This document shows, in pieces, positions 1-64,000 of a stretch of DNA of 64,000 nucleotides; positions within the stretch are counted from its first letter, which is position 1, and every line of letters starts with the position of its first letter. The position numbers and the translations under genes were made by a program. The stretch is from an uncultured Chthonomonadaceae bacterium (lineage in GTDB: Bacteria > Armatimonadota > Chthonomonadetes > Chthonomonadales > Chthonomonadaceae). The notes under the pieces are model-generated. The model saw only the letters and a list, made by a program, of their open reading frames with translations, had not been told where the DNA came from and did no database searches. The stretch lies in the NCBI GenBank assembly GCA_963835065.1, contig CAWIEK010000008.1, forward strand, positions 11,809-75,808. Reading direction: 5' to 3'.

Positions 1-206
1 GCTTCCGCAAGTTGTTTTCCCAACTCTTCTGTAGCAACTTCACATAGCCCCATGATTTCAGGCGGCCTACCATCGAAAAGCGCGTAAATCGTAGCGGCTA
101 ACTGCGCGATACGTGTGTCGAGCGCATCCTGAGTTTGTGAACTTCGGTCGCGCAAGCCAACCGGATAAAGGTTCATGCAGTTGATAAACCCGATGCGAAA
201 TTTCAT
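1..206 (-). CDS. Endonuclease/exonuclease/phosphatase (EEP) family protein, N-terminal part (runs off window)
   Basis: Hand translation from ATG at 206: MKFRIGFINCMNLYP...PPEIMGLCEVATEE, matching the EEP N-terminal N-x-x-N and GLCEV motifs; not in ORF track. Confidence 0.65.
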   Translation of the reverse strand, partial: MKFRIGFINCMNLYPVGLRDRSSQTQDALDTRIAQLAATIYALFDGRPPEIMGLCEVATEELGKQLAE

Positions 207-540
207 TGTAACAGAACAGTCGAAATTAGAAACGCGTCTAAGAAGTATGCGCGATGGGAAGCCGGAGAATGGTCAACTCACAGCATAGTATACACGGTTT
301 TGACCTATAATTTCTCTAACGGCGCAACGGAACAGGTCGGCACGGAAGCCGACATTTTCAAAGTCGTTCTGCGTCACAGCATTGTTCTGGCAGCGATTAT
401 GGGCTTGATTGTCCTGCTGCAAGCCTACGTGTACCCCTTCACCCTCATGGCTCCGCACTAACGTGTATTTCGCGTGTTGCGAGAATTTCGAGTAGGTGGT
501 ACTATGGGATCAGGATTACGTTTGTGCAAGGAGAAACCCT

Positions 541-1011
541 ATGTCGAACCTACTTGCCGGCTCTGTCCGTCCCTTGTCTTTGCCGGAACAAGAAACGATG
601 CTCGCCCGTAGTTCCAGCAACGCGCTCGCGGATTTCGATGCAGCCGGCCCGCCCCTGACGCTCAAATTTGAAAATCCGCAAACCGGGCAGCAGATCGAAA
701 CCCTCGTTCCCGCCACAGCGGTTCGCGTTTTAGCGGATGTACTCGCCCGCATGGCAGAAGGGCAATCGGTGACGCTCGTTCCGCTTCTTGCCGAACTCAG
801 CACCCAACAGGCCGCCGAACTTTTGAATGTTTCCCGGCCTTACTTCATCAAGCTGCTGGAAGAAGGCAAGATGCCGTTTCGCAAAGTGGGCGAACAGCGG
901 CGCGTTCGCTATCAGGACCTTCTTTGTTATATGGAAGCGTACCAGAAGGCAGCGAACGCCGCGCTGGACGAGATGACGGCAGAAGCCGAGAGTATGGGAC
1001 TCTACAAATGA
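541..1011 (+). CDS. Excisionase-family HTH DNA-binding protein (antitoxin-like partner of PIN toxin)
   Basis: ELSTQQAAELLNVSRPYFIKLLEEGKMPFRKVGEQRRV motif; RBS AGGAGA before ATG 541. Confidence 0.85.
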   Translation: MSNLLAGSVRPLSLPEQETMLARSSSNALADFDAAGPPLTLKFENPQTGQQIETLVPATAVRVLADVLARMAEGQSVTLVPLLAELSTQQAAELLNVSRPYFIKLLEEGKMPFRKVGEQRRVRYQDLLCYMEAYQKAANAALDEMTAEAESMGLYK

Positions 1012-1208
1012 CGGCGGCGGTTTTGGATGCGTGTGTGCTGTATTCGGCCTTCCTGCGCGACCTGTTCATGCGCCTTGCCATTGGCTTCGTGTTTCAGCCC
1101 AAATGGACGGCGCAAATACAGGACGAGTGGATACGTAACGTTCTGCTGAACCGCCCCGATTTGACGCGCTCCCAATTGGAGCGTACCCGCGTTCAGGAGA
1201 AAATCTAA
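1008..1208 (+). pseudogene. Truncated PIN-domain toxin (66 aa N-terminal part)
   Basis: MTAAVLDACVLYSAFLRDL...PKWTAQIQDEW; ATGA overlap with upstream gene; ends early with no recognisable continuation. Confidence 0.7.
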
Positions 1209-1307
1209 CAGCAGTGCTACTTCGGCGCCTTGATCGAGTGAACGAACGCGGTCAGCGCTTTGATGTCAACTGCTTTGAATTTACTGCCGAACGCGGGCAT
1301 TTCTCCC

Positions 1308-2372
1308 CTATACCAGGGAAGAATCGACAATCGCCAGGTTGTATTTGCCTGCGACGTAGTTGACGGTAGTGATACCCAGCGCCTCGCGCAGCTTCTCCGC
1401 CGGCACTTTCATCGGGCCGGGGCCGGCGGCCTTACCGGGTTCCGGCTGCGGAAAGGCTGTAGAGGCCGCCGTGTGAAACGTGACAGCGCCTTCCACTTTC
1501 TGCATCGTCTGGTGGATATGCCCGTTGAGTACCGTCACGGAGCCGAACCTCTTGAGCAAGGCAAGGACCTGCGCGCCATCGCTCGTGCCCCAGCCCCAAT
1601 CCGGGTAAACCATCCAGAGTGGGATGTGGGCGAAGACGATGATGGGCGTACTGGCGCGCTGACCTTTCAAATCCTGCTTGAGCCATGCCACTTGCTTTTC
1701 CCCCAGGCTGCCCAGGCCGTTCGTCTTGAAGTCCATCACGTTCACCAGGCCGATGAAATGAACGCCCTTCTGGTCGAAACTGTACCAGCCGTCCCCCCGC
1801 GTTTCCTTCGCGTAGCGCTCTCTGTAGAGCTTGCCGTCGTCGCCGGTCACATCGTGTTCACCCGGCACATAGAACACGCGGTCAGCTTTTGATGCCTTCA
1901 GCAGTTGATCCGATGTATCGAACTGTTCCGCAGTGGCGAGATGGGTAATGTCGCCGGTATGGAGCAGGAACGAAGGCGTGACCGGCAGGGCGTTGATTTT
2001 CGCGATGGCTGCCTGCAAAGTGCCCGTCACATCCGGGTTGGCAGGCTTGCTGAACCCCAGGTGGCTGTCGCTGAGCTGCACAAAACTCAGGTCGCCCTGC
2101 GGGGCCGCTTTTACGCGCGGGTCCGCCAGACTTCGGGAGGAGAGAACGCCCCCGGTAATCGTGCAAAGCAGGCCGGTTCCGGCCCACGCCATGCACTCCA
2201 AAAATCCGCGCCGATCAATGCCGTCCGCCTGCTCGGTGTTTTCCAGCCCGGCGTTTTCCGGTTCGCGGTTTTGCTGTTCCGCGTCTTCCTGTTCCCTGTT
2301 CCCCTGCGCTTTATTTCCCCGCGCTTCTTTTTCCGTTCGGTTGTGCATCCTGTCGCTCCTTGTGTTGGACAT
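1308..2372 (-). CDS. Tat-exported metallophosphoesterase (Icc/CpdA-like)
   Basis: DRRGFL Tat motif; SDSH, GDITH, GEHD, GHIH motifs. Confidence 0.9.
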   Translation of the reverse strand: MSNTRSDRMHNRTEKEARGNKAQGNREQEDAEQQNREPENAGLENTEQADGIDRRGFLECMAWAGTGLLCTITGGVLSSRSLADPRVKAAPQGDLSFVQLSDSHLGFSKPANPDVTGTLQAAIAKINALPVTPSFLLHTGDITHLATAEQFDTSDQLLKASKADRVFYVPGEHDVTGDDGKLYRERYAKETRGDGWYSFDQKGVHFIGLVNVMDFKTNGLGSLGEKQVAWLKQDLKGQRASTPIIVFAHIPLWMVYPDWGWGTSDGAQVLALLKRFGSVTVLNGHIHQTMQKVEGAVTFHTAASTAFPQPEPGKAAGPGPMKVPAEKLREALGITTVNYVAGKYNLAIVDSSLV

Positions 2373-2418
2373 CGCCCTTGTTGCGTCGCATGGAAGTGTC
2401 TCCTCCCATGTTCCCTCC

Positions 2419-2446
2419 AGACTGATGTAAGCGCCGGTTTATTCCC
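2419..2446 (-). promoter_or_regulatory. Putative ECF promoter GGGAATAAA-N13-CAGTCT for the phosphoesterase
   Basis: Same motif and spacing as the divergent copy at 2477-2504. Confidence 0.7.
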
Positions 2447-2476
2447 GGCAAGCAAAAACAAAAAACGCCACAACGC

Positions 2477-2504
2477 GGGAATAAACGCGCCTGCAAGCCA
2501 GTCT
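2477..2504 (+). promoter_or_regulatory. Putative autoregulatory ECF promoter GGGAATAAA-N13-CAGTCT
   Basis: Upstream of ECF sigma gene; mirror of 2419-2446. Confidence 0.7.
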
Positions 2505-2508
2505 AAGC

Positions 2509-2537
2509 AGTGGATAGTGGATAGTTCGTAGTGGATA
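2509..2537 (+). repeat. Heptamer tandem repeat arm (AGTGGAT-type)
   Basis: agtggat agtggat agttcgt agtggat. Confidence 0.75.
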
Positions 2538-2597
2538 AAAGAGGCAGGAACGGCGAGTTTTCAACGCCACGCCGCTCAGGGAATACAAATAGGAGTT

Positions 2598-2640
2598 CCC
2601 CTTCTTCCAACTTTGGGAGAAGGGGTCAGGGGTTGAGGGC
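2598..2640. repeat. CCCTCTCCC/GGGAGAGGG REP-like palindrome
   Basis: cccttcttccaactttgggagaaggggtcaggggttgagggc, similar to 35221-35260. Confidence 0.7.
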
Positions 2641-2676
2641 TACCTGGGAGCCGTAACAAGGATTGAGGACGCGCTC

Positions 2677-3225
2677 ATGGCAAAAACGAACGATACCGCG
2701 CGCTACGAGACGCTGATATTGCCGCACCTGAACGCCGCCTATAATCTGGCGCGCTGGATGACGCGCAACGATCAGGATGCCGAGGACGTGACACAGGAAG
2801 CCTGCCTGCGCGCCTGCAAGTTCTTCGACAGTTTTCGTGGCGGGGATAGCCGCGCCTGGCTGCTGCGCATCGTACGCAATACCTGCTACACCTGGCTGCA
2901 GCAAAACCGGGCGCATGAGCTGACGCTTTCATTTCACGAGGAGACATTCGACCTGCCGCATGAGGCGTATAACCCGGAGACGATTGTCCTTCAGCAGGCG
3001 GACGCGGAGCAGATACGGCGGGAAATGGAAGCCTTGCCGGTAGAGTTTCGGGAGGTACTGATTTTGCGGGAACTGGAAGATTTTTCGTATCGCGAGATCG
3101 CGCAGATCGCCGACATTCCGCTTGGAACGGTCATGTCGCGCCTTGCGCGGGGCCGCAAGCGACTTCAGGAAGCGCTGGGAGGTTCAGCCTTCCTCGACGG
3201 CAGGGAGGCGCGGCATGAACTGTAA
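2677..3225 (+). CDS. ECF RNA polymerase sigma factor
   Basis: DAEDVTQEA region 2; SYREIAQIADIPLGTVMSRLARGR region 4. Confidence 0.95.
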   Translation: MAKTNDTARYETLILPHLNAAYNLARWMTRNDQDAEDVTQEACLRACKFFDSFRGGDSRAWLLRIVRNTCYTWLQQNRAHELTLSFHEETFDLPHEAYNPETIVLQQADAEQIRREMEALPVEFREVLILRELEDFSYREIAQIADIPLGTVMSRLARGRKRLQEALGGSAFLDGREARHEL

Positions 3226-4006
3226 GGAAGCGAAAGGCTATCTGCACGGCTATATGGACGGCGAACTCGACCTTGTGCGCAGTCTCGCCATTGAAACGCA
3301 TCTGCAAAGCTGCCCGGATTGCGGACAGGAATACCGGAACTTACAATTGCTGCGCGGCGCGATGCGCGCGGCTTCGCTGAACTATACGCCCACGGATCGG
3401 CTGCGGCAGAAATTGGAAGCCGAAATCAGCCGAAGGGACGGCAATCGCTTCTCATGGGTTCGCTTCCCGCAGTTCAAGCTGCCACCTAATGCGCGGCGAT
3501 GGCAAAGTGTCGGCTTTACGACGGCAATAGCATGTGTATGCCTGCTGCTAGGGTTCATTGTCCGGCAGGGTCGTCCCGCCGCGTCGGAGAGCCTGCTGTC
3601 TCAGGAAGTGATCGCGTGTCATGTGCGCTCGCTGATGGTGAATCATCTCGCCGATGTCGCCTCATCCAATCAGCATACCGTGAAGCCCTGGTTCAGCGGT
3701 AAACTGGATTTTGCCCCCCCCGTTGTTGACCTGGCCTCAGACGGTTTTCCGCTCAAAGGTGGACGGCTGGAATACGTCGCCGAACGTCCGGCAGCCGCGC
3801 TGGTATATGCGCGTCAGAAGCATACGATCAATCTGCTGATCTGGCCGGACAAGGCGGAAAGCAGCCGGGAACTTCACCCGGAAACCCGGCAGGGCTTCCA
3901 TCTGGTTCATTGGGCGCAGGGCGGCATGACCTTCTGGGCCATCTCCGACCTGAACAGCGCGGAATTGCAGGACTTTGCCGCCAAAATCCAACGCGCCACT
4001 CCCTGA
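3215..4006 (+). CDS. Zinc-binding (zf-HC2) transmembrane anti-sigma factor
   Basis: HLQSCPDC motif, TM segment, HTVKPWFSGKLDFAPPV periplasmic motif; overlaps sigma stop. Confidence 0.9.
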   Translation: MNCKEAKGYLHGYMDGELDLVRSLAIETHLQSCPDCGQEYRNLQLLRGAMRAASLNYTPTDRLRQKLEAEISRRDGNRFSWVRFPQFKLPPNARRWQSVGFTTAIACVCLLLGFIVRQGRPAASESLLSQEVIACHVRSLMVNHLADVASSNQHTVKPWFSGKLDFAPPVVDLASDGFPLKGGRLEYVAERPAAALVYARQKHTINLLIWPDKAESSRELHPETRQGFHLVHWAQGGMTFWAISDLNSAELQDFAAKIQRATP

Positions 4007-4104
4007 CCGCCAAAACGGAGCGCATGGGCGCAAAGCCGGCATCTACAGCGTCTGCCCGATGGCATACGGCGTTTTGCCCATGTCGCATTTGTGCCGGTGA
4101 TTAA

Positions 4105-5233
<1,129 letters not shown>

Positions 5234-5235
<2 letters not shown>

Positions 5236-5347
5236 GTGTTCAGGTGTTCAGGTATTCGGGTATTCGGGTATTCAGGCCGGAGCATTGTCTCCTGACGACT
5301 GCCAATGTACCGTCCAACCACTTGAACACCTGAACACCGAACACCTG
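5234..5347. repeat. Inverted 8-mer tandem-repeat hairpin filling the pseB-pseC gap
   Basis: (GGTGTTCA/GGTATTCG)n left arm, (TGAACACC)n right arm. Confidence 0.85.
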
Positions 5348-5351
5348 ACCT

Positions 5352-6507
5352 ATGATTCCTTACAGCCGCCAAACCATAGACGACGACGACATACAGGCCG
5401 TGACGGACGCGCTGCGCTCCGATTGGCTGACGACCGGGCCGCGCGTGGACGCTTTTGAACAGGCGTTTGCAGCCCAGGTGGGCGCAAAATACGCGGTTGC
5501 GGTTGCCAACGGAACGGCGGGTCTGCATCTGGCGTGTCTGGCTGCGGGCATCGGGACGGGGTCGGAATGTATCACCACGCCGATTACGTTTGCGGCGACA
5601 GCGAACGCCGCGCTGTACGTGGGCAGCCGCCCCGTCTTTGCCGACGTGTGCGCGGATACCGTCAACCTCGATCCCGAACAAGCGGCGCGGCACATCACGC
5701 CCAAAACGCGCGCCCTGCTGCCCGTGCATTTCGCGGGACACGCCTGCGACATGCCTTCCTTTCATTCTCTGGCGCAGCGGCATGGCCTGACGATTATCGA
5801 AGACGCCTGCCACGCTCTGGGCGCGACAATGCCGGACGGAATCGTTGGCGATTGCCGTTACAGCGATATGACTGTGTTCAGCACCCATGCGGTCAAGGCG
5901 ATTGCAACGGGCGAAGGCGGCGTTGTTACGACGAACAATCCGCAGTCTTAATGACAAATTGCGCCTGCTGCGTTCACACGGCATCACCCGCGACCTGGAA
6001 AAGTTGCAGGAGAATGAGGGCGGCTGGTACTACGAGATGCAGGCATTGGGGTTCAATTACCGCCTGAGCGACATCAACTGCGCCCTGGGACACAGCCAGT
6101 TAAAGAAACTCGGCGCGTTCATAGCCCGTCGGCGCGAAATCGCCGCGCAGTATGACCGCGCTTTCGCGCCCATTCCCAATCTGCGCCCGCTTGCGCAGCG
6201 CCCCGGCCATGCGTCCGCCTATCATCTGTATGTCGTTCGGTTCACCGGAGCCGATGCGAGAGGGCGGCGATGGGCATTCGAGCGTTTGCGGGAAGCCGGG
6301 TTGGGCGTCAATGTACATTACATCCCCGTGTACCGCCAGCCTTACTATCGCGACACATTGGGCTATCCACAAAACGACTGCCCCCACGCCGAAGCCTACT
6401 ACCGCGAAGCCATCTCCATCCCCCTCTACCCCGCCATGACCGATGCGCAGGCAGCGACAGTAATTGCCACTGTGCAGCGCGTCGCCTGCGAATTGACCGC
6501 CATTTGA
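5352..6507 (+). CDS. pseC: UDP-4-amino-4,6-dideoxy-N-acetyl-altrosamine transaminase (frameshift near 5945, probable sequencing error)
   Basis: MIPYSRQTID, IIEDACHALG, FSTHAVKAIATGEGG; continues in ORF 5887-6507 (LGFNYRLSD, VNVHYIPV). Confidence 0.88.
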
Positions 6508-6522
6508 TACGAGCGACAACAA

Positions 6523-6562
6523 AGCCCCTTTTTGGCAACTTTGGAGCGGCCAAAAAGGGGCT
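6523..6562. terminator. Hairpin between convergent genes, likely bidirectional terminator
   Basis: 14-bp stem agcccctttttggc/gccaaaaaggggct. Confidence 0.7.
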
Positions 6563-6589
6563 GATGTAAGGCGTCTGCGGCTACAAAGC

Positions 6590-7120
6590 CTACTGAAGCA
6601 TCGCGTCTACGGCCTTCTTCACCTGCGGCAGCTTGGTGGTGTCTACGTCCACGAAGTTGCTCTTGACGGACGAGCCTTTCCACAGCAGAACCGTGTTTTT
6701 GGCGGTCGGGCTGATCTTGTAAGCGGCGATGTCCTCTTCCTTCGTGCCTTTGGGCAGCAGGACGAGCGGAATGGTGGTCTTCTTTTCGTCGGCGATCTTC
6801 TGGATGGCGTCTTTGGCCTCGGGGCCGTTCATAAAGACCACGAAGCTGCGCAGGCCCTTGCTCTTGTTGGCGTCCACGATCTTCTGCACGTCGGCCACGA
6901 GATTGGCGGACTTGCTGGCGTCACCGTTCACGAACACGGCGAGAACCGGGGCCAGTCCGTACTGGCAGCGGTAGCAAAGCTGCTTGCCCTTGCTCGGCCC
7001 GGTCACGTCCACGACCTGAAACGCGCCCGGCGTGGTTCCCGGCTTCAATCCCGATTCAACGGCGGCATACGCGGTCACGGCCAGCGTACTGGCGGCGGCG
7101 ATGAAAATTCCCAGTTTCAT
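6590..7120 (-). CDS. Secreted thioredoxin-fold-like hypothetical protein (CYRC motif)
   Basis: Signal peptide; SGLKPG..PGAFQVVDVTGP..LCYRC resembles AhpC/TSA-type N-termini. Confidence 0.55.
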   Translation of the reverse strand: MKLGIFIAAASTLAVTAYAAVESGLKPGTTPGAFQVVDVTGPSKGKQLCYRCQYGLAPVLAVFVNGDASKSANLVADVQKIVDANKSKGLRSFVVFMNGPEAKDAIQKIADEKKTTIPLVLLPKGTKEEDIAAYKISPTAKNTVLLWKGSSVKSNFVDVDTTKLPQVKKAVDAMLQ

Positions 7121-7220
7121 AATGTCGGTGTCTCCTGTGGTTGTCCGGCTGCAAACCGGCGGTGGATAAAGAGCGCGCGAGTAAATCGCGCAGGCGCATA
7201 AAAATCACGAGTGCGTTTGG

Positions 7221-8996
7221 CTACAACTCTTTTACGTATTGTAGCAGGTCTTTCCTCTCTTGTGCGGACAATTCATGCGCTTTTCCATGTAAATTTTTCG
7301 GGTTCTGCTGCAAAAATATGTCTTCCAGCGTTTGCGCCTTGCCATCGTGCAGATACGGGTAGGTATCGTACACGCCCTGCAGATGCGGAATCTGCAATTC
7401 CACGCCCGGCGGCGTTGTGCCGATCCATGCTTTTTGCCTGCCGCCCGCCTTCGGCCCGGTGTGACAGGCGATACATCCGGCCTTGCCTCCGAACAATTCC
7501 CTGCCGCGCAACGCCGCCGCCGTGAACGTATTGTCCGGGGCGCGATAGGGATTCGGGGGAAGCGGCAGCGAACCCACGTACTCGGACAGGGCGCGGACTT
7601 CTTCAGGCGTGGGCTTTTCGCCCTGCATCAAACCGGGAATTTCTTCTTCGATAAACGCGGCAAGCGTCGGCTCGTGCCCGCTCCATCGGTATGGCGCGTC
7701 CTCCCCGATGTGCCCGCGCAAGCCTTTGGCGTTGCGGTCTATGTCCTTGCCAAGCGCGTCCTTAACATGGGTGAACTTCCACGAGATGCCATCCGTGCCG
7801 CCGTCGGGGTGGCACGAGTTGCAGCTGAACTGCTTTCCCTTGACAATGGTTGCCGTCGTGAACAGGTAGCGGCCCAGCAAATGCGGGTCTTTGCGGCTTG
7901 TCGCGCCCAAACTAATGCGCCGCGTGATTTGCAGCGTTTGCGGGTTGATGACCGCAAGATCGTTGCTCAACATGTTGGCGACCCACAACTCTTTGCCGTC
8001 CGGCGTAAACGCCAGCCCGCGCGGATGCGCCCCGACGTTGGCAATGGTGACGGTATCGCCATTATTGCGGACCGGAACCACGTTGACGCTGTGCCCCCCG
8101 CTGCACGTAATAAACGCCCGCGTCTGACTGCTATCCAACACAACCGAATCGGGGTCGGCCACATCCTTGCCCATGAAGTCGAGCCACAGGTTTTCAACGC
8201 CGTTGCGCGGACCGTTGGGAACCTGCAAAAACGCCTGATTGGACCAGATGCCCACTGCGGTTTCGGTAGGCCGCTCGTTCTGGGCGCGCTGCCCTACCGC
8301 AAAGACTTGCCGCCCATCGGGAAACACGGCTACGCCGCGCAGGTTGACGGCGGGGGTGCGTCCCTGCGCCGTTTGGGTCAGGGTATGGGTGTCCAAATAG
8401 CTGACGGAGCCTTCCGTCATGTTGGCGGCGACAACGGTTGCCCCGTCCGGCGTGATTGCCAATGCGCGGGGGCGTCTTCCCGTCGGGATTGCGCCGATGA
8501 TTTTGCGCGCGGCAACGTCAATCACGGCAACCTGATCCAGTTGGCTGACGGAAACATAGGCGCGGGTTCCGTCTGGCGAAATTACCACATCCCAGGGCAT
8601 ACCGCGCAGCGTCAGAGTTTGGGTTTGCAGCGAGTTGAGATTGATAAACGCCACGGAACCGCTCAGGCTGTTGGTAACAATTGCCAGCCCGCCATCCGGT
8701 GTAACAGCTACGCCCGTCGGCTGCTCACCCTTCGTTGGCACGTGATGTAGCGCTTTCCCGGAAGCGCGGTCAATAATCGCCAGCGCGCCCTCATCGTATT
8801 CCGTGACAAGCGCCCGCGTTCCATCCGGCGTAAAGATGACCTTGAACGCGCCCCGGTTGCCGTTCAGCGCGGGCAAGGGCGTTCGGCTGCCTTCAGGCGC
8901 AGTACGAACGGCGGGCTTCGGACTATCCGCCGACAGCGCAAAGCCTGCGGAAAACACAACCAGCGTACCGCCGAAAAGCAAAGCAAGCCGTATCAT
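7221..8996 (-). CDS. Secreted YVTN/YncE beta-propeller fused to diheme cytochrome c (peroxidase/MauG-like) domain
   Basis: Repeated TPDG blades; CNSCH and CIACH heme motifs; PYLHDG. Confidence 0.85.
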   Translation of the reverse strand: MIRLALLFGGTLVVFSAGFALSADSPKPAVRTAPEGSRTPLPALNGNRGAFKVIFTPDGTRALVTEYDEGALAIIDRASGKALHHVPTKGEQPTGVAVTPDGGLAIVTNSLSGSVAFINLNSLQTQTLTLRGMPWDVVISPDGTRAYVSVSQLDQVAVIDVAARKIIGAIPTGRRPRALAITPDGATVVAANMTEGSVSYLDTHTLTQTAQGRTPAVNLRGVAVFPDGRQVFAVGQRAQNERPTETAVGIWSNQAFLQVPNGPRNGVENLWLDFMGKDVADPDSVVLDSSQTRAFITCSGGHSVNVVPVRNNGDTVTIANVGAHPRGLAFTPDGKELWVANMLSNDLAVINPQTLQITRRISLGATSRKDPHLLGRYLFTTATIVKGKQFSCNSCHPDGGTDGISWKFTHVKDALGKDIDRNAKGLRGHIGEDAPYRWSGHEPTLAAFIEEEIPGLMQGEKPTPEEVRALSEYVGSLPLPPNPYRAPDNTFTAAALRGRELFGGKAGCIACHTGPKAGGRQKAWIGTTPPGVELQIPHLQGVYDTYPYLHDGKAQTLEDIFLQQNPKNLHGKAHELSAQERKDLLQYVKEL

Positions 8997-9057
8997 GGGT
9001 AAATTTTGGAAAAGTCGCAACCTGAAAGTTCTCCAAGTATCTAAACAGTTGCTTCTA

Positions 9058-10002
9058 TCATACCGTAAAAACGGGCGGCGCGATGCCGGTTTCCGCCTGC
9101 AATTGCTGCCAGATGTCGGCAGGAAGGTCAATCTGTACGGCGTCCAGGGTGGCGCGGAGTTCTTCGGGCAGGGCTGCGCCGGTCAGCGTGATGTTGATGT
9201 CCGGGTTTTGGAGCGGGTACTGCATGGCAAGGGCGAGAACGGAAAGATGACGCGCCTTGCAGAAATCGTACACTCTGCCCGCCAGGTTCGCGCCCCGCTT
9301 TTGTTCCGCGCCCAAATGCGGATTGGCGCGCGGGTCGGTTCCTGTAAACAATCCGAAGCCAAGCGGCGAGCCGTTGATAACGCCTAAATTATGCTGCGCC
9401 GCTTGGGTAATCAGTTCGCGCGCCGATTGCTGCGCGGGCGTAAAATCCGTGTACGTCAGAATGGTATCAAAATCGCCGTGTCGAACCGCCGTTTCCAGCA
9501 GATGATGAAATCGCGTCGCCAGCCCATAGTAGCGTATCAAGCCCTGTTCCCGCGCCTCGTTCAGCATATCCAGAACGTGCCCGGCTTCCAAAACCTGATC
9601 CAATGTTTCCACGTCATGGATTTGGAACAGGTCTATGGTGTCCATGCCCAGCCGTTCCAGACTGCTGCGCAGGCTTTGGCGCAGGTGCAGAGCGGCCTCG
9701 CGTCCCGTCAGGGGCGGCGGAATTGGGGATTTCGTCGCCACAAACACGCTGCTCCGGTCAATGCGCCGCAAAAACTCCCCGACGCGGTACTCCGAGCCGC
9801 CATACTGCGCCGACGTATCCACATAGCGCAATCCGGCCTGATACGCCTCGTCCAGCGTCTGCTGAAACTGTTTCAGCGTCGCCGCGTCCGCGCCCTGTCC
9901 GATGTACGCCGTTCCCATGCCCAGCCGAACGCTTTTACCGTTCAGGTCGGCCTGAAACCGCTCCACATACGCGCGGAATGTTTTATCACGGCTAACTGTC
10001 AT
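9058..10002 (-). CDS. Aldo/keto reductase
   Basis: LGMGT, YVDTSAQYG, VATK, SLERLGMDTIDLFQIH. Confidence 0.9.
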   Translation of the reverse strand: MTVSRDKTFRAYVERFQADLNGKSVRLGMGTAYIGQGADAATLKQFQQTLDEAYQAGLRYVDTSAQYGGSEYRVGEFLRRIDRSSVFVATKSPIPPPLTGREAALHLRQSLRSSLERLGMDTIDLFQIHDVETLDQVLEAGHVLDMLNEAREQGLIRYYGLATRFHHLLETAVRHGDFDTILTYTDFTPAQQSARELITQAAQHNLGVINGSPLGFGLFTGTDPRANPHLGAEQKRGANLAGRVYDFCKARHLSVLALAMQYPLQNPDINITLTGAALPEELRATLDAVQIDLPADIWQQLQAETGIAPPVFTV

Positions 10003-10017
10003 TGCGCTTGCCTCGTT

Positions 10018-10089
10018 GGTTTTGACCTCATGCCAATCCCTCTCTGCCCTGCAATGCGCCAGGAGAAGATTTGGCATGAGGTCAAAACC
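10018..10089. repeat. REP-like hairpin, 19-bp perfect inverted repeat
   Basis: ggttttgacctcatgccaa / ttggcatgaggtcaaaacc; related to 11668-11722. Confidence 0.8.
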
Positions 10090-10091
10090 CA

Positions 10092-11267
10092 TCACTTCGC
10101 GGAAAAGATGTACTCCGTTGTTTGGTGATACGTTTCGCCGGGACGCAGCACGACAGTCGGGAATTTGGGATGGTTGATCGAGTCCGGGTAGTGCTGCGCT
10201 TCCAGGCAGAAAGCGTCGTGCTGATTGTATGTGACGCCGCCCGTGCCGGTCAGGTTGCCTTCCAGAAAGTTGCCCGTGTATAACTGTACGCCGGGTTCCG
10301 TCGTGTACATTGTCAGGGTTCGGCCCGTCGTCGGCTCATGCACTTTGGCGGTCAATTTCAGGGTGTGGGCAGCCCCGTTGATGACATAATTGTGGTCGTA
10401 GCCGGTCGTGCCGGTCGGATCGGTTTCCACATCCAGAATATGGTCGCCGATTTTGTGCGACTTGGTAAAATCGAGGGGCGTGCCTTTCACCGGCTTGATG
10501 GCTCCTGTCGGAATCAAGGTCTCGTCGGAAGGCGTGTAGGAAGCGGCGTTGAGCATCAGCTCGTGGTCGGAAACGTCGCCGGAACCGGCCAGGTTGAAAT
10601 AGCTGTGGTTGGTCAGGTTGACGGGCGTAGCCTTGTCCGTCGTGGCCGTATATTCGATTTTCACGGCGTCGTTGGCGGTGAGCGTGTAGACGACGGAAAC
10701 GCTCAGATTGCCGGGATAACCTTCCTCGCCATCCCTGCTCAGATACGTAAACTTCACGGCGGGACCTTCGCCGCTGGCAACGGGAGCCGCTTTCCAGACC
10801 CGCTTGTCGAACCCTTTGAGGCCGCCGTGCAGCGAGTTGGGGCCATTATTAACGGCCAGTTTGTACGCCTTGCCGTCCACCGTGAACTTGCCTTTGGCGA
10901 TTCGGTTGGCGACCCGCCCGACTGTTGCGCCAAAGTACGCGGTGGCTTTGGTATACTGGTCCAGATTGTCAAATCCGCACACGACATTGCCCATTTTGCC
11001 GTTCTTGTCCGGCACGTACAATTGCGTCAGTGTCGCGCCATACGTCATCACTTTCGCTTTCACGCCATGCGCATTGGTCAGCGTATAAAGCTCAACGGCG
11101 GTTCCGCCCGGCAGTTTGCCGAACGGGGAGCGCGTGACACCCGCCTGCCCGCCCGCTTTCGCTTTCGTTCCCATCCCGGACTTCATTGGCTTTTGCGCCA
11201 ATCCGCGCGTTCCCGCCAGCGCGTTCAGCATCAGAAATCCTGCCATCATTGCAGTTCGCTTCATCAT
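10092..11267 (-). CDS. galM: Aldose 1-epimerase with signal peptide
   Basis: GATVGRVANRI, LHGG, NLTNHSYFNL, YDHN, FCLEAQHYPDS. Confidence 0.95.
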   Translation of the reverse strand: MMKRTAMMAGFLMLNALAGTRGLAQKPMKSGMGTKAKAGGQAGVTRSPFGKLPGGTAVELYTLTNAHGVKAKVMTYGATLTQLYVPDKNGKMGNVVCGFDNLDQYTKATAYFGATVGRVANRIAKGKFTVDGKAYKLAVNNGPNSLHGGLKGFDKRVWKAAPVASGEGPAVKFTYLSRDGEEGYPGNLSVSVVYTLTANDAVKIEYTATTDKATPVNLTNHSYFNLAGSGDVSDHELMLNAASYTPSDETLIPTGAIKPVKGTPLDFTKSHKIGDHILDVETDPTGTTGYDHNYVINGAAHTLKLTAKVHEPTTGRTLTMYTTEPGVQLYTGNFLEGNLTGTGGVTYNQHDAFCLEAQHYPDSINHPKFPTVVLRPGETYHQTTEYIFSAK

Positions 11268-11477
11268 GTTTGCTCTCCATGCCCTTCGATTAGCTTCTGG
11301 TTCAACAAGTTCAACACGTTCCCTTCGAATTCAGTTCGCAAAGGTTGATTCTGCCTGCAAGGTCGCTTTTCCTGCTTAAAACTGCCGCGCCCGGCGAAAA
11401 CGTTGTCCGGGCGCAAGCGAAACCCTGGGCCAATGGCGCTGCGGACGCAAGAACTGCCGGCTTCTTAACGCCACAGT

Positions 11478-11640
11478 GTAACTTTTCACCACCAAGACAC
11501 CAAGAACACCAAGAGAAAACAGGCCACAATAGACACAGAATCGAAGTCGGTTTCGTTTTCTCCTGCAATTTCACAACGTTTCCCCTCCCGTTCTTCTCGT
11601 TTTGCTTGGTGTTCTTGGCGTCTTGGTGGTGAAAAGTTAC
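11478..11640. mobile_element. MITE-like element with 36-bp terminal inverted repeats built of CACCAAGA-type units
   Basis: TIRs 11478-11513 and 11605-11640 (1 mismatch); second copy at 49005-49146. Confidence 0.8.
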
Positions 11641-11667
11641 GCCGCAGTGTAGCAGCAACATGAAAAA

Positions 11668-11722
11668 GCCCCTCTCCCAGCGCGTTGCGCAGCCGGGAGA
11701 GGGGTTGGAATGAGGTAAAAAC
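11668..11722. repeat. CCCTCTCCC/GGGAGAGGG REP-like palindrome
   Basis: cccctctccc...gggagagggg stem next to PEP-CTERM gene stop. Confidence 0.7.
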
Positions 11723-12743
11723 TCACGCGGATTGTTGCCGTCGCTTGCGGCGAGCCAAGAACCCGGCTCCCACCGTCAAACTCGCCAGCAGGACACACGC
11801 CGATGGTTCGGGTACTGTGGAAAACTCGATGTACGTCGGGAAATCCAAGCCGCCGCTGCCCGCCGAGATGAAGTCGCCCAAATACTGGCGCGTGGTCGTA
11901 TCGTAGCGGCGTACCGTGTTCTCATTGGCAAAAGAGATGTACAGGTCGCCATCTGTGGGGGCAAATCGTATTCCCCAGGGGAAGAGGAAACCGCCGCCGG
12001 TGGGCAGCGTAGCAATGCGTTGAACTCTGCAGCCTGGGATCAATCGCCCAGGCGCCTACAATGTAGCCATCGGCATCATACACATTGAAGGGATCGGACG
12101 AATTCGCAGGCGCAGGGCCGATAGTCAATCCCGCAGGGGCAACGCTTAACCGCCCAAAATTCGAGTCACCGAGCAAATCGCCTGTCGCGGAAAAATGGCT
12201 TATTAAGGTCTCGCCGTAGCTGCTCACGTAGAGTGTGCCATCCGGGGCGAAAGCCATGCCGTAACTGTCATTGCTGATGTAGGGAAAGCGGGGGTTGACA
12301 AAGTTCTTGATAAACGCCCCTGTGTGGCCGTCGTACTCCTTGATAGCCGCAAATGTGCCGCCGCTGATGACATACAAATTCCCATCAGGGCCGAACGTCA
12401 GGTCCAATGGATTTTGCAATCCGCCCACACCTGCGGCCACAAAGTTGTCCACGAATGCGCCGGTCTTCACGTCGTACCGCTGAATCTCGTTGTTGTAGTA
12501 GCTGCCTACGTACAGCAGGCCGGTCTTGTCGGCGTACAGGCCGGTTGGCAATTCCAGGTCGTGCCCCGCTTCCAGGTTGCCCAGGTACTCGCCTGTACCG
12601 GCATTATAGCGTTTCACCTCATTCGTATTGTCGCTGTCCACGAACAGAATTTGCGCCCCTGCGGGTACGACAGCCAGCATTGCCAACCCGCAGCCGACTG
12701 CGCGGGCGAAAGAATGAACCAGAGAACGAACCATGAATGTCAT
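11723..12743 (-). CDS. PEP-CTERM sorted NHL/Vgb-like beta-propeller protein (frameshift near 12040)
   Basis: Signal peptide, DLTFGPDGNLY blades, C-terminal VPEPS-TM-RRKRR; RBS AGGAGG before 12743. Confidence 0.85.
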
Positions 12744-12861
12744 ATCCTGCCTCCTTACAAAAACATGCAAAATAGCGATGGTGGCCTTTGCGGACTAAAA
12801 GCCAGCAAGCCCCCGCTGGATTAACACCGCCGCAACGCATCATATCAGGAGGTCAGGCAGG

Positions 12862-13494
12862 TTATTTTGACATTATTTTGGTGATTTTTAAGGATTGAGA
12901 AGCGCAGGAACGCGGCAAAGCGGGGACAGGAGCGGAGCTGATTAGCTGCCGGGCTTCCGTCGCGCTCCAGCCCTGTGCCAGAAGCAGACGCGCGAGACGG
13001 CGGTGGATGTGGTAGATAGCCTGCGTCACGGCAGCCGGGGTGCGGCTTGTTCGCTCGGATAGTTGTACGAGGCTCTGCTGGCGCAGATGGTAGCCCAGGA
13101 ACAAATCGCGCTGTTCCGGGGTGAACTGGCGCAGGGTTACGAGTACCTGTTCCCACAACGCTTTGCGCAGCGTCAGGGTGCGGGGGCCGGCGTTTCTGGA
13201 GATTGGCTCACCGGAACGGGGAACGCATGTACCGGATTGTTCGCAGTAAGCGCGTTCGCGCTGCTGGCGGCGCAATAGGGAACGCAGATAGTTGGCGGCA
13301 TAGTTGTGGGCGCAGCGATGCAGCCAGGCCGCGCTGCCGGAAGGAGACGCGCCCTGTGGGTAGGAGTTAGTAACGCGCATCAGGTGCAGGCGGAAATCCG
13401 AGGCACAGTCCTGCGCGTCTTCGCGGGACAATCCCAGGCGACGCGCATACGCATACGCAAGGCGAATCGGGTCGGGGGCAGCAGAAATCGGCAT
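12862..13494 (-). CDS. Divergent ECF-type sigma-70 factor
   Basis: REDAQDC and AWLHRCAHNYAANYLR region 2; TPEQRDLF...TPAAVTQAIYHIHRRL region 4. Confidence 0.7.
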   Translation of the reverse strand: MPISAAPDPIRLAYAYARRLGLSREDAQDCASDFRLHLMRVTNSYPQGASPSGSAAWLHRCAHNYAANYLRSLLRRQQRERAYCEQSGTCVPRSGEPISRNAGPRTLTLRKALWEQVLVTLRQFTPEQRDLFLGYHLRQQSLVQLSERTSRTPAAVTQAIYHIHRRLARLLLAQGWSATEARQLISSAPVPALPRSCASQSLKITKIMSK

Positions 13495-13537
13495 GGATCG
13501 CGCTCCTTTACACATACAGGAACACCAGAAAATAAAG

Positions 13538-13582
13538 AATGGGCGTCAAGGCATGAGGACTTTCTCTGCTTTGACGCCCATT
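13538..13582. terminator. Stem-loop between PPC gene and sigma gene
   Basis: aatgggcgtcaaggca / tgctttgacgcccatt. Confidence 0.5.
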
Positions 13583-13694
13583 TATAAAAATCTGTTCCTG
13601 CGCAACACGAAAAAACTTACAATTTTTCCTGCAATTTTTCCTGGCGCTATTCGGGCGCGTCCTGCATAATACAGTTTCGCGTCGGCTTCATGGG

Positions 13695-15911
13695 TTATCT
13701 TTCCTGCGCGGCTTTTTCGTCCTCGTCGGCGCGGTCCGCTTTTTGTACCAGGGGGGTGGCGATGGCAAACTCATATTCGTCCACGTTAGCGATCACGATG
13801 GCATGAATGGGAGTCAACTTCAGGTCGCGCTTTAAGAACGGCTGCGTATTGTTGCCGTCCGGGCGCACGATCATGGTCAATTCGGTTTGGTTAGGGCCTG
13901 CCGTTTCCTGATTGGCGACCCAACCCGACGGCAGATTTTCGATCTGAATGGTGACATTGCCTTTGAAATCGCCACGTCGCTGTATTTTCACTTTCACTTC
14001 CACGCCCTTGCGCGGATGCGCCTTGATTGGCCCACTGTCGGCAAGCGTGACGCTGAACTCCGGCTGCCCGCGCACGACAACCAGACATTCGGAGCGGGTG
14101 AGATAGCGGGGATTGTTCTGGATGCGGTACGTTTCCTGTGGCACGGCGCGGGTTTTCACTTCGCCATTCGGCCCCTGCGCGGAAGCGTATAGTTCTATGG
14201 GCTGTTCGGACGGCGCGGCGTTTGCCTCCGCGTTCAAAATCACATAGCCGCGATTGCGGTCCGGCGGAATGATAGCCGGGCTGCACGTGACGCCGGGCGG
14301 CAGATTGGCGGCGGATATAGTGACATCTCCGGTAATGCCTTCCCGCCGCGCAAGCGTGATTTCAACGGGCGTGGACATGCCGGGGCGGATCGTCACGCTT
14401 GCCGGACGCGCCACGCACTCCAGCACGGCAGACGCGGGTCGCGCTTCCACGCAGTACACGTAACTGGTTCCCATGCTGTCGTCTTCGGGGTCCTGAATCT
14501 TTTCTTTGGGCGCTTCCACTTTCAGCGAATACACTTTGCCCGCTTCCAGATCGGCCACGAGCCTGCCGTCCACTTCCAGACGCCGCAGCCCGTCGTTGCG
14601 CCCCACGCCGCCCATGTTGGCAACCGCGCGGTTTTTGTCGTTCAGCAGGGTCACGCGCACCCGTGACGGCGAACCTAGCCGGGTCGAATACACGCTGAAT
14701 TCAAAGCGTCCCTTGCCCTGCACGTAAAACGATTGCGCGTCGCCGTCATTGGTCAGGCGTCCCGTAAACGCGGCGGGCAGGGTCGTGTTGGCGGAAGGTT
14801 TGGCGTCGGCGCGTATTACAGGATAGGTGGACACGTACACGGGCAGCGGCCCAACCGGGCTGCTCACGGTTGTGATACCGGAAAGGGCGGGCGTATCCAT
14901 GCTGAACGCGGTCTTTGCGCCTTCGAGGTTTTTGCCCACAACGGCTGCATACACATGCGAACTTGCGGGAACGGCGGGCGGATTGATGGCGGTATCATAC
15001 GCTACGCTGCCCATCGCCAGCCGGTACACGCTGCCCGGATTGCCCTTGCCCAAAAGATCCCGCGCTTCCAGCACATAGTCGCCGTTTTCCGGGCATGTCC
15101 AGTCAATCAAGGGGTCAAGGTCATAGTAGCCATGATTTTCAACCAACTGCTTACCCGCGCTGTCGTACAAGCGCAGATTGGGATTGAAAAACTCCTGCGA
15201 CAGTTCGTTGTAGCGATACGCTTTCATATTGAACACGTAGCGCTTGCCCTTTTGCGCCGCGAATTTGAGATAGTGCCGCTCGCCGTTGCCCGCCATATTG
15301 CCGTTGACCACGCAGGGCAGCGTGACCGATTGGGGCTGCTGCATGGTATTGTTGACGGCCAGCAGTTCGGGCAATTGTCCCACTTCAAACAGGCCGACTG
15401 TAGAAACGCCTTTGGGAGTCGCCACCCGTATCTCGCACAAGCCGGGCAGGGTATCGGGCGCGATTTTGATTTGCGCCGTGATTTTCCCCGCCCGCGCCAG
15501 AGCCGTCAGGTATTGCGTCACTTTGGCTGTTTCGTCCGCGGAAAGCGGAGCCTGCCGCACCTTCACCATGCGGTCTACCGTTGCCGCCCATTGCGCGGGC
15601 GTCAGGCTCCGGTTGGCAGGGGAGCGCAGTTCGTGGCACGACGCGCACTTGCTTTGCCAGATTGGTTTGAACGTTTCGTCCGCCTTGACGCCGCCGGGAT
15701 TGACGGTTCCGGTCACGCCCGCGCCCAACACGATCAGCTTGTCCGCTCCGGTCAGGCTTGACCCGCGTATCTCGACATCTACGGTTTCGCCCGCCTTGCC
15801 GCCAATCGGAAAGAACGTGTTGATGCGCGGCAACTGCGCCCCACACCAATGGGAAACAACCATGCCTGCGAGCAGGAAAGCCGACGTTATAAAATGTTTC
15901 GTGGTTTGCAT
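13695..15911 (-). CDS. Secreted PPC (pre-peptidase C-terminal)/Ig-like repeat protein with inserted c-type heme domain
   Basis: FPIGGKAGETVDVEIRG start, LTLPCVVNG-like segment, DPLIDWTCPENGDYVLEARD, YRLAMG; CASCH. Confidence 0.75.
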   Translation of the reverse strand: MQTTKHFITSAFLLAGMVVSHWCGAQLPRINTFFPIGGKAGETVDVEIRGSSLTGADKLIVLGAGVTGTVNPGGVKADETFKPIWQSKCASCHELRSPANRSLTPAQWAATVDRMVKVRQAPLSADETAKVTQYLTALARAGKITAQIKIAPDTLPGLCEIRVATPKGVSTVGLFEVGQLPELLAVNNTMQQPQSVTLPCVVNGNMAGNGERHYLKFAAQKGKRYVFNMKAYRYNELSQEFFNPNLRLYDSAGKQLVENHGYYDLDPLIDWTCPENGDYVLEARDLLGKGNPGSVYRLAMGSVAYDTAINPPAVPASSHVYAAVVGKNLEGAKTAFSMDTPALSGITTVSSPVGPLPVYVSTYPVIRADAKPSANTTLPAAFTGRLTNDGDAQSFYVQGKGRFEFSVYSTRLGSPSRVRVTLLNDKNRAVANMGGVGRNDGLRRLEVDGRLVADLEAGKVYSLKVEAPKEKIQDPEDDSMGTSYVYCVEARPASAVLECVARPASVTIRPGMSTPVEITLARREGITGDVTISAANLPPGVTCSPAIIPPDRNRGYVILNAEANAAPSEQPIELYASAQGPNGEVKTRAVPQETYRIQNNPRYLTRSECLVVVRGQPEFSVTLADSGPIKAHPRKGVEVKVKIQRRGDFKGNVTIQIENLPSGWVANQETAGPNQTELTMIVRPDGNNTQPFLKRDLKLTPIHAIVIANVDEYEFAIATPLVQKADRADEDEKAAQER

Positions 15912-15954
15912 AGTGGATAAAGTAGATACCAAGTCTGCGCTGTGAAAGCGGTGG

Positions 15955-16290
15955 TCAGGCTGCAGCCAACTCGGAGTATTGCCGCTCTTCCGGCGGGACC
16001 ATCCCCGGCAGGAGATGCTCGAAAAGGACGCCCGCCTGAAAAAAGTAGTGTTCGATATCAATGTCCGTCGCGTTTTCCTGAACCCATATCTTGCCGTCTA
16101 TGAGGTCGAAGTGCATCATGATGTTATGAACGCGCCGTTTCCCTTCCCACCCGACCGTGCAGAGTTGGTAATGCCCGCGCTCATCGTCAAACAGAAGTTC
16201 CGTGCGAACACTTTCGGTTGAAGGCACGTAGCCCGCTACTTCCTGAAGCAGTTCCTTGATTATGGTTCGGTAGCGTTCGGTTCGATCCAT
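15955..16290 (-). CDS. XisI family protein
   Basis: MDRTERYRTII, LLFDDERGHYQL, VGWEGKRRVH, DGKIWVQEN. Confidence 0.9.
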   Translation of the reverse strand: MDRTERYRTIIKELLQEVAGYVPSTESVRTELLFDDERGHYQLCTVGWEGKRRVHNIMMHFDLIDGKIWVQENATDIDIEHYFFQAGVLFEHLLPGMVPPEERQYSELAAA

Positions 16291-16694
16291 TGAACAATCG
16301 TCTCCTTGTCTGCATCATAGATGAGCCTGTATACGCCATAATGCCGCATCATATCGCCAATTTCGGTTTCCTGCTCAAATAGTTCCAATGTCTGTTTCGG
16401 CAATGCAAGCCAGACAACACGCTCCGGCTGCCGCTTCTGCACAAGATAACGATAGAAAAGGTACTGGCCCAACGCTCTTTGGATTGCGTAGATTGGCGAA
16501 AAAGCGTTGTACCCCTTGATCTCCACGGCAATCTTGCGCCCCTCTTTTTCCGCTGCCAGCGGTCTTTCCGCTCCCAAATCCACAAACACGGTTTGCTTGG
16601 TTAATTTGATGGAAAGCGGATCATCAGTCACAGTCCAGCCGTCTTTGAGGAGAGCGGCTTTTAATTTCTCGTGGAACAGGTCTTTTGCAGGCAT
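16260..16694 (-). CDS. XisH family protein (PD-(D/E)xK fold)
   Basis: MPAKDLFH..ALLKDGWTVTDDPL, VDLGAE, KIAVEIK, ALGQY. Confidence 0.9.
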   Translation of the reverse strand: MPAKDLFHEKLKAALLKDGWTVTDDPLSIKLTKQTVFVDLGAERPLAAEKEGRKIAVEIKGYNAFSPIYAIQRALGQYLFYRYLVQKRQPERVVWLALPKQTLELFEQETEIGDMMRHYGVYRLIYDADKETIVQWIEPNATEP

Positions 16695-16724
16695 AAGCGT
16701 ACCCTGATCAAATAGAATTTTCAT
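16695..16724 (-). pseudogene. 10-codon remnant of DUF5615 PIN-like toxin (MKILFDQGTL), in frame with xisH
   Basis: ATGA-coupled to DUF433 stop; MKILFDQGT is the typical start of DUF433 partner toxins. Confidence 0.55.
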
Positions 16725-16948
16725 GCCTGCGTCATTTGCGCCCAATGGGTCTGCTCATAATCCAGTAATGTTTTCACCTGGGCGCGTGTTACTCCGGGAA
16801 ACCATTCAAGAAATTCTTCCACCGAAGCGCCGTCTTTTAGATTTTCGAACAAGGCGGCAACAGGAACGCGCGTTCCCCGAAACACCCACGCGCCACTCAT
16901 CTTCATAGGGTTACACTCAACCACTTCCAAAAGGTCGCTATTTCGCAT
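16721..16948 (-). CDS. DUF433 antitoxin-like protein
   Basis: SGAWVFRGTRVPVAALFENLKDGASVEEFLEWFPGV. Confidence 0.9.
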   Translation of the reverse strand: MRNSDLLEVVECNPMKMSGAWVFRGTRVPVAALFENLKDGASVEEFLEWFPGVTRAQVKTLLDYEQTHWAQMTQA

Positions 16949-17117
16949 GACATTCACCCTCTTTGATAAAAGGAATGTTTTCCGCCGCCAGATACGCCAA
17001 CGCGGTTTCCGCTACAGTCATCTCTCCGCTTGCCCAACTCTTGAAAGAAAAACGGCCTGCCAGAAAGCTGAGCGCGCGACGCTTCAACTCCGCATCGGGA
17101 AAACTAATAAGTATCAT
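16938..17117 (-). CDS. Small hypothetical protein, 59 aa (below ORF-track cut-off)
   Basis: Hand translation MILISFPDAELKRRALSFLAGRFSFKSWASGEMTVAETALAYLAAENIPFIKEGECHAK; fills the gap and overlaps neighbours. Confidence 0.55.
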   Translation of the reverse strand: MILISFPDAELKRRALSFLAGRFSFKSWASGEMTVAETALAYLAAENIPFIKEGECHAK

Positions 17118-17184
17118 TACAATTGCTCCAACTCTTCGTTCGCCAGCGAAATAGCCTGTTTGGTAAAGTCAAGCACCGGCTTCA

Positions 17185-17394
17185 TCATGTCAGCACCATT
17201 GCCTTAAGCGTCGTTAAAATGGCGCGAGTCTCCCCCTTCAACTCCCGATTATCAGCTTTGAGGCGTTCAATTTCTTCCTGTTCGGCCTCAATATCGCTGC
17301 GCAGGCGCAGTATCTCAGCAAAATAGTCTTCCAGCGTCCGGGCTTCTTCGGCGGTGGTGGTCAGATTCGATTGCGCTATAAGGTTGTCTTGCAT
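17185..17394 (-). CDS. Small coiled-coil hypothetical protein
   Basis: RBS GAGGA; heptad-rich sequence; followed by a coupled 23-codon ORF (MMKPVLDFTKQAISLANEELEQL). Confidence 0.55.
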   Translation of the reverse strand: MQDNLIAQSNLTTTAEEARTLEDYFAEILRLRSDIEAEQEEIERLKADNRELKGETRAILTTLKAMVLT

Positions 17395-17479
17395 GATAAT
17401 ATCCTCTGCCTACAGTATATCACAGGTGATTGTGCCATGACATAGCCACATCTTTCTGCGTCGGCTTACTCCCGCTACC

Positions 17480-18703
17480 TTACTTGCTTTTCGCTGTTGA
17501 CTTCGCGCCTGCTTGCGCTTTTTTCACGATTGATGCAGCTTTGGGCGCGGGAGGCTTGGGCAGTTCGGGAGGAAGGAGGTTGTTGAGGAGTTTGTTGCCG
17601 TCTACGTCCCATACGTACAGGATGCCGTCACGCCCGCCGCCTGCTGCCGTTTTGCCATCCGGGCTGAGAGCGACCGCGTACATGGGCTGCGCCAGATTTT
17701 TAAATTCGCGGACACGCCCGCCGTCCGGGTTCCAGATGATCACGGATTTGTCCATGCCGCACGTCACAAAGCGCCTGCCGTCTGCGGAACCGCTCAGGGC
17801 GAATACGCCGCCATCGTGCGCCCCGACTGTGCGGAAATGGTAGCCGTTGTAGGTTTTCTTTTTGGTGTCGTAGCCGACGCCCCACCAGTACAATTTGCCG
17901 TCCAGGCTGCTGCCGACAAACTGGCTGTCATTGATAAACGCCAATCCCGTTACGCCGCCCTCGCTTTGATCGAAGTTGACGACCGTGTGGTTGGTCTTCA
18001 TGTCCCATACTTTGACGATGCGATCCAGTCCCGCCGTAATAAAAATGGTGTCGGGCTTGGGCGAAAACGCGACGGCCTGTACGCGCCCATTATGCTCGTC
18101 CAGCACAATGCCGTTCGCGTCCGGGAAAGACGAGAAATAGCGTACTTTGTTGTCGTCCGCGCCGCATAGCAAGGCCTTGCCGTCCTTGCGAAACGCCAGC
18201 GCCTCAATCACATCTTTTTGCGCCGGGTAAGCGCGGGGCTTGTCGGCAGAATTCATATCCCACGTCAGCGCCAATCCGTTGCGCCCCGACAGTCCGCAGC
18301 CAATCGCCAGCGTCAAGCCGTCCGGGCTGAACGCCAGTGACCGTACCGCGTCTTCCACCTGCCGCGTCAAACCAACCGGCTGCCACGTTTGGGTATCATA
18401 CACCACCACCTGCCCCTGCGTTCCCACCGCCAGTTTCTTCCCGTCCGGGCTGTACGCCAGCGCGGAAACCGCCGCAACCGGATGGTCAAGGACAATCGGC
18501 GCGGGGACAACAGGAACAGGAGCCGCCGCAACGGGGGGCGCGGCCTGCGCAGCGGCGGGAACGGAGTTCACCACAGAGGCACAGAGACACAGAGGGGTCA
18601 CAGAGAAGACAAGGAGACGGGGAGACAAGGAGAAGAGGAGAGAAGGAAGCCTCCTGAGCCGTAACCGGCCCTGAGTACCCTTCAAACTGCACCTCGCCTC
18701 CAT
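17480..18703 (-). CDS. Secreted WD40-repeat protein (start uncertain)
   Basis: Multiple ALAYSPDG/AFSPDG blades, VKVWD, LYVWD. Confidence 0.9.
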   Translation of the reverse strand: MEARCSLKGTQGRLRLRRLPSLLFSLSPRLLVFSVTPLCLCASVVNSVPAAAQAAPPVAAAPVPVVPAPIVLDHPVAAVSALAYSPDGKKLAVGTQGQVVVYDTQTWQPVGLTRQVEDAVRSLAFSPDGLTLAIGCGLSGRNGLALTWDMNSADKPRAYPAQKDVIEALAFRKDGKALLCGADDNKVRYFSSFPDANGIVLDEHNGRVQAVAFSPKPDTIFITAGLDRIVKVWDMKTNHTVVNFDQSEGGVTGLAFINDSQFVGSSLDGKLYWWGVGYDTKKKTYNGYHFRTVGAHDGGVFALSGSADGRRFVTCGMDKSVIIWNPDGGRVREFKNLAQPMYAVALSPDGKTAAGGGRDGILYVWDVDGNKLLNNLLPPELPKPPAPKAASIVKKAQAGAKSTAKSK

Positions 18704-18766
18704 ATCTCTCATTTCCCATCTTCTCATCTCTGTGACCCCTCTGTGTCTCTGTGCCTCTGTGGTGAA
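18567..18766. repeat. 200-bp hairpin element with perfect 40-bp inverted arms (CACAGAGR 8-mers)
   Basis: 18567-18606 is the exact reverse complement of 18727-18766. Confidence 0.92.
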
Positions 18767-18774
18767 ATCGTATT

Positions 18775-20122
18775 CTATCCTACAGCCTTGCGAATCGGGC
18801 TGCCGCCGCGCGCAAGGGTGATGCGGACGCCTTCCGGGGACGAGATGCTTTGCGTGTAGTCAATGCCCAGGCAGTGGTAAATGGTCGCCGCCAGGTCTTC
18901 GGGGCGGACGGGATCGGAAGCGGGTTCCATGCCCCGCGAATCGGATGCGCCCACAACCGTGCCGCCCTTCACGCCGCCGCCCGCCAGCACCATCGAGAAC
19001 ACGCGGGGGTAGTGGTCGCGCCCGCCGTCTTTATTGATGATCGGCGTTCGTCCGAACTCGCCCATCACGACAACGAGCGTCCGTTCCAATAGTCCGCGTG
19101 AAGCGAGGTCGGCGATAAACGTTCCGAAACCCTGATCGAACGTGGGCAGAACGCCGCCTTTGAGTTGGTTGAAAATTTGCGTGTGGTTGTCCCAGCCGCC
19201 GAGCGAGACGGTGGTGAACCGAACGCCCGCTTCCACCAGACGGCGCGACAGCAGCAGGCTTTGCCCGAAGTTGTTGCGTCCGTAAGCGTTGCGCAGGTCG
19301 TCCTTTTCCTGCTTCAGGTCGAACGCGGCGCGGGCTTCGGTTGAGGACAGCAGGGTATAGGCGCGATTATAAAAACTGTCTACCGCCCTTGCCGTGTCGC
19401 TGCCTTTTTCCTGCGCCTTGAACGCGCTGTCTACGGCTTCGCGCAGGGACTTGCGCCGATCCAGACGCTCCACGGACATATTGCCGGGCGCTTCCATATT
19501 CTGCACTTTGAAGTTGGGGTTGGCCGGGTCGGAGCCGGGATAAAACGGGTTCAGGGCCGCGCCCAGAAAGCCCGCGCCCTGCTCGCCCATCGGCTGCTGC
19601 AGGGAAATGTACGGCGGCAGGGCGCTGCGCGGGCCAAGCAGTTGCGACGCCACCGCGCCGTAACTCGGAACCGCGAAACCGGGCAGGGGCAGAAACCCGG
19701 TCAGCATGTAGTGCGTCCCGATTTCATGCGCTCCCGTCGGGCTGGTGACGCTACGAACGACGCAGATTTTATCGCCCACCTTCGCCGTTTTGGGCAGGTG
19801 TTCGGAAATCTGCATCCCGCTTGCGGACGTGTTGATAGGCTTGTAATCGCCCCGGATTTCGAGGGGCGCATCGGGCTTCAAGTCCCACGTATCCAGATGG
19901 CTCGGCCCGCCGCCAAGCCAGATCAACACGCACGAATCCGCCGTGCCCGAACCCTTCGGTAACGCCGGTTTGGTGGCGGGATTCGCCAGCGCAGCCTTGT
20001 TCGTCGCATCCGCCAGCGCGTAATACCGGGGCATGGTCAGGCCCAACATGCTCAACATGCCGACCTTCAGAAAAATCGCGCCGATGAAAGTTTTCGCAGT
20101 CGCTCAGCCAGTTGTCGCTCAT
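18775..20122 (-). CDS. DUF1501 family protein with Tat signal (frameshift at A-run near 20072)
   Basis: RRDF(L) after correction; WLGGGPSHLDTWDLKP, RRLVEAGVRF, GWDNH, GEFGRTP, GRDHY. Confidence 0.92.
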
Positions 20123-20133
20123 GGAAGCCTCCA

Positions 20134-20591
20134 GAAGTAGTCAGTAGTCAGTAGTCAGTAGTCAGTAGATTCGGGTTGCGCGCTTGTTTCCAGCATTGCC
20201 CGCATGTAAGCGTTCAACATTCTGCTGATTTCTGTGACAGACTGCATAAGTTCGTTTGTATCGCCGTAGTTCAAGTCTCTGGAAAGGATTAGATAGTAAC
20301 GACATTCTTCCAGAGACGCTTGCGCGATGTTGTAAAACCGCGCTTTTTCTGTCTTGCTTTGTCGTCTATAGCCTTCTGCAATGTTTGCCGGAACCGAAAC
20401 CGCAGCCCGTCTCAATTGCGAAGTTAAGCCATATAGTTCATGCTTTGGAAACTGAACCGTCAGTTGATAAATTGCCAGTACCCACCGATGCGCCTTCTGC
20501 CAAACCGCCAAGTCCTCAAAAGTCTTCGTCATAGCGCCTCTCCCACAGGTCACAATCTACTGACTACTGACTACTGTCTTCTGACTACTTC
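20134..20591. mobile_element. Cassette: four-helix-bundle gene enclosed by 38-bp inverted (GTAGTCA)n arms
   Basis: Arms 20134-20171 and 20554-20591, 36/38 complementary. Confidence 0.8.
20155..20532 (-). CDS. Four helix bundle protein (23S rRNA IVS-protein family)
   Basis: FEDLAVWQKAH, FPKHELYGLTSQLRRAAVSVPANIAEG, ASLEECRYYLILSRDL. Confidence 0.95.
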   Translation of the reverse strand: MTKTFEDLAVWQKAHRWVLAIYQLTVQFPKHELYGLTSQLRRAAVSVPANIAEGYRRQSKTEKARFYNIAQASLEECRYYLILSRDLNYGDTNELMQSVTEISRMLNAYMRAMLETSAQPESTDY

Positions 20592-20592
20592 C

Positions 20593-23074
20593 TCAGTGAT
20601 TAAAATAAAACTCGCGGGATGTGACCAGCGCCCACAGCAGGTCTTGTGTGCCTTCCGCGCGGTTTTTCGCTTTGGAAATCAGCGCGGTGGCCTGGGTTGT
20701 TTCCGAGGGCAAGGGAAGACGGCAGAAGGTGCGCAGGTAACATTCGCGCACCACGTCTTCATCGGTTTTGGCGTCTTTGACGATGGTTTTGGTGGTTGTG
20801 CCGTTGTCCACTTTGTTCTCGATGTAGGGCGAGTTGATCATGGTCAGGGTTTGCACCAGATTGGGTTCCAGCTTGGGATCAATTTCGGTCAGGAATTCGC
20901 GGTGCGATTGCCCGAACGAGTCCAGAAAGCTGTTGCCGATGGGAATGGCGGCTTGTATGGCGTGGCTGCGATCCGTAAAATTGGTAAACTGCTCCCGAAC
21001 GCCACACGCCTGATTGATCATGTCCAGCAGGGCCTGGCCGGGCATGGGCTTTGCCATAAAGTGCGAAAAGAAGCGGTCATCTTTTTCGTTGGAGGCGTTG
21101 GGAACGGACGAAAGCTGATACGTTTTGGAGTTCAAAATCACGCGAATGACGTGTTTTATGTCGTACTTGCTGTCCACCAGTTCTTTGGCAAGCGCGTCAA
21201 GCAGGCCGGGCACGCTTTCCGGGGTTGTGGCCCGCATATCGTCTACGGGATTGATGATGCCCTTGCCGAAGTAATACGACCACAGGCGATTAACGGTAGC
21301 GCGGGCAAAGAACGGATTTTTGGAATCGGTGATCCAGTTGGCAAGACCCACAACCATATCGGGCTGCTCGGGCGTAGGCTGCTTGTCGCCCAAATACGTC
21401 GGCGGCGCGATTTTGCCCCGGTTGCGTCCTGTTACCGAATCGTTGCGCAGTTGCGCGCCATGATTGTAACTGATGATTTCTTCATCGTACAAGCGCCCGC
21501 CCCGCCCGGAAACCTTCTGCTCGAACGCGGCGAAGTTCCAGTAATCGTCGGTTGTCCATCTGTCAAAGGGGTGCTTGTGGCACCGCGCGCACGACATGCG
21601 GACGCCCAAAAACGCCTGTCCGATGTTTTCCATGCGGTCATTGGCCTGCCGCTCGATACGGTAAAAGCAGGCCGGCCCGTTCTGGTACGTGCTGCCCCGC
21701 GCCGTCAGCAGTTCCCGCACAAACTGGTCATACGGCTTATTATCGCGGACGCTGTTCCAAATCCACTCGTGGAACAGCACGGCGGCGCGTTCCGAAAGGT
21801 TGCTGCCGTTGCCGATTTTGCGCGGATTGACCCGCAGCAGATCGGACAGGCGCATAGCGCGATAATCGGCGAATTCCGGTGTTTCCAGCAGGGCGTCAAT
21901 GCGTTTGGCGCGTTTATCAGGAGACGTGTCGGCCTGAAAATTCACGATTTCTTCGGGAGTGGGCAGGCGTCCAACCGTATCCAGCGTGACGCGGCGCAGG
22001 AATTCCATGTCCGAGGAGGGCGCGGACGGAACCACGTTGAGCGCTTTCATGTTGTCGAACACGTAGCGGTCAATCGTATTCGTTGTTTGTATGACGGGGT
22101 ATGCGCCTTTACGCTCCTGCGGCAAGGTGATGAAGGACGCGGCAATGGTTCCCAAATAGCGGCCCAAAATCGCGCCGCCACCCCACCGCGAACCGGTCAC
22201 TTCGCCGCTCTGCGAAACGCTCAACACGCCGCTGTTCGTGGACTGAAACACCGTCTGCGCAGTCACGTCGCGTTTGCTGCCATCCGTGTAAGTGGCCCAC
22301 ACGCGCAGTTGCGTTTTGGGCGGTATGGGCGCGGCAATCGGCGCTGGTTTTGCCGCCACAGGTTTTGCCGCCGCGACAACTTTGCCTTTGCCATGCCGGG
22401 CTGCCGGTTTCAAAGCCGCCACTTTTACGATTGGCGTTTTGACGGGAACGGGCGCGGGCCGATGCAGAGTGACTTTGGCGGGCGTAATCGTCAGGGATAC
22501 GAGGCGCGGGTCTTTATCTGTAAAGGGAGCGCCCTGTTTCAGCCAGTTCAAAATCGTGTTGTAGTCCGGGGAACCGACGGCGAAGCGCGGGCCGCCGCCG
22601 TGCGGCACAACGCCCGCCGCTTTCAGCAGCAGCAGGCTTTTTTCCGGTTCGGCAAAGTTGATGCGCCGTCCCCGCGCCCCGTAGATAATCGGCTCGTAAT
22701 CGTCTTCGGGGCTGAGGGTGAGCAGGGAAACTTGAAACCCGCCCCTGCCGCCGAACTTGCCGTGACACGCCGCTGTCGAGCAGCTATTCCTATCCAAAAT
22801 AGGAGCCACATCCCGCAAAAACTCAACGGGTTTTACAGCGGGCTTTACAGAAGCAGTGGACTTCAGGGGGGAAACGAGTTTCACAGCAGGAACGGCACTG
22901 GCAGGCACAGGTTTGGAGCCGGAAACAGGATTTCCGACATTAGCTGGAGCAGGCGCGGCTTGCTTGCTTGTGGTATCGGGCGACTTTACGGGTGGCGGCG
23001 CGGCAACCGCGCCGACCGCTACACCACACGATGCCGCCAAAGCAAAATACAAAGTAGATTGGATGAAAACGCAT
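20593..23074 (-). CDS. DUF1549/DUF1553 domain protein with Ig-like domain (start inferred via one T-run correction near 23046)
   Basis: CSTAACHG, EFLRRVTLD, PYDQFVRELLTA, CARCHKHP, NRLWSYYFGKG, DLLWALVTSREFYFNH. Confidence 0.9.
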
Positions 23075-23162
23075 AAAATAGCCTCGACAAACACACGATG
23101 ATGGTTCACGGTTGAGCGCGTTGGTTCCAGGCGTTGAAAACGCCTGTCTCGGTGGCGTTCTG

Positions 23163-23233
23163 CGTAGGGACATAACATGTTATGTCCGCGCTCTATACTG
23201 CCGGGAGAGGACATAACATGTTATGTCCCTACG
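23163..23233. repeat. GTAG-family REP doublet (REPIN-like)
   Basis: cgtagggacataacatgttatgtcc ... ggacataacatgttatgtccctacg; each half contains a 20-bp palindrome. Confidence 0.85.
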
Positions 23234-23645
23234 GACGCAATACACGATTGTACAAAGGTTCGCGTCCGTAGGACGCTTGCACTTTCCTGCCGGGTATTTT
23301 CAATATCCGGAATGCAGGCGGCAGTTGTTCCGTTTGGACACGCGACTGCCTGCCTAAGTTGCATCTTTTTGTAGGTTTTTGCCGGTTTACGCGATGAACT
23401 TTCCTCAAAGGCGAATGTTTCGCGCTAAATTCGCGTATGAGAACGCACCCGCATAGCATTTCTTGACAGCAGGGTATGTCACATGCTATGATGAATTTGA
23501 TACTTATGGCTGAAATCTGTTTGCGCCTTCAAACGGCTTGCAAACAGACGCATGGACAGCCAGGCCGCATTGCCAGCGTGTTACCCTGCGCATCAACAGC
23601 CGCCGCGCCGGTTCATGCGGGCGATTTTCAAGGAGAACCTCAGAC

Positions 23646-25284
23646 GTGAATGACCCGGAGCAACCGCGCGACAACAAATTTCCCCTGACGAACAACGCCC
23701 CCAAAGGCGCGTCTTCGTTCGAAGCCAAGCCTTCTACGCCTGCGGCTGCCTCTGCCGCCGGTGGCAAGAAAACGGCGCGGCCTCGCAACGTCTGGACGTA
23801 TCTGAAGTGGGGAGTGTTTTCCGCCGTATCGGTCAGCGCGCTGGCTGCGGGAACCGTTTTCGGGTATCTCATCCACAATAGCAAAGAGTTTTCCAACGCC
23901 GTTGGAACGTTTATCAGCCACTCCAAGCAAACCATTATTGAACACGATCTCACAGCCGCGTGGACGCCGGAAAACCAGCATTTGACGGACAAGGGCAATA
24001 CCATCAATGTGCTGATTTTGGGCTGCGACCATGATTATGATGACCGGACGCAAAAGCCCATTCTGACCACACCGGGCCGCAGCGACAGCATCTTGATGGC
24101 GCACATAGATTTTGAGCATCAGACCATCAAATGCCTGACCATTCCGCGCGATACGGCCGTGAGTATTCCCGACCATCGCGGCCTGCACAAGATCAACGCC
24201 GCGCATGAGTTCGGCGACAACGCCCTGACGGTTCGCACCATCAAGGAACGCTTCGGACTGGACAGCGATTATTGCGTGACGCTGGATTTTGAAAGTTTTC
24301 AGAAGGTTGTCAACGCGCTTGGCGGCGTGGATGTCAACGTTCACAAGCCCCTCAACTATGACGACAACTGGGGCAACCTGCACGTTCATCTTAAAGCCCG
24401 GTATGCAGCACCTCAACGGCTACCAGGCGATGGGCTATGTGCGTATCCGGCACTCCGACAGCGACCTTGCCCGCTCCGAACGCCAGCATGAGTTTCTGGA
24501 ATCCATTCGCAGCAAGGTCAACCCCACCATCATTCCCAAACTGCCCCGCATTTTGTCTGCAATCACGTCCGACCTGCACACCGATATGACGCAGGATCAG
24601 ATGATCGCCCTTGCCAACTTTGCCCGCAAGCTGAAGCCGGAGCAGATACAACTGATTACCCTGCCCAACTACGAGGGCCGCAGTTACTGCTACATCTATC
24701 CTGACAAAGCCCGCAAAGTCATTGCCGAATTGTTCTATGACGGCAATGAAAGCATGGTGAAGATGGATACGCCAAGTTGGGATCAAGTGGCTGCCCTGAA
24801 CAACTCGCGCGGCCTGAACAGCGCGGGCGAAGGCGGCGGAGGCGGAGACAGTTTGGGACGCAAACGGCGCTCCGGGCGGCACAGTACCGCGCTCACGGAC
24901 GCGACAACGCCCCGCGACGACAGCGGCAAGCCCCTCGCGGATGCCAACGACAACCCCGAAACGGCAACCGACCTGACACCCGTAGATCGCTCCAACGAAG
25001 AAACCGTTTCGGACGGCAAGCGCGCCCGCCGCAAGCGCCACAGCGATACCGGTGACGCCTCCGGCGACACGCCCCGCGGCAAGGACAAAGACGGTTCCGC
25101 TGACGCCGGCTCCAAAGACACCAAAAAAGACTCCGGCGATAAGGGCGACAGCGGCTCCAAAGATACCGGCTCTAAAAGCGACGGCAGTGGCGATAAGGGC
25201 GACAAGAGCGGCGACACGGGCGACAAAACCGGAAGCGGCGACAAAGGCGATACCACCGGAAGTGGCGCAGGCGGCACATTCTAA
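23646..25284 (+). CDS. LCP (LytR-CpsA-Psr) family protein with low-complexity GDK-rich tail (frameshift near 24395)
   Basis: INVLILGCD, GRSDSI, IPRDT, KINAAH, VNALGGVDV; second frame YVRIRHSDSDLARSERQ. Confidence 0.9.
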
Positions 25285-25286
25285 AA

Positions 25287-25322
25287 AGTTGATAGTTGAT
25301 AGTTCGTAGTTGATAGGGATGC
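25287..25322 (+). repeat. Heptamer (AGTTGAT)n arm just after LCP stop
   Basis: agttgat agttgat agttcgt agttgat agggatgc; near-identical to the reverse complement of 53869-53906. Confidence 0.8.
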
Positions 25323-25430
25323 GCAAGAGCGCAAACGGCTTCGGTATCTGGCGCGTTCGTAATGAACACCAGACACCGAAGCCGTTTTTGAACATCTGCT
25401 AACCGTTGTAGGGCTGCATCAAACCTTGCT

Positions 25431-27227
25431 CTACTGGTTCGGGACGGCTCCCGCGCCATCATCGGCGGCGGGGGTGGACGCGCCCGCAGAAGCAGGCTTC
25501 GCGCCGGTTCTTCCGGCTCCCGCCGCAGCGGGAGCCGGCTTCGATTTGGGCGGGGCTGTGCCCACAATCACGACGGAGGGAATGGCGCGGTAGTGCGTGG
25601 TAATCGGTTCGCGCTTCACTTCCTGCCCGTTGTCCTTCACCACGCGATACCACGTCACGTCAATGCGCGGGTGTCCCGGCACTTTCACTTCGGTATGGCC
25701 GGCAGGGAGGCTTGGGTCATGCTGGGTTTCCGTGCCGAAATCGCCCTGAACGAATTTGCCGCGCGTCAGCGTGACCTCACGCCCCGGCGTCTTCTTGCCG
25801 TACACGCGGAACGTCAGCGAACCGTTGTGGCCGCGCCCGTAAATGTAAACCGGGGCGTCCGTGCTGTTCATAAACTTAAAGTCAATATCGCCATCAACCA
25901 CTGTCGCGTCCAGTCCCTGCGGCACATAATGGACGGGAAAAGCGTGGTGTGAGCGATCCACAATCTTCAAGTTGGACAGCAAAACCGAGTTAAACAAGGT
26001 CGTGGAAACCTGACATACGCCGCCGCCCACACCCGGCTTCAGTACGCCGCGCACGATTTCCGGGGCCGTTTTGAAGCCACATTCCAGGCTGCGCGGCCCG
26101 ACAGTTTTGTTGTAGGAGAACACTTCGCCGGGACGTAAAACCGTTCCATTGATGCGGCTGGCGGCAAGCGCGACATTGCTGTGCCGATTGGCCGTGCCGC
26201 CAATATCCGTCTGCTTCATACCCAACAGGCCATTGATCTGCCGAATGTCCTCGTAGGTGATGCTTGCGGGCGTTGCTTTCGCCGCCAGTTCCACTTCAAT
26301 AGGCTGCGAAGTATCTCCAACAGGGGGGTTGGCGGTTGGCAGTTGGTGATTGGTGGCTGGCGGCTGGTGATCGGTGATTGGTTTGGGCTGCCCCTCAGTC
26401 GTGTCGCTCCTGGGCGCAGCAGGAGTGGTAACGGAGCCATTCGCGCCCCCCGGTTTCTGATGCGCGTTCGGGTCCGCCGGAGCAGCATCCTCACTTTTCC
26501 CTTTTTCCTTTTCCCTTTTCCCTTCCTCGGTCTCCCCCTCTGATCCCTGTTCCCTGTTCCCTGTTCCCTGTTCCCTACCCTGCGTTGCGCCATTGAAACC
26601 GACCCATGCCTGCGTAATGGCGGTGGCGGAAGCGTTCACATCCACGCCCAGGCCAGGTTTGTCGTGGAGATAGGCCGTGATTTGCGTACCATCCAGTTTC
26701 AAGCGGGCGTTGCGGGGCTTGCGGTTCACCTGAAACGCGATCTGCCGGACATAAGCGCGTACCTGATTGTCGTCCATCGCCACGCGGGCGGGAACCAGAA
26801 TGGTTTTGCTGCCGGTCAGCGCATGGGACATTTGCGCCAACATGCCTTCGCGCCCCGCTTTGCTCACATCATCCAGCGTAGCGGGAATGTCGAAGCCGAG
26901 TTTCAGTTTACGCGCTGTTGTCGTCCACGTTTTGGGAACATGCGCGTCTTCGGCAAAGCGCAGTTTCAGTTCCACGTCCTGCCGCGCATTGCCCCATTGC
27001 TGCAGCAGCGTCCGCGCTTCCTCCAGGGTTTTGCCGCCCAACTTCAAATTGCCGACCTGTACGCCCGGCGCGATTTCGTTGTCGGGCACGCGCGCCCGCG
27101 CCCCAAGCAGGCCGACGCCCGCAACGGCAAACAGGGCCACCGGCGTCACGACATACAGGCGGCGCGGGCCGGCATAACGAACTTTCGGAGCGTTTTTGCT
27201 GGGAGAACTTTTAGATGTTGCTGACAC
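25431..27227 (-). CDS. VanW/YoaR family peptidoglycan-binding protein with in-frame repeat-derived insertion
   Basis: LRPGEVFSYNKTVGPR, GGGVCQVSTTLFN, HHAFPVHYVPQGLDATV; G5-like tail. Confidence 0.9.
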   Translation of the reverse strand: MSATSKSSPSKNAPKVRYAGPRRLYVVTPVALFAVAGVGLLGARARVPDNEIAPGVQVGNLKLGGKTLEEARTLLQQWGNARQDVELKLRFAEDAHVPKTWTTTARKLKLGFDIPATLDDVSKAGREGMLAQMSHALTGSKTILVPARVAMDDNQVRAYVRQIAFQVNRKPRNARLKLDGTQITAYLHDKPGLGVDVNASATAITQAWVGFNGATQGREQGTGNREQGSEGETEEGKREKEKGKSEDAAPADPNAHQKPGGANGSVTTPAAPRSDTTEGQPKPITDHQPPATNHQLPTANPPVGDTSQPIEVELAAKATPASITYEDIRQINGLLGMKQTDIGGTANRHSNVALAASRINGTVLRPGEVFSYNKTVGPRSLECGFKTAPEIVRGVLKPGVGGGVCQVSTTLFNSVLLSNLKIVDRSHHAFPVHYVPQGLDATVVDGDIDFKFMNSTDAPVYIYGRGHNGSLTFRVYGKKTPGREVTLTRGKFVQGDFGTETQHDPSLPAGHTEVKVPGHPRIDVTWYRVVKDNGQEVKREPITTHYRAIPSVVIVGTAPPKSKPAPAAAGAGRTGAKPASAGASTPAADDGAGAVPNQ

Positions 27228-27409
27228 GGAACGATAACCTTACTTGCCTGTAAATTGGGTCAAAGATTGTTGTCTTACGAGGTTACAAGGCAATCTTATA
27301 TAAAACGGCCCAGGCAGAGCGCAGAACGGCACGAAAAACTACAGATTGTATCCCTACGTTAGAAACTTCGCGGGCGGAGGAATGTGACAGAAACTAGTTA
27401 ATTTGATGG

Positions 27410-28186
27410 TTAATTTTCGGAATGGTGGGAGCCGTGCCCGCTGCCGATAGCCGCATGTTCCCTGTGGTGGTGCAGCCCTTCATGCAGTTCCAGACGGGCG
27501 ATCAGTTCTTCCAATTTTTCGCTGTGCTGTTCCAGCAATTCCAAACGCTGGCGCAGTTCGCGGATGGTTTCGTCCTGCGGGTCCACGCGGTTGATAAAGT
27601 TGTCCATAACGCCGCTGTCCGCGTCCTGAGCGCTGACCGCGCCGAGCATGGCATAATCTTCGTTAGCCCGTTGCCCCTCGCGGCGCACAATGCGCCCCGG
27701 AATGCCGACAACCGTGCAATGGGCGGGAATGTCTTTGTTGACAACCGCGTTCGCGCCGATTTTGCAATGGTCGCCAATGGTAATCGGGCCAAGTATTTTC
27801 GCGCCCATGCCGACAAGAACGCCGTTGCCCAATGTCGGGTGGCGCTTTACCTTGTCCAGACTCGTGCCGCCAAGCGTGACCTGATGGTACAGCAATACAT
27901 CGTCGCCGATAATGGCCGTTTCGCCAATAACGATCCCCATGCCGTGATCAATAAAGAAACGCCTGCCGATGGTCGCGCCGGGATGGATTTCAATGCCGGT
28001 CATAAAACGGGCGAATTGCGACAGGAAACGCGCGCCTAACTTCAGCCGACGCTTCCACAGGGCGTGGGCAAACCGGTGCAGCCATACGGCATGTAATCCC
28101 GGATAGGTCAGCACTTCCAGCAGGCTGCGAGCGGCAGGGTCTTTGTGAAAAACCGTTTGTACATCTTCGCGCAAACGTGCAAACAC
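27410..28186 (-). CDS. cysE: Serine O-acetyltransferase
   Basis: [37 protein letters not shown]. Confidence 0.95.
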
Positions 28187-28438
28187 GATAATTTAAAATT
28201 CCTTTGAAGATTGAAACACCTACCAAAGTTTAGCACACAATTGGGGAAACCGCAATGCGGCAATAGAGGATTGCCGCATTTTTCACGCTGCTTATACATT
28301 CAACGCCGCTATGTGCCGGCAGGTGTTGCGCATGAGAGCCGCGCAACACCTATCTTCATCAAAATCGAACCAGAAACCTTTGCGTTCACGCGCCGGGAGG
28401 AATGATCTTTCAGGTTCTTGTACTGCGCGTTGTATGCC

Positions 28439-30868
28439 TTACGCCGCGCGAAGGTACTGCTCGACGAGGGCTGTAGCCGGCATTTCTATATCCGATAGTT
28501 CCCTGTCCGATAGTTCCCTGTCCGGTATTGCCGTACCCGGTATGTCTTTGCCGGGCGGGCAGATCGTTTGCGCGAAATGATGAGGGCCTGCGGCAATGCC
28601 ATCCCCAAGTTCGGCGGCGGGAAGGGGGCGGGCAAAGAAGTACCCCTGCCCAATATGACACCCCAATTCCTGCAGTTGAGAAACCTGCTCGGCGGTTTCC
28701 ACGCCTTCGCCGGTCACGTCCAGATGTAACGCCTTCGAGAGCATGATAATCGCGGCGACAATAGACCCGGACTCACGATGCTCCGTCAGTCGCTTGACAA
28801 ACGCGCGGTCAATCTTGACGGTATCGAGCGGGAACAGGTTCAGGCTCGCCATGGACGAGTACCCGGTTCCGAAATCATCCATCGCCAATTTCACGCCCAG
28901 CGCTTTGAGCGCGTGCAATTTGGCAACCGTATCTTCCACATCGGCCATCATCACGCTTTCCGTGATTTCCAGTTTGACGTTTTCCGGCGCAACTTCGGTC
29001 TTCGCTAAAATGGCCTGCACTCGTTCGACAACATCGGATCGCTGCAGTTGCTTGCCGGAAAGGTTTACATTGACCGCCATCTGGCCGAAATTCGGATACG
29101 CTTCTTTCCATGCTTGCATCTGGCGGCATGCCTCTTCCAGCACCCAGTAGCCGATGGGCAAAATCAGCCCGGTTTCTTCGGCAATGGGAATAAACGCGCC
29201 GGGAGCCATCAAGCCTCTGGTGGGATGTTCCCAGCGTACCAGCGCTTCCACGCCGTTCATGCGCCCTGTTTCCAGATCAATGAGCGGCTGGTAATGCACT
29301 TTCAATTCGTTGCGCTCCACCGCAAAGCGCAGGCCGGTTTCAATCTCCATGCGCTCCACAACATCGGCATTCATGGTGGTATTGAACACGACAAATCCCG
29401 ACTTACCCTGCGATTTGGCCTGGTACATCGCCGTATCCGCATCGCGCAGCAGGTCTTCCGCTTCCAGTGCCTCGTCACTGGAAAAAGCGATCCCGATGCT
29501 TGCGGAAACGAAAACCTCGCGCCCGCCGAGCGCGATAGGCTGCTGCAATTGGGCCACGATCCGCTCCGCCGTTTGTGTCGCTTCTTCCACATGGCAGACA
29601 CTTTCCAGCAGCAGCGTGAACTCGTCGCCGCCCAATCGGGCAATAGTGTCTCCGCCGCGAGCCGACGCCTGCAATCGCTGCGCGACTGTTTTGAGCAAAG
29701 TATCCCCGGCCTCATGCCCCATGCTGTCGTTGACGAACTTGAAGTTATCTAAATCTACAAACAGGACAGCCACTCCCGTTTGCAGCCGCCCCATGCGCCG
29801 AATCGCGCCCCCAAGCCGATCCTGAAAAAGCAGGCGATTGGGCAGGCCGGTGAGCGCGTCGTGCAGCGCCTGATGCTCCAGGCGCGCTTCGGCTTGCTTG
29901 CGCTCGGAAATGTCGCAAATAAAAGCGCTGAAAGTCAGCCGCTCACCGGCGCGGACACAGGAAAGCGACATGGCAATCGGAAAGGTATGGCCTTTCCGAT
30001 GCAGCGCCTCGGTTTCGATGCGCTGCCCGACGAACCGCCCCTCTTCCCCGGCGATAAAGCGCCTGATATCGCGCTGATAGTTTTCGCGAAGCGCATGGGG
30101 AACGGTGGTTTCGGTGAGGGATCGGCCCAGCGCTTCGGCCTTCGTCCATCCGAAAATCGTTTCCGCCTGAGCGTTCCAGCCGATGATAAGCCCCTGCGCA
30201 TCCGTAGCGACGACGGCATCCAGCGCTGTTTCCAGCACGGCCCGCGTCCGCTCTTCTTCGCCGCGCTGCGCTTCCTGCTGCGCGGCGGTCTGCTGTGAGC
30301 GGGCGACACGCTGCATAAAGACGCCGAGACACAGCCCGCCACTGACCAGCACACTAATTGAGGCCAGGGCCGTTTGTGTTCGCTTCTCGTCCGCCTGACG
30401 GTTGTAATAGGCAATCGCCTTCTGGATAGCCTGCTCAAGCCTCTCATAAGCCGGGTCTACCTGTGCCTCGGCGATTTTTTCAGCCTCGTCTAAATCTCCC
30501 TTGCTCAGGTAAGGAAACTCCGCGTCAAGCGCCGCATCATAAGCAAGGTAAGCGGCTTGCACCTGTTCGAGCAGCGCGCTGTTGGCATGGTTGCGCTGCA
30601 AGTTTAGAAGCGCGGTATCCGCCTGCTGATCCACTTGTTCTTCGGTTTGCGCCCGTTCCGGGGAAAGGTGTTTTTCCGCGACGGCTTCCTCCTCGATAGA
30701 ATGTATTTGATAAACCACTCCCTGAAGGCGGGTCAGCTCTAACTGCGTATCGGTAAACTCGTCCGCGCGGCGCGCAACCTGTCCAATCAGGCTCCAGGCA
30801 AGAAGCGCCATGCACAGGGGAAGAATGATATAGGCCCATTTCGGGAAGTGTTTTGTAAGTCGGCTCAT
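28439..30868 (-). CDS. Membrane-bound PAS-GGDEF-EAL diguanylate cyclase/phosphodiesterase
   Basis: Two TM segments, PAS, RLGGDEF, VEALVRW, DDFGTGYSS. Confidence 0.95.
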   Translation of the reverse strand: MSRLTKHFPKWAYIILPLCMALLAWSLIGQVARRADEFTDTQLELTRLQGVVYQIHSIEEEAVAEKHLSPERAQTEEQVDQQADTALLNLQRNHANSALLEQVQAAYLAYDAALDAEFPYLSKGDLDEAEKIAEAQVDPAYERLEQAIQKAIAYYNRQADEKRTQTALASISVLVSGGLCLGVFMQRVARSQQTAAQQEAQRGEEERTRAVLETALDAVVATDAQGLIIGWNAQAETIFGWTKAEALGRSLTETTVPHALRENYQRDIRRFIAGEEGRFVGQRIETEALHRKGHTFPIAMSLSCVRAGERLTFSAFICDISERKQAEARLEHQALHDALTGLPNRLLFQDRLGGAIRRMGRLQTGVAVLFVDLDNFKFVNDSMGHEAGDTLLKTVAQRLQASARGGDTIARLGGDEFTLLLESVCHVEEATQTAERIVAQLQQPIALGGREVFVSASIGIAFSSDEALEAEDLLRDADTAMYQAKSQGKSGFVVFNTTMNADVVERMEIETGLRFAVERNELKVHYQPLIDLETGRMNGVEALVRWEHPTRGLMAPGAFIPIAEETGLILPIGYWVLEEACRQMQAWKEAYPNFGQMAVNVNLSGKQLQRSDVVERVQAILAKTEVAPENVKLEITESVMMADVEDTVAKLHALKALGVKLAMDDFGTGYSSMASLNLFPLDTVKIDRAFVKRLTEHRESGSIVAAIIMLSKALHLDVTGEGVETAEQVSQLQELGCHIGQGYFFARPLPAAELGDGIAAGPHHFAQTICPPGKDIPGTAIPDRELSDRELSDIEMPATALVEQYLRAA

Positions 30869-30877
30869 GGTTCCTGT

Positions 30878-31640
30878 TTATTTCTTACCGAAGTTGAATT
30901 GTACGCCGGCGTAGACATTCAAGTCGGAAAACCCCTGTGCGCTGCGCCCCGCTTTCAGCAGCAAGGCTCGGTCCGGCGCGAAGTTATAAGTCAAACCTAA
31001 GCCCCCAGGCGAATTCCGCTTTCTGGCCGGAGGCGGCAGAAGTGTTGCCGTAGGCTTCCGCTCCCGCGCTGAGGTACTCTGTCAGTTGATAGGTGTACGC
31101 AAGGCCATACAGCAGGCTGTCCCGGCTGCCTTTATCGCCCACAAGGTTGACGCCGACGTTGCCGAAAAGCGTGGAGCGTTTGAACGCCTTCTGGCCGATG
31201 AAAAGCAACTGGTGGTCTACGCAGCCGGTTCCCAAACCACGCGACCGGCTGGCGGTGGGAATTTTCAGCGCGTAATCGAGAGCGAACTGCGGCCTGACTT
31301 TGGTTTCTTCCAGAAAGCGCCATTTCACTTCCGGCACAATATCTCCCAGGCCGGCGGTTCGTCCCGCCCCGTTGCTGCGCGTGGAAATGCCGGTCACTCC
31401 CAGCGTCAATTGCAGGTTGTTGAGATACCCGTAGTTGAAATCAAAACTTGGAAATTCCTGCGTTTCACTGCCGCGCTTCTGGCCGGAGAGATAGCCCACA
31501 TTGAGTTCAATATGATGCGGCTCCGGCGTTTCCGGGTCGGCCACATCGTAGGGTGGCCCCGCCAGGACAGGCGCTGTAGGCCAGCAAAATACGCCCATCA
31601 AAGTTACAAAAACCACCGTAAACCATTTATTTTGTCGCAT
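30878..31640 (-). CDS. Putative outer-membrane beta-barrel ('transporter'/MetA-pathway-like), frameshift near 31003
   Basis: Signal peptide, GPPY..DP, GLGD...KWRF, KIPT..RGLGTG; one-base correction extends to ...YAGVQFNFGKK. Confidence 0.65.
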
Positions 31641-31942
31641 TAACTGTCAGCCTTGAAAATGGAGCGGGAAACATCGCGGCTTGCGGCAGATGCTTTCCAC
31701 GCAGAGTCAAGGGTTTTTTCCATGAAATCGTTATTTAATTTGCCGGAACAATTACGGGGATTCTCGTATAATGGCGGGGCGGCTCGCCTCGAAACCTGGC
31801 GAGGACGGGAACCCGGCAGCTTGTAAAAACGCGGGAAAGGGGCACAGGGAAGGAAAAACCGTAATTTATGCGGCTGATTTTTCCCATGCGAGAGAGTATT
31901 CTATAACCAGGAATGGTTTGCGAACCCCGTGGAGGAAAGAAA

Positions 31943-32338
31943 ATGAAGGCGATAATCAGCGCGTTTGCTTTGCTGCTGCTCTTGAATGGCATGCAGGTTT
32001 CCGCCGGCCACGCGCCGGGGCGCAGCCAGGGTGACGATGCCGTCCGTCTGCTGCGCGCTTTGCGCCAAAACGCTTTGGACGCCGGGAGCAATGTCGGCAT
32101 TTACCAGTGGAAGCGCGTCAACCGGGAGACAGACCGGATTGCCGCAGACGCCCGCAAGTTTTCAGCCCTGCCCGCGCCTGCCATGCCGCCAGGCCAGAAC
32201 GCGCAGCAAGCCATGCAGGACTTGCAGCAGGCCGCGCATGACTTGCGGGAAGCGCGTTTGCAGCGCGACGCGGTACAGATGGATGAAGCCGCCCACAGGC
32301 TTGCCGCCGCTTGCGACACCCTGCTCGCGTTAAAATAA
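31943..32338 (+). CDS. Secreted helical hypothetical protein
   Basis: RBS GGAGG, signal peptide MKAIISAFALLLLL. Confidence 0.6.
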   Translation: MKAIISAFALLLLLNGMQVSAGHAPGRSQGDDAVRLLRALRQNALDAGSNVGIYQWKRVNRETDRIAADARKFSALPAPAMPPGQNAQQAMQDLQQAAHDLREARLQRDAVQMDEAAHRLAAACDTLLALK

Positions 32339-32361
32339 AAGGTATCGGGAACGAACGATGC

Positions 32362-32850
32362 CTAACGCAGCATTTTGGACATGAAGCGGTGTTCGATGTC
32401 GCAGTCCAGAAAGATGTCGCCTGCCGCCACATAGCCGAGTTTCTCGTAAAAAGGAATGGCGTAGCATTGCGCGTCCAGAACCAGTTGGGTAAAGCCGCGT
32501 TCGCGGGCCGTCTGCTCCACCGTTCGCATCAGCAGCGCGCCCACGCCCTTGCCCCGGTGTTCCCGCAGCACGGCAACGCGCCCGATCTTGCCCTTGCCAT
32601 GTCCCTTGTCCACCAGCCGCGCCGCGCCAACAATGGACGCGGCCTCCGCTTCCTGCGCGCCGGTTTGACGTGCCCAAAAGTGCGTGGCGACCATATCCAG
32701 CGCGTCCAATTCCTCTTCGGGCGGAACCGCCTGCTCCTCAACAAAAACAACCATGCGGACGGCAAAAACCGCTTCCCGCTCCTCATTTGTATGTACCAGT
32801 CCCGCCGTGTAACCGGGCGCGTTGCCGTTTTCTAATGCTGCTGTGTTCAT
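32362..32850 (-). CDS. GNAT acetyltransferase (YjcF/ElaA-like)
   Basis: VFVEEQAVP, KIGRVAV..HRGKGVG, FYEKLGY. Confidence 0.9.
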   Translation of the reverse strand: MNTAALENGNAPGYTAGLVHTNEEREAVFAVRMVVFVEEQAVPPEEELDALDMVATHFWARQTGAQEAEAASIVGAARLVDKGHGKGKIGRVAVLREHRGKGVGALLMRTVEQTARERGFTQLVLDAQCYAIPFYEKLGYVAAGDIFLDCDIEHRFMSKMLR

Positions 32851-32915
32851 ACGCGCTATTTCGCCCTGCTTTGCGCAGTTTCCTGCCGGGGGTTACGCAT
32901 CTACGCATCTACGTA

Positions 32916-32957
32916 CACCTGAACACCTGAACACCTGAACACCGAACACCGAATACC
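32916..32957 (-). repeat. (GGTGTTCA)n 8-mer arm downstream of cheA stop
   Basis: acacctga tandem units on + strand; same unit as 5234-5347. Confidence 0.8.
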
Positions 32958-32976
32958 GGCGTTTTCAGGGTAGGCT

Positions 32977-34956
32977 CTATGCCGCCTGCCGGTAAACAGT
33001 ATTGGATGTGCGCATACTTTGGATCAGCGCGGGCACATCCATAATCAAAGCCACGCGCCCGTCGCCCATAATTGTGGCTCCGGCGATGCCTTCCACCTTG
33101 CGGTAATTGGTTTCCAGGCTTTTGACGACCACCTGGCTCTGGCCGATGAGTTTATCCACGAGCAGCGCCACTTTCAGGCCGGCGTTTTCCACAATGACCA
33201 GCAAGCCGCGCGTGGGGTCGGTGACAAACGAGGCCGCGCCGAAAACCTGGTACAAGCGCATAATCGGCAGCGCCTCGCCCCGTACCAGCGCCACCTCGCG
33301 TTGGCCGGCGAGCATACGAATCTCGCCCGCTTTTGGCCGGATGCTTTCCACGATGCTTGTCAGGGGAAGCACGTACACTTCCTCGCCCACCAATACGGAC
33401 AGCCCTTCCAGAATCGCCATCGTCAGCGGCAGGCGGATGCGGAAGCGCGTACCGTGACCGGGCGTGGAAAGAAGGGTAATCGAGCCGCCGAGACTTTGCG
33501 CGGACTGCTTTACAATGTCCATGCCCACGCCGCGCCCGGACAAATCCGTCACCTGCGGAGCCGTGGAAAAGCCCGGATGAAAGATGAAGTTGTACAGCGT
33601 TTCGTCAGGCGGGGGCGGGTCGCTTTCCAACAGCAGGCCGCGCTCAATGGCTTTACGCAGGATGCGTTCGCCGTTCAGCCCACGCCCATCGTCCGACACT
33701 TCGATAACGATACTGCCCCCCTCATGGAAAGCGTTGAGCGCGATAATGCCCGTTTCGGCCTTGCCCGCGTCGCGCCGCTCTTCGGGCGTTTCCAGACCGT
33801 GATCCACGCTGTTGCGGATAAGATGCGTGAGCGGGTCGGCAATCGCTTCGATCACCGATTTGTCCAATTCCGTGTCTTCGCCGGACGTCCTCAGTTCAAC
33901 TTTCTTGCCGCAGATCGTCGCCAGATCATACACCAGGCGCGGAAAGCGGCCAAACGCATATTTGATGGGCAGCATCCGCACAGCCATCACGCGCTCCTGC
34001 AGTTCGCGGCTGGCGCGTTCCATTTCCGCCACCGCTTCGCGCAGGCGCGGCAGTTTCGCCATCGAAAAGTTCTGGACGACTTCGTTGAGCATGGACTGGT
34101 TGATAATCAACTCGCCCACCAGATTGATAAGTTTGTCTATTTTATCCGTCGCCACGCGCAGTGTTTGCGTTTCGCTTTTACCGGCAGGAACGCTTGCGCT
34201 AAGGGATGAGGGAGACACCGTAAGGGATGAGGGATAAGGGATGAGGGATGAGGGCTTCGCTTGCGTTTCCCCTTTGGCGACTGGAACGCTTACATCGAAG
34301 GCGTTTTTAGTGGAAGCGCTTACATCGAAGGCGCTTACATTAGCAGCGTTTTCATCCGAAGCAATTTCATCGAAAGCACGTGTCGGCGCAAGGGTTGGCG
34401 CGGGTGTCGGCGCGAAAAACTCCTCGAATGTTGTGGACGGAGCGGCGTCGGCGTCTGGTACAGCGGCAGGCTGCTCGTCCGGCGCTGACGCGGAACCAGT
34501 CTGTTCCACCAGCATCTGCGCGATTTCGGCGCGCAGGGCGTCCTCGTCCCACTCTTCTTCCACATAGCCCGTAAGCGCGATTACTTCTTCGATTTGAAAA
34601 ATCAGAGTTTCGGAAGCTTTGGCTGCCGCCGCCGCGCCCCGCGCCACCGCAAGCAGCGCTTTCAATTGATCCAGCGATTCCAGCAGCAAATGCGTGATTT
34701 GCGTATCTACCTGCGCTTTGCCGTTGCGCAGCAAGTCCAGCAGGGTTTCGAGGCTGTGGGTGAAGCGCGCCATATCCGCAAAACCGAATGTGGCGCTGCC
34801 GCCTTTGATGGAGTGCGCGCAGCGAAAAATGGTGTTGAGCAGTTCCGGCTCATTGGGCGCGGACGCCAGCCGCAGCAGCAGTTTCTCCAGGTCCGCCAGA
34901 ATGTCTTCGGTTTCTTCAAAAAACGTCTGCTGGAATACGCTCATATCAATGTTCAT
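32977..34956 (-). CDS. cheA: Chemotaxis histidine kinase
   Basis: FRCAHSIKGG (HPt), HLIRNSVDHG, DDGRG, SGRGVGMD, CheW domain. Confidence 0.95.
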   Translation of the reverse strand: MNIDMSVFQQTFFEETEDILADLEKLLLRLASAPNEPELLNTIFRCAHSIKGGSATFGFADMARFTHSLETLLDLLRNGKAQVDTQITHLLLESLDQLKALLAVARGAAAAAKASETLIFQIEEVIALTGYVEEEWDEDALRAEIAQMLVEQTGSASAPDEQPAAVPDADAAPSTTFEEFFAPTPAPTLAPTRAFDEIASDENAANVSAFDVSASTKNAFDVSVPVAKGETQAKPSSLIPYPSSLTVSPSSLSASVPAGKSETQTLRVATDKIDKLINLVGELIINQSMLNEVVQNFSMAKLPRLREAVAEMERASRELQERVMAVRMLPIKYAFGRFPRLVYDLATICGKKVELRTSGEDTELDKSVIEAIADPLTHLIRNSVDHGLETPEERRDAGKAETGIIALNAFHEGGSIVIEVSDDGRGLNGERILRKAIERGLLLESDPPPPDETLYNFIFHPGFSTAPQVTDLSGRGVGMDIVKQSAQSLGGSITLLSTPGHGTRFRIRLPLTMAILEGLSVLVGEEVYVLPLTSIVESIRPKAGEIRMLAGQREVALVRGEALPIMRLYQVFGAASFVTDPTRGLLVIVENAGLKVALLVDKLIGQSQVVVKSLETNYRKVEGIAGATIMGDGRVALIMDVPALIQSMRTSNTVYRQAA

Positions 34957-35154
34957 ACAGCGATACCTTTTTCATCACGGCTTTCAGCGGCCCACATGCC
35001 TGCCAACGCAGCCCTGTTTGCTCACGCTCATTCTCAACGCTTGAAAAACGGTCAGGGGAAGGGGGCGGTACTGCAAATGGGTACTATTGTCGGCTGAGTT
35101 ACCGTAATGTTTAGGTTGTTCTTGCTGCAGAAAGCGTCATCTGTCTCGGAAACG

Positions 35155-35260
35155 GGAGGGTTGGCGTTGAAAATAGCCCCTCTCATATGCTTTTCGGGAG
35201 CGGGGTTCGGCTAAAAATTAGCCCCTCTCCCAAAGTTGGGAGAGGGGTTGGGGTGAGGGC
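35155..35260. repeat. Tandem CCCTCTCCC-type REP units
   Basis: Two ~45-bp palindromic units ending ggggtgagggc. Confidence 0.75.
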
Positions 35261-35274
35261 CTCAATACTTACCT

Positions 35275-36480
35275 TTATTGCGCGGGAAGCGTAAACCAAA
35301 ACGTGCTGCCTTTGCCGTACTCGCTTTGCACCTGTACGCTGCCGCCGTGCATTTCGACGATGTGCTTCACGATGGACAGCCCCAGTCCCGTTCCCCCCGA
35401 TTGGCGCGAACGCGCTTTGTCCACGCGGTAAAAACGCTCGAATAAGCGCGGCACGTCCTGGCTGAGAACGCCGATACCCGTATCTTTCACATAGACACCG
35501 GCGCGGCTGTCCCTGATTTCCGTCCACACGGTGATTTTGCCGCCGCTTGGCGTGTACTTGATGGCATTGTCTACGAGATTGACCAGTACCTGCTCGATTT
35601 GATCGCGGTTAGCGTTGATTTCAATATGCGGGCCACCCGTGTAAGCCAGCTGCAGATTGGATTTTTCCGCCTGTGGGCTTAGTCGTTCAATCACGTCGCG
35701 TACAAGCGTGGTGAGCGCGAAGGGTTCACGTTCGGGAGCCTGTGACTCGGCGCGCGACAGGATGAGCAGGTCTTCCAGAATCCGCGTCAGGCGCTCCACT
35801 TCGCCCACAATGATGTTGACAAAGCGATTGGCGACTTCGCTATCGTACAGCGCGCCGTCCTGAAGGGTTTCCGCCATTGCGCGTATGGAGGCAAGGGGCG
35901 TTCGCAATTCGTGGGAAACATTCGCCACAAAATCCCGGCGCACCGTTTCCAGTCGGCGTAATTCGGTGACATCCTCAAACAGCAGCAGAAAGCAGGGGTC
36001 GGGGCCGGATTCCTCAAACGTGGGAAGACGCCCGTTGGGGTCGGCTATGTCGGAAAGGAGCAGGGGAATCACGCGAGTTCGCAGGGTGCGCCCGCCGATT
36101 TCAGCGCGCTGAATCTCCTGCACCTGCGCCGCGCCGGTTTCCTGCGCCCGGTTCACGAGCGCCCCGATTTCGTAGGAAAGCGTCGCTTCCAGCAGCGTTT
36201 TGCCGACAAGCGCATTCCCGCGCAGGCTCAACAGGCGTGTCGCCGCCGCATTGCCTTCCAAAATGCGTTTTTGCGCATCGGCAATGAGGACGCCGGTATC
36301 CAACTGCTCCAGCAGCAGGCGATACACTGCCGCGCTGATGCCATTGCCTTCCTGAACACTGTTCAAATTACCAACCTGTTCACTATAAACGCCCGCTTTA
36401 TCAGAGCCGAGTCGGGAACGACCCGTCTGCTCCACTGCGGTCAATCGGTCTGCGACCGGGCCACGCTTCGTCCTCACCAA
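35275..36480 (-). CDS. phoR: PAS sensor histidine kinase, PhoR-like
   Basis: LRRLETVRRDFVANVSHELRTPL, FERFYRVDKARSR, GGTGLGL. Confidence 0.75.
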   Translation of the reverse strand: MVRTKRGPVADRLTAVEQTGRSRLGSDKAGVYSEQVGNLNSVQEGNGISAAVYRLLLEQLDTGVLIADAQKRILEGNAAATRLLSLRGNALVGKTLLEATLSYEIGALVNRAQETGAAQVQEIQRAEIGGRTLRTRVIPLLLSDIADPNGRLPTFEESGPDPCFLLLFEDVTELRRLETVRRDFVANVSHELRTPLASIRAMAETLQDGALYDSEVANRFVNIIVGEVERLTRILEDLLILSRAESQAPEREPFALTTLVRDVIERLSPQAEKSNLQLAYTGGPHIEINANRDQIEQVLVNLVDNAIKYTPSGGKITVWTEIRDSRAGVYVKDTGIGVLSQDVPRLFERFYRVDKARSRQSGGTGLGLSIVKHIVEMHGGSVQVQSEYGKGSTFWFTLPAQ

Positions 36481-36497
36481 TCACCCGCCACCCGCCA

Positions 36498-37172
36498 CTA
36501 ACCACTAAATTTATAGCCGACGCCGCGCACGGTCAGCAGGCGGCGGGGATGCGAAGGATCGTCTTCCACTTTTTCGCGCAGCCAGCGGATATGCACGTCA
36601 ACCGTGCGCTCCTCAACGTAGGCTTCCGCGCCCCAAACCCGATCCAGCAGCACTTGCCGCGAAAACACCTGCCCCGGATGCGTGGCAAGGAAGCGCAGCA
36701 ATTCAAATTCTTTGGGTGACAGCGTGACCGGGCGGGTTCCCACGCGAACCTCGAACCGGGTCGGGTCAATGGTCAGATTGCCGGCCTGTATCGGCTGTTC
36801 GGTCAGTTCCTGCGCATTCGTGCGGCGCAGAACGCCCTTCACCCGCGCCATCAGTTCGCGCATGTTGAACGGCTTGGTGACGTAATCATCCGCGCCCAAT
36901 TCCAGGCCGACAACGCGATCTGAGGAATCGGCGCGGGCCGTCAGCATGATAATGGGAACGCTGTTCTGCTTGCGCAGCATCCGGCACACATCAAAACCAC
37001 TGGCGGAAGGCAGCATTACATCTAATATAATCAGGTCCGGCTGATCGCGTTTGGCGATCTCCAGGCATTGCTCCGCGTCGGCGGCGGTCAGCACGCGGAA
37101 GCCTTCCTTTTTCAAATTGTAGGCGACAGCTTCTACAATCGGCAATTCGTCATCCACGACGAGAACTTTCAT
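36498..37172 (-). CDS. OmpR-family response regulator, PhoB/PhoP-like
   Basis: VLVVDDE, DLIILDVMLP, GADDYVTKPF, RTVDVHIRWLREK. Confidence 0.9.
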   Translation of the reverse strand: MKVLVVDDELPIVEAVAYNLKKEGFRVLTAADAEQCLEIAKRDQPDLIILDVMLPSASGFDVCRMLRKQNSVPIIMLTARADSSDRVVGLELGADDYVTKPFNMRELMARVKGVLRRTNAQELTEQPIQAGNLTIDPTRFEVRVGTRPVTLSPKEFELLRFLATHPGQVFSRQVLLDRVWGAEAYVEERTVDVHIRWLREKVEDDPSHPRRLLTVRGVGYKFSG

Positions 37173-37382
37173 GGCGGCGTTCCTCATCCTTCCCGACATA
37201 TCGCCCACGAGGTCGGCGCAGGTCACGCCACGAACCCCGAAGAAACTGCTACATAATAATTATAGCATCTTGCGGGCGTCACGCAGGGAAGGCAGCAGGC
37301 GCAAGATACGCTAAACAAGGCAATTTCCGCGCCGAGTCGCAAATTCAAGCCTTAAATTGGATGTATACAAATGTCACACAAA

Positions 37383-37529
37383 AGGGATGGGAGTTGAAAA
37401 ATAGCCTCTCTTATACGCTTGTGGGAGAGGAATTGGGGTTAATACAGCCTCTCGCGCAAAACTGGGAAAGGGGTTGAGGGTTAAAAACAGCCCCTGACCC
37501 AAAGTTGGAGGAGGGGCTGGGGTGAGGGC
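37383..37529. repeat. Tandem CCCTCTCCC-type REP units (three degenerate copies)
   Basis: Same unit and orientation as 35155-35260. Confidence 0.7.
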
Positions 37530-37548
37530 AAGAATAGTTACGATTCTG

Positions 37549-39078
37549 CTATTTCAGCCCTGTTTCGGAGGTGCCGGGCGCAGGCGCGGACGTGGCGGCG
37601 TCGCCCACATAGCGGAAATAGGCGAGCCGGTTCAGCAGGCTGGCGGCGGCATCCGTGTCCGGGTTGGCATTGTTAGCGGTGCTGCGATCTAGTTCCGCTT
37701 CCAAAACAACGGCCTGCCCCGCCGTTGCGGTTTGCGTTTGTATGAAGACTTTGACCTTCATCAAGACCATGTTGTTGGCAAAGGCCGTGCGCGCTGCGCG
37801 GTACACGTTGCGCAGCAGTATCTCCTGTCCATGCGAACTGCTGTCCAAAACCAGCGAAGGCGCTCCTGTCAGCAGCACAGTAGCCCCGACGCCGCCATCC
37901 GCGACGGTTCGCGCCTGCTGCAAGCCATCCGTCAGCCGGTTCGAGGGCGGCGCCGACTGCGCGGTTACGTTGCCCTCTGCTGAGGAAAGAGGCCGCACTT
38001 CCTGCACGGGCGCGGGCGGAACATTGAGCAGGGGCGTGGCATTGGCGCTTGTTTGCGCGCCGGAACCAAAGGCAGGCAGTGTCGAACCGGACGGCGGCGT
38101 ACTTGTCGTTGGCATCGCGCGAGTGACAGCCGGGGCGGTTGTGGTGTGCGCGTTACGGTCAGGAGGCAGGCCCGCGCCTCCCGTAACCACCGGGCGATTG
38201 CCGTTTGCCGCTCGTATCACGGTGTAGGAGGGCAGGGTTTTGTCCAGATGGTGTGAGGGCATGTCGAAGGAGCCGGTTCCGAACGGCGCGCGCGCGCGAG
38301 GCGTTTTGGCATTGGCGTTCGCGTTGCCATGCGCCCGATTCCACACCAGAGCCACAAGCGCCAGCATAACGAACGCGACGGAAATCGTAGTAATCCCGCG
38401 CAGCCATCGGCGCGGCGATAAGCCCATTAAGTTCTGCGTACCCGTGTTCAGATCGGTTTCGCGGTCTATCGCCGACACGGACGAGTCGCCGTATCCGCGC
38501 TGAGTTCGCAGCACGTTCATGCGCTCGTGCCGCTCCCGCTGCTGCTTCACCTGTTCCAGTTTGGCTTGATCGGTCGGGTTGGGGCGCAGATCAACCGCCA
38601 TGCCGTACCACTGAATGGCGTCATCCAGGCGGTTCTGGTCGCGGTAAACATCGCCGAGCAGAACATGCGCCGTCTGGTTGGCAGGCTGCAAGCGCAGGAC
38701 GGCCACGCAGCAGTCAATGGCTTCGTCCCACTGGTGGCGCATCCGATGCAGGTTTGCCTGCGCCAGTAATGCGTGAATGGTCTGTCCCGACAGTTTTTCG
38801 TTGGGCAGTCCCGCTCCCGCCGACGTTTCCGGCAGTCCGGGAAAGGGCGAGGTCTGCACTTTGCCGCTTACGCCACCGGAAAGGGTATTGGCGCGTAAAG
38901 CGGCGGCGAGCGCCATCTGCATTTCATTATCAGGGCCGGCCTGAGCCGAAGTGAAAACAGCCCCATCCGAATCGGCGTGATTATTCGCCGCGCTATGCTC
39001 GGTGGCTTTGCCGCAGCGCGGGCAGAAATTGGCGTCAGCGCTCAACTTCATCTCACATTGGGTACATTCCATAGTCAT
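37549..39078 (-). CDS. Zinc-ribbon + TPR membrane-anchored hypothetical protein
   Basis: CTQC..ANFCPRCG; AHVLLGDVY TPR; one TM. Confidence 0.75.
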   Translation of the reverse strand: MTMECTQCEMKLSADANFCPRCGKATEHSAANNHADSDGAVFTSAQAGPDNEMQMALAAALRANTLSGGVSGKVQTSPFPGLPETSAGAGLPNEKLSGQTIHALLAQANLHRMRHQWDEAIDCCVAVLRLQPANQTAHVLLGDVYRDQNRLDDAIQWYGMAVDLRPNPTDQAKLEQVKQQRERHERMNVLRTQRGYGDSSVSAIDRETDLNTGTQNLMGLSPRRWLRGITTISVAFVMLALVALVWNRAHGNANANAKTPRARAPFGTGSFDMPSHHLDKTLPSYTVIRAANGNRPVVTGGAGLPPDRNAHTTTAPAVTRAMPTTSTPPSGSTLPAFGSGAQTSANATPLLNVPPAPVQEVRPLSSAEGNVTAQSAPPSNRLTDGLQQARTVADGGVGATVLLTGAPSLVLDSSSHGQEILLRNVYRAARTAFANNMVLMKVKVFIQTQTATAGQAVVLEAELDRSTANNANPDTDAAASLLNRLAYFRYVGDAATSAPAPGTSETGLK

Positions 39079-39135
39079 TGTTCCAACACAAAAGGCTGTA
39101 CAACGGACAGCAAACAAGCGCAACTCGCAGTTATT

Positions 39136-39507
39136 TTACTCCAGCCCCGTTTTAATTTTATTACGGCGTAGAGTGATAGGAGTGAAGCGCGCATAGGTGA
39201 AGAACAGAACACAAGCGCCTATCTCAACGGCAAGCCAGACAGCCAGCATCAGCAGCACGGTCAACCATCCCCAAAATGCGCCTGCAAGCGCGAAAACCTG
39301 GAAAACGCTCCACACGCACAGGATGATAAACGCCACCAACCCGGCTACAAATGGTATCATACCGCGCATCCGTATCAGCAGCCACGTCCGGCAATGTGGG
39401 CAGCGAATGGTGAATGGCGTCGGCGCTTTGATGCCCGCGCCGATACCAACACGCCTGCCGCAATTGGGGCAGGGTGTAGAAAGTCTGCGGGGTGGCCTAT
39501 CGTCCAT
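39136..39507 (-). CDS. Small membrane protein with N-terminal zinc finger
   Basis: CPNC...CPHC followed by two hydrophobic helices. Confidence 0.6.
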   Translation of the reverse strand: MDDRPPRRLSTPCPNCGRRVGIGAGIKAPTPFTIRCPHCRTWLLIRMRGMIPFVAGLVAFIILCVWSVFQVFALAGAFWGWLTVLLMLAVWLAVEIGACVLFFTYARFTPITLRRNKIKTGLE

Positions 39508-39571
39508 CTTGTCTCCGGGGTGTCTCTTAAATAGTATAGACGTTACATGGGATGCAGGCGTTAGCGTGATT

Positions 39572-40045
39572 TTATTTATGCCCGGTGCTGCCGAAGCCGC
39601 CACTGCCCCGCGCAGTTCCCGGCAGGGTTTCCACTTCCACCACAACAGCGCGGGTTACGGGAGCAATTACCAACTGCGCGATTCGATTGCCGCGCTCGAT
39701 AGTAAATGCCGACTGTCCCCAATTCACAAGCAAAACCTGTAAAACACCCCGGTAATCGCTGTCAATGGTTCCGGGCGCATTGAGGACGCCGATGCCGTGC
39801 TTGACCGCCCAGCCGCTTCGCGCCCGCACCTGCCCCTCATACCCTGCGGGAATTGCAACGCGCAAGCCGGTCGTAATCAAAGCCCGTTCTCCCGGCGCAA
39901 GCGTCACCGGCGCATCCACAGGCAACGCCGCAATCAAATCCAACCCGGCAGCCTGTTCCGTAGCATACGCGGGAAGCGGCAGCCCTTCAGCCTCCGCTTC
40001 CCGAACAAACGTCACCTGCGCCCCACTTGTTTCCATTTGACTCAT
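39572..40045 (-). CDS. dut: dUTP diphosphatase
   Basis: [36 protein letters not shown]. Confidence 0.95.
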
Positions 40046-40070
40046 GGTTTTTGAGGGATGTTCCCAGGCA

Positions 40071-40195
40071 AGTTGATAGTTGATAGTTGATAGTTGATAG
40101 TACAATCCGCTGGCGAGTAGTCCAATTCTCAACTCATATCTACGATAAAATGGTGTAGGTAAAGCGCATCTAATCAACTATCAACTATCAACTAT
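40071..40195. repeat. Inverted (AGTTGAT)n/(ATCAACT)n hairpin between kinase and dut
   Basis: 4 units at 40071-40098, 3 units at 40173-40193. Confidence 0.85.
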
Positions 40196-41931
40196 TTACT
40201 TTCTTCCGCCACCGGCTGCTTGCGCGGGAAGCGGAACCAGAACGTGGAGCCTTTGCCGTGTCCGTCGCTTTCGGGCATCAGTTTGCCGTGATGCCCTTTG
40301 GCGATGGCGGTGACGAGGTACAGGCCAATGCCCGTTCCCTGCTTGCCCCGCGCGCTTCGCGCCCGCTCGAACAGCCTGCCGACGCGCTTCAATTCGGTTT
40401 CCGACAGCCCCAACCCTTGATCCTTGATGCCAACCCGGATCATTTCCGGCTGTTCGTCCGTGGCAGGCTCTATGCGCCCGATTACGCGCACTTCGCCGCC
40501 GTCCGGGGCGTATTTGATGGCGTTGGAAAGCAGGTTGTGCAGCACGTTCTGGAACAAGTCCGGGTCGGTTTCCGCGATGATATGTTCGGGTTCAAAGTCC
40601 ACAACAAACTGGTGCTTGTCCGTGCGTCCCTTCTGCATGGTCAGCGCGTCTTCCACCGACTTTTGCAGGTCAACTTCGGCCCAGTTGAATTCCAGGCCCG
40701 CGCCGCGCTCAATGCGGGACACATTGAGCAGGTCGTTGATAAGGCGGCTCAGGCGGTCTACGTTTTCATCAATGATGGTGTAGAACTCGCGCCGGTCCTC
40801 CCGCATGTACCATTCTTCATTCTCATCGTCGAGCAGGGTGCGAATGAAGCCTTTCATGGGCGTGAGCGGGGTGCGCAGTTCGTGCGACACGATGGAAACG
40901 AATTCCGTTTTCATGCGCTCCACAGCGCGAAGGTCGGTGATGTCGTTGAAAATGACCACGATACCGAACGGCTGATTGTCGTCGTCGCGCACATTGGCGG
41001 CGTGAACCTGATAAACGTAGGTGATGCCTTCCTCGTCCGTAACGGTGATTTCATCCGGCTTGCGCGGTTCTTCTTCTTCGTCATCACTTGGCGGCTTGGG
41101 GTTATTCGCTTCGTCAATTTTGCGGTTCAGAATGGCAAGGCACTGCTCATGCTCGATCACATCCGAGAAGGGCTTGTGCAGGGGATCGCTGCCGTCTTTG
41201 ACGCCGAACATGGCACGCGCCTGCGCGTTTATCTGGCTGATGCGGCCATGCTGATTAATTAAAATCAGCCCCGCCGTCAGGCTTTCCAGCGTATGTACCA
41301 GTTTTTGCTTTTCCTGAACCACTTCCTGATACATCTGCGCGTTGGCGATAACCGCAGCCGCGTTGCGCGACAGGCGTTCCAGCAGGCGCACATCCTCTTC
41401 GATGAACGCGCCGCCATAACGCTTGTTGAAGCAATGCAAAACGCCGATACGCATTTGTTCGACAATATGGTTTTCATCGTCGCGCCGCTCCACCACGAGG
41501 GGCACGGTCACGCCGTTGCGGATGCGCAGGCCGGGCAGATGCTCCACCAGCGCGCGGGGATCGTCACTCGCGTCCTGCAAGATGGATGCCTTGCCGGACA
41601 TAAACACTTCCCCGGAAATGCCCCGTTCCGCTTCGATGCGGTAGGATTTTACTTCCAGATCGGTCATGCCGAAGGCGGGGGCGCGGGCGACAAGTTCATC
41701 GGCTTCCCGGTCGCGCACCATAATCACGCATTTTTCGGCCTGCACGATCATGGCCGTGCGCTGCACAAGCCGGCGCAGGGTGTCTTCAAATTCGCTGATG
41801 GCGCTGGGAAGTTCGCCGGACTCGGCGGCTCCGGCACGGGAGCGCTCCAGAGCGTCTATCTTTTCTTTTTGCTCGGCCAGTTGCCGATGCAGGCTTTCTA
41901 TCTCTTTTTTGAGAGTCTCGTTATCTTCCAT
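40192..41931 (-). CDS. Cytoplasmic GAF-PAS sensor histidine kinase
   Basis: SHELRTPL, NLLSNAIKY, DQGLG, GTGIGL. Confidence 0.9.
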   Translation of the reverse strand: MEDNETLKKEIESLHRQLAEQKEKIDALERSRAGAAESGELPSAISEFEDTLRRLVQRTAMIVQAEKCVIMVRDREADELVARAPAFGMTDLEVKSYRIEAERGISGEVFMSGKASILQDASDDPRALVEHLPGLRIRNGVTVPLVVERRDDENHIVEQMRIGVLHCFNKRYGGAFIEEDVRLLERLSRNAAAVIANAQMYQEVVQEKQKLVHTLESLTAGLILINQHGRISQINAQARAMFGVKDGSDPLHKPFSDVIEHEQCLAILNRKIDEANNPKPPSDDEEEEPRKPDEITVTDEEGITYVYQVHAANVRDDDNQPFGIVVIFNDITDLRAVERMKTEFVSIVSHELRTPLTPMKGFIRTLLDDENEEWYMREDRREFYTIIDENVDRLSRLINDLLNVSRIERGAGLEFNWAEVDLQKSVEDALTMQKGRTDKHQFVVDFEPEHIIAETDPDLFQNVLHNLLSNAIKYAPDGGEVRVIGRIEPATDEQPEMIRVGIKDQGLGLSETELKRVGRLFERARSARGKQGTGIGLYLVTAIAKGHHGKLMPESDGHGKGSTFWFRFPRKQPVAEESK

Positions 41932-42390
41932 AATGCTTAGTGCCACCTGCCCCATTCCCTTCTGCCGCGCGACAAACTCAAGGCGTGTCCCGGAACCGCT
42001 TGCTGCATTATAACATAACCCCTTCCCAAGCGTCAACCAGGCAAGTTTTCCGACATCAAGCCGATACAGGACGGCCTGAAACGAGGTACAATTTTATATC
42101 GCTGCCGGACTACAATCTTGAAACGTACTGAACACTACGCAACGCAAAGTGAAAACATTGCTTTGCGCTTTCTGGGTGGCAGAGGCCGGGTACCGACACG
42201 AGCGTTCCGAGTGTTGAAAACACCCGGCAGGAAAGAGCAAGCGTCTTCCAGACGCAACTTCCAGAAAGCATGGGCGCGTCTGAAAGACGCTTGCTTTGTC
42301 CAGACAGGGGTTTTCAACCCCTGCCAACCACACGGGCGCTATTTCACAGTAGGCGTTAAAAACCCGAAACGAAGGAGATTGCGCGGATTT

Positions 42391-43362
42391 ATGACGGCAA
42401 CGAATGACCATAGCGGCTGTACGCATACTGGCGAACATACCCACCATAGCGGCTGTACGCACCACAGCGCGGCAGGCATGAGCGAGAACAAACTGCGCCT
42501 GTCCCTGACGCTGACGCTGGCGTTCGTGTGCCTGGAAGCGCTTGCCGGCTGGCGGTCGGGCAGTCTCGCCCTGCTTTCCGACGCGGGGCATAACTTCACG
42601 GACGCGCTGGCGCTCGGCCTGTCGTGGTACGCCATCTGGATCGCGCGCAAGCCCGCCACGTCTACGCGCACGTTCGGCTACCATCGCGTCGGCATTTTAA
42701 CCGCCCTGTTCAACGCGCTGACGCTGATCGTGATTGCGGCCTTCATTTTCTTTGAGGCGTGGCAGTTGTTCGCGCATCCCCACGCGGTCAGCAGCAAGCC
42801 CATGATGCTGATCGCCGCCCTTGCCTTTGTCCTGAACACGTCTATCGCGCTCGGACTGCGGGGCGAAGCGGCGCACAGCGTGAATGTGCGCGGCGCGTTT
42901 ATCCACATGGCGGGCGACGCGCTTTCTTCCCTCGGCGTTCTGGCGGCGGGAGCGGTCATTTATTTCACGGGCTGGACGCTGGCGGACCCGCTCGTTTCCG
43001 TTCTCATTGGCGGATTTATCATTTACTCGTCGTGGGGCATCGTGCGGGAAACCGTCAACGTGCTGCTGGAAGGAACGCCGTCCGGCCTGAACCTGAACGC
43101 GCTGGCGCAATCCGTGCGCGCCACTCCCGGCGTCGTGGACTTGCACGATCTGCACGTCTGGACGGTGGGTGACGGCATGAACGCGCTTTCCTGCCACCTG
43201 CGCGTCCGGGAGCCGGAAACGGCGCAGGCCGCGCAGGTTGTGCAGTCCGTGAAAACCCTGCTCGCCGCGGAATACAACGTGCAGCACTCCACGATTGAAA
43301 CCGAGTGCGGCGAAGGATGCCACTGCCCGGAATTGTTTTGCCGGCAAGTGGTCAGCAGTTAG
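42391..43362 (+). CDS. Cation diffusion facilitator (CzcD/ZitB-like Zn/Co/Cd efflux)
   Basis: His-rich N-terminus, SLALLSDAGHN, HMAGD, HDLHVW. Confidence 0.92.
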   Translation: MTATNDHSGCTHTGEHTHHSGCTHHSAAGMSENKLRLSLTLTLAFVCLEALAGWRSGSLALLSDAGHNFTDALALGLSWYAIWIARKPATSTRTFGYHRVGILTALFNALTLIVIAAFIFFEAWQLFAHPHAVSSKPMMLIAALAFVLNTSIALGLRGEAAHSVNVRGAFIHMAGDALSSLGVLAAGAVIYFTGWTLADPLVSVLIGGFIIYSSWGIVRETVNVLLEGTPSGLNLNALAQSVRATPGVVDLHDLHVWTVGDGMNALSCHLRVREPETAQAAQVVQSVKTLLAAEYNVQHSTIETECGEGCHCPELFCRQVVSS

Positions 43363-43376
43363 GGGAGGAGTTTTTC

Positions 43377-44537
43377 ATGCTTGTTCCTGCTCTACGGGCT
43401 TTCATTTTACTGTTTCTATTCAACCTTCCTGCTTCCTCAGTAACACGGACGCAAACTTCGTCAAAAACAGTCATGAAAGGACAGCGCGTGACACACACGG
43501 CTTCGGAACGGCGCGGACGCGCTTTTCTCGGTTTCAAGGATTTTGCCTCGTTTGACCGGCAGGCGAACCCGGACGCGCATACCGCCGTTCTCACGTCGCC
43601 GCCCCTGCCCATAGATATTGCCGCCAATGAAGTCGTGCTTTCGTGGAACGCAGACGCGCCGATTGGCACGGGTATCAAAGTGGAAGCCCGCGCGTTTCAC
43701 GGCGAGCAGGCGACGAAATACTACGTTTTGGGGCTGTGGTCGAAAGATGGAAACGGTTTTCCCCGCGAAAGCGTGAACCACCAGAAGGATGAAAACGGCG
43801 ATGTGCAAACCGATACGCTGGTTTTGAACAAACCCGCCACGAGCCTGCAATTGCGCGTCACCTTAGAAGGCAAAGCGGGAACGGAATTGCCCAAATTGAA
43901 GTTTTTGGGCGTGTGTTTGGCAGATACGCATACGCCGCTCACGCCTTTAGAGCCGAACCATGCCGTGTGGGGCAAGGAAATCGTGGTTCCCGGCAAAACG
44001 CAATTGGGCTATCCGGGCGGAAGCGGCTGGTGCAGCCCGACAAGCACCTCCATGACCCTCGCGTTCTGGGCCAAATCGCTGCACCGGCCCGAACTTGATA
44101 TTTCCGTTCCCGATACCGCTCACGCCATCTACGACAAGGTGTACGGCGGAACCGGCAACTGGCCGTTCAATACCGCGTTCGCCGGTTCGTTCCCCGGCAT
44201 CCGCGCTTATGTCACGCGCCTGTCCGACATCCGCGAACTGGAAGACTGGGTTGCGATTGGCATCCCGCCGATTGTGTCCGTGTCCTACGACCTGCTCAAA
44301 GGCAAGCCCAATGACAACGATCCCGGCCATTTGATGGTCTGCGACGGGTTTACCAAAGACGGCGACATTGTGCTGAACGACCCGGCCCACCATCCCGAAC
44401 GGGGCGAAGCCTGCCGTCGCGTCTTTCCCCGCGCCAACTTCCTGCGCGCGTGGAACCGTTCCAAGTATTTGATTTACCTCATCTACCCGGAAGGCAGCAA
44501 ACTCCCCGCCGACGCTTACGGCCATTGGGAACGGTAG
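43377..44537 (+). CDS. Secreted peptidase C39-like protein
   Basis: WCSPTSTSM, GNWPFNTAFAG, GHLMVCDGF, VLNDPA. Confidence 0.85.
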   Translation: MLVPALRAFILLFLFNLPASSVTRTQTSSKTVMKGQRVTHTASERRGRAFLGFKDFASFDRQANPDAHTAVLTSPPLPIDIAANEVVLSWNADAPIGTGIKVEARAFHGEQATKYYVLGLWSKDGNGFPRESVNHQKDENGDVQTDTLVLNKPATSLQLRVTLEGKAGTELPKLKFLGVCLADTHTPLTPLEPNHAVWGKEIVVPGKTQLGYPGGSGWCSPTSTSMTLAFWAKSLHRPELDISVPDTAHAIYDKVYGGTGNWPFNTAFAGSFPGIRAYVTRLSDIRELEDWVAIGIPPIVSVSYDLLKGKPNDNDPGHLMVCDGFTKDGDIVLNDPAHHPERGEACRRVFPRANFLRAWNRSKYLIYLIYPEGSKLPADAYGHWER

Positions 44538-44572
44538 GGAGAAGTTGAGGGTTGAGGGTTGAGAGTTAAGGC

Positions 44573-45622
44573 ATGAACAAATCACGCTTTCTGTTCCCGG
44601 TTCTTATCTTCTGCGGCCTGATGTTCGGCTGTGCGTCTAACATCTGCGGTTCTTCGCCGCGAACGGTCGGGGACAAGCCTGTCTCGGCAATCTCCACCCG
44701 CTTTCCAGCGGATACCTTTCTCATCGCGCGTCAGCCGAAGAGCGGGACATTGTTGTGGGCGACTACGCAGAAACTCCATAATACGCGCACCGGAGCTGAG
44801 TTTACCTTTCCCAATGGCGGCTGCGCCTGTAAACAGATGGCGTGGTCAGCAGACCAGAAGCGTCTGCTTGTCGTGGGAGAGACAGATGCTTATGTTTTGG
44901 AAGCAGATTCCTTACGTTTTGTGCATCACCTCAATAATTCAGTGGCTTGGTGGCAAGGTTCTCATTACGCTTACATAGATTACACGATGGATGCGCCTCG
45001 TATAGTCTCTTCGGCAAACAAACCCATCGCCGTGCTGCGGAACATAGAAGGAATATATGCTGCCGATCCTCAAAACGGGTACTTGCTGTGTGGCACATTG
45101 CTGCCGCGTGAACTCAACCATGCAGAACGGGGTCCTGCCTACTTGCTTCAGATATGCAAGTTGACCTCACGAGACAGGTTGCGTCGGATACGCACTCTCG
45201 GCAGAACTTATTTCGATCCCGGCAGCAGTGGCGTACCGGGAAGGTTCGGCATGGGAAAAGATCAAAGAGTTGTCTTCAACTATCCGCATGGAGGAGAAGC
45301 CTTATACACCCTTCAAATGGCTGAAGGGCAACAGATAAGATCGCTTTTTATGAGGAATGGCGAAGACAGCCTCGAAAGTATTCAAGGTCCCTTTGTGGGA
45401 GAGAACACGCTTTTCGGCATCGTAGGATTGGCGGCAGTGAGTGGTTCGCCATGCAGAGAACAATATCTTTATCGGATTTCCGGCAAGAAAACTACCTTGC
45501 AGAAGATCGGATTGGATGTAGCCTTCGCGTATTACGATCCGATTCGGCATGCGATTGGCTTGGGTTATAAATCGAAGACCGGTGTTCTTGTGCGTTATGT
45601 GTCGGAATTGCTTACCCAATGA
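44573..45622 (+). CDS. Hypothetical lipoprotein
   Basis: Lipobox-like MFGC after hydrophobic stretch. Confidence 0.6.
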   Translation: MNKSRFLFPVLIFCGLMFGCASNICGSSPRTVGDKPVSAISTRFPADTFLIARQPKSGTLLWATTQKLHNTRTGAEFTFPNGGCACKQMAWSADQKRLLVVGETDAYVLEADSLRFVHHLNNSVAWWQGSHYAYIDYTMDAPRIVSSANKPIAVLRNIEGIYAADPQNGYLLCGTLLPRELNHAERGPAYLLQICKLTSRDRLRRIRTLGRTYFDPGSSGVPGRFGMGKDQRVVFNYPHGGEALYTLQMAEGQQIRSLFMRNGEDSLESIQGPFVGENTLFGIVGLAAVSGSPCREQYLYRISGKKTTLQKIGLDVAFAYYDPIRHAIGLGYKSKTGVLVRYVSELLTQ

Positions 45623-46952
45623 TTTCCAGTACAAGAGATTGCGCTGCGGAAGAATGGTTTACATTGGCATCGGCGGTTAATGTGTAAGCGGAACGCAGCG
45701 TTTGCGCCCATTCCTCTACGCGCCCGTTGTCAGCCGCGCGAACGTGCAGGGTTGCCAGCGTTATTCCTGATGTGACGGCATCACTTGTTTTGGCGTGAAG
45801 CACAAGGCCGACTGCCGGATCAATGGCGTCGGTTTTGGCCTGCCGTCCCGCGCCCATTTCTACCGACAGCCGCCCGATGATTTCCGCATCCAGGCCGATA
45901 ACCACGCCGCTTTGATCGGTTTGTACTTGCTGCTGAATCAGCCCGACGGGCAGCGATGCTAAAATGGCTTCCGGCGTATTCGGCCCGCCCTGCGCCGCGG
46001 CGATTTCCGCAAACTTTGCCGCCGCCTGTCCGTATGCCAGTGCCTTCCTTACCTGAACAAGCGCCTCTGTCTCATCGGTTTCTTTTCCCGCCGCCAGCAA
46101 TCCATGTACGGCAAGATCAATGCAAAGCCGCTCAAACCGGGGTTCGCCCTGTCCCTTTATCAGCAGTTCCAGCGCTTCGCGGACTTCCAGCGCGTTGCCC
46201 ACCGCGCGTCCAAGCGGTTCGTCCATGAGCGTCAGCACGGCTGAGGTCGGAACGCCCGCGCCATTGCCGATGCGAACTAATGTTTGCGCCAGTTCGCGCG
46301 CCTGCGCCAATGTCTTCATAAACGCCCCGCGCCCAACTTTTACGTCCAGCACCAATCGCTGCCCGCCCGACGCAAGTTTTTTGCTCATAATGCTGCTTGC
46401 AATCAGGGGAATGCTTTCTACCGTTGCGGTCACGTCCCGCAGCCCGTACAGAATTTTATCCGCAGGCGCAAGCGAAGGCGTTTGTCCAATCAAGGCCGCG
46501 CCGATTCGCCGCGCCTGCGCTTTGGCTTCCTCTACCGTCAAGTCCGCGCGAAATCCGGGGATAGCCTCCAATTTGTCTACCGTGCCGCCCGAAAAGCCCA
46601 GCCCCCGCCCGCTCATTTTCAGCATCGGTACGCCCAACGCCGCAAGAATGGGAACAACAACCAGCGTGGTTTTATCGCCAACCCCGCCCGTGCTGTGCTT
46701 GTCCAGCGCGGGGCCATTCGGCAAATCCGACAGATCAATACATTCGCCCGAATCGCGCATGGCAAGCGTTAAATCCAATGTTTCCCGCTCGCTCATGCCG
46801 CGCAGAAACACCGCCATCAGCCACGCGCTGACCTGATAATCCGGCAAACTTCCGTCCGTCACGCCCGCAATCACAAACGCAATCTCTTCCCGGCTAAGTT
46901 CGCCGCCATCCCGCTTTTTCGCGATAACATCCGTAATTCGCATTTGGTTCAT
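45612..46952 (-). CDS. pdp: Pyrimidine-nucleoside/thymidine phosphorylase
   Basis: DKHSTGGVGDK, KMSGRGLG, SSIMSKK, LDVKVGRGAFMK. Confidence 0.93.
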   Translation of the reverse strand: MNQMRITDVIAKKRDGGELSREEIAFVIAGVTDGSLPDYQVSAWLMAVFLRGMSERETLDLTLAMRDSGECIDLSDLPNGPALDKHSTGGVGDKTTLVVVPILAALGVPMLKMSGRGLGFSGGTVDKLEAIPGFRADLTVEEAKAQARRIGAALIGQTPSLAPADKILYGLRDVTATVESIPLIASSIMSKKLASGGQRLVLDVKVGRGAFMKTLAQARELAQTLVRIGNGAGVPTSAVLTLMDEPLGRAVGNALEVREALELLIKGQGEPRFERLCIDLAVHGLLAAGKETDETEALVQVRKALAYGQAAAKFAEIAAAQGGPNTPEAILASLPVGLIQQQVQTDQSGVVIGLDAEIIGRLSVEMGAGRQAKTDAIDPAVGLVLHAKTSDAVTSGITLATLHVRAADNGRVEEWAQTLRSAYTLTADANVNHSSAAQSLVLEIIG

Positions 46953-46962
46953 AACCAGGTTT

Positions 46963-47898
46963 TCACAGGCGCGTTTTGAAGTAGGCGATGGTGCGGGTCA
47001 AGCCTTCTTCCAGCGTCACTTTCGGCTCCCAATTCAGCAACGCTTTGGCTTTGGTAATGTCGGGGCGGCGCTGGCGCGGGTCGTCGGCGGTTTTCAGTTC
47101 CTCATAAACGATTTCGCTGGAACTGTTGGTCAAGGCTTTGATTTCGCGGGCGAATTCAAGCATCGTCCGTTCGGTCGGGTTGCCGATGTTGATTGGCCCC
47201 GATTGCTCGGAATTGACCAGCCGCCAAAAGCCGTCTATGAGATCGCTGACATAGCAGAACGAGCGGGTTTGCGTACCGGTTCCATACACCGTTATCGGGT
47301 CGCCGCGCAGGGCTTGCCCGATGAAATTGGGAACCACGCGCCCATCATTCAGCCGCATGCGTTCGCCATAAGAGTTGAAGATGCGAACAATTTTGGTGTC
47401 CACGCCGTAAAAGCGCCGGTACGTCATGGTCATGGCTTCGCCGTAGCGCTTGGACTCGTCGTACACGCTGCGTATGCCGATGGGATTGACGTTGCCCCAA
47501 TACTCTTCGGGCTGTGGGTGTATGAGCGGGTCGCCGTATACTTCCGATGTAGACGCGAAGAAGAACCGCGCCCCGGTTGCCTGCGCCACATCCAGCGCGC
47601 GCTCCGTGCCCCACGCATTGACCTTCATAATCTCTTTGGGCCGGGTCGGGAAGTCTACCGGGCTGGCAGGCGAAGCCAGATGAAACACGTACCCCAAACT
47701 GCCGTCAATTTCAATCGGCTCGATAACATCGTGCTGCGTAAACGTAAAATGCGGGTTGCCTTCCAGATGCCGGAGGTTGTCGAGGCTTCCGGTCACGAGA
47801 TTGTCCATCGCAATCACGTCCAGCCCTTCGGCAAGCAGGCGATCACACAAATGTGAACCAAGAAAACCGGCTCCTCCGGTAACAAGCGCGCGCGTCAT
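46963..47898 (-). CDS. UDP-glucuronic acid decarboxylase family SDR
   Basis: [35 protein letters not shown]. Confidence 0.92.
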
Positions 47899-48251
47899 GC
47901 AGGGTTCCTTTCCAGCGTCGGTTGCTCCACTCCGCTCTTGACAGTCGCGGCGCTGCGGGCAAACAGAGTTTTCGATTATAGCAAACATTCCTGCGCAGCG
48001 TCAACCTTCCACTATCAGGCCACGCTCGCGCAAAGGATAGGTACGTTTATTATGCGTACCCGGCGTGTGTTTCTTCATGTGACCGCGAACCGCGTGGATA
48101 GTTTTTGACCGTCCGGGGCGCGGTATGCTATAATACGCTAGGTTAATCATCAGGTTCGAGACGATTTTGATTGTGTTGCGTCGCCATTGCCATTGCAGTT
48201 GCCCTGCAATACACAGTTTATGCGGAATCGTCGAGAAAGGAGCGCCCGTCC

Positions 48252-49001
48252 ATGTCTGGACATTCCAAATGGCATAACATTCGCCTGCGCAAGGGAGCGC
48301 AGGACGCCAAACGCGGCAACCTGTTCACCAAACTCGCCAAAGAAATCATCATGGCCGCCAAAAGCGGCGGTGGCAACCCCGATAACAACCTGCGCCTGCG
48401 CCTCGCCATCCAAAAGGCGCGCGAAAACTCCATGCCGCAGGACAACATCAAGCGCAGCATCCAGCGCGGCACGGGCGAAGTGGAAGGCGCGGTTTTTGAA
48501 GAAGCTGTTTATGAGGGCTATGGGCCGGGCGGCGTGGCCGTGCTTGTGGATGTGGCGACCGACAACAAAAACCGCACCGTCGCCAACATTCGCAACATTT
48601 TTAATAAGAATGGCGGGCGCATGGGCGAGTCGGGATCGGTTTCGTACCGCTTCCGTCCTATCGGCATCATCACCGTTGCCCGCGCCGCCGCCGAAGAGGA
48701 AGCCGTTTTCAATGCCGCCATCGAAGCAGGCGCGGAAGACGTGCGCGCTGATGAAGACAACTACGAGGTTATCACGCAACCCGAAGATTTCGGGGCCGTG
48801 CGGCAGGCGATTGAAGCCGCCAATATCCCGATTGCCAATGCCGAGTACACGATGGAGCCGACGGACACGGTTCAGCTTGACAGCAAGGACGCCGCGTTGC
48901 TGTTGCGCCTGATGGACCGGTTGGAAGACGATGAGGACGTGCAAAACGTCCACGCCAACTTCGACATTCCCGAAGACGTGCTGGAAGAAGCAAGCGCATA
49001 A
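48252..49001 (+). CDS. yebC: YebC/PmpR family protein
   Basis: MSGHSKWHNI, YEGYGPGG, TDNKNRT, EDDEDVQNV. Confidence 0.95.
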   Translation: MSGHSKWHNIRLRKGAQDAKRGNLFTKLAKEIIMAAKSGGGNPDNNLRLRLAIQKARENSMPQDNIKRSIQRGTGEVEGAVFEEAVYEGYGPGGVAVLVDVATDNKNRTVANIRNIFNKNGGRMGESGSVSYRFRPIGIITVARAAAEEEAVFNAAIEAGAEDVRADEDNYEVITQPEDFGAVRQAIEAANIPIANAEYTMEPTDTVQLDSKDAALLLRLMDRLEDDEDVQNVHANFDIPEDVLEEASA

Positions 49002-49004
49002 TTA

Positions 49005-49146
49005 TTCACCACCAAGACACCAAGAACACCAAGTAAAGCAGGCAATAGGAACGGATTCAGAACGCGCAAATCTTTCAATATCTGCTGCAATTTTATAACG
49101 TCATTTTTCTCGTTCTTCTTGGTGTTCTTGGCGTCTTGGTGGTGAA
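49005..49146. mobile_element. Second copy of CACCAAGA-type MITE-like element
   Basis: 29-bp TIRs (1 mismatch) identical to those at 11478-11640. Confidence 0.8.
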
Positions 49147-49248
49147 GAGTTACCCCTGCGCGTTGATTCTCGTGTCTTTTGCGGCTTGTTTCCTTCCTGC
49201 TGTGCGCAGATAACGCAATCGCGCTTCTATTTGTTTTTCGCGGAGTTG

Positions 49249-50241
49249 TCACCGCCGTATGTTGGTGGAAGCGCGGGAGCGGGCGGCTTCGATTTCCTGG
49301 CGCGTGGAAAGCAGCAGATCACCCGGCATGGTATGTTTCAGCGCGGCCATGGCAACCCCGTATTCCAGTCCGGCGTGAAGATCGTTTTGCAGGTATCCCA
49401 AAATCACGCCCGCGTTGAACGCATCCCCGGCTCCGACCCGATCCACCACCTGCCCTAATGTATGCGGCGACGCGGCCCAATCTCCCTGATCGTCACACGC
49501 CAGCGCGCCGCCGCCGCCCAATGTTACCACAACCGTTTTCAAGCCATAACGCGCTTTCAGTTCCCGCGCCACCTCCGCGCCCTCCCCTCGAATATCAAAC
49601 AGCAGTTCCACGTCGGCAAGCGGCGTCAGAAGCAAGTCAATCTGCGGCAGCAAGGGTTCCAAAATGCGCTTTGCCTGCTCCGCGCTCCACAACTTGGCGC
49701 GGTAGTTGATGTCAAAGGAGATATGGGTATTCGCCTGTTTCGCCACTCGCATCGCGTGAGCAACGGCTTCCGCGCAGGACGGAGAAAGCGCGGGCGTAAT
49801 GCCGGACAGGTGCAGCAGGCGGGCGCGGGCAATGCGATCCGTATTTACATCGTCAGGCGCAAGCGTACTGGCAGACGAGTCAGCGCGGTCATAATACACG
49901 TCTATGCCACGCGGCGGCAGTCCGAAATCCAGAAAGTAGGTTCCGGCCCGCGCGGTTGAGGAACTGTCCCAAACCACATCGGAGGTATCCACGCCCCACC
50001 GCCGAATTTCGTTCTCGATTCGCCGCCCCAACGGATTGGCAGGCAGCTTGCTCCACCACGCCGCGCGCAATCCCAGCCGCGCCAGCGCCACAGCGGTATT
50101 CGACTCCGACCCGCCGACCCTAACGTCCAGCGAAACCGCTTCCTCCAATCGGCTGAACCCCGGCGCGCTCAACCGCAGCATCGTTTCCCCAAATGTGATT
50201 ACATCGAGGTCGTGTCCTATTTGCTGTTGTTCATTCGTCAA
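49249..50241 (-). CDS. PfkB sugar kinase (KDG kinase-like)
   Basis: GGSESN, FDINYR, DRVGAGDAF. Confidence 0.88.
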   Translation of the reverse strand: MTNEQQQIGHDLDVITFGETMLRLSAPGFSRLEEAVSLDVRVGGSESNTAVALARLGLRAAWWSKLPANPLGRRIENEIRRWGVDTSDVVWDSSSTARAGTYFLDFGLPPRGIDVYYDRADSSASTLAPDDVNTDRIARARLLHLSGITPALSPSCAEAVAHAMRVAKQANTHISFDINYRAKLWSAEQAKRILEPLLPQIDLLLTPLADVELLFDIRGEGAEVARELKARYGLKTVVVTLGGGGALACDDQGDWAASPHTLGQVVDRVGAGDAFNAGVILGYLQNDLHAGLEYGVAMAALKHTMPGDLLLSTRQEIEAARSRASTNIRR

Positions 50242-50259
50242 TGCGTTTCTCCGCTCTTG

Positions 50260-51288
50260 TCAATTGGCAGGCATGGTATACAACATGCAGTGATACTCGA
50301 CTGCCAGCGCCTTTCCGCCCGGCAGCCAGTCTACATTCAAGGGAAAGTGGATCGCATATTCGTCTGCCTGATATTTGGGCAGGCTTATGAGGCGGCGCAG
50401 ATGCCGCCCGCGAATATCACTGCGCCAGATTTCCATAAACGTGAGCGGCTTTGTTACTCCCGAAGAAGCTGGACGGTATCGTGATGCCTGCCGGAAAGTA
50501 GTTCGTTTTACAGTCAGCGTATAAACCAGTTGATCTCCAGAAGGGGATAGGCAGGCATTTTCAAGTTTTGCGCCTTGCGGCATGTTGATAATAGTGCGAC
50601 GATCAGGGCTTGACTTCCAGTACGAGGCGCGTTGATGGATAATCACTTTGTTTGTGTCGTCTGCGTTGTCGTCTATAGTAATCACGTTATGCCTTGTAGT
50701 GACACTGCGCTCGATGTCTTCGGGTGACATCTGCAGCTGCGCGATGTTCCTGCGAATGTGAGCCGAATTGGTAATGTCGTAGAGGAAGCAGGTATGATTC
50801 TGCGGATGAACGTCGTCCTTCGCCAGCAGGAAGTGGCGGCTGTCGGGCAGCCATACAGCAGAAGCGCTGCGCTGCAAGATTGAAAAATGCTTGGAGCCGT
50901 CCAGCGCAACAAGTTCCATTTTGTCGCCGCCTATTTCTTTGTCTATAAGCATCCATTTGCTGTCCGGGGAGAGACGCGGCGCATTGCAAACACAAAATTT
51001 GTGCATGAAGTTTGTTAGGCGGGATAATTTAGTTTCTTTTCCTGTTCCCACGTCACGGAGGAAGTAGGTGTCTCTTCCATCATTGTCGCGCGCAAACAGG
51101 ACCTTCCGTTCAGACAGCCAACACCAGCCAAAGGTATGGTGAGCATGAGCATGCCAGCCGCTCGTATTTGTTACCGACGTTGCGCGTTTACGCAAAAGCT
51201 GTTCAGGCGGCGCAGCCGCGCTGTGCGCCATCATACTACCAGCAAGTAAGCAGAAGCCGATGAGATATTGGAGTATTATTTTGCGCAT
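50260..51288 (-). CDS. Secreted TolB-like beta-propeller hypothetical protein
   Basis: Signal peptide; LSPDSKW, WLPDSRH, LSPSGDQL, WLPGGKAL blades. Confidence 0.65.
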   Translation of the reverse strand: MRKIILQYLIGFCLLAGSMMAHSAAAPPEQLLRKRATSVTNTSGWHAHAHHTFGWCWLSERKVLFARDNDGRDTYFLRDVGTGKETKLSRLTNFMHKFCVCNAPRLSPDSKWMLIDKEIGGDKMELVALDGSKHFSILQRSASAVWLPDSRHFLLAKDDVHPQNHTCFLYDITNSAHIRRNIAQLQMSPEDIERSVTTRHNVITIDDNADDTNKVIIHQRASYWKSSPDRRTIINMPQGAKLENACLSPSGDQLVYTLTVKRTTFRQASRYRPASSGVTKPLTFMEIWRSDIRGRHLRRLISLPKYQADEYAIHFPLNVDWLPGGKALAVEYHCMLYTMPAN

Positions 51289-51331
51289 AGATACCTCCTA
51301 TCAGGCAAAGCCTCTTTTTGAGGATTTAATA

Positions 51332-52592
51332 TCAAAAGTGGTGTATCAAAACGTGAGCAATGCCAACGATTGCGCCGCCGAGTACCAGCCATGCGGAGTT
51401 GACGCGCCGGCGCAGCAACAGGAGCAGGCTGATAAGGGCTAAGACAATCGTGGTTACATCTCGTAAAGCGTTTTGCGCCAACTGCCCTGTTACCAACGCC
51501 ATGAGAGAAAGAGAGGCGACATTCACGCCGTCCAGAAACGCGCCCGCCGTTGCCGATTGCCGGATGCGCGATACAAGCGGGCCGCTCAGAGCGACAAAGG
51601 CGAACGCGGGCAGGAAAATTCCCACTGTCGCCACGATTGCGCCTTTTGGCCCGGCCAGAACGTAGCCGATAAACGTTGCCGTCGTGAACACGGGGCCGGG
51701 CGTTACCTGCCCGATGGCAACGGCGTCCAGCAGTTGGCCCGTTGTCAGCCACGCGCGTTTTGTCACCAGATCGTCGCGCAAAAACGCCAGCAGCACATAG
51801 CCGCTGCCATACACGACCGAGCCGAGTTTCAGGAACACAAGCCCAAGCGAAGTCAGGCCAAGCGCGGAGGATGCTCCCGCATACAGGCTCAACAGGATGG
51901 GCAGGGCAATTATAGCGCCCAACGCGAACAGCAGAACGAAAAGCGGACGCGATACTGTCTTTGCGCTTGGCGCAAAACCAGAAAACGCCGCTCGTTGCCA
52001 GCCCGGATGCCGCCAGCGTCAGCAGTGGGTTTGCGCTCCACGCCGCCAACGCGAACGCGCCGACTGCTGCGCCACCCAAAAACCGGGTCTTGATTGCCGC
52101 GCGTCCCAGATTCCACAACGCCTGCGCGACAACAGCGACAACAACAGGCTTCACGCCATACAATGCGCCCGCGATTTGCGGCAGTTGCCCATAGCGAACA
52201 TACGCCCACGCCAGAACCATCACCAGCAGAAACGCAGGCAATATAAAGCACGTTCCCGCCAGAAACAAACCTACCCATCCGGCTTTGCGAAACCCGATGT
52301 GGATCGCCAGTTCCGTGGATGAGGGGCCGGGAACCAGATTGGACGCGCCAAGCAGGTCCAGAAATTCCGCTTTGGTGAGCCATTGCCGACGCTCGACAAC
52401 CTCCTGCTGCATCATAGCGATATGCGCGGCAGGCCCGCCGAAAGCCGTTGTTCCCAAACGCAGGAACAGCAGCGCCAATTCGCGGGGTGTCGCCGGCTTG
52501 CCTGCCGCAATCGTTTTAACAGCCTCCAGTTCAGTCACGATTGTTTCCGCAAAAGATAGTTCCGCAGACTTGCCATTGGGTTCAGCGTTCAT
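51332..52592 (-). CDS. chrA: Chromate efflux transporter (frameshift near 51950)
   Basis: AFGGPAAHI, PGPSSTEL; second half YGSGYVL, QVTPGP. Confidence 0.9.
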
Positions 52593-52606
52593 AGCGAGTT
52601 CACTAA

Positions 52607-53755
52607 AAGCGGCTTGCGTAATTGGTGATCTGGCTCCGCGATGCGTGTTGTGTCCCATTTTTTACTCTGTGGCTTGCCAGACACCATTGTTCCTTGCCCT
52701 TATGTACTTTTAAGCAACCAGTTCCATCTGTCCGGTTTGCCGGAAGTTGAGCAACCCGGCAATGACACAGAAGACGCTTTCATGGTCGTCGAACTTGCCG
52801 CGCCACACTTGGGCCATACTCTGCCACTTCTTGAGCCGGGCAAAATGATGCTCCACGTAAATGCGTTGGGTGGAGAGCATGTAATTATAAGCGCGTTCGA
52901 GGATGTTCTGCTCTTGATTGCGCGGCTTTTTGATCGGCTGCTGCACGTCCAGCTCAGGATGCGCGGTGTCCGTGCCTTCATAGCCTTTGTCCAGACGCAC
53001 TTTGAGGCCGGAAGGCATCTGCGGCAGAACGCCCGAAGCGCGCAGCACGGTCATGTCGCTAATACAACCGGGCAAGCCGCCGAAGACATGGAGAATGCTC
53101 GTCTTGGTAGCGACAATCTGGGTCTTGACGGTATGGTCTTGCTGTTTGCCACTATACGCCAGTTTGCGCTTGAGTTTGTCCGTCGGCTGTGGAATGGATT
53201 GCTCCGTGGCGTCGAGAAGCACTTCCTTGATCTCGGGATACGCGGCCAAGAGTTCTTCGAGAGTGCCAATGCGCTTGCGCCGCTTCTGTGTGCCCGCGTG
53301 GTCGGCAGAAGGCTGCCCGCTGGGGAGGGGTGACGTGTCGGCAGGTGTGTCGCTTGCCAGATCACGTAGGGGCGCATCCCGCAAAGGTGTGGGCAGCACT
53401 TCCTGCAAGATCGGCAGCAAGCGCTCGTGCAATTCGCGGCTGATGTTGCTCTCGTCCAAGTCAAAGAGGTAGCCGAGCAAACTCTGCCCGACGTACAAAC
53501 GCAGGTACATCAGTCCCATCAGCAGCCGTTCGGGCAACGCGAGGCGAAACGGATGCCCGGAGGTGAGCGCGCCGTGACGCTGCGGACGTTGCCGCTTGGC
53601 GAGTTCCATGGCTTCATACGCCGGAGCGACTTGGGCGAGGAGCGTGTCGAACTCCGCGACGCACAGACCCGTGAATGCCTGAAAGTGGCGCGGCTTGCGC
53701 CGTAACTTGGTTAAGGTAAGCATAGGCTGATTTTACCCTATTACGCAAGAGGCTT
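52607..53755 (-). mobile_element. IS5-family (ISL2-like) insertion sequence
   Basis: TIRs aagcggcttgcgtaat / attacgcaagaggctt (14/16), flanking TAA duplication. Confidence 0.8.
52710..53723 (-). CDS. Transposase (HTH_Tnp_4 + DDE_Tnp_4 type)
   Basis: FQAFTGL, DATEQSI, YSGKQQDHTVK, DKGYEG, RIYVEH..ARLK. Confidence 0.92.
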   Translation of the reverse strand: MLTLTKLRRKPRHFQAFTGLCVAEFDTLLAQVAPAYEAMELAKRQRPQRHGALTSGHPFRLALPERLLMGLMYLRLYVGQSLLGYLFDLDESNISRELHERLLPILQEVLPTPLRDAPLRDLASDTPADTSPLPSGQPSADHAGTQKRRKRIGTLEELLAAYPEIKEVLLDATEQSIPQPTDKLKRKLAYSGKQQDHTVKTQIVATKTSILHVFGGLPGCISDMTVLRASGVLPQMPSGLKVRLDKGYEGTDTAHPELDVQQPIKKPRNQEQNILERAYNYMLSTQRIYVEHHFARLKKWQSMAQVWRGKFDDHESVFCVIAGLLNFRQTGQMELVA

Positions 53756-53758
53756 TAA

Positions 53759-53836
53759 GGGTTCGTAAATCTATAACTTCCCGAACCAGCGGGAACGCCG
53801 ACCTTCGCAAGCGGGAAGTTGTTAATTTACAGACCC
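53759..53836. mobile_element. 78-bp MITE-like element abutting the IS
   Basis: 25-bp inverted ends (20/25), TAA on both sides. Confidence 0.5.
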
Positions 53837-53868
53837 TAAGCGAAGGGACGCCGATAGTTCGCAGTTCC

Positions 53869-53906
53869 TGCATCCCTATCAACTACAAACTATCAACTAT
53901 CAACTA
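53869..53906 (-). repeat. (AGTTGAT)n arm directly after bcp stop
   Basis: atcaact units on + strand. Confidence 0.8.
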
Positions 53907-53907
53907 T

Positions 53908-54381
53908 TTAAGCGTTTTCCGCCGTCTCGCGGATGGCGGCCAACACTTCGTCGCTGTGTCCCGGCACTTTTACCTTGCGGAAAATGAAGCGGATTTTGCC
54001 GCCCGGCGCAATGACATACGTGGCCCGCTCGATTCCCATGTAAGTACGCCCGTACAGGGACTTTTCCGCCCACACTTCGTAATCTTCCGCCGTCTTGTGT
54101 TCCGTATCCGCCAGCAGGCGAAACGGCAGGCTGTACTTGTCGGCAAAGGCAAGCTGCGCCTTGCTTTCATCGGGGCTGATGCCCAACAGCACCGCATTTT
54201 CGCCGCTAAACTCCTCCCGCGCATCCCGAAACGCGCAGGCTTCAGCCGTGCAGCCGGACGTATCCGCTTTCGGATAGAAAAACAGCACAACCGTCTTATC
54301 CCGCAAGCCCGACAGCGTAACCGTTTCGCCGTTCTGATCCGGCAAACTGAAATCAGGGGCAGGGTCGCCAACATGCAGCAT
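53908..54381 (-). CDS. bcp: Thioredoxin-dependent peroxiredoxin
   Basis: FYPKADTSGCTAEACAFRD, GIERAT. Confidence 0.93.
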   Translation of the reverse strand: MLHVGDPAPDFSLPDQNGETVTLSGLRDKTVVLFFYPKADTSGCTAEACAFRDAREEFSGENAVLLGISPDESKAQLAFADKYSLPFRLLADTEHKTAEDYEVWAEKSLYGRTYMGIERATYVIAPGGKIRFIFRKVKVPGHSDEVLAAIRETAENA

Positions 54382-54442
54382 CGTTTATAATCCTTTGAAA
54401 TTGTAGTCTGAGTAATCCCCGGCAGATTGCTTCTTATTTTCT

Positions 54443-55488
54443 CTAATTCTCTGTGGTGAGGGACTGTTCCTGCTCAATGCGCTGCCGCTCCTGCTGCAAG
54501 GCAGTCCGCAGTTCTGTCTTCGGTTGGCAGATGGAGTTGGTAGCGGGAAGCAAACACTTGCGCGTTGGCATTGTGGAGGGTATAGCGAACAACCGCGTCG
54601 TTTTTATCGGTGCAGAGGATCAGGCCGACGGGCGGGTTTTCCCCTCGCGCATTTCTTCGGCCTCGTAGTAGCCGGTGTAAAAGAGCATTTGCCCAACGTC
54701 CTGATGCGAGAGAGCGCCCACTTTGAGGTCAATCAGCACGAAGCAGCGCAGGGTACGGTGATAAAACACGAGGTCAATGTAGAAGTTATCGCCGTCAACC
54801 GTGATGCGCTTTTGGCGGGCAACAAAGAAGAAGTCGCGTCCAAGTTCCAGCAAAAACTCTTGCAGCTGATCCATAAGCGCCTGTTCCAGATCGGTTTCCA
54901 GCAGGCGATGGGATTGCGGCAGGCCGGTAAACTCCAGAACAACCGGGTCTTTAATCAGGTCGGACGGCTGAAAAATCTCGTTGCCCTGTTCCGCCAGTTG
55001 CAGCAGCCCGGCTTTGTCGCGTGACAGGGCAAGCCGTTCATACAGCAGGGAAGCAATCTGCCGTTCCAACTCCCGCGTAGACCAGTTGGCTTTGACACAT
55101 TCCGCCTCATAAAAACTCCGCGCTTCCGGCTTTTCAACGCGTCCGCAGCAAGCGGTAATGCGTCCAACTCAATTCTTGACGCAGTGCGTCACGAATTGGG
55201 AACGCATTGTAGAACGTCCGCATGTCCGACAAATTGGATCGGTCAAACCCTTTGCCAAACTCCTGCGTCAACTGCTTAGACAGATTTTGCAGCAGGCTTT
55301 TACCATAATCCGCCCGCGCCTGCCCGCGCTGTTCTTCCTCAACGATCTCGCGCCCAATCTCCCAATACGCGCGTACCATCTCGGCATTGACCGCCTGCAA
55401 CGCCTGATGACGTCCGCGCTTGCAGAATGTCGCGAATACGTTGGTAAACCGGATCAAAATTGTCGTCTGTCTTGGATAGGTTTGACAT
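54443..55488 (-). CDS. DUF1016/YhcG PD-(D/E)xK nuclease-family protein (several frameshifts)
   Basis: YWEIGREIVEEEQ, LSWTHY, IKDPVVLEF, FLLELG, FYIDLVFYH, IDLK. Confidence 0.88.
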
Positions 55489-55557
55489 GGCTTGTTCGTT
55501 CTCACAAGGCTTTATGTGCAGACGAAAGATGAATTTGCGACGCAGCGCGTTGCGAAT

Positions 55558-55946
55558 TCACCAGATTACGCGCACAAGGCCACTGTTAGTAATAGACACA
55601 TCGCGTGTCAGGCAGGGACAATTACGTGCCAGTGCCACACCCACAATAATGCGGTCGTGCATTTCAGGTACGGCGGCAAGCCGGTCAAATTGTCGCACAT
55701 CACTCGCCTGAAAATTAACAAACTGGAACTGCCTTGCCGCCATTAAGCGAACCAACTCCTGCGCAAAGTTGAGGGGTTGCTTCAGTTTGACGTTGACGTA
55801 GTAGAGTTCCGCAAGGACAATCGCCGGTATGAGAATACGCGCCTGTCCTTGATCGGCGGCGTCGAAAACGGCAGAAGCGTTCGCGCCCAATTGCGACAAT
55901 TTCAGCAAATACCAGAGGAGGGCATGCGTGTCGGCAACATACTCAA
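55558..55946 (-). CDS. PIN/VapC toxin (start codon obscured, probable indel)
   Basis: YVADTHALLWYL, EMHDRII, LTRD. Confidence 0.85.
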
Positions 55947-56194
55947 GTAACTTCCTTGTCCTCCCACTCCTTCTCCCACTCGCTTCTAACTTCCTTTAAG
56001 ATGGCGTCAATATCCATATCTTCAGGTATCTTCCCTGCCCATGCGCCGCGCAAACTCACAGGCAATTGCGAAGTTTCAACAACTTTGGAAGGCAGAAACA
56101 TCACTACCACTTCCGCCCCCTCCTCGACATCCACTGGTTTTTCAGATAGTTCCACACCACCGTTCCGATATGTGCCAGTCACTGCTGTCAGCAT
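55943..56194 (-). CDS. Antitoxin-like protein
   Basis: MLTAVTGTYRNGGVEL..; small, acidic tail, overlaps PIN gene. Confidence 0.7.
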   Translation of the reverse strand: MLTAVTGTYRNGGVELSEKPVDVEEGAEVVVMFLPSKVVETSQLPVSLRGAWAGKIPEDMDIDAILKEVRSEWEKEWEDKEVT

Positions 56195-56365
56195 TGTTTC
56201 TCTCCTTTACATCTTCAATACGCAACTTCGGCAATTCGGAACGCGCTGCATTCCGAATTGCCATTCCCAGGCAGAAGGTAGATTCGAGAAGCAGTGCGTC
56301 TCGAATCTATGCCCCCACTACAATTCTCGACGCAGCGCGTCGAAAATCACACGGAATAACGTGGA

Positions 56366-56911
56366 TCAGGCAGTCAGTGCAAATAAGTCGGCAACGCGGC
56401 AACGGAACGCAGGCAGCAAATCGCCGCCCGTAATTTCCTGTTCGGGCGTATACTCTACAAACTGCATGGGTGACGTGTACGCGATAACGCGGCGCGTGTC
56501 CGGGAACAGATACCACACTTGCTGTGCGCCGGACGCGAAGTATTCCCCCCGCTTACGCGCAATATCGGCGGGTTCCTCGGACGGCGACACGATTTCGATA
56601 CACAAATCCGGGGCCGCATCTCCGAAGGTGTCCGGCGCAACGCCGCCCGGCAACCGTTCCCGCCGCGTAAACGACACATCCGGGGCGCGTACATTGCCCG
56701 ATGCCATGCGAAACCCGGCCTGCGAACTGCACAGAGCGCCCCGCCCGATTACGGCAGGCGTCAGGCGGTAAATGACAATAGCCGCGATCTCATCGTTGCG
56801 TACGCTTCCCGGCACTTCCTGCACCTCCCCGTCCACAAGTTCAAACTTGCGCCCCTCATCCGGCAGGCGCATAAACTCTGCTTCGGTCATGTAAGGTTTC
56901 GCTATCGTCAT
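56366..56911 (-). CDS. Uma2/DUF820 endonuclease-like protein
   Basis: FELVDG, RAPDVSF, PDLCIEIVSPS, GGDLLPAF. Confidence 0.92.
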   Translation of the reverse strand: MTIAKPYMTEAEFMRLPDEGRKFELVDGEVQEVPGSVRNDEIAAIVIYRLTPAVIGRGALCSSQAGFRMASGNVRAPDVSFTRRERLPGGVAPDTFGDAAPDLCIEIVSPSEEPADIARKRGEYFASGAQQVWYLFPDTRRVIAYTSPMQFVEYTPEQEITGGDLLPAFRCRVADLFALTA

Positions 56912-56940
56912 TCCCATTCTCCTCGCCAGCATGGTGACGT

Positions 56941-57140
56941 TTAACTCTGTGCTTTTTGCAAATGAGTATTTAAGATCAAGGGTTCTCGTCTCCCATTGTG
57001 GAAAACATAGCACAAGTCTTTGAAGTCAAATACGGCGTCAACTGCATGAATAACCTCATGATGGTTAGGGCAGACGAGCATCAAATTCTGCAAATTGTCT
57101 GACCCTCCTCGTGAAAGATAAACAATGTGGTGCAAGAATG
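56941..57140 (-). pseudogene. C-terminal remnant of HNH endonuclease
   Basis: HHIVYLSRGGSDNLQNLMLVCPNHHEVIH; upstream part missing. Confidence 0.7.
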
Positions 57141-57223
57141 ATGGAGGTACTTGTGCTATAATACGCATAGAGTTTGTTCGCATTCAACCGGGCAAACATA
57201 CTAAGGGGATATAGGCACAAACG

Positions 57224-58204
57224 ATGAAAATGCTCAATCTTAAATTGCTGTTTTTAACCTTTATCTTAATATACATTTGTAGTTTGAAATCTGCGTGGTC
57301 ACAATCCATATACATTAGTGATAACAGTACATCGGTACATCAGTATACCATTAGAGGTCAGGAAGTACGAATACTAACTCCAGGTAGCTCATTTACACCT
57401 GAAGGCATGACAATCGGGCCAGATGGTCAGTTATATGTTGCGAGTCAGTATACAAATCCTGCAAATAGCAACCGGGTAGTCGGCATTTATCGGTTTAATC
57501 CCAATACCGGGCAGTATCTTGGGACAGTAGGTTCATTTACTCCTAATGACTTCCTCTACGATCTTACGTTCGGGCCGGATGCTGCCTTATATGCAACTGG
57601 ATTCGGCAAGGTTTACAAAATTGATGTAGCTACTAATGCAACAAGCGTAGTGACCAGTACATACTTCACGCCACTTGGGTCTTCTTCAAAAAGTCTGTTC
57701 ATTCCTTATGGCCTAACCTTCAGACCTGATAATGGACATTTGCTCCTCTCGAATTTTAACAACGGCCTTGATGGTACAATCGAAGAGTTTGATCTTAGCA
57801 ATGGAACCTCCCACACATTTGCAACTGGATTAGCTGGTCCATTTGGAATTGTGTTCGGACAAGACAACAGGCTTTATATTGCGGACGGGAACGTCTCCGT
57901 AGTAGGAATCAACGGCGGAGTAGCGAAAGTTTACTTGTCTAACACATCAACTATGGATTACTTCAACAATCCTCGTTACCTTGCTTTCGATGGTTCCGGT
58001 AATCTATACGTCACAAACAGCGGCATAACTCGTGTACCAGAGTTCAACAGCACAGGCACATATTTGGGCTATCTGGATACTTCAGGTGCTTGGGGCATCG
58101 CCATCAAATCTACTAACCCTGTTCCTGAACCTTCGATAATTGCCTTCTTTATCGCAAGCGTTCTAACTGGTATTACCTTCCTCCGTTCCCGTAAGCCTGT
58201 GTAG
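57224..58204 (+). CDS. Low-GC PEP-CTERM Vgb/NHL-like beta-propeller protein
   Basis: Signal peptide, TIGPDGQLY/TFGPD blades, VPEPS-TM-RSRK. Confidence 0.88.
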   Translation: MKMLNLKLLFLTFILIYICSLKSAWSQSIYISDNSTSVHQYTIRGQEVRILTPGSSFTPEGMTIGPDGQLYVASQYTNPANSNRVVGIYRFNPNTGQYLGTVGSFTPNDFLYDLTFGPDAALYATGFGKVYKIDVATNATSVVTSTYFTPLGSSSKSLFIPYGLTFRPDNGHLLLSNFNNGLDGTIEEFDLSNGTSHTFATGLAGPFGIVFGQDNRLYIADGNVSVVGINGGVAKVYLSNTSTMDYFNNPRYLAFDGSGNLYVTNSGITRVPEFNSTGTYLGYLDTSGAWGIAIKSTNPVPEPSIIAFFIASVLTGITFLRSRKPV

Positions 58205-58307
58205 AAGGTAACCTCATTCTGACGAAACCTCCAACGATTTTACATGCAACGGCGTTGCTGTTGATTGCCTGAATTGCTTTTACACAGTCCCTAAAGCGTC
58301 AATAATG

Positions 58308-59970
58308 TTAGTATTTTGAAGTGGCGAACCGACGTCGGCTATCGGGGTACGTCACAGATGAACCTCTGCCACTCCCTGAGTCTACCTCATTGTACTTCTG
58401 CAACTGTGAGATAAGGAAACGTTCCTCTGGATTTATACAAGCCAGCAATTGTGTATAGAAAAATTCTTGCATTTGTTCTACTGGCAAGCTAGTCGCGGCG
58501 ACAGCAGTATAGCGTCTCATTTCCTGATAATAGTTGTTCTTACGAAAAACGTCCATCAGTAAATCGTTGCCTTGACCATGTTGTTGCAAAGCCCGTAAGC
58601 TCTTGCCTTTTCTTGAAGCATTAGAACCAGACCAATGGGTAATAGGGCGTGATGCATCACGTTCAAAGCGCTCCACAAGTTTTTGTCGAAGTGAAGCGTT
58701 GTGAATCATTGTGGTAAGGCTGAAACTTCCGTAGCAAAACGCCAATTCAGTATCCAGCATATCTGCTTTTTCCAATATTATTTTACCGAGTAGTTCTTGA
58801 ACCGGACTACAACGGATATTGCTATTGAATATGGGCAGCCATCCCGCTAAAGCATTAGCTGCGCGAACAGAATGGTCAATATAACAGTCGAACAATTCTT
58901 GCAACAGGGTATCTGGCACACTCTGTATTGTCTTCATATTGTTGCGAATAGTAGCTAACAGGTAGTTGACCGCGTAGCGGTCAATATCGAAATCGTTGAA
59001 CTCCTCGCGCAACATACGCATAGCAATCTGAATTTTCTGCAAGCTTGACACAGATGCGTGTTTTAACGTCGTTTGTTGAAACCGTCCTACCATATTGTCA
59101 AAATGAGCAAGACGATCTGCTAAGATAGCGCAAACACCGAACTCTGATTTCGAGACATTGACAACAAGCCCTAGCTCAGAAAACATAGTTTCCAGTTGCT
59201 CATTTTGCCAAGCAACATTCGCTTTAGTACTTCCAAACAAGCAGTAATCATCTACAAACCGGCAGGCGTGGTAGTTGGGCTTGTCACAAGCATAATCTAT
59301 CCTCAATAAAAAGGAGTTCTGCAAAGAAAAAACTTGCATCAAGTCCTTGAGGAATTCCTACTCTGTCATCAGGGAACCAGCCGTCCAGCAAGCGAAACAA
59401 ACGATGCTTATGAGAAGCTAAAACCTCCTCCTTTGCAAAGAAGGCGTCTTGGTAATTTGTGGCTATAGCCTCTTCCAACATGCCATGTTGTATATTGTTG
59501 AAGAAGCTTTGTATGTCTACTCGTTGGAAGAATGTGTAGCGAGAACACTGATGCTTCAGGAACTCCCTAAAGCCCGACCAGCGTTGAAAAGGCTGCAACT
59601 CAAACCATATCTCTGATGTTGACGAGAGATTAGGTTTAAAAGAAAAGGATATATCATTCTGTAGTTTGCGCGAACGTACTCCAAGATGTCGCGCTAAACT
59701 GTGATATTCAACGGCCTCTGGAACTGGTTGGTAATGAAGGGGCCGGATTGAGCCACGATGAAATTTTGCAACTTCATACGTAACTGCATTACTCCCTGCA
59801 ACGTTGTTGTACTCGTTCTGACGAATAGCGTTATATATCCATTCCTTTCCACTGTCATGACCGAATATTGCGGATGACAAGTAAGGTAAGGGATATTCAC
59901 TATCATCCAACTCTTTCAGGCAGTTGACAATCAACTGTTCTATCACAAGGCCATTCGCAATTATAGACAA
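58308..59970 (-). CDS. Reverse transcriptase, UG/Abi-like with helical C-terminal domain (~553 aa after removing one base from A5 run 59308-59312)
   Basis: AK..IRP, VDIQSFFNNIQH, GIPQG, RFVDDY, LGLVVNVSK; TTG start with AGGAGG RBS. Confidence 0.88.
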
Positions 59971-60030
59971 CTCTACACCCTCCTACAGTACAGCTACTAC
60001 ATCTACATGCAACCGACGTTCCTAAACAGT

Positions 60031-63000
60031 TTACCTGCTTACGAGCAAACGTCCATTAGTTGAACTATCTAACGCGCGTTGGTTTGACGACGAGGAAGCC
60101 GCCTCCGTCCATGTAGATTGTCTTCCAAGCAGGCGTTCTACATCCTGCTTGAAGGCATCAGAATACTCAGCGAGTAAATCCGTGCATACTTCGTAGATGT
60201 GTTCACCGTCAGGAACTCGAAGATGAACTGGCATTGCATTCCCGTTTCCTCTATGTCGCAGAATGGTGTCATGTACCATTTGAAGTGTGTTACGCCTTGA
60301 AGCGTCAACCTGAACAACAATTTTGCGTGGGCCGACGTTCGCGTTCGCGCCCCCACTGCCCAACGCCGTAATGGTTTCGGCCAGTATTTCCACCGTGACG
60401 CCGCCCTCATCGTCCTCGCGCACCCGTTCCCGGTGATTGGCCCGCCCGCCGAGCAGGACAATTTTGTCTTTTTCCAGCAGATGCCCCGCTGTGGCGTATG
60501 TGGACGGGAACATGGTGCAGGCAACGGTTCCGGTCATGTCTTCCAAAGTGAAGAAGGCCATCGGTTCGCCGCTTTTTTTGGACGTGAACGGCTTGATACT
60601 CGTGATAATGCCGCCAATCGTCACTTCCGTCCGATCCGCTTTTTCCGGCAGTTCGGACACGCGGATTGCGTCTCGCCTTTTCAAAGCGCGGCATAAACGC
60701 TTGCAGGGGATGGTCGGAAATGTACAGGCCGAGCAGGTCGCGCTCGAAGCCGAGCAATTGCGCGGACGGGTAATCGGGGATATTGGGGATGGGAATGGTT
60801 TCCACCGTCGGCCCCACATCCGCATCGTCGCCGAACATATCCGACAGCGACGCCTGCCCGTTCTTCTTGTCCTTTTGCGACCGCTGCGCCGCCTGACAGC
60901 ACGGGTCCAGGGCTTCGATCAGGGCGCGGCGGTTGGTATGGCCGGGGAGGGACGCGAACGCGCCGCTTTGTATCAGCGCTTCCATCGTTCCCCGCGACAC
61001 GCTGCCCGTCTCGCTGCCCATCACGCGCTGGCAGAAATCGGCCAGACTGGCAAACGCCCCGCCCTCTTCCCGAACCCGCAAAATCACTTCCACCGCGGCT
61101 CGTCCGACGCTCTTGATGGCGGCAAGGCCGAAGCGAATAGATTGCGAGGGTGTCGGGTGTCGGGTGTCGGGTGTAGATATTGTCCGTTGTAAGATTTCCC
61201 CCGACACCCGATACCCGATACCCTACACCCTTCCACCGTAAAGTCCGCCCCACTGGAATTAATGTCCGGCGGGAGGACGGGAATGCCCATGCGCTTGCAC
61301 TCGTCCATGCACGTTACGAGTTTGTCGGATTTTTCGATGAAGCAGGCCAGCAGGGCGGACATGTATTCGACGGGGTAGTTGGCCTTTAGATAGGCGGTTT
61401 GATACGCCACCATCGCGTAGCAGACGGCGTGGGCTTTGTTGAAGGCGTAACCGGCGAAGGGTTCCATCAGGTCGAAGATTTCGTTGGCCTTCTTTTCCGA
61501 AACGCCGTTTTCCCTTGCGCCGCGCAAAAAGTTTTCGCGCTCCTGCACCATCACTTCTTTTTTCTTTTTGCCCATGGCGCGGCGCAGCAGGTCGGCCTGT
61601 CCCAGCGTGTAGCCGGAAATAATCTGCGCGATCTGCATCACCTGATCCTGATACACGATGACGCCATACGTTTCGTCCAGCAGTTCCTTTAGTTTTTCGT
61701 GCGGGTATTCGATCTTTTCCAGCCCGTGCTTACACCGGACGAAGCGGGGAATATGCGCCATCGGGCCGGGGCGGTACAGGGCCACCATAGCCGCCACGTC
61801 GCGCACACTCGTCGGCTTCAACTCCTGAACGTACCGGCGCATTTGCGGCGATTCCAACTGGAACACGCCCACGCACTCGCCGTTGCCCAAGAGTTCGTAG
61901 GTTTTGCGCACGTCTTCGCCGTCGCCTTCGAGCGGCAGTTGCGCACATCCAGTTTTTTGCCGGTCGTCTGCTCCACGTTTTTCAGCGCCTGTCCCAAAAT
62001 GGTCAGGTTAATCAGCCCCAAAAAGTCCATTTTCAGCAGGCCGATTTTTTCCAGCATGTTCGCGTTATACTGCGTCACGCAGCCGCCGTCCGCGCTCCGC
62101 GTGAGCGGCGTGTACTCCACAAGCGGGTTGTGCGAGATGATAACGCCTGCGGCGTGAACGCTGGCGTGGCGCGAAATGCCTTCCAAGCGTTTCGCGGTAT
62201 CAATCAATTTGCGGGCGGCGGGGTCGCGCACATAAGCGTTCTTGAATTCCGGGTTGGCGTCCAGCGTCTTGTCAATGGTCATGCCGACGGGGATCGTCGG
62301 GATCATCTTGCACAATTTGTCCACGTCGCCGGCGGGATAGCCCAACGCCTTTCCCGCGTCTTTCAGTACGGCGCGGGCGGCAAGGGTTCCGAACGTGATG
62401 ATCTGCGCGACGCGGGCTTCTTCGGGAATGTCCTGATTGGGGCTGTACTTTTTGGTGACGTAATCAATCACTTCCCCCCGGCGCGTGTCCTCAAAATCCA
62501 TATCCACATCGGGCATCTGAACGCGCTCCGGGTTCAGAAACCGCTCAAACGTCAGGCCATACTCAACCGGGTCAATGTCGGTAATGTCCACGAGGTAGAG
62601 ACAAGGCAGCCAGCAGCGGAACCGCGCACGCCGTAGTAAATGCCCTTCTTGGCGGCAAACTGCGCAAAGTCGCGCACGATGAGAATATACTGCGCGAACC
62701 CGGTTGTCTGGATAATGCCGAGTTCATAATTCATGCGGTCAATCACGCGCTGCGGGCGGGTTGCCATTGTACTTTTTAAGCAGCCCTTCTTCGGACAGCT
62801 TGGTGAGATACTCAAGCGGCGTGTATTCGGCGGGGAAACCGGGGGAGGGCATGGGCGCGCGCCCGAATTCCAGTTCTACATGGCAGCGTTCCGCGATTCC
62901 CAATGTGTTTTCGATGCAGCCGCGGGTGCAGCTTGTGAAACAAATCCTTCATCTGCTGCGATGATTTCAGATAAAACTCCTGCGTGGCGTATTTCAGGCG

Positions 63001-63713
63001 ATCCGTATCCGTGACAACCGAACCCGTCCCAATGCACAGCAAAATATCATGCGCGTCGGCGTCCGGCCCGGTGAGATAATGCACATCGTTGGAGCAAATC
63101 ACGGGCAGGCCGAGTTCGCGCGAAATTTTGAGCAGTTGGGTATTGGAGTGTTCCTGTTCGGGCAGGTTGTGGTTCTGAATCTCTACATAATAGTTGTCGC
63201 GCCCGAACAGATCGCCATAGTACGCGCAGGCGTCGCGGGCGGAATCGTAGTCGCCGCGCAGCAGGTGCGAGTTGATTTCGCTGCCCAGACAGGCGGTGGT
63301 GGCGATCAGGCCCTCGTGGTACTTTTCCAGCAGTTCGCGGTCAATGCGGGGCTTGTAGTAAAAGCCTTCCAGCGCGGCGATGGTGGTGAGTTTGAGCAGG
63401 TTCTTGTAGCCTTCGTTGTTGCGGGCCAGCAGCACCATGTGGTACGCGGACTGGTCCAGCTTGGCCTCTTTTTTCGCCGATGCCGGGGCGCGACATACGC
63501 CTCCACGCCCAAAATCGGCTTCACGCCCTTGTCCTTGCATTTGCCGTAGAAATCCGCCATGCCGTACATGACGCCGTGATCGGTCAGGGCAAGGGCGGGC
63601 ATTTCCATTTCCGCCGCGCGGCTGATCAGATGCCCGATGCGGTTGGCTCCGTCGAGGAGAGAGAATTCGGAGTGAACATGAAGGTGAACAAAATCGCTGC
63701 TGGTATCGCTCAT
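60031..63713 (-). CDS. dnaE: DNA polymerase III alpha subunit (multiple frameshifts, probable sequencing errors)
   Basis: FVHLHVHSEFSLLDG, RGSAAG, FERFLNPER, PDVDMDF, HAAGV, KMDFLGL, YAFNKAH, IRFGLAAIK, OB fold. Confidence 0.95.
61148..61230. repeat. 83-nt inverted (GGGTGTC)n hairpin inserted inside dnaE
   Basis: mRNA-strand termini GGGTGT...ACACCC; lies between codons for FTVE and SQSIRFGL. Confidence 0.9.
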
Positions 63714-63733
63714 GGTTGCCTCGGAAGGAAGTT

Positions 63734-63842
63734 AGGTTTCAGGTATCAGGTTTCAGGTATCAGGGGAGAACGCTGCTGCATTCGTCTCATCTATAAGGAA
63801 GAAGAGCCTTTTCTGACACCTGAAACCTGACACCTGAAACCT
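63734..63842. repeat. Inverted (AGGTTTC/AGGTATC)n hairpin in dnaE leader
   Basis: Left arm 63734-63763, right arm 63813-63842. Confidence 0.85.
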
Positions 63843-64000
63843 TATTTAGTTCGCGCCACTCCACGTTGCCCTAGATGTGGCGCATGAGGCTATTCTAGCG
63901 GTTTTATCCGCCAAACACAACTAGACATATCTGTACGTATGTGCGTACTGGTGTTTGCTGCAAGTCACTGATAACAACTGCGCTGAGGAATTTACAGGAA

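Follow-up and report, generated by a model that had tools for sequence, protein, structure and literature searches.

The gene junctions of an uncultured Chthonomonadaceae bacterium carry short tandem repeats of 7- or 8-nucleotide units, frequently as the two arms of a hairpin, and one such hairpin encloses the gene for a four-helix-bundle protein. This raises the question of whether these loci form one mobile family and, if so, how its members spread. The stretch of DNA analysed here (the window) comprises 64,000 nt of assembly GCA_963835065.1, contig CAWIEK010000008.1, positions 11,809-75,808 of the forward strand. Its source genome (G000) was compared with a congener (G002), with further relatives (G001, G011, G015 and G023) and with DNA metagenome contigs of relatives from runs X1 and X2; frames of the source genome were read as assembled, and stop-codon distances are based on gene calls made within this analysis. 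A preliminary description had proposed a shared repeat architecture at ten or more window loci, and every unit and coordinate that it named was located in the sequence, with arrays starting at 2509, 5234/5319, 20136/20557, 25287, 32915, 40071/40173, 44544, about 53870-53876, 61148/61200 and 63734/63813. The loci are given below, with the strand where one is assigned.

2509-2537, plus strand: single 5'-type arm of unit AGTGGAT between divergently oriented genes
5234-5348: paired 8-mer arms GGTRTTCR, starting within the stop of a PseB-like gene and preceding a PseC-like gene; fold z -5.45
11467-11640: paired CACCAAGA(A) arms; arms of this kind flank GxxExxY genes at other places in the genome
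18564-18769: nested paired arms, CACAGAGR outside and GAGGAGA-type inside
20134-20591: gene-bearing cassette with AGTAGTC arms (20134-20171 and 20554-20591), located past the upstream stop and ahead of the ribosome site of the following gene
20155-20532, minus strand: four-helix-bundle gene, 125 aa, PF05635 / TIGR02436
25287-25316, plus strand: single 5'-type arm AGTTGAT, 3 nt past the stop of an LCP-family gene
26327-26576, minus strand: in-frame coding mosaic in a VanW-like ORF, two 5'-type modules and then a non-matching 3'-type module
32915-32958, minus strand: single 5'-type 8-mer arm past the cheA stop
34200-34254, minus strand: in-frame 3'-type array in CheA
36476-36508, minus strand: short degenerate arm at a response-regulator/kinase junction
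40071-40201: paired AGTTGAT arms past a histidine kinase stop; fold z -7.17
44544-44571, plus strand: single 5'-type arm GAGGGTT past the stop of a C39-like peptidase gene
48999-49156: paired CACCAAGAA arms past the yebC stop; fold z -8.42
53870-53907, minus strand: single 5'-type arm AGTTGAT past the bcp stop
61148-61230, minus strand: paired GGGTGTC arms within dnaE, one base off frame in this assembly
63734-63842: paired AGGTWTC/AGGTGTC arms ending ~20 nt before the dnaE start; fold z -11.78

Fold z-scores of five paired window loci range from -5.5 to -11.8, none of 200 shuffles being equally stable, and two single arms fold weakly (z -0.35 and -2.4). No Rfam family was found in the 64-kb window. 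Several of the loci differ between copies: a second assembly copy (C20) of the 5234 site has 7-mer instead of 8-mer arms, the left arm of the 11467 element is absent from a related contig, and the 18564 site holds another unit in G001 and G002. The loop of the 48999 element is 71% like that of the 11467 element.

We then asked how far this architecture extends. Arrays of period 7, 8 and 9 called by TRF number 2,557, 697 and 360 genome-wide, against 2, 4 and 16 in a codon-block shuffle, which confirms the pattern genome-wide; period 7 exceeds period 6 35-fold, and loci total about 2,200. A strict scan recovered 7 window elements and missed most window loci; its counts (commonest unit, arm lengths, post-stop arms, coding elements, pairs and duplicated loci) are therefore lower bounds. 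In its basic form an element is a hairpin of ~120 nt whose loop spans ~55 nt. In the strict scan 1,450 of 1,768 arms measure 25-35 nt and only 40 exceed 40 nt, and the arms are 99% pure while the loops diverge. Units are not peculiar to each locus, as had been claimed, the commonest occurring in at least 240 arrays genome-wide.

Throughout the genome, adjacent arms run G-rich then C-rich in 969 cases and in the opposite order in 40; scored per unit family, the order is 289 to 0 across 31 families. The polarity assigned earlier thus stands as an order of arms, but ‘G-rich’ does not describe the CACCAAGAA family (11490, 49010), in which C outnumbers G in an otherwise purine-rich 5' arm. The strand bias of single arms was borne out, with the G-type strand on the mRNA in 114 cases and the other in 13 at -10 to +20 nt from a stop (genome-wide, strict scan). 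Of 398 intergenic pairs, 331 lie between co-oriented genes, compared with 4,780 of 6,547 junctions overall. The two arms of a locus were said to match, which holds between genes (317 of 398 pairs complementary) but fails inside ORFs, where 16 of 129 are complementary against 27-35 in shuffled pairings. Mirror-image variants common to both arms number 55, versus 32 in shuffles.

Two classes of copy were absent from the preliminary description, namely in-frame coding copies and copies in 23S rRNA. Elements lie deep within ORFs, in frame, in at least 279 places; arms there are mostly non-matching, compound arms also occur, and orthologues carry different modules at the same residue. The DnaE loop that holds the 61148 element measures 10 aa in 18 of 28 relatives, and in a wider survey of mostly distant taxa it is at most 13 aa in 148 of 160, with three longer than 20 aa, all open, and five unmatched. 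Seven elements classed outside ORFs map within a relative's ORF, five with single-frame read-through and two interrupted. Both 23S genes contain three inserts at helix tips, at Rfam positions ~334, ~1217 and ~1898, which have no ORF and are too short for a PF05635 gene. One falls at E. coli 1160-1186, the helix 45 position; the insert at that position has three different units in three congeners. At the third site, 8 of 9 relatives have a short plain helix instead.

Comparison of copies of the same site indicates that sites persist while their contents change. Among duplicated loci, which may be co-assembled strains, the unit changed in 8 of 19 with 92-98.5% flank identity and in 0 of 30 at 99% or above. 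Alignments of the duplicates break exactly at the element, within segments 96-99.5% identical, and one change of unit number was seen. At one of the rewritten loci (copies C37 and C25) a gene-less hairpin stands opposite a four-helix-bundle cassette. Between G000 and G002, 39 junctions are filled in both, 36 and 13 in one only and 96 in neither (odds ratio 8, p 5e-9); the unit differs at 30 of the 39 and is common to both at 9, against 1.0 expected, and this reuse could in part be inheritance. No reuse was seen between G000 and G001 (2/20/4/23, p 0.68). In contigs of runs X1 and X2, positions 20132 and 20597 are separated by 5 letters, an empty cassette site at which no target-site duplication is evident, and the window cassette is also absent in G001, G002 and G011. 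Across 278 elements, direct repeats of 2-8 nt were within the shuffle range. The same spots with different units, in near-identical copies and in a sister species, are likely the work of a selfish family overwriting its own sites.

The loops carry a further record of this process. A family-specific loop is found in 39 of 51 AGTAGTC pairs, at 39 unrelated loci, which shows that whole elements are copied. Recent copying would be expected to leave loops nearly alike, yet only 3 of the 51 have a neighbour at 85% or above (median 72%), which weighs against overwriting unless donors are external to the genome or copying is error-prone. Loop similarity at 17 swapped sites was no higher than in controls. 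In the C61 and C36 copies of one site the loop is kept and both arms are changed (score 59 versus a library maximum of 34), which whole-element replacement leaves unexplained. That loops are generally retained was rejected: a rank below 0.05 was reached at 1 of 17 swapped sites, and the library was beaten only by C61/C36 among six same-site comparisons. Sense-strand insertion was likewise rejected, loop orientation to the mRNA being random (17 to 16), as was adenine-biased mutagenesis, since A is the best-kept consensus base across 39 aligned loops (A 0.78, T 0.75, G 0.72, C 0.70).

All three PF05635 genes of the genome are bracketed by arms and lie outside rRNA. Together with the gene-less and gene-bearing alleles of one site, this supports the proposal that the four-helix-bundle cassette is the gene-carrying form; genome-wide, the genes that matching arms enclose belong to PF05635 or GxxExxY. 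The suggested correlation of repeat count with gene copy number failed, with 3 genes for ~2,200 loci and a rank test p of 0.07. In ~60 kb sampled, 6 of 11 gene-positive relatives have no period-7/8 array, and most sampled relatives are without arrays; G001 and G015 have arrays and the gene was not detected in them. Array patterns counted in relatives were G000 units, so that other units are missed. Close protein relatives have the same unit in 2 of 24 pairs, and any binding would therefore not be unit-specific. The closest solved structure to the window protein is XCC0516 (2GSC), with five chains per entry, described in the accessible text of PMC4990558 as a homopentamer. The window protein itself is modelled as four helices without strands, and it resembles Avd (4DWL; TM about 0.7, 11% identity), although the Avd profile scores 33 bits on the cassette protein against a cut-off of 80. 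A weak search for partner-enzyme fusions yielded none (20 longer matches, mostly singletons with unrelated domains), and PF05635 clusters were the sole returns of an Atlas search. No sigma-70-like promoter was found in 20000-20800, and no transposase among the ORFs in 63 long 5'-to-3' arm pairs read by eye. No reverse transcriptase (RT) lies next to a cassette; G000 has two RTs, one retron-like and the other group-II-like, and neither G023 (97% complete, repeat-rich) nor G015 has an RVT_1 match. The mobile system proposed earlier is thus upheld in its one family, shared architecture and site turnover, but the protein is only a candidate for maker or mover of the repeats.

Arm order is fixed, targets are not duplicated, and single sites occur filled, empty or with different units. 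We give about an even chance to a reading in which ~120-base repeat-armed elements and a larger form with the four-helix-bundle gene make up one family that propagates through site-directed overwriting of DNA. In each event, confined to the element and resembling short-tract conversion, a different family member would take the place of a tolerant gap or of an older element. Template-switch (fold-back) correction, known from the quasi-palindrome literature, would keep the two arms mirror-perfect. Selection would then sort the survivors, favouring hairpins with complementary arms past stop codons and at the tips of rRNA helices, and in the loops of proteins mosaics that are free of stops and mostly non-complementary. 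The most speculative step is that the pentameric four-helix-bundle protein might bind about one heptamer per subunit and assist exchange, which would account for the period and for an upper limit of around five units in an arm. Overwriting as set out here names no enzyme, and the protein has no known catalytic activity. Only tentatively do we offer the wider proposal of a mobile system that needs neither transposase nor RT: the pentameric four-helix-bundle protein would count heptamers along the single strands of hairpin arms and promote short-tract overwriting of elements already present. Thousands of sites, among them rRNA helix tips and hundreds of protein loops, would be refilled again and again with different repeat modules, and both 23S intervening sequences (IVS) and the excess of bacterial heptamer repeats would be its products.

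Other explanations account for parts of these data. The hairpins might be domesticated RNA-processing signals, cut by RNase III or stabilising or segmenting operon mRNA, whose sequence turns over freely and in which the gene is a passenger. The complementarity of intergenic pairs, their closeness to stops, their preference for co-oriented genes and the persistence of sites across species are as expected of such signals, and in Coxiella RNase III cuts the IVS stem at the first heptamer (PMC4990558, available text). However, the mostly non-complementary coding elements, the clean empty alleles and the exchange of units are left unexplained, and most sampled relatives do without arrays; we consider this unlikely as a full account, and it can be compatible with overwriting. 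Arrays made in place by slippage, with the second arm built by fold-back correction and no mobility at all, would fit the missing target duplication, the pure arms beside diverged loops, the loop retained in C61/C36 and the single change of unit number. Such a process is already strained by one homologous loop family at 39 unrelated loci, and the appearance of a whole gene at a site, the invariant polarity, the preference for period 7 over 6 and the sharp arm-length ceiling make it improbable.

Two further routes invoke reverse transcription. As in diversity-generating retroelements (DGRs), an Avd-like protein could recruit an RT so that element RNA is copied with errors and other sites are overwritten, and the Avd fold similarity, the sub-cut-off profile match and the diverged loops beside pure arms point that way. 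G023 and G015 have no RVT_1 match, the G000 RTs are not beside a cassette, adenine is best kept and loop orientation is random; a DGR-type process is largely refuted, and we regard retro-conversion as very improbable. Telomerase-like healing, in which both 3' ends of a break receive G-rich repeats before joining, predicts the observed G-then-C order and accommodates compound and non-matching arms in ORFs. It sits badly with family-specific loops and whole genes between arms, with mirror variants in both arms and with nested hairpins in which pairing, judged by eye, is best in the outer layers, and no candidate RT was found; we find it barely credible.

In this organism the same elements occupy rRNA, operon junctions and protein loops, and individual sites exist in filled, empty and swapped states, so that mobility and binding could be tested directly with known donors, known recipient sites and a candidate protein. 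Three questions meet in this one genome: the excess of heptamers in bacteria, the origin of 23S IVS and the role of PF05635. The elements also suggest a route by which hundreds of proteins, DnaE among them, could rapidly gain variable peptide inserts. Our literature search, which left out most subscription journals and supplements, returned no link between PF05635 and genome-wide heptamer hairpins or same-site unit exchange.

Among known systems, REPIN/RAYT elements (PMC3116915, in its available part) resemble ours in having hairpin doublets in hundreds of copies and few gene-bearing loci. Folding inverted doublets are indeed found here, but the enclosed genes include no tyrosine transposase between matching arms, the tandem arms lack a conserved end motif, and the unit does not track protein relatedness. 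The target-site duplication of a MITE is not seen, nor are the Avd gene beside an RT and the adenine-specific mutagenesis of a DGR. Rickettsia palindromic elements, 44 insertions in all according to the accessible text of the review PMC10969869, are likewise dispersed repeats read in frame in unrelated proteins, as here; unlike them, the 279 deep coding elements are mostly non-palindromic mosaics without a conserved palindrome or peptide (16 of 129 complementary). SsnA, as far as the available portion of PMC11893778 describes it, is a GIY-YIG nuclease that co-evolves with NTS repeat specificity and acts on recombination. Common to both systems is a small gene with copies of its dispersed hairpin repeats on either side, and NTS/SsnA offers a working model for short-tract exchange; our protein, however, is an all-helical bundle without known activity and not a GIY-YIG nuclease.

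Single-unit heptamer repeats and 23S IVS are already published. The latter include S23p/PF05635-bearing types in Coxiella and Leptospira, with tandem heptamers 5' of the ORF in Coxiella (PMC4990558, available text). Our 23S copies, and these alone, are IVS in that a stem-loop insert replaces a helix tip, and the protein family PF05635 is common to both; in contrast to those systems, the gene-bearing copies here are in operons, the rRNA copies are ORF-less, and ~2,200 relatives occupy mRNA junctions and ORFs. Heptamer simple repeats further include the cyanobacterial STRR. The available text of PMC4692102 reports for one Xanthomonas unit, GGGAATC, a period of 7, about four units, 70-75 inverted pairs, polarity and a post-stop position, and that of PMC4679880 gives TAACTGA for Beggiatoaceae. 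Our elements share with the Xanthomonas, Beggiatoa and STRR type the period of 7, ~four units, inverted pairs, the G strand past stops and the C strand before starts, and occasional in-frame peptides. In their accessible parts, the Xanthomonas and Beggiatoaceae papers describe one unit per genome, take a G-quadruplex or regulatory view and do not mention the helix-bundle gene (PMC4692102, PMC4679880), whereas here 31 families obey one polarity, most units are quadruplex-incapable, and units are swapped at fixed sites.

The hairpins of the 8.0-Mb assembly G000 (57% G+C), whose segment C8:11809-75808 forms the window, are a genuine, large and polarised family. A strict scan recovered 1,772 arrays with a period of 7 and 10 with a period of 6; a block shuffle yielded none of period 7. 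The genome-wide scan proposed in the preliminary description, whose named units and coordinates were all found in the window, gave counts far above shuffle: TRF returned 2,557 arrays of period 7, 697 of period 8 and 360 of period 9, compared with 2, 4 and 16 in shuffled sequence. These arrays group into 3,265 arms at 2,188 loci. Arms measure 25–35 nt in 1,450 of 1,768 arrays; the 278 elements whose ends are defined have a median loop of 57 nt and a total length of 119 nt, and target duplications in them do not exceed the shuffled level. Long 8/9-mer elements fold as nested hairpins. At a separate locus (C24:144567-145024), AGGCATT arms enclose ~390 nt folding into a single long, imperfect palindrome; the folding energy of the complete element is -260 kcal/mol.

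The fixed polarity described earlier was borne out. Neighbouring arms run from G-rich to C-rich 969 times and in the opposite order 40 times, and in complementary pairs scored by family the same strand lies 5' in 289/289 (31 families). The G-rich strand had also been placed on the mRNA after stop codons, and true single arms directly following a stop agree (114 versus 13). In 86/219 cases the stop codon falls in phase with the pyrimidine-purine-purine triplet of the unit, the expected share being one in seven.

A gene-bearing form had been proposed as well, and all three PF05635 genes of G000 do lie between inverted arrays; these and three GxxExxY genes are each bracketed with the purine-rich arm leading. 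The window protein matches the TIGR02436 profile and has a predicted four-helix fold, with XCC0516 and BT_0352 as nearest structures and Avd next, weakly. Among 30 homologues fetched from the phylum, 29 had long enough flanks; 20 of these carry complementary arms (8.5% in mismatched controls), G-first in 20/20, and a unit is shared in only 2 of 24 homologue pairs above 65% identity. In contigs of metagenome runs X1 and X2, 20132 adjoins 20597 with five letters between, and the window cassette is therefore absent there, as it is in the relatives G001, G002 and G011. Elsewhere (C50:144748-146074), nested 8/9-mer arms surround ORFs of 74 and 161 aa that by eye resemble an antitoxin/nucleotidyltransferase pair, possibly captured cargo.

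Within the family, the gene is present in 6/8 pattern-positive genomes versus 2/16 others (p 0.005), a count using patterns derived from G000 and including related, non-independent genomes. In a unit-independent sample (25-60 kb per genome, more for G001 and G002), arrays occurred in 5/11 gene-positive and 2/12 gene-negative genomes (p 0.07). The PF05635 gene is not sufficient, and the expected correlation failed: gene copies do not increase in step with repeat load. A link to reverse transcriptases was rejected, as RVT_1 was not matched in G023 or G015, two relatives. G000 itself has two reverse transcriptases (C49:681660 and C50:52695), one group-II-like and followed by an ORF resembling Cas1 by eye, the other retron-like.

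Matching of the two arms at a locus holds between genes, where 317/398 pairs are complementary (shuffled 39-53), and not inside ORFs (16/129; shuffled 27-35). Gene calls are approximate, from a trained codon model (6,618 ORFs); 279 elements sit at least 40 codons from both ORF ends. Coding elements translate as charged modules, then modules such as STINYQL. The ORFs containing them are real genes, since 18/25 sites mapped in 800 kb of the congener G002 have a periodic insert as well; in 400 kb of G001 it was 1/5. Between orthologues whose flanks are 85-99% identical, the module found at a given residue differs and stays in frame (42 mapped sites, 5 frameshifted in the relative, some matches being paralogues). 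In DnaE, 18/28 relatives have a loop of 10 aa; G011, G021 and G023 have open repeat-derived inserts there.

In G000 dnaE is interrupted at the hairpin in all three assembly copies (window 60031-63713; also C23:27584-35492). In two of them the frame is shifted by one base; the third is in frame but has two TGA codons, with an otherwise single-frame alignment over residues 116-1092. An in-frame TGA also occurs in a complementary hairpin at C44:16680. These interruptions may reflect assembly error, a pseudogene or RNA-level removal. Indel errors are present in the assembly, the window dnaE being split over six frame segments; among named relatives, those nearest to its product are from Chthonomonadaceae genomes (82-86% identity), so the host probably belongs to the Armatimonadota. 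The single frameshift in a PseC-like aminotransferase gene (window 5352-6507) is probably an assembly error.

Each of the two 23S genes of G000 contains three heptamer inserts without a gene:
Site 1, Rfam position about 334
Site 2, Rfam position about 1217, mapping to E. coli 1160-1186, which we take to be helix 45
Site 3, Rfam position about 1898, mapping to E. coli 1865-1886, presumably helix 68
At site 2, G000, G001 and G002 have three different units with identical polarity. Site 3 is a short plain helix in 8/9 relatives; in G001 it is a hairpin of 147 nt with no periodicity.

Sites stay in place as their contents turn over. Comparing G000 with G002, 39 junctions were filled in both, 36 and 13 singly and 96 in neither (odds ratio 8); the unit differs at 30 of the 39 and is the same at 9 (expected 1.0). 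No association of filled junctions was found between G000 and G001. Of 49 duplicated element loci within the assembly, which may be co-assembled strains, 40 were unchanged, one altered in unit number and eight rewritten, the latter in 8/19 pairs at 92-98.5% flank identity and 0/30 at ≥99%. Three of the eight were scored 'no array' and by eye are degenerate hairpins of a different unit. In the C37/C25 pair, an AGGCATT hairpin without a gene lies opposite an AACAGGG-type gene cassette; the flanking DNA is 95.7% identical over 2 kb on one side and 99.1% identical over 7.8 kb on the other. A dispersed multi-copy element (C15:124394, C2:97782, C71:16694 and other copies) occurs both with and without a single AGTTGAT arm, which where present immediately precedes a ribosome-site-like motif, so that filled and empty copies are both numerous in one genome.

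The best account is site-directed overwriting, to which we give about an even chance. Loops at 17 sites swapped between species resemble each other no more than controls, which fits whole replacement; at C61/C36, where alignments of 99.5% and 98.5% are interrupted only at the element, the loop was retained, which fits arm-only rewriting. The AGTAGTC family has a family-specific loop at 39/51 loci, oriented 17 versus 16 relative to mRNA, with median nearest-neighbour identity of 72% (≥85% in only 3/51), low for elements that turn over fast; in five other unit families loop likeness is near shuffle level. AGTAGTC arms are 99% pure, and the two arms carry an identical variant in 55 cases, compared with 32 when shuffled within the family. 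Defining tests for REPIN/RAYT, MITE, RPE and DGR came out negative.

The window also holds dispersed palindromes without heptamer period (23163-23233, 23262-23315, 42202-42318, 35202-35272, 37471-37541), among them an inverted repeat, perfect over 25 nt, that has GTAG close to its ends and that we take to be REP-like. A related X1 contig lacks both an IS5-family transposase segment at 52604-53837 and 256 nt of the YhcG/DUF1016 region (54588-54843).

Our literature searches brought up no paper that connects PF05635 with genome-wide heptamer hairpins, or that describes exchange of units at one site. Comparisons drew on the consulted parts of PMC3116915 (REPIN), PMC10969869 (RPE) and PMC11893778 (Ssn). 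In the text available, PMC4692102 describes a single Xanthomonas unit that favours arrays of four, occurs in 70-75 inverted pairs and is biased in strand around stops and starts just as here; PMC4679880 describes one unit ahead of starts, also in frame within some ORFs. Each has one unit and, in those portions, mentions no helix-bundle gene. The 23S inserts have intervening-sequence anatomy as in the accessible part of PMC4990558, where a Coxiella intervening sequence has tandem heptamers ahead of an S23p ORF, although those of G000 contain no gene. In its workings the family resembles selfish hairpins of the intervening-sequence or REPIN type.

Follow-up and report, generated by a model that had tools for sequence, protein, structure and literature searches.

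The 64,000-nucleotide stretch of DNA studied here (the window) carries a reverse transcriptase (RT) gene directly behind dnaE, the gene of the replicative polymerase, and we asked which kind of enzyme it encodes, whether it is intact and whether its position next to dnaE bears any functional meaning. The gene is present as two overlapping open reading frames on the minus strand. The 5' ORF (59284..59970, 228 aa) comprises an N-terminal extension, the fingers, motif A (DIQSFF) and motif B' (GIPQG) and is matched by the RT_UG21 profile with 62.5 bits, while the 3' ORF (58308..59342, 344 aa) contributes the FVDD box, an NxxK motif, an alphaRep tail and a terminal tyrosine. The portion of the 3' ORF past the break shares its frame with the homologues, and reading through both ORFs via one +1 frameshift yields a protein of 553 aa (X marking the break) which is devoid of in-frame stops. 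This agrees with the initial annotation, according to which one homopolymer correction joins the two ORFs into an RT of about 553 aa harbouring these three motifs. Motif A (59500..59517, minus strand) spans D152-I153 to F157, and the FVDD catalytic box (59247..59258, minus strand) provides D240 and D241 in read-through numbering. The predicted alphaRep (HEAT-like) helical solenoid extends over about residues 300-530 (58380..59072, minus strand, limits approximate) and contains the tail motifs GKxxRA and EMxRYxA of the RT clade. The protein ends at Tyr553 (58311..58313, minus strand), a candidate priming residue which lies in a Pro-x10-Tyr-stop pattern. A Shine-Dalgarno-like AGGAGG (59979..59984, minus strand) is located 8 nt ahead of the TTG start of the RT. 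The low GC content and the orientation described earlier were recovered as well: the RT has a GC content of 0.43-0.44 (GC3 0.42-0.44) compared to about 0.57 across the window, and it starts 60 nt behind the dnaE stop on the same strand. On balance, we favour the reading that the gene is likely intact and encodes a 553-aa Class 1 UG/Abi RT of an unnamed, rare lineage, which would act as a single-gene, template-free and probably tyrosine-primed anti-phage enzyme and which likely resides on a cassette behind dnaE.

Class 1 is described in the accessible part of Mestre et al. (PMC9226505) as the architecture of an RT followed by a HEAT-like C-terminus. The RT domain of the window protein contains the catalytic Asp triad, and C-terminal alphaRep (HEAT-like) repeats are present in the model of its homologue P0013. 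In this AF2 model (pLDDT 77) the RT core reaches to about residue 290 and is succeeded by 13 helices without any strand; a second AF2 run of P0013, based on a weaker alignment (pLDDT 53), was used for the tail alone. In both models the C-terminal 15 residues have a pLDDT below 50. Foldseek ranks DRT6, DRT4/UG15 and Abi-P2 first for the P0013 model (E 4e-10 to 5e-9). In VIA-align only DRT6, DRT4 and AbiK are superimposed end to end (424-455 residues, Z 13.4-16.6, rmsd 5.3-6.1); higher Z scores, up to 20.3 over about 250 residues, are obtained for the RT cores of group II and DGR enzymes, and in sequence as well as in Z group II intron RTs lie equally near to the RT core. Taken by itself, the tail resembles HEAT/ARM solenoids with a best Z of 11.1, a value common for helical repeats. 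In an RT-domain tree of 26 rows the window RT lies outside the group II-like branch (support 100/100), the deep Class 1 branches of this tree, built with few references, being without support. By its fold we assign the window RT, with its RT core and predicted alphaRep tail, to the Class 1 UG/Abi architecture, in line with the helical C-terminus and the divergent, stand-alone UG/Abi RT proposed beforehand. The systems which that proposal had set aside are likewise not found: no retron VTG motif is read in either ORF, no retron model occurs among the best 25 PADLOC matches of either ORF and no msr-msd is found in the Rfam scan; group II maturase models yield 16-20 bits versus a cut-off of 300, with no Rfam match to intron flanks; the region 54000-62000 contains no long direct repeat which might serve as the TR/VR pair of a DGR; and none of the 11 ORFs scanned matches a Cas family.

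Membership of a named UG group was judged by profile scores and by the 26-row tree, and both suggest that the window RT likely fits none of them. The UG21 profile reaches 62.5 and 17.7 bits for the two window ORFs and 71.7 bits for P0013, versus 485 bits for L017. Best profile scores, mostly confined to the RT core, amount to 72 bits for P0013, 53 bits for P0005 and 48 bits for the RT of genome G296, whereas true UG19, UG21, UG9, DRT6 and DRT8 proteins used as controls score 407-486 bits (UG19 444-465, DRT8 410, UG9 486). For the same three homologues the UG19, UG22, UG32, UG9 and DRT8 profiles give at most 68 bits, UG22 and UG32 being without a member control. The more distant relatives P0007 and P0008 reach 111-113 bits at best, P0009 and the tail P0002 have no profile match at 1e-9, and the NCBIfam models of DRT3, DRT4, DRT5 and AbiA yield 14-20 bits per ORF versus curated cut-offs of 200-550. 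In the tree, which comprises one to three representatives of five named groups as well as several long branches, and from which P0002, P0003, P0006 and L026 were omitted as partial or redundant, the window RT, P0004, P0013 and P0005 form a branch of their own (98/91). P0009 joins it weakly (91/64), and no named representative joins it with support. Placement within a characterised retron or DRT clade, which the initial annotation had named as fatal to its proposal, is thus not observed.

The best surviving alternative, to which we grant a possible but clearly minor share, is that the window RT belongs, as a strongly diverged sequence, to one of the named Class 1 groups (UG21, UG22, UG32, UG19 or DRT8). 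The models of exactly these groups are always top-ranked, they comprise Class 1 proteins of similar length with a HEAT-like C-terminus, the GIPQGPSASF motif is common to UG19 proteins, and P0010 achieves only 216 bits with UG21, indicating that the models cover some relatives poorly. In contrast, the core members of the clade do not exceed 72 bits, so that the window RT scores 6-9 times lower than members and in the RT core only, its branch is separate, and no HEPN or other partner gene is seen next to it. If this alternative were true the mechanism would stay the same and the novelty of the lineage alone would drop. UG21, UG22 and UG32 are the models nearest to the window RT, and defence predictions for these three groups are given as inconclusive in the accessible part of Mestre et al. 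(PMC9226505). Our literature search returned nothing on the mechanism of the nearest UG groups, and an unnamed clade is beyond the reach of a text search. A phenylalanine after the serine in motif B' was considered as a clade hallmark and rejected since it is common to UG19, UG21 and DRT6-like rows.

Relatives of the RT are scarce. With the 5' ORF as query, HMMER run in full against 1.84 billion representatives returned nine matches. Whole homologues (P0005, 570 aa; P0009, 533 aa; P0013, 538 aa) cover the two ORFs in a single chain of 533-570 aa and are 23-43% identical (P0013 36% identical to the window RT), while P0004 and P0002 represent two halves of one RT on contigs which are both 14332 bp long. 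Word-indexed searches, which are near-blind at such distances, found one relative for ORF2 and none for ORF1 among longer proteins, and P0006 alone when run with a profile. In two scans of 400 genomes of the phylum, which largely represent one sample, a single full-length relative of 553 aa turned up in G296; none of 67 other genomes of the class and none of 40 related genomes contains one. P0013 has no match among plasmids and phages. The scans for related loci revealed nothing in metagenome or viral contigs and yielded three Vibrio UG19 genes. Among 28 stretches from a DNA scan for the tail motifs one is a true relative (L043, identical to P0008, too short for context); P0008 used as a query matched group II RTs only. 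Atlas matches of the RT are generic RTs or unnamed clusters. Judged from these searches and from base composition, the lineage is rare and foreign to its host. The G296 RT, the only full-length relative with readable surroundings, is a lone insertion flanked by an oligopeptidase-like gene on one side and a small gene on the other, with no defence neighbours and no dnaE seen near it. G296 also harbours a second unclassified Class 1-like RT (L101 / L030, G296:C12; at best 90 bits to UG21), and G045 (L024) an RT-PrimPol fusion.

Whether the gene can be functional depends on the nature of its break. Frameshift-aware alignment to P0013, P0005, P0009 and P0004, all of which span the site, agrees on one +1 event at 59304-59310 and on zero in-frame stops; the affected stretch (59304..59312, minus strand) includes an A5 run at 59308-59312. 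The three dnaE copies of the assembly contain 7, 20 and 7 frameshifts and no stop, which amounts to about two frameshifts per kb in the dnaE adjoining the RT. As at least one of these copies must be functional, yet all carry frameshifts, the dnaE region appears error-prone. Furthermore, in related contigs of run X1 the window dnaE breaks 60670, 61936 and 62920/62923 are offset by compensating indels; this run contains short related contigs only, and among the pieces listed none spans the break of the RT. P0003, which may originate from the same sample as the window, is a 99% identical copy of the 5' part of the RT in which a single indel occurs elsewhere, near 59597. The sequence evidence thus makes it highly probable that the frameshift is an assembly artefact, and a genuine lesion, which had been named as the other finding that would overturn the initial proposal, most likely does not exist. 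We consider it rather improbable that the frameshift is genuine and that the RT decays as a passenger in the manner of the adjacent HNH remnant. Such decay would be in keeping with this remnant and a split DUF1016 gene close by and with two relatives which look damaged (the split P0004/P0002 and P0005 with its FVDG). Moreover, 14 of 15 other housekeeping genes of the assembly (G000) with a match align in one frame, so that the assembly errors are local and real decay is conceivable. Against it stand the single lesion located in a homopolymer next to a stop-free dnaE with its high frameshift density, the strong ribosome binding site, the retention of every catalytic residue and the different indel of P0003. 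Two further genes of the window are frameshift-split, namely one at 51276-52658 which we take to be chromate-transporter-like and the DUF1016 gene at 54620-55505, and the X1 contigs lack one base at window position 55145.

With an intact enzyme assumed, its chemistry may be considered in the light of DRT4 (UG15), which, according to the accessible part of PMC12783706, synthesises random single-stranded DNA without a template, primed by Tyr125, with R75, N271 and K274 positioning the dNTP and D149, D240 and D241 binding metal. By motif position the counterparts of R75, D149, D240, D241, N271 and K274 in the window RT are R76, D152, D240, D241, N271 and K274. Within the clade R76 is conserved in 8/8 rows, the catalytic D152 in 9/9, D240 in 8/8, N271 in 5/7 and K274 in 7/7. 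Like DRT4 and DRT6, the window RT is a stand-alone protein of about 500-550 aa in which RT and helical tail correspond along the full length. It differs from them in that structural identity is as low as 11-14%, the HMM score stays below 40 bits where matched, the clade has Phe or Trp in place of the Tyr of YxDD, and no conserved tyrosine lies near the DRT4 priming residue Y125. Indeed, no clade tyrosine is conserved where DRT4, AbiK, Abi-P2 or AbiA prime. In the latter three the priming tyrosine is located in a fingers loop or in the linker between RT and alphaRep, as far as the accessible part of PMC12783706 describes it. They share the RT plus alphaRep fold with the window RT, and their template-free, tyrosine-primed synthesis serves as the model which we borrow; in contrast to them the clade lacks a conserved tyrosine at fingers loop or linker as well as a HEPN domain.

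Instead, the clade tends to end in tyrosine. Five of the eight members with an available C-terminus have a terminal Tyr (window RT, P0002, P0013, P0009 and G296 RT), and seven of eight have one within the last two residues, P0007 and P0008 carrying it as the second to last; four sequences share the exact Pro-x10-Tyr-stop spacing. P0005 has none and also lacks the second Asp (FVDG). The rough background for a terminal Tyr is 69 of 4847 long ORFs, but the clade members are kin and their count is therefore not independent; three unrelated RTs likewise end in Tyr. In the accessible parts of the respective reports DRT3b is primed from Y666 of 667 residues (PMC13174585) and DRT9 from the C-terminal Y496/Y498 (PMC12483538). 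Because the clade ends in Tyr as these primers do, terminal priming is predicted, and we give priming from Tyr553 of the window RT about an even chance. DRT3b (UG8) resembles the window RT as a Class 1 RT with an alphaRep and a C-terminal tail ending at a conserved Tyr (PMC13174585, accessible part) and, by position only, in an acidic residue at 22 and an Arg near 71-76: D22, present in 7/8 rows, matches the dATP gate E22 of DRT3b in position, whereas DRT4 has K24 there. On the other hand, the window RT has neither a DRT3a partner nor an ncRNA, and its HMM match to DRT3b is weak (23 bits). No second RT as in DRT3 is found among the neighbours, the two RVT_1 matches of the genome being on other contigs, and none of 401 genomes contains a DRT3b above cut-off.

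Taken together, these likenesses suggest an enzyme which would act as a single-gene anti-phage system by producing single-stranded DNA without a template, in a protein-primed manner and probably from its C-terminal Tyr. By analogy with DRT4, DRT6, AbiK and DRT3b it may form an oligomer; host exonucleases would keep the DNA product low, and phage infection would provoke a toxic build-up resulting in abortive defence. For DRT4 the accessible part of PMC12783706 reports that a phage protein guards the product from ExoI and that its build-up kills the cell; DRT4 and DRT6 are listed there as single-gene Class 1 systems, a mode also given as comparable for both in the accessible part of PMC13213688. 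The defence function of the window RT is predicted from its class. The DNA products of most Class 1 UG/Abi groups are stated to be unknown in the accessible part of PMC13174585. The present lineage is compact, consists of a single gene and likely falls outside the named groups; with intact homologues at hand and one particular residue predicted to prime, it offers a ready test case, even though the RT taken alone is one more variation on a known Class 1 theme. To our knowledge, every Class 1 UG/Abi group studied so far has a different chemistry. What appears new in these sequences is the C-terminal Tyr at the DRT3b/DRT9 priming position and the foreign origin of the last ~90 codons of dnaE.

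The latter concerns the position of the gene. The host-like body of this dnaE copy (copy W; 60331..63713, minus strand) contains seven frameshifts and no stops. Its 3' end (60031..60330, minus strand) encodes the C-terminal domain, which in DnaE binds the tau subunit of the clamp loader, and shares 51% amino acid identity with the native end as represented by copy A and G001, which agree with each other at 83% there. GC3 drops from 0.73 in the body to 0.41 in the foreign end, close to that of the RT, and the 3' end is 0.13 lower in GC than the body compared to at most 0.03 in 29 family loci. As its frame is kept and the differences, distributed 27/17/56 over the codon positions, fall mostly on third positions, the foreign end is likely functional. 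The low-GC block (~56900-60330, 3.4 kb) begins inside dnaE; judged from its composition, the RT and the replacement DnaE C-terminal domain likely arrived on it together, and since the block starts within dnaE and supplies a new C-terminal domain the RT probably sits there as a cassette which uses a recurrent site of insertion. The dnaE 3' end of G023 (5 contigs) occurs twice in direct orientation, as a repeat of 250 bp (94%; L092, G023:C4, 6922-7171 and 14792-15041) which begins at the same linker as in the window; the 7.6 kb bracketed by it contain IS elements together with an AccI-like restriction-modification pair. Direct repeats of the dnaE 3' end are likewise seen at L096 599-750 with L100. 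In G020 a detached copy of 158 bp (91%) lies at a contig start. Only these two duplications were counted; extra dnaE ends in G011 and G015, 70-74% identical contig-edge pieces, were dropped as possible contamination. Downstream of dnaE, G001 carries an IS3, an AIPR gene and the same Uma2, and G352 has GmrSD directly behind it, while housekeeping genes follow in most of the 29 family loci. These few cases point to the site behind dnaE as a possible recurrent insertion site. No integrase is seen in the low-GC block or in the bracketed G023 island, and a search of the window for a displaced native dnaE end came up empty. Here the last domain of an essential replicase has been exchanged for a foreign one with 51% identity, and relatives gain defence DNA at this site too, which makes it a candidate insertion hotspot; the literature searched contains nothing on dnaE as an insertion site or hotspot. 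L092 additionally shows a 114-bp gene-end duplication (84%; 1862-1975 / 2615-2727) bracketing two small genes, which suggests gene-end duplication as a general mode of insertion in the family.

G000 contains three dnaE alleles (A, B and W) which are 6-9% apart, mostly by third-position and synonymous differences: W at window 60031-63995, A and B in tandem on C23 (G000:C23:27297-31242 and 31841-35498) with about 600 bp between them. Copy A has the native end and the native upstream gene, copy B stops where W diverges, and C8 stops at the repeat start. The assembly has many contig-end overlaps of 92-99%, and the alleles represent either a tandem array or a strain mixture. At 61147-61224 dnaE carries a hairpin insertion of 7-bp repeats (25-nt arms, 92% complementary) which differs among the three copies; similar hairpin elements recur genome-wide. 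A conserved unannotated gene without a Pfam match lies upstream of dnaE in G000 and G001 (G000:C23:26640-27206 and L060 6052-6600).

A bolder version of our favoured reading would have an unnamed Class 1 lineage combine terminal-Tyr priming with an acidic gate at D22 to write sequence-biased DNA without RNA or a partner RT, on cassettes which swap the DnaE C-terminal domain. We consider this combination unlikely; if it were true each defence acquisition would also alter the replisome-binding end of DnaE. Less probable still is that the RT and the foreign DnaE domain form a functional pair in which the RT protects the replisome or is drawn to it. This would be reminiscent of UG9, a Class 1 RT encoded beside a DNA polymerase, for which the accessible part of PMC9226505 lists a family A polymerase (PolA) as conserved partner. 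The common composition and joint arrival of both parts, the purifying selection indicated by the 27/17/56 distribution, the codirectional arrangement and the presence of UG9 among the nearer models are compatible with such a pair. However, the neighbour in the window is a host family C dnaE, other cargo occupies the same site, the G296 relative is situated away from dnaE, and neither the 29 family loci, read with 0.3-1.5 kb of flank, nor 11 longer stretches show an RT-like ORF behind dnaE, so that the loci surveyed give no sign of a conserved link. The special connection to the replicative polymerase suggested by the initial annotation is therefore not borne out: the 3' end of dnaE has a foreign origin of its own, duplicates of this gene end flank other insertions in two further genomes, and since no RT stands behind dnaE in the 29 loci and the G023 island lies between dnaE repeats, the adjacency is likely positional, not functional. 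Co-transcription with dnaE is nevertheless plausible from the 60-nt gap, in which no terminator-like site is called; predicted promoter and terminator counts are at chance level.

The ncRNA independence which had been put forward as possible agrees with our scans, as there is no sign of an ncRNA. The Rfam scan of 54000-64000 gave no credible match (five weak miRNA matches, all below gathering), and the RT flanks, 60 nt on the dnaE side and 103 nt of non-coding DNA downstream, are no more stably folded than shuffled controls (z -0.39 to -1.17) and share no sequence with G296 or L043. That the RT copies a small cis-encoded RNA template like DRT2, DRT3a or DRT9, as the 103 nt downstream and the DRT9 structures among the fold matches might be taken to imply, is hence very improbable in view of these results, the mere 44 nt downstream of the G296 RT and the Class 1 alphaRep architecture.

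Regarding the surroundings, the RT had been placed at the edge of an island with HNH, Uma2, PIN and DUF1016 genes. These are present, the HNH endonuclease gene as an 80-aa remnant whose frame is closed upstream (56941..57183, minus strand), Uma2 (56366..57013, minus strand) with host-like GC and its best G001 match also downstream of dnaE, followed by a PIN pair, a split DUF1016 gene and an IS. Overlooked were the low-GC 3' end of dnaE and an NHL/beta-propeller PEP-CTERM gene (57224..58204, plus strand), a low-GC passenger of the same block which lies between RT and HNH and is convergent with the RT. A 25-bp palindrome, matched six times in the entire genome, has five of these copies between 55172 and 56347: three upstream of the PIN pair, one in the space separating PIN from DUF1016 and one within the DUF1016_N gene. 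The five copies possibly serve as operators for autoregulation. Two short dispersed families of intergenic repeats, with dozens of copies genome-wide, are represented at ~48999-49156 and 53760-53910. The IS at 52581-53759 is intact (DDE_Tnp_4 and HTH) and, given a 99.3% identical copy on C57, has been mobile recently.
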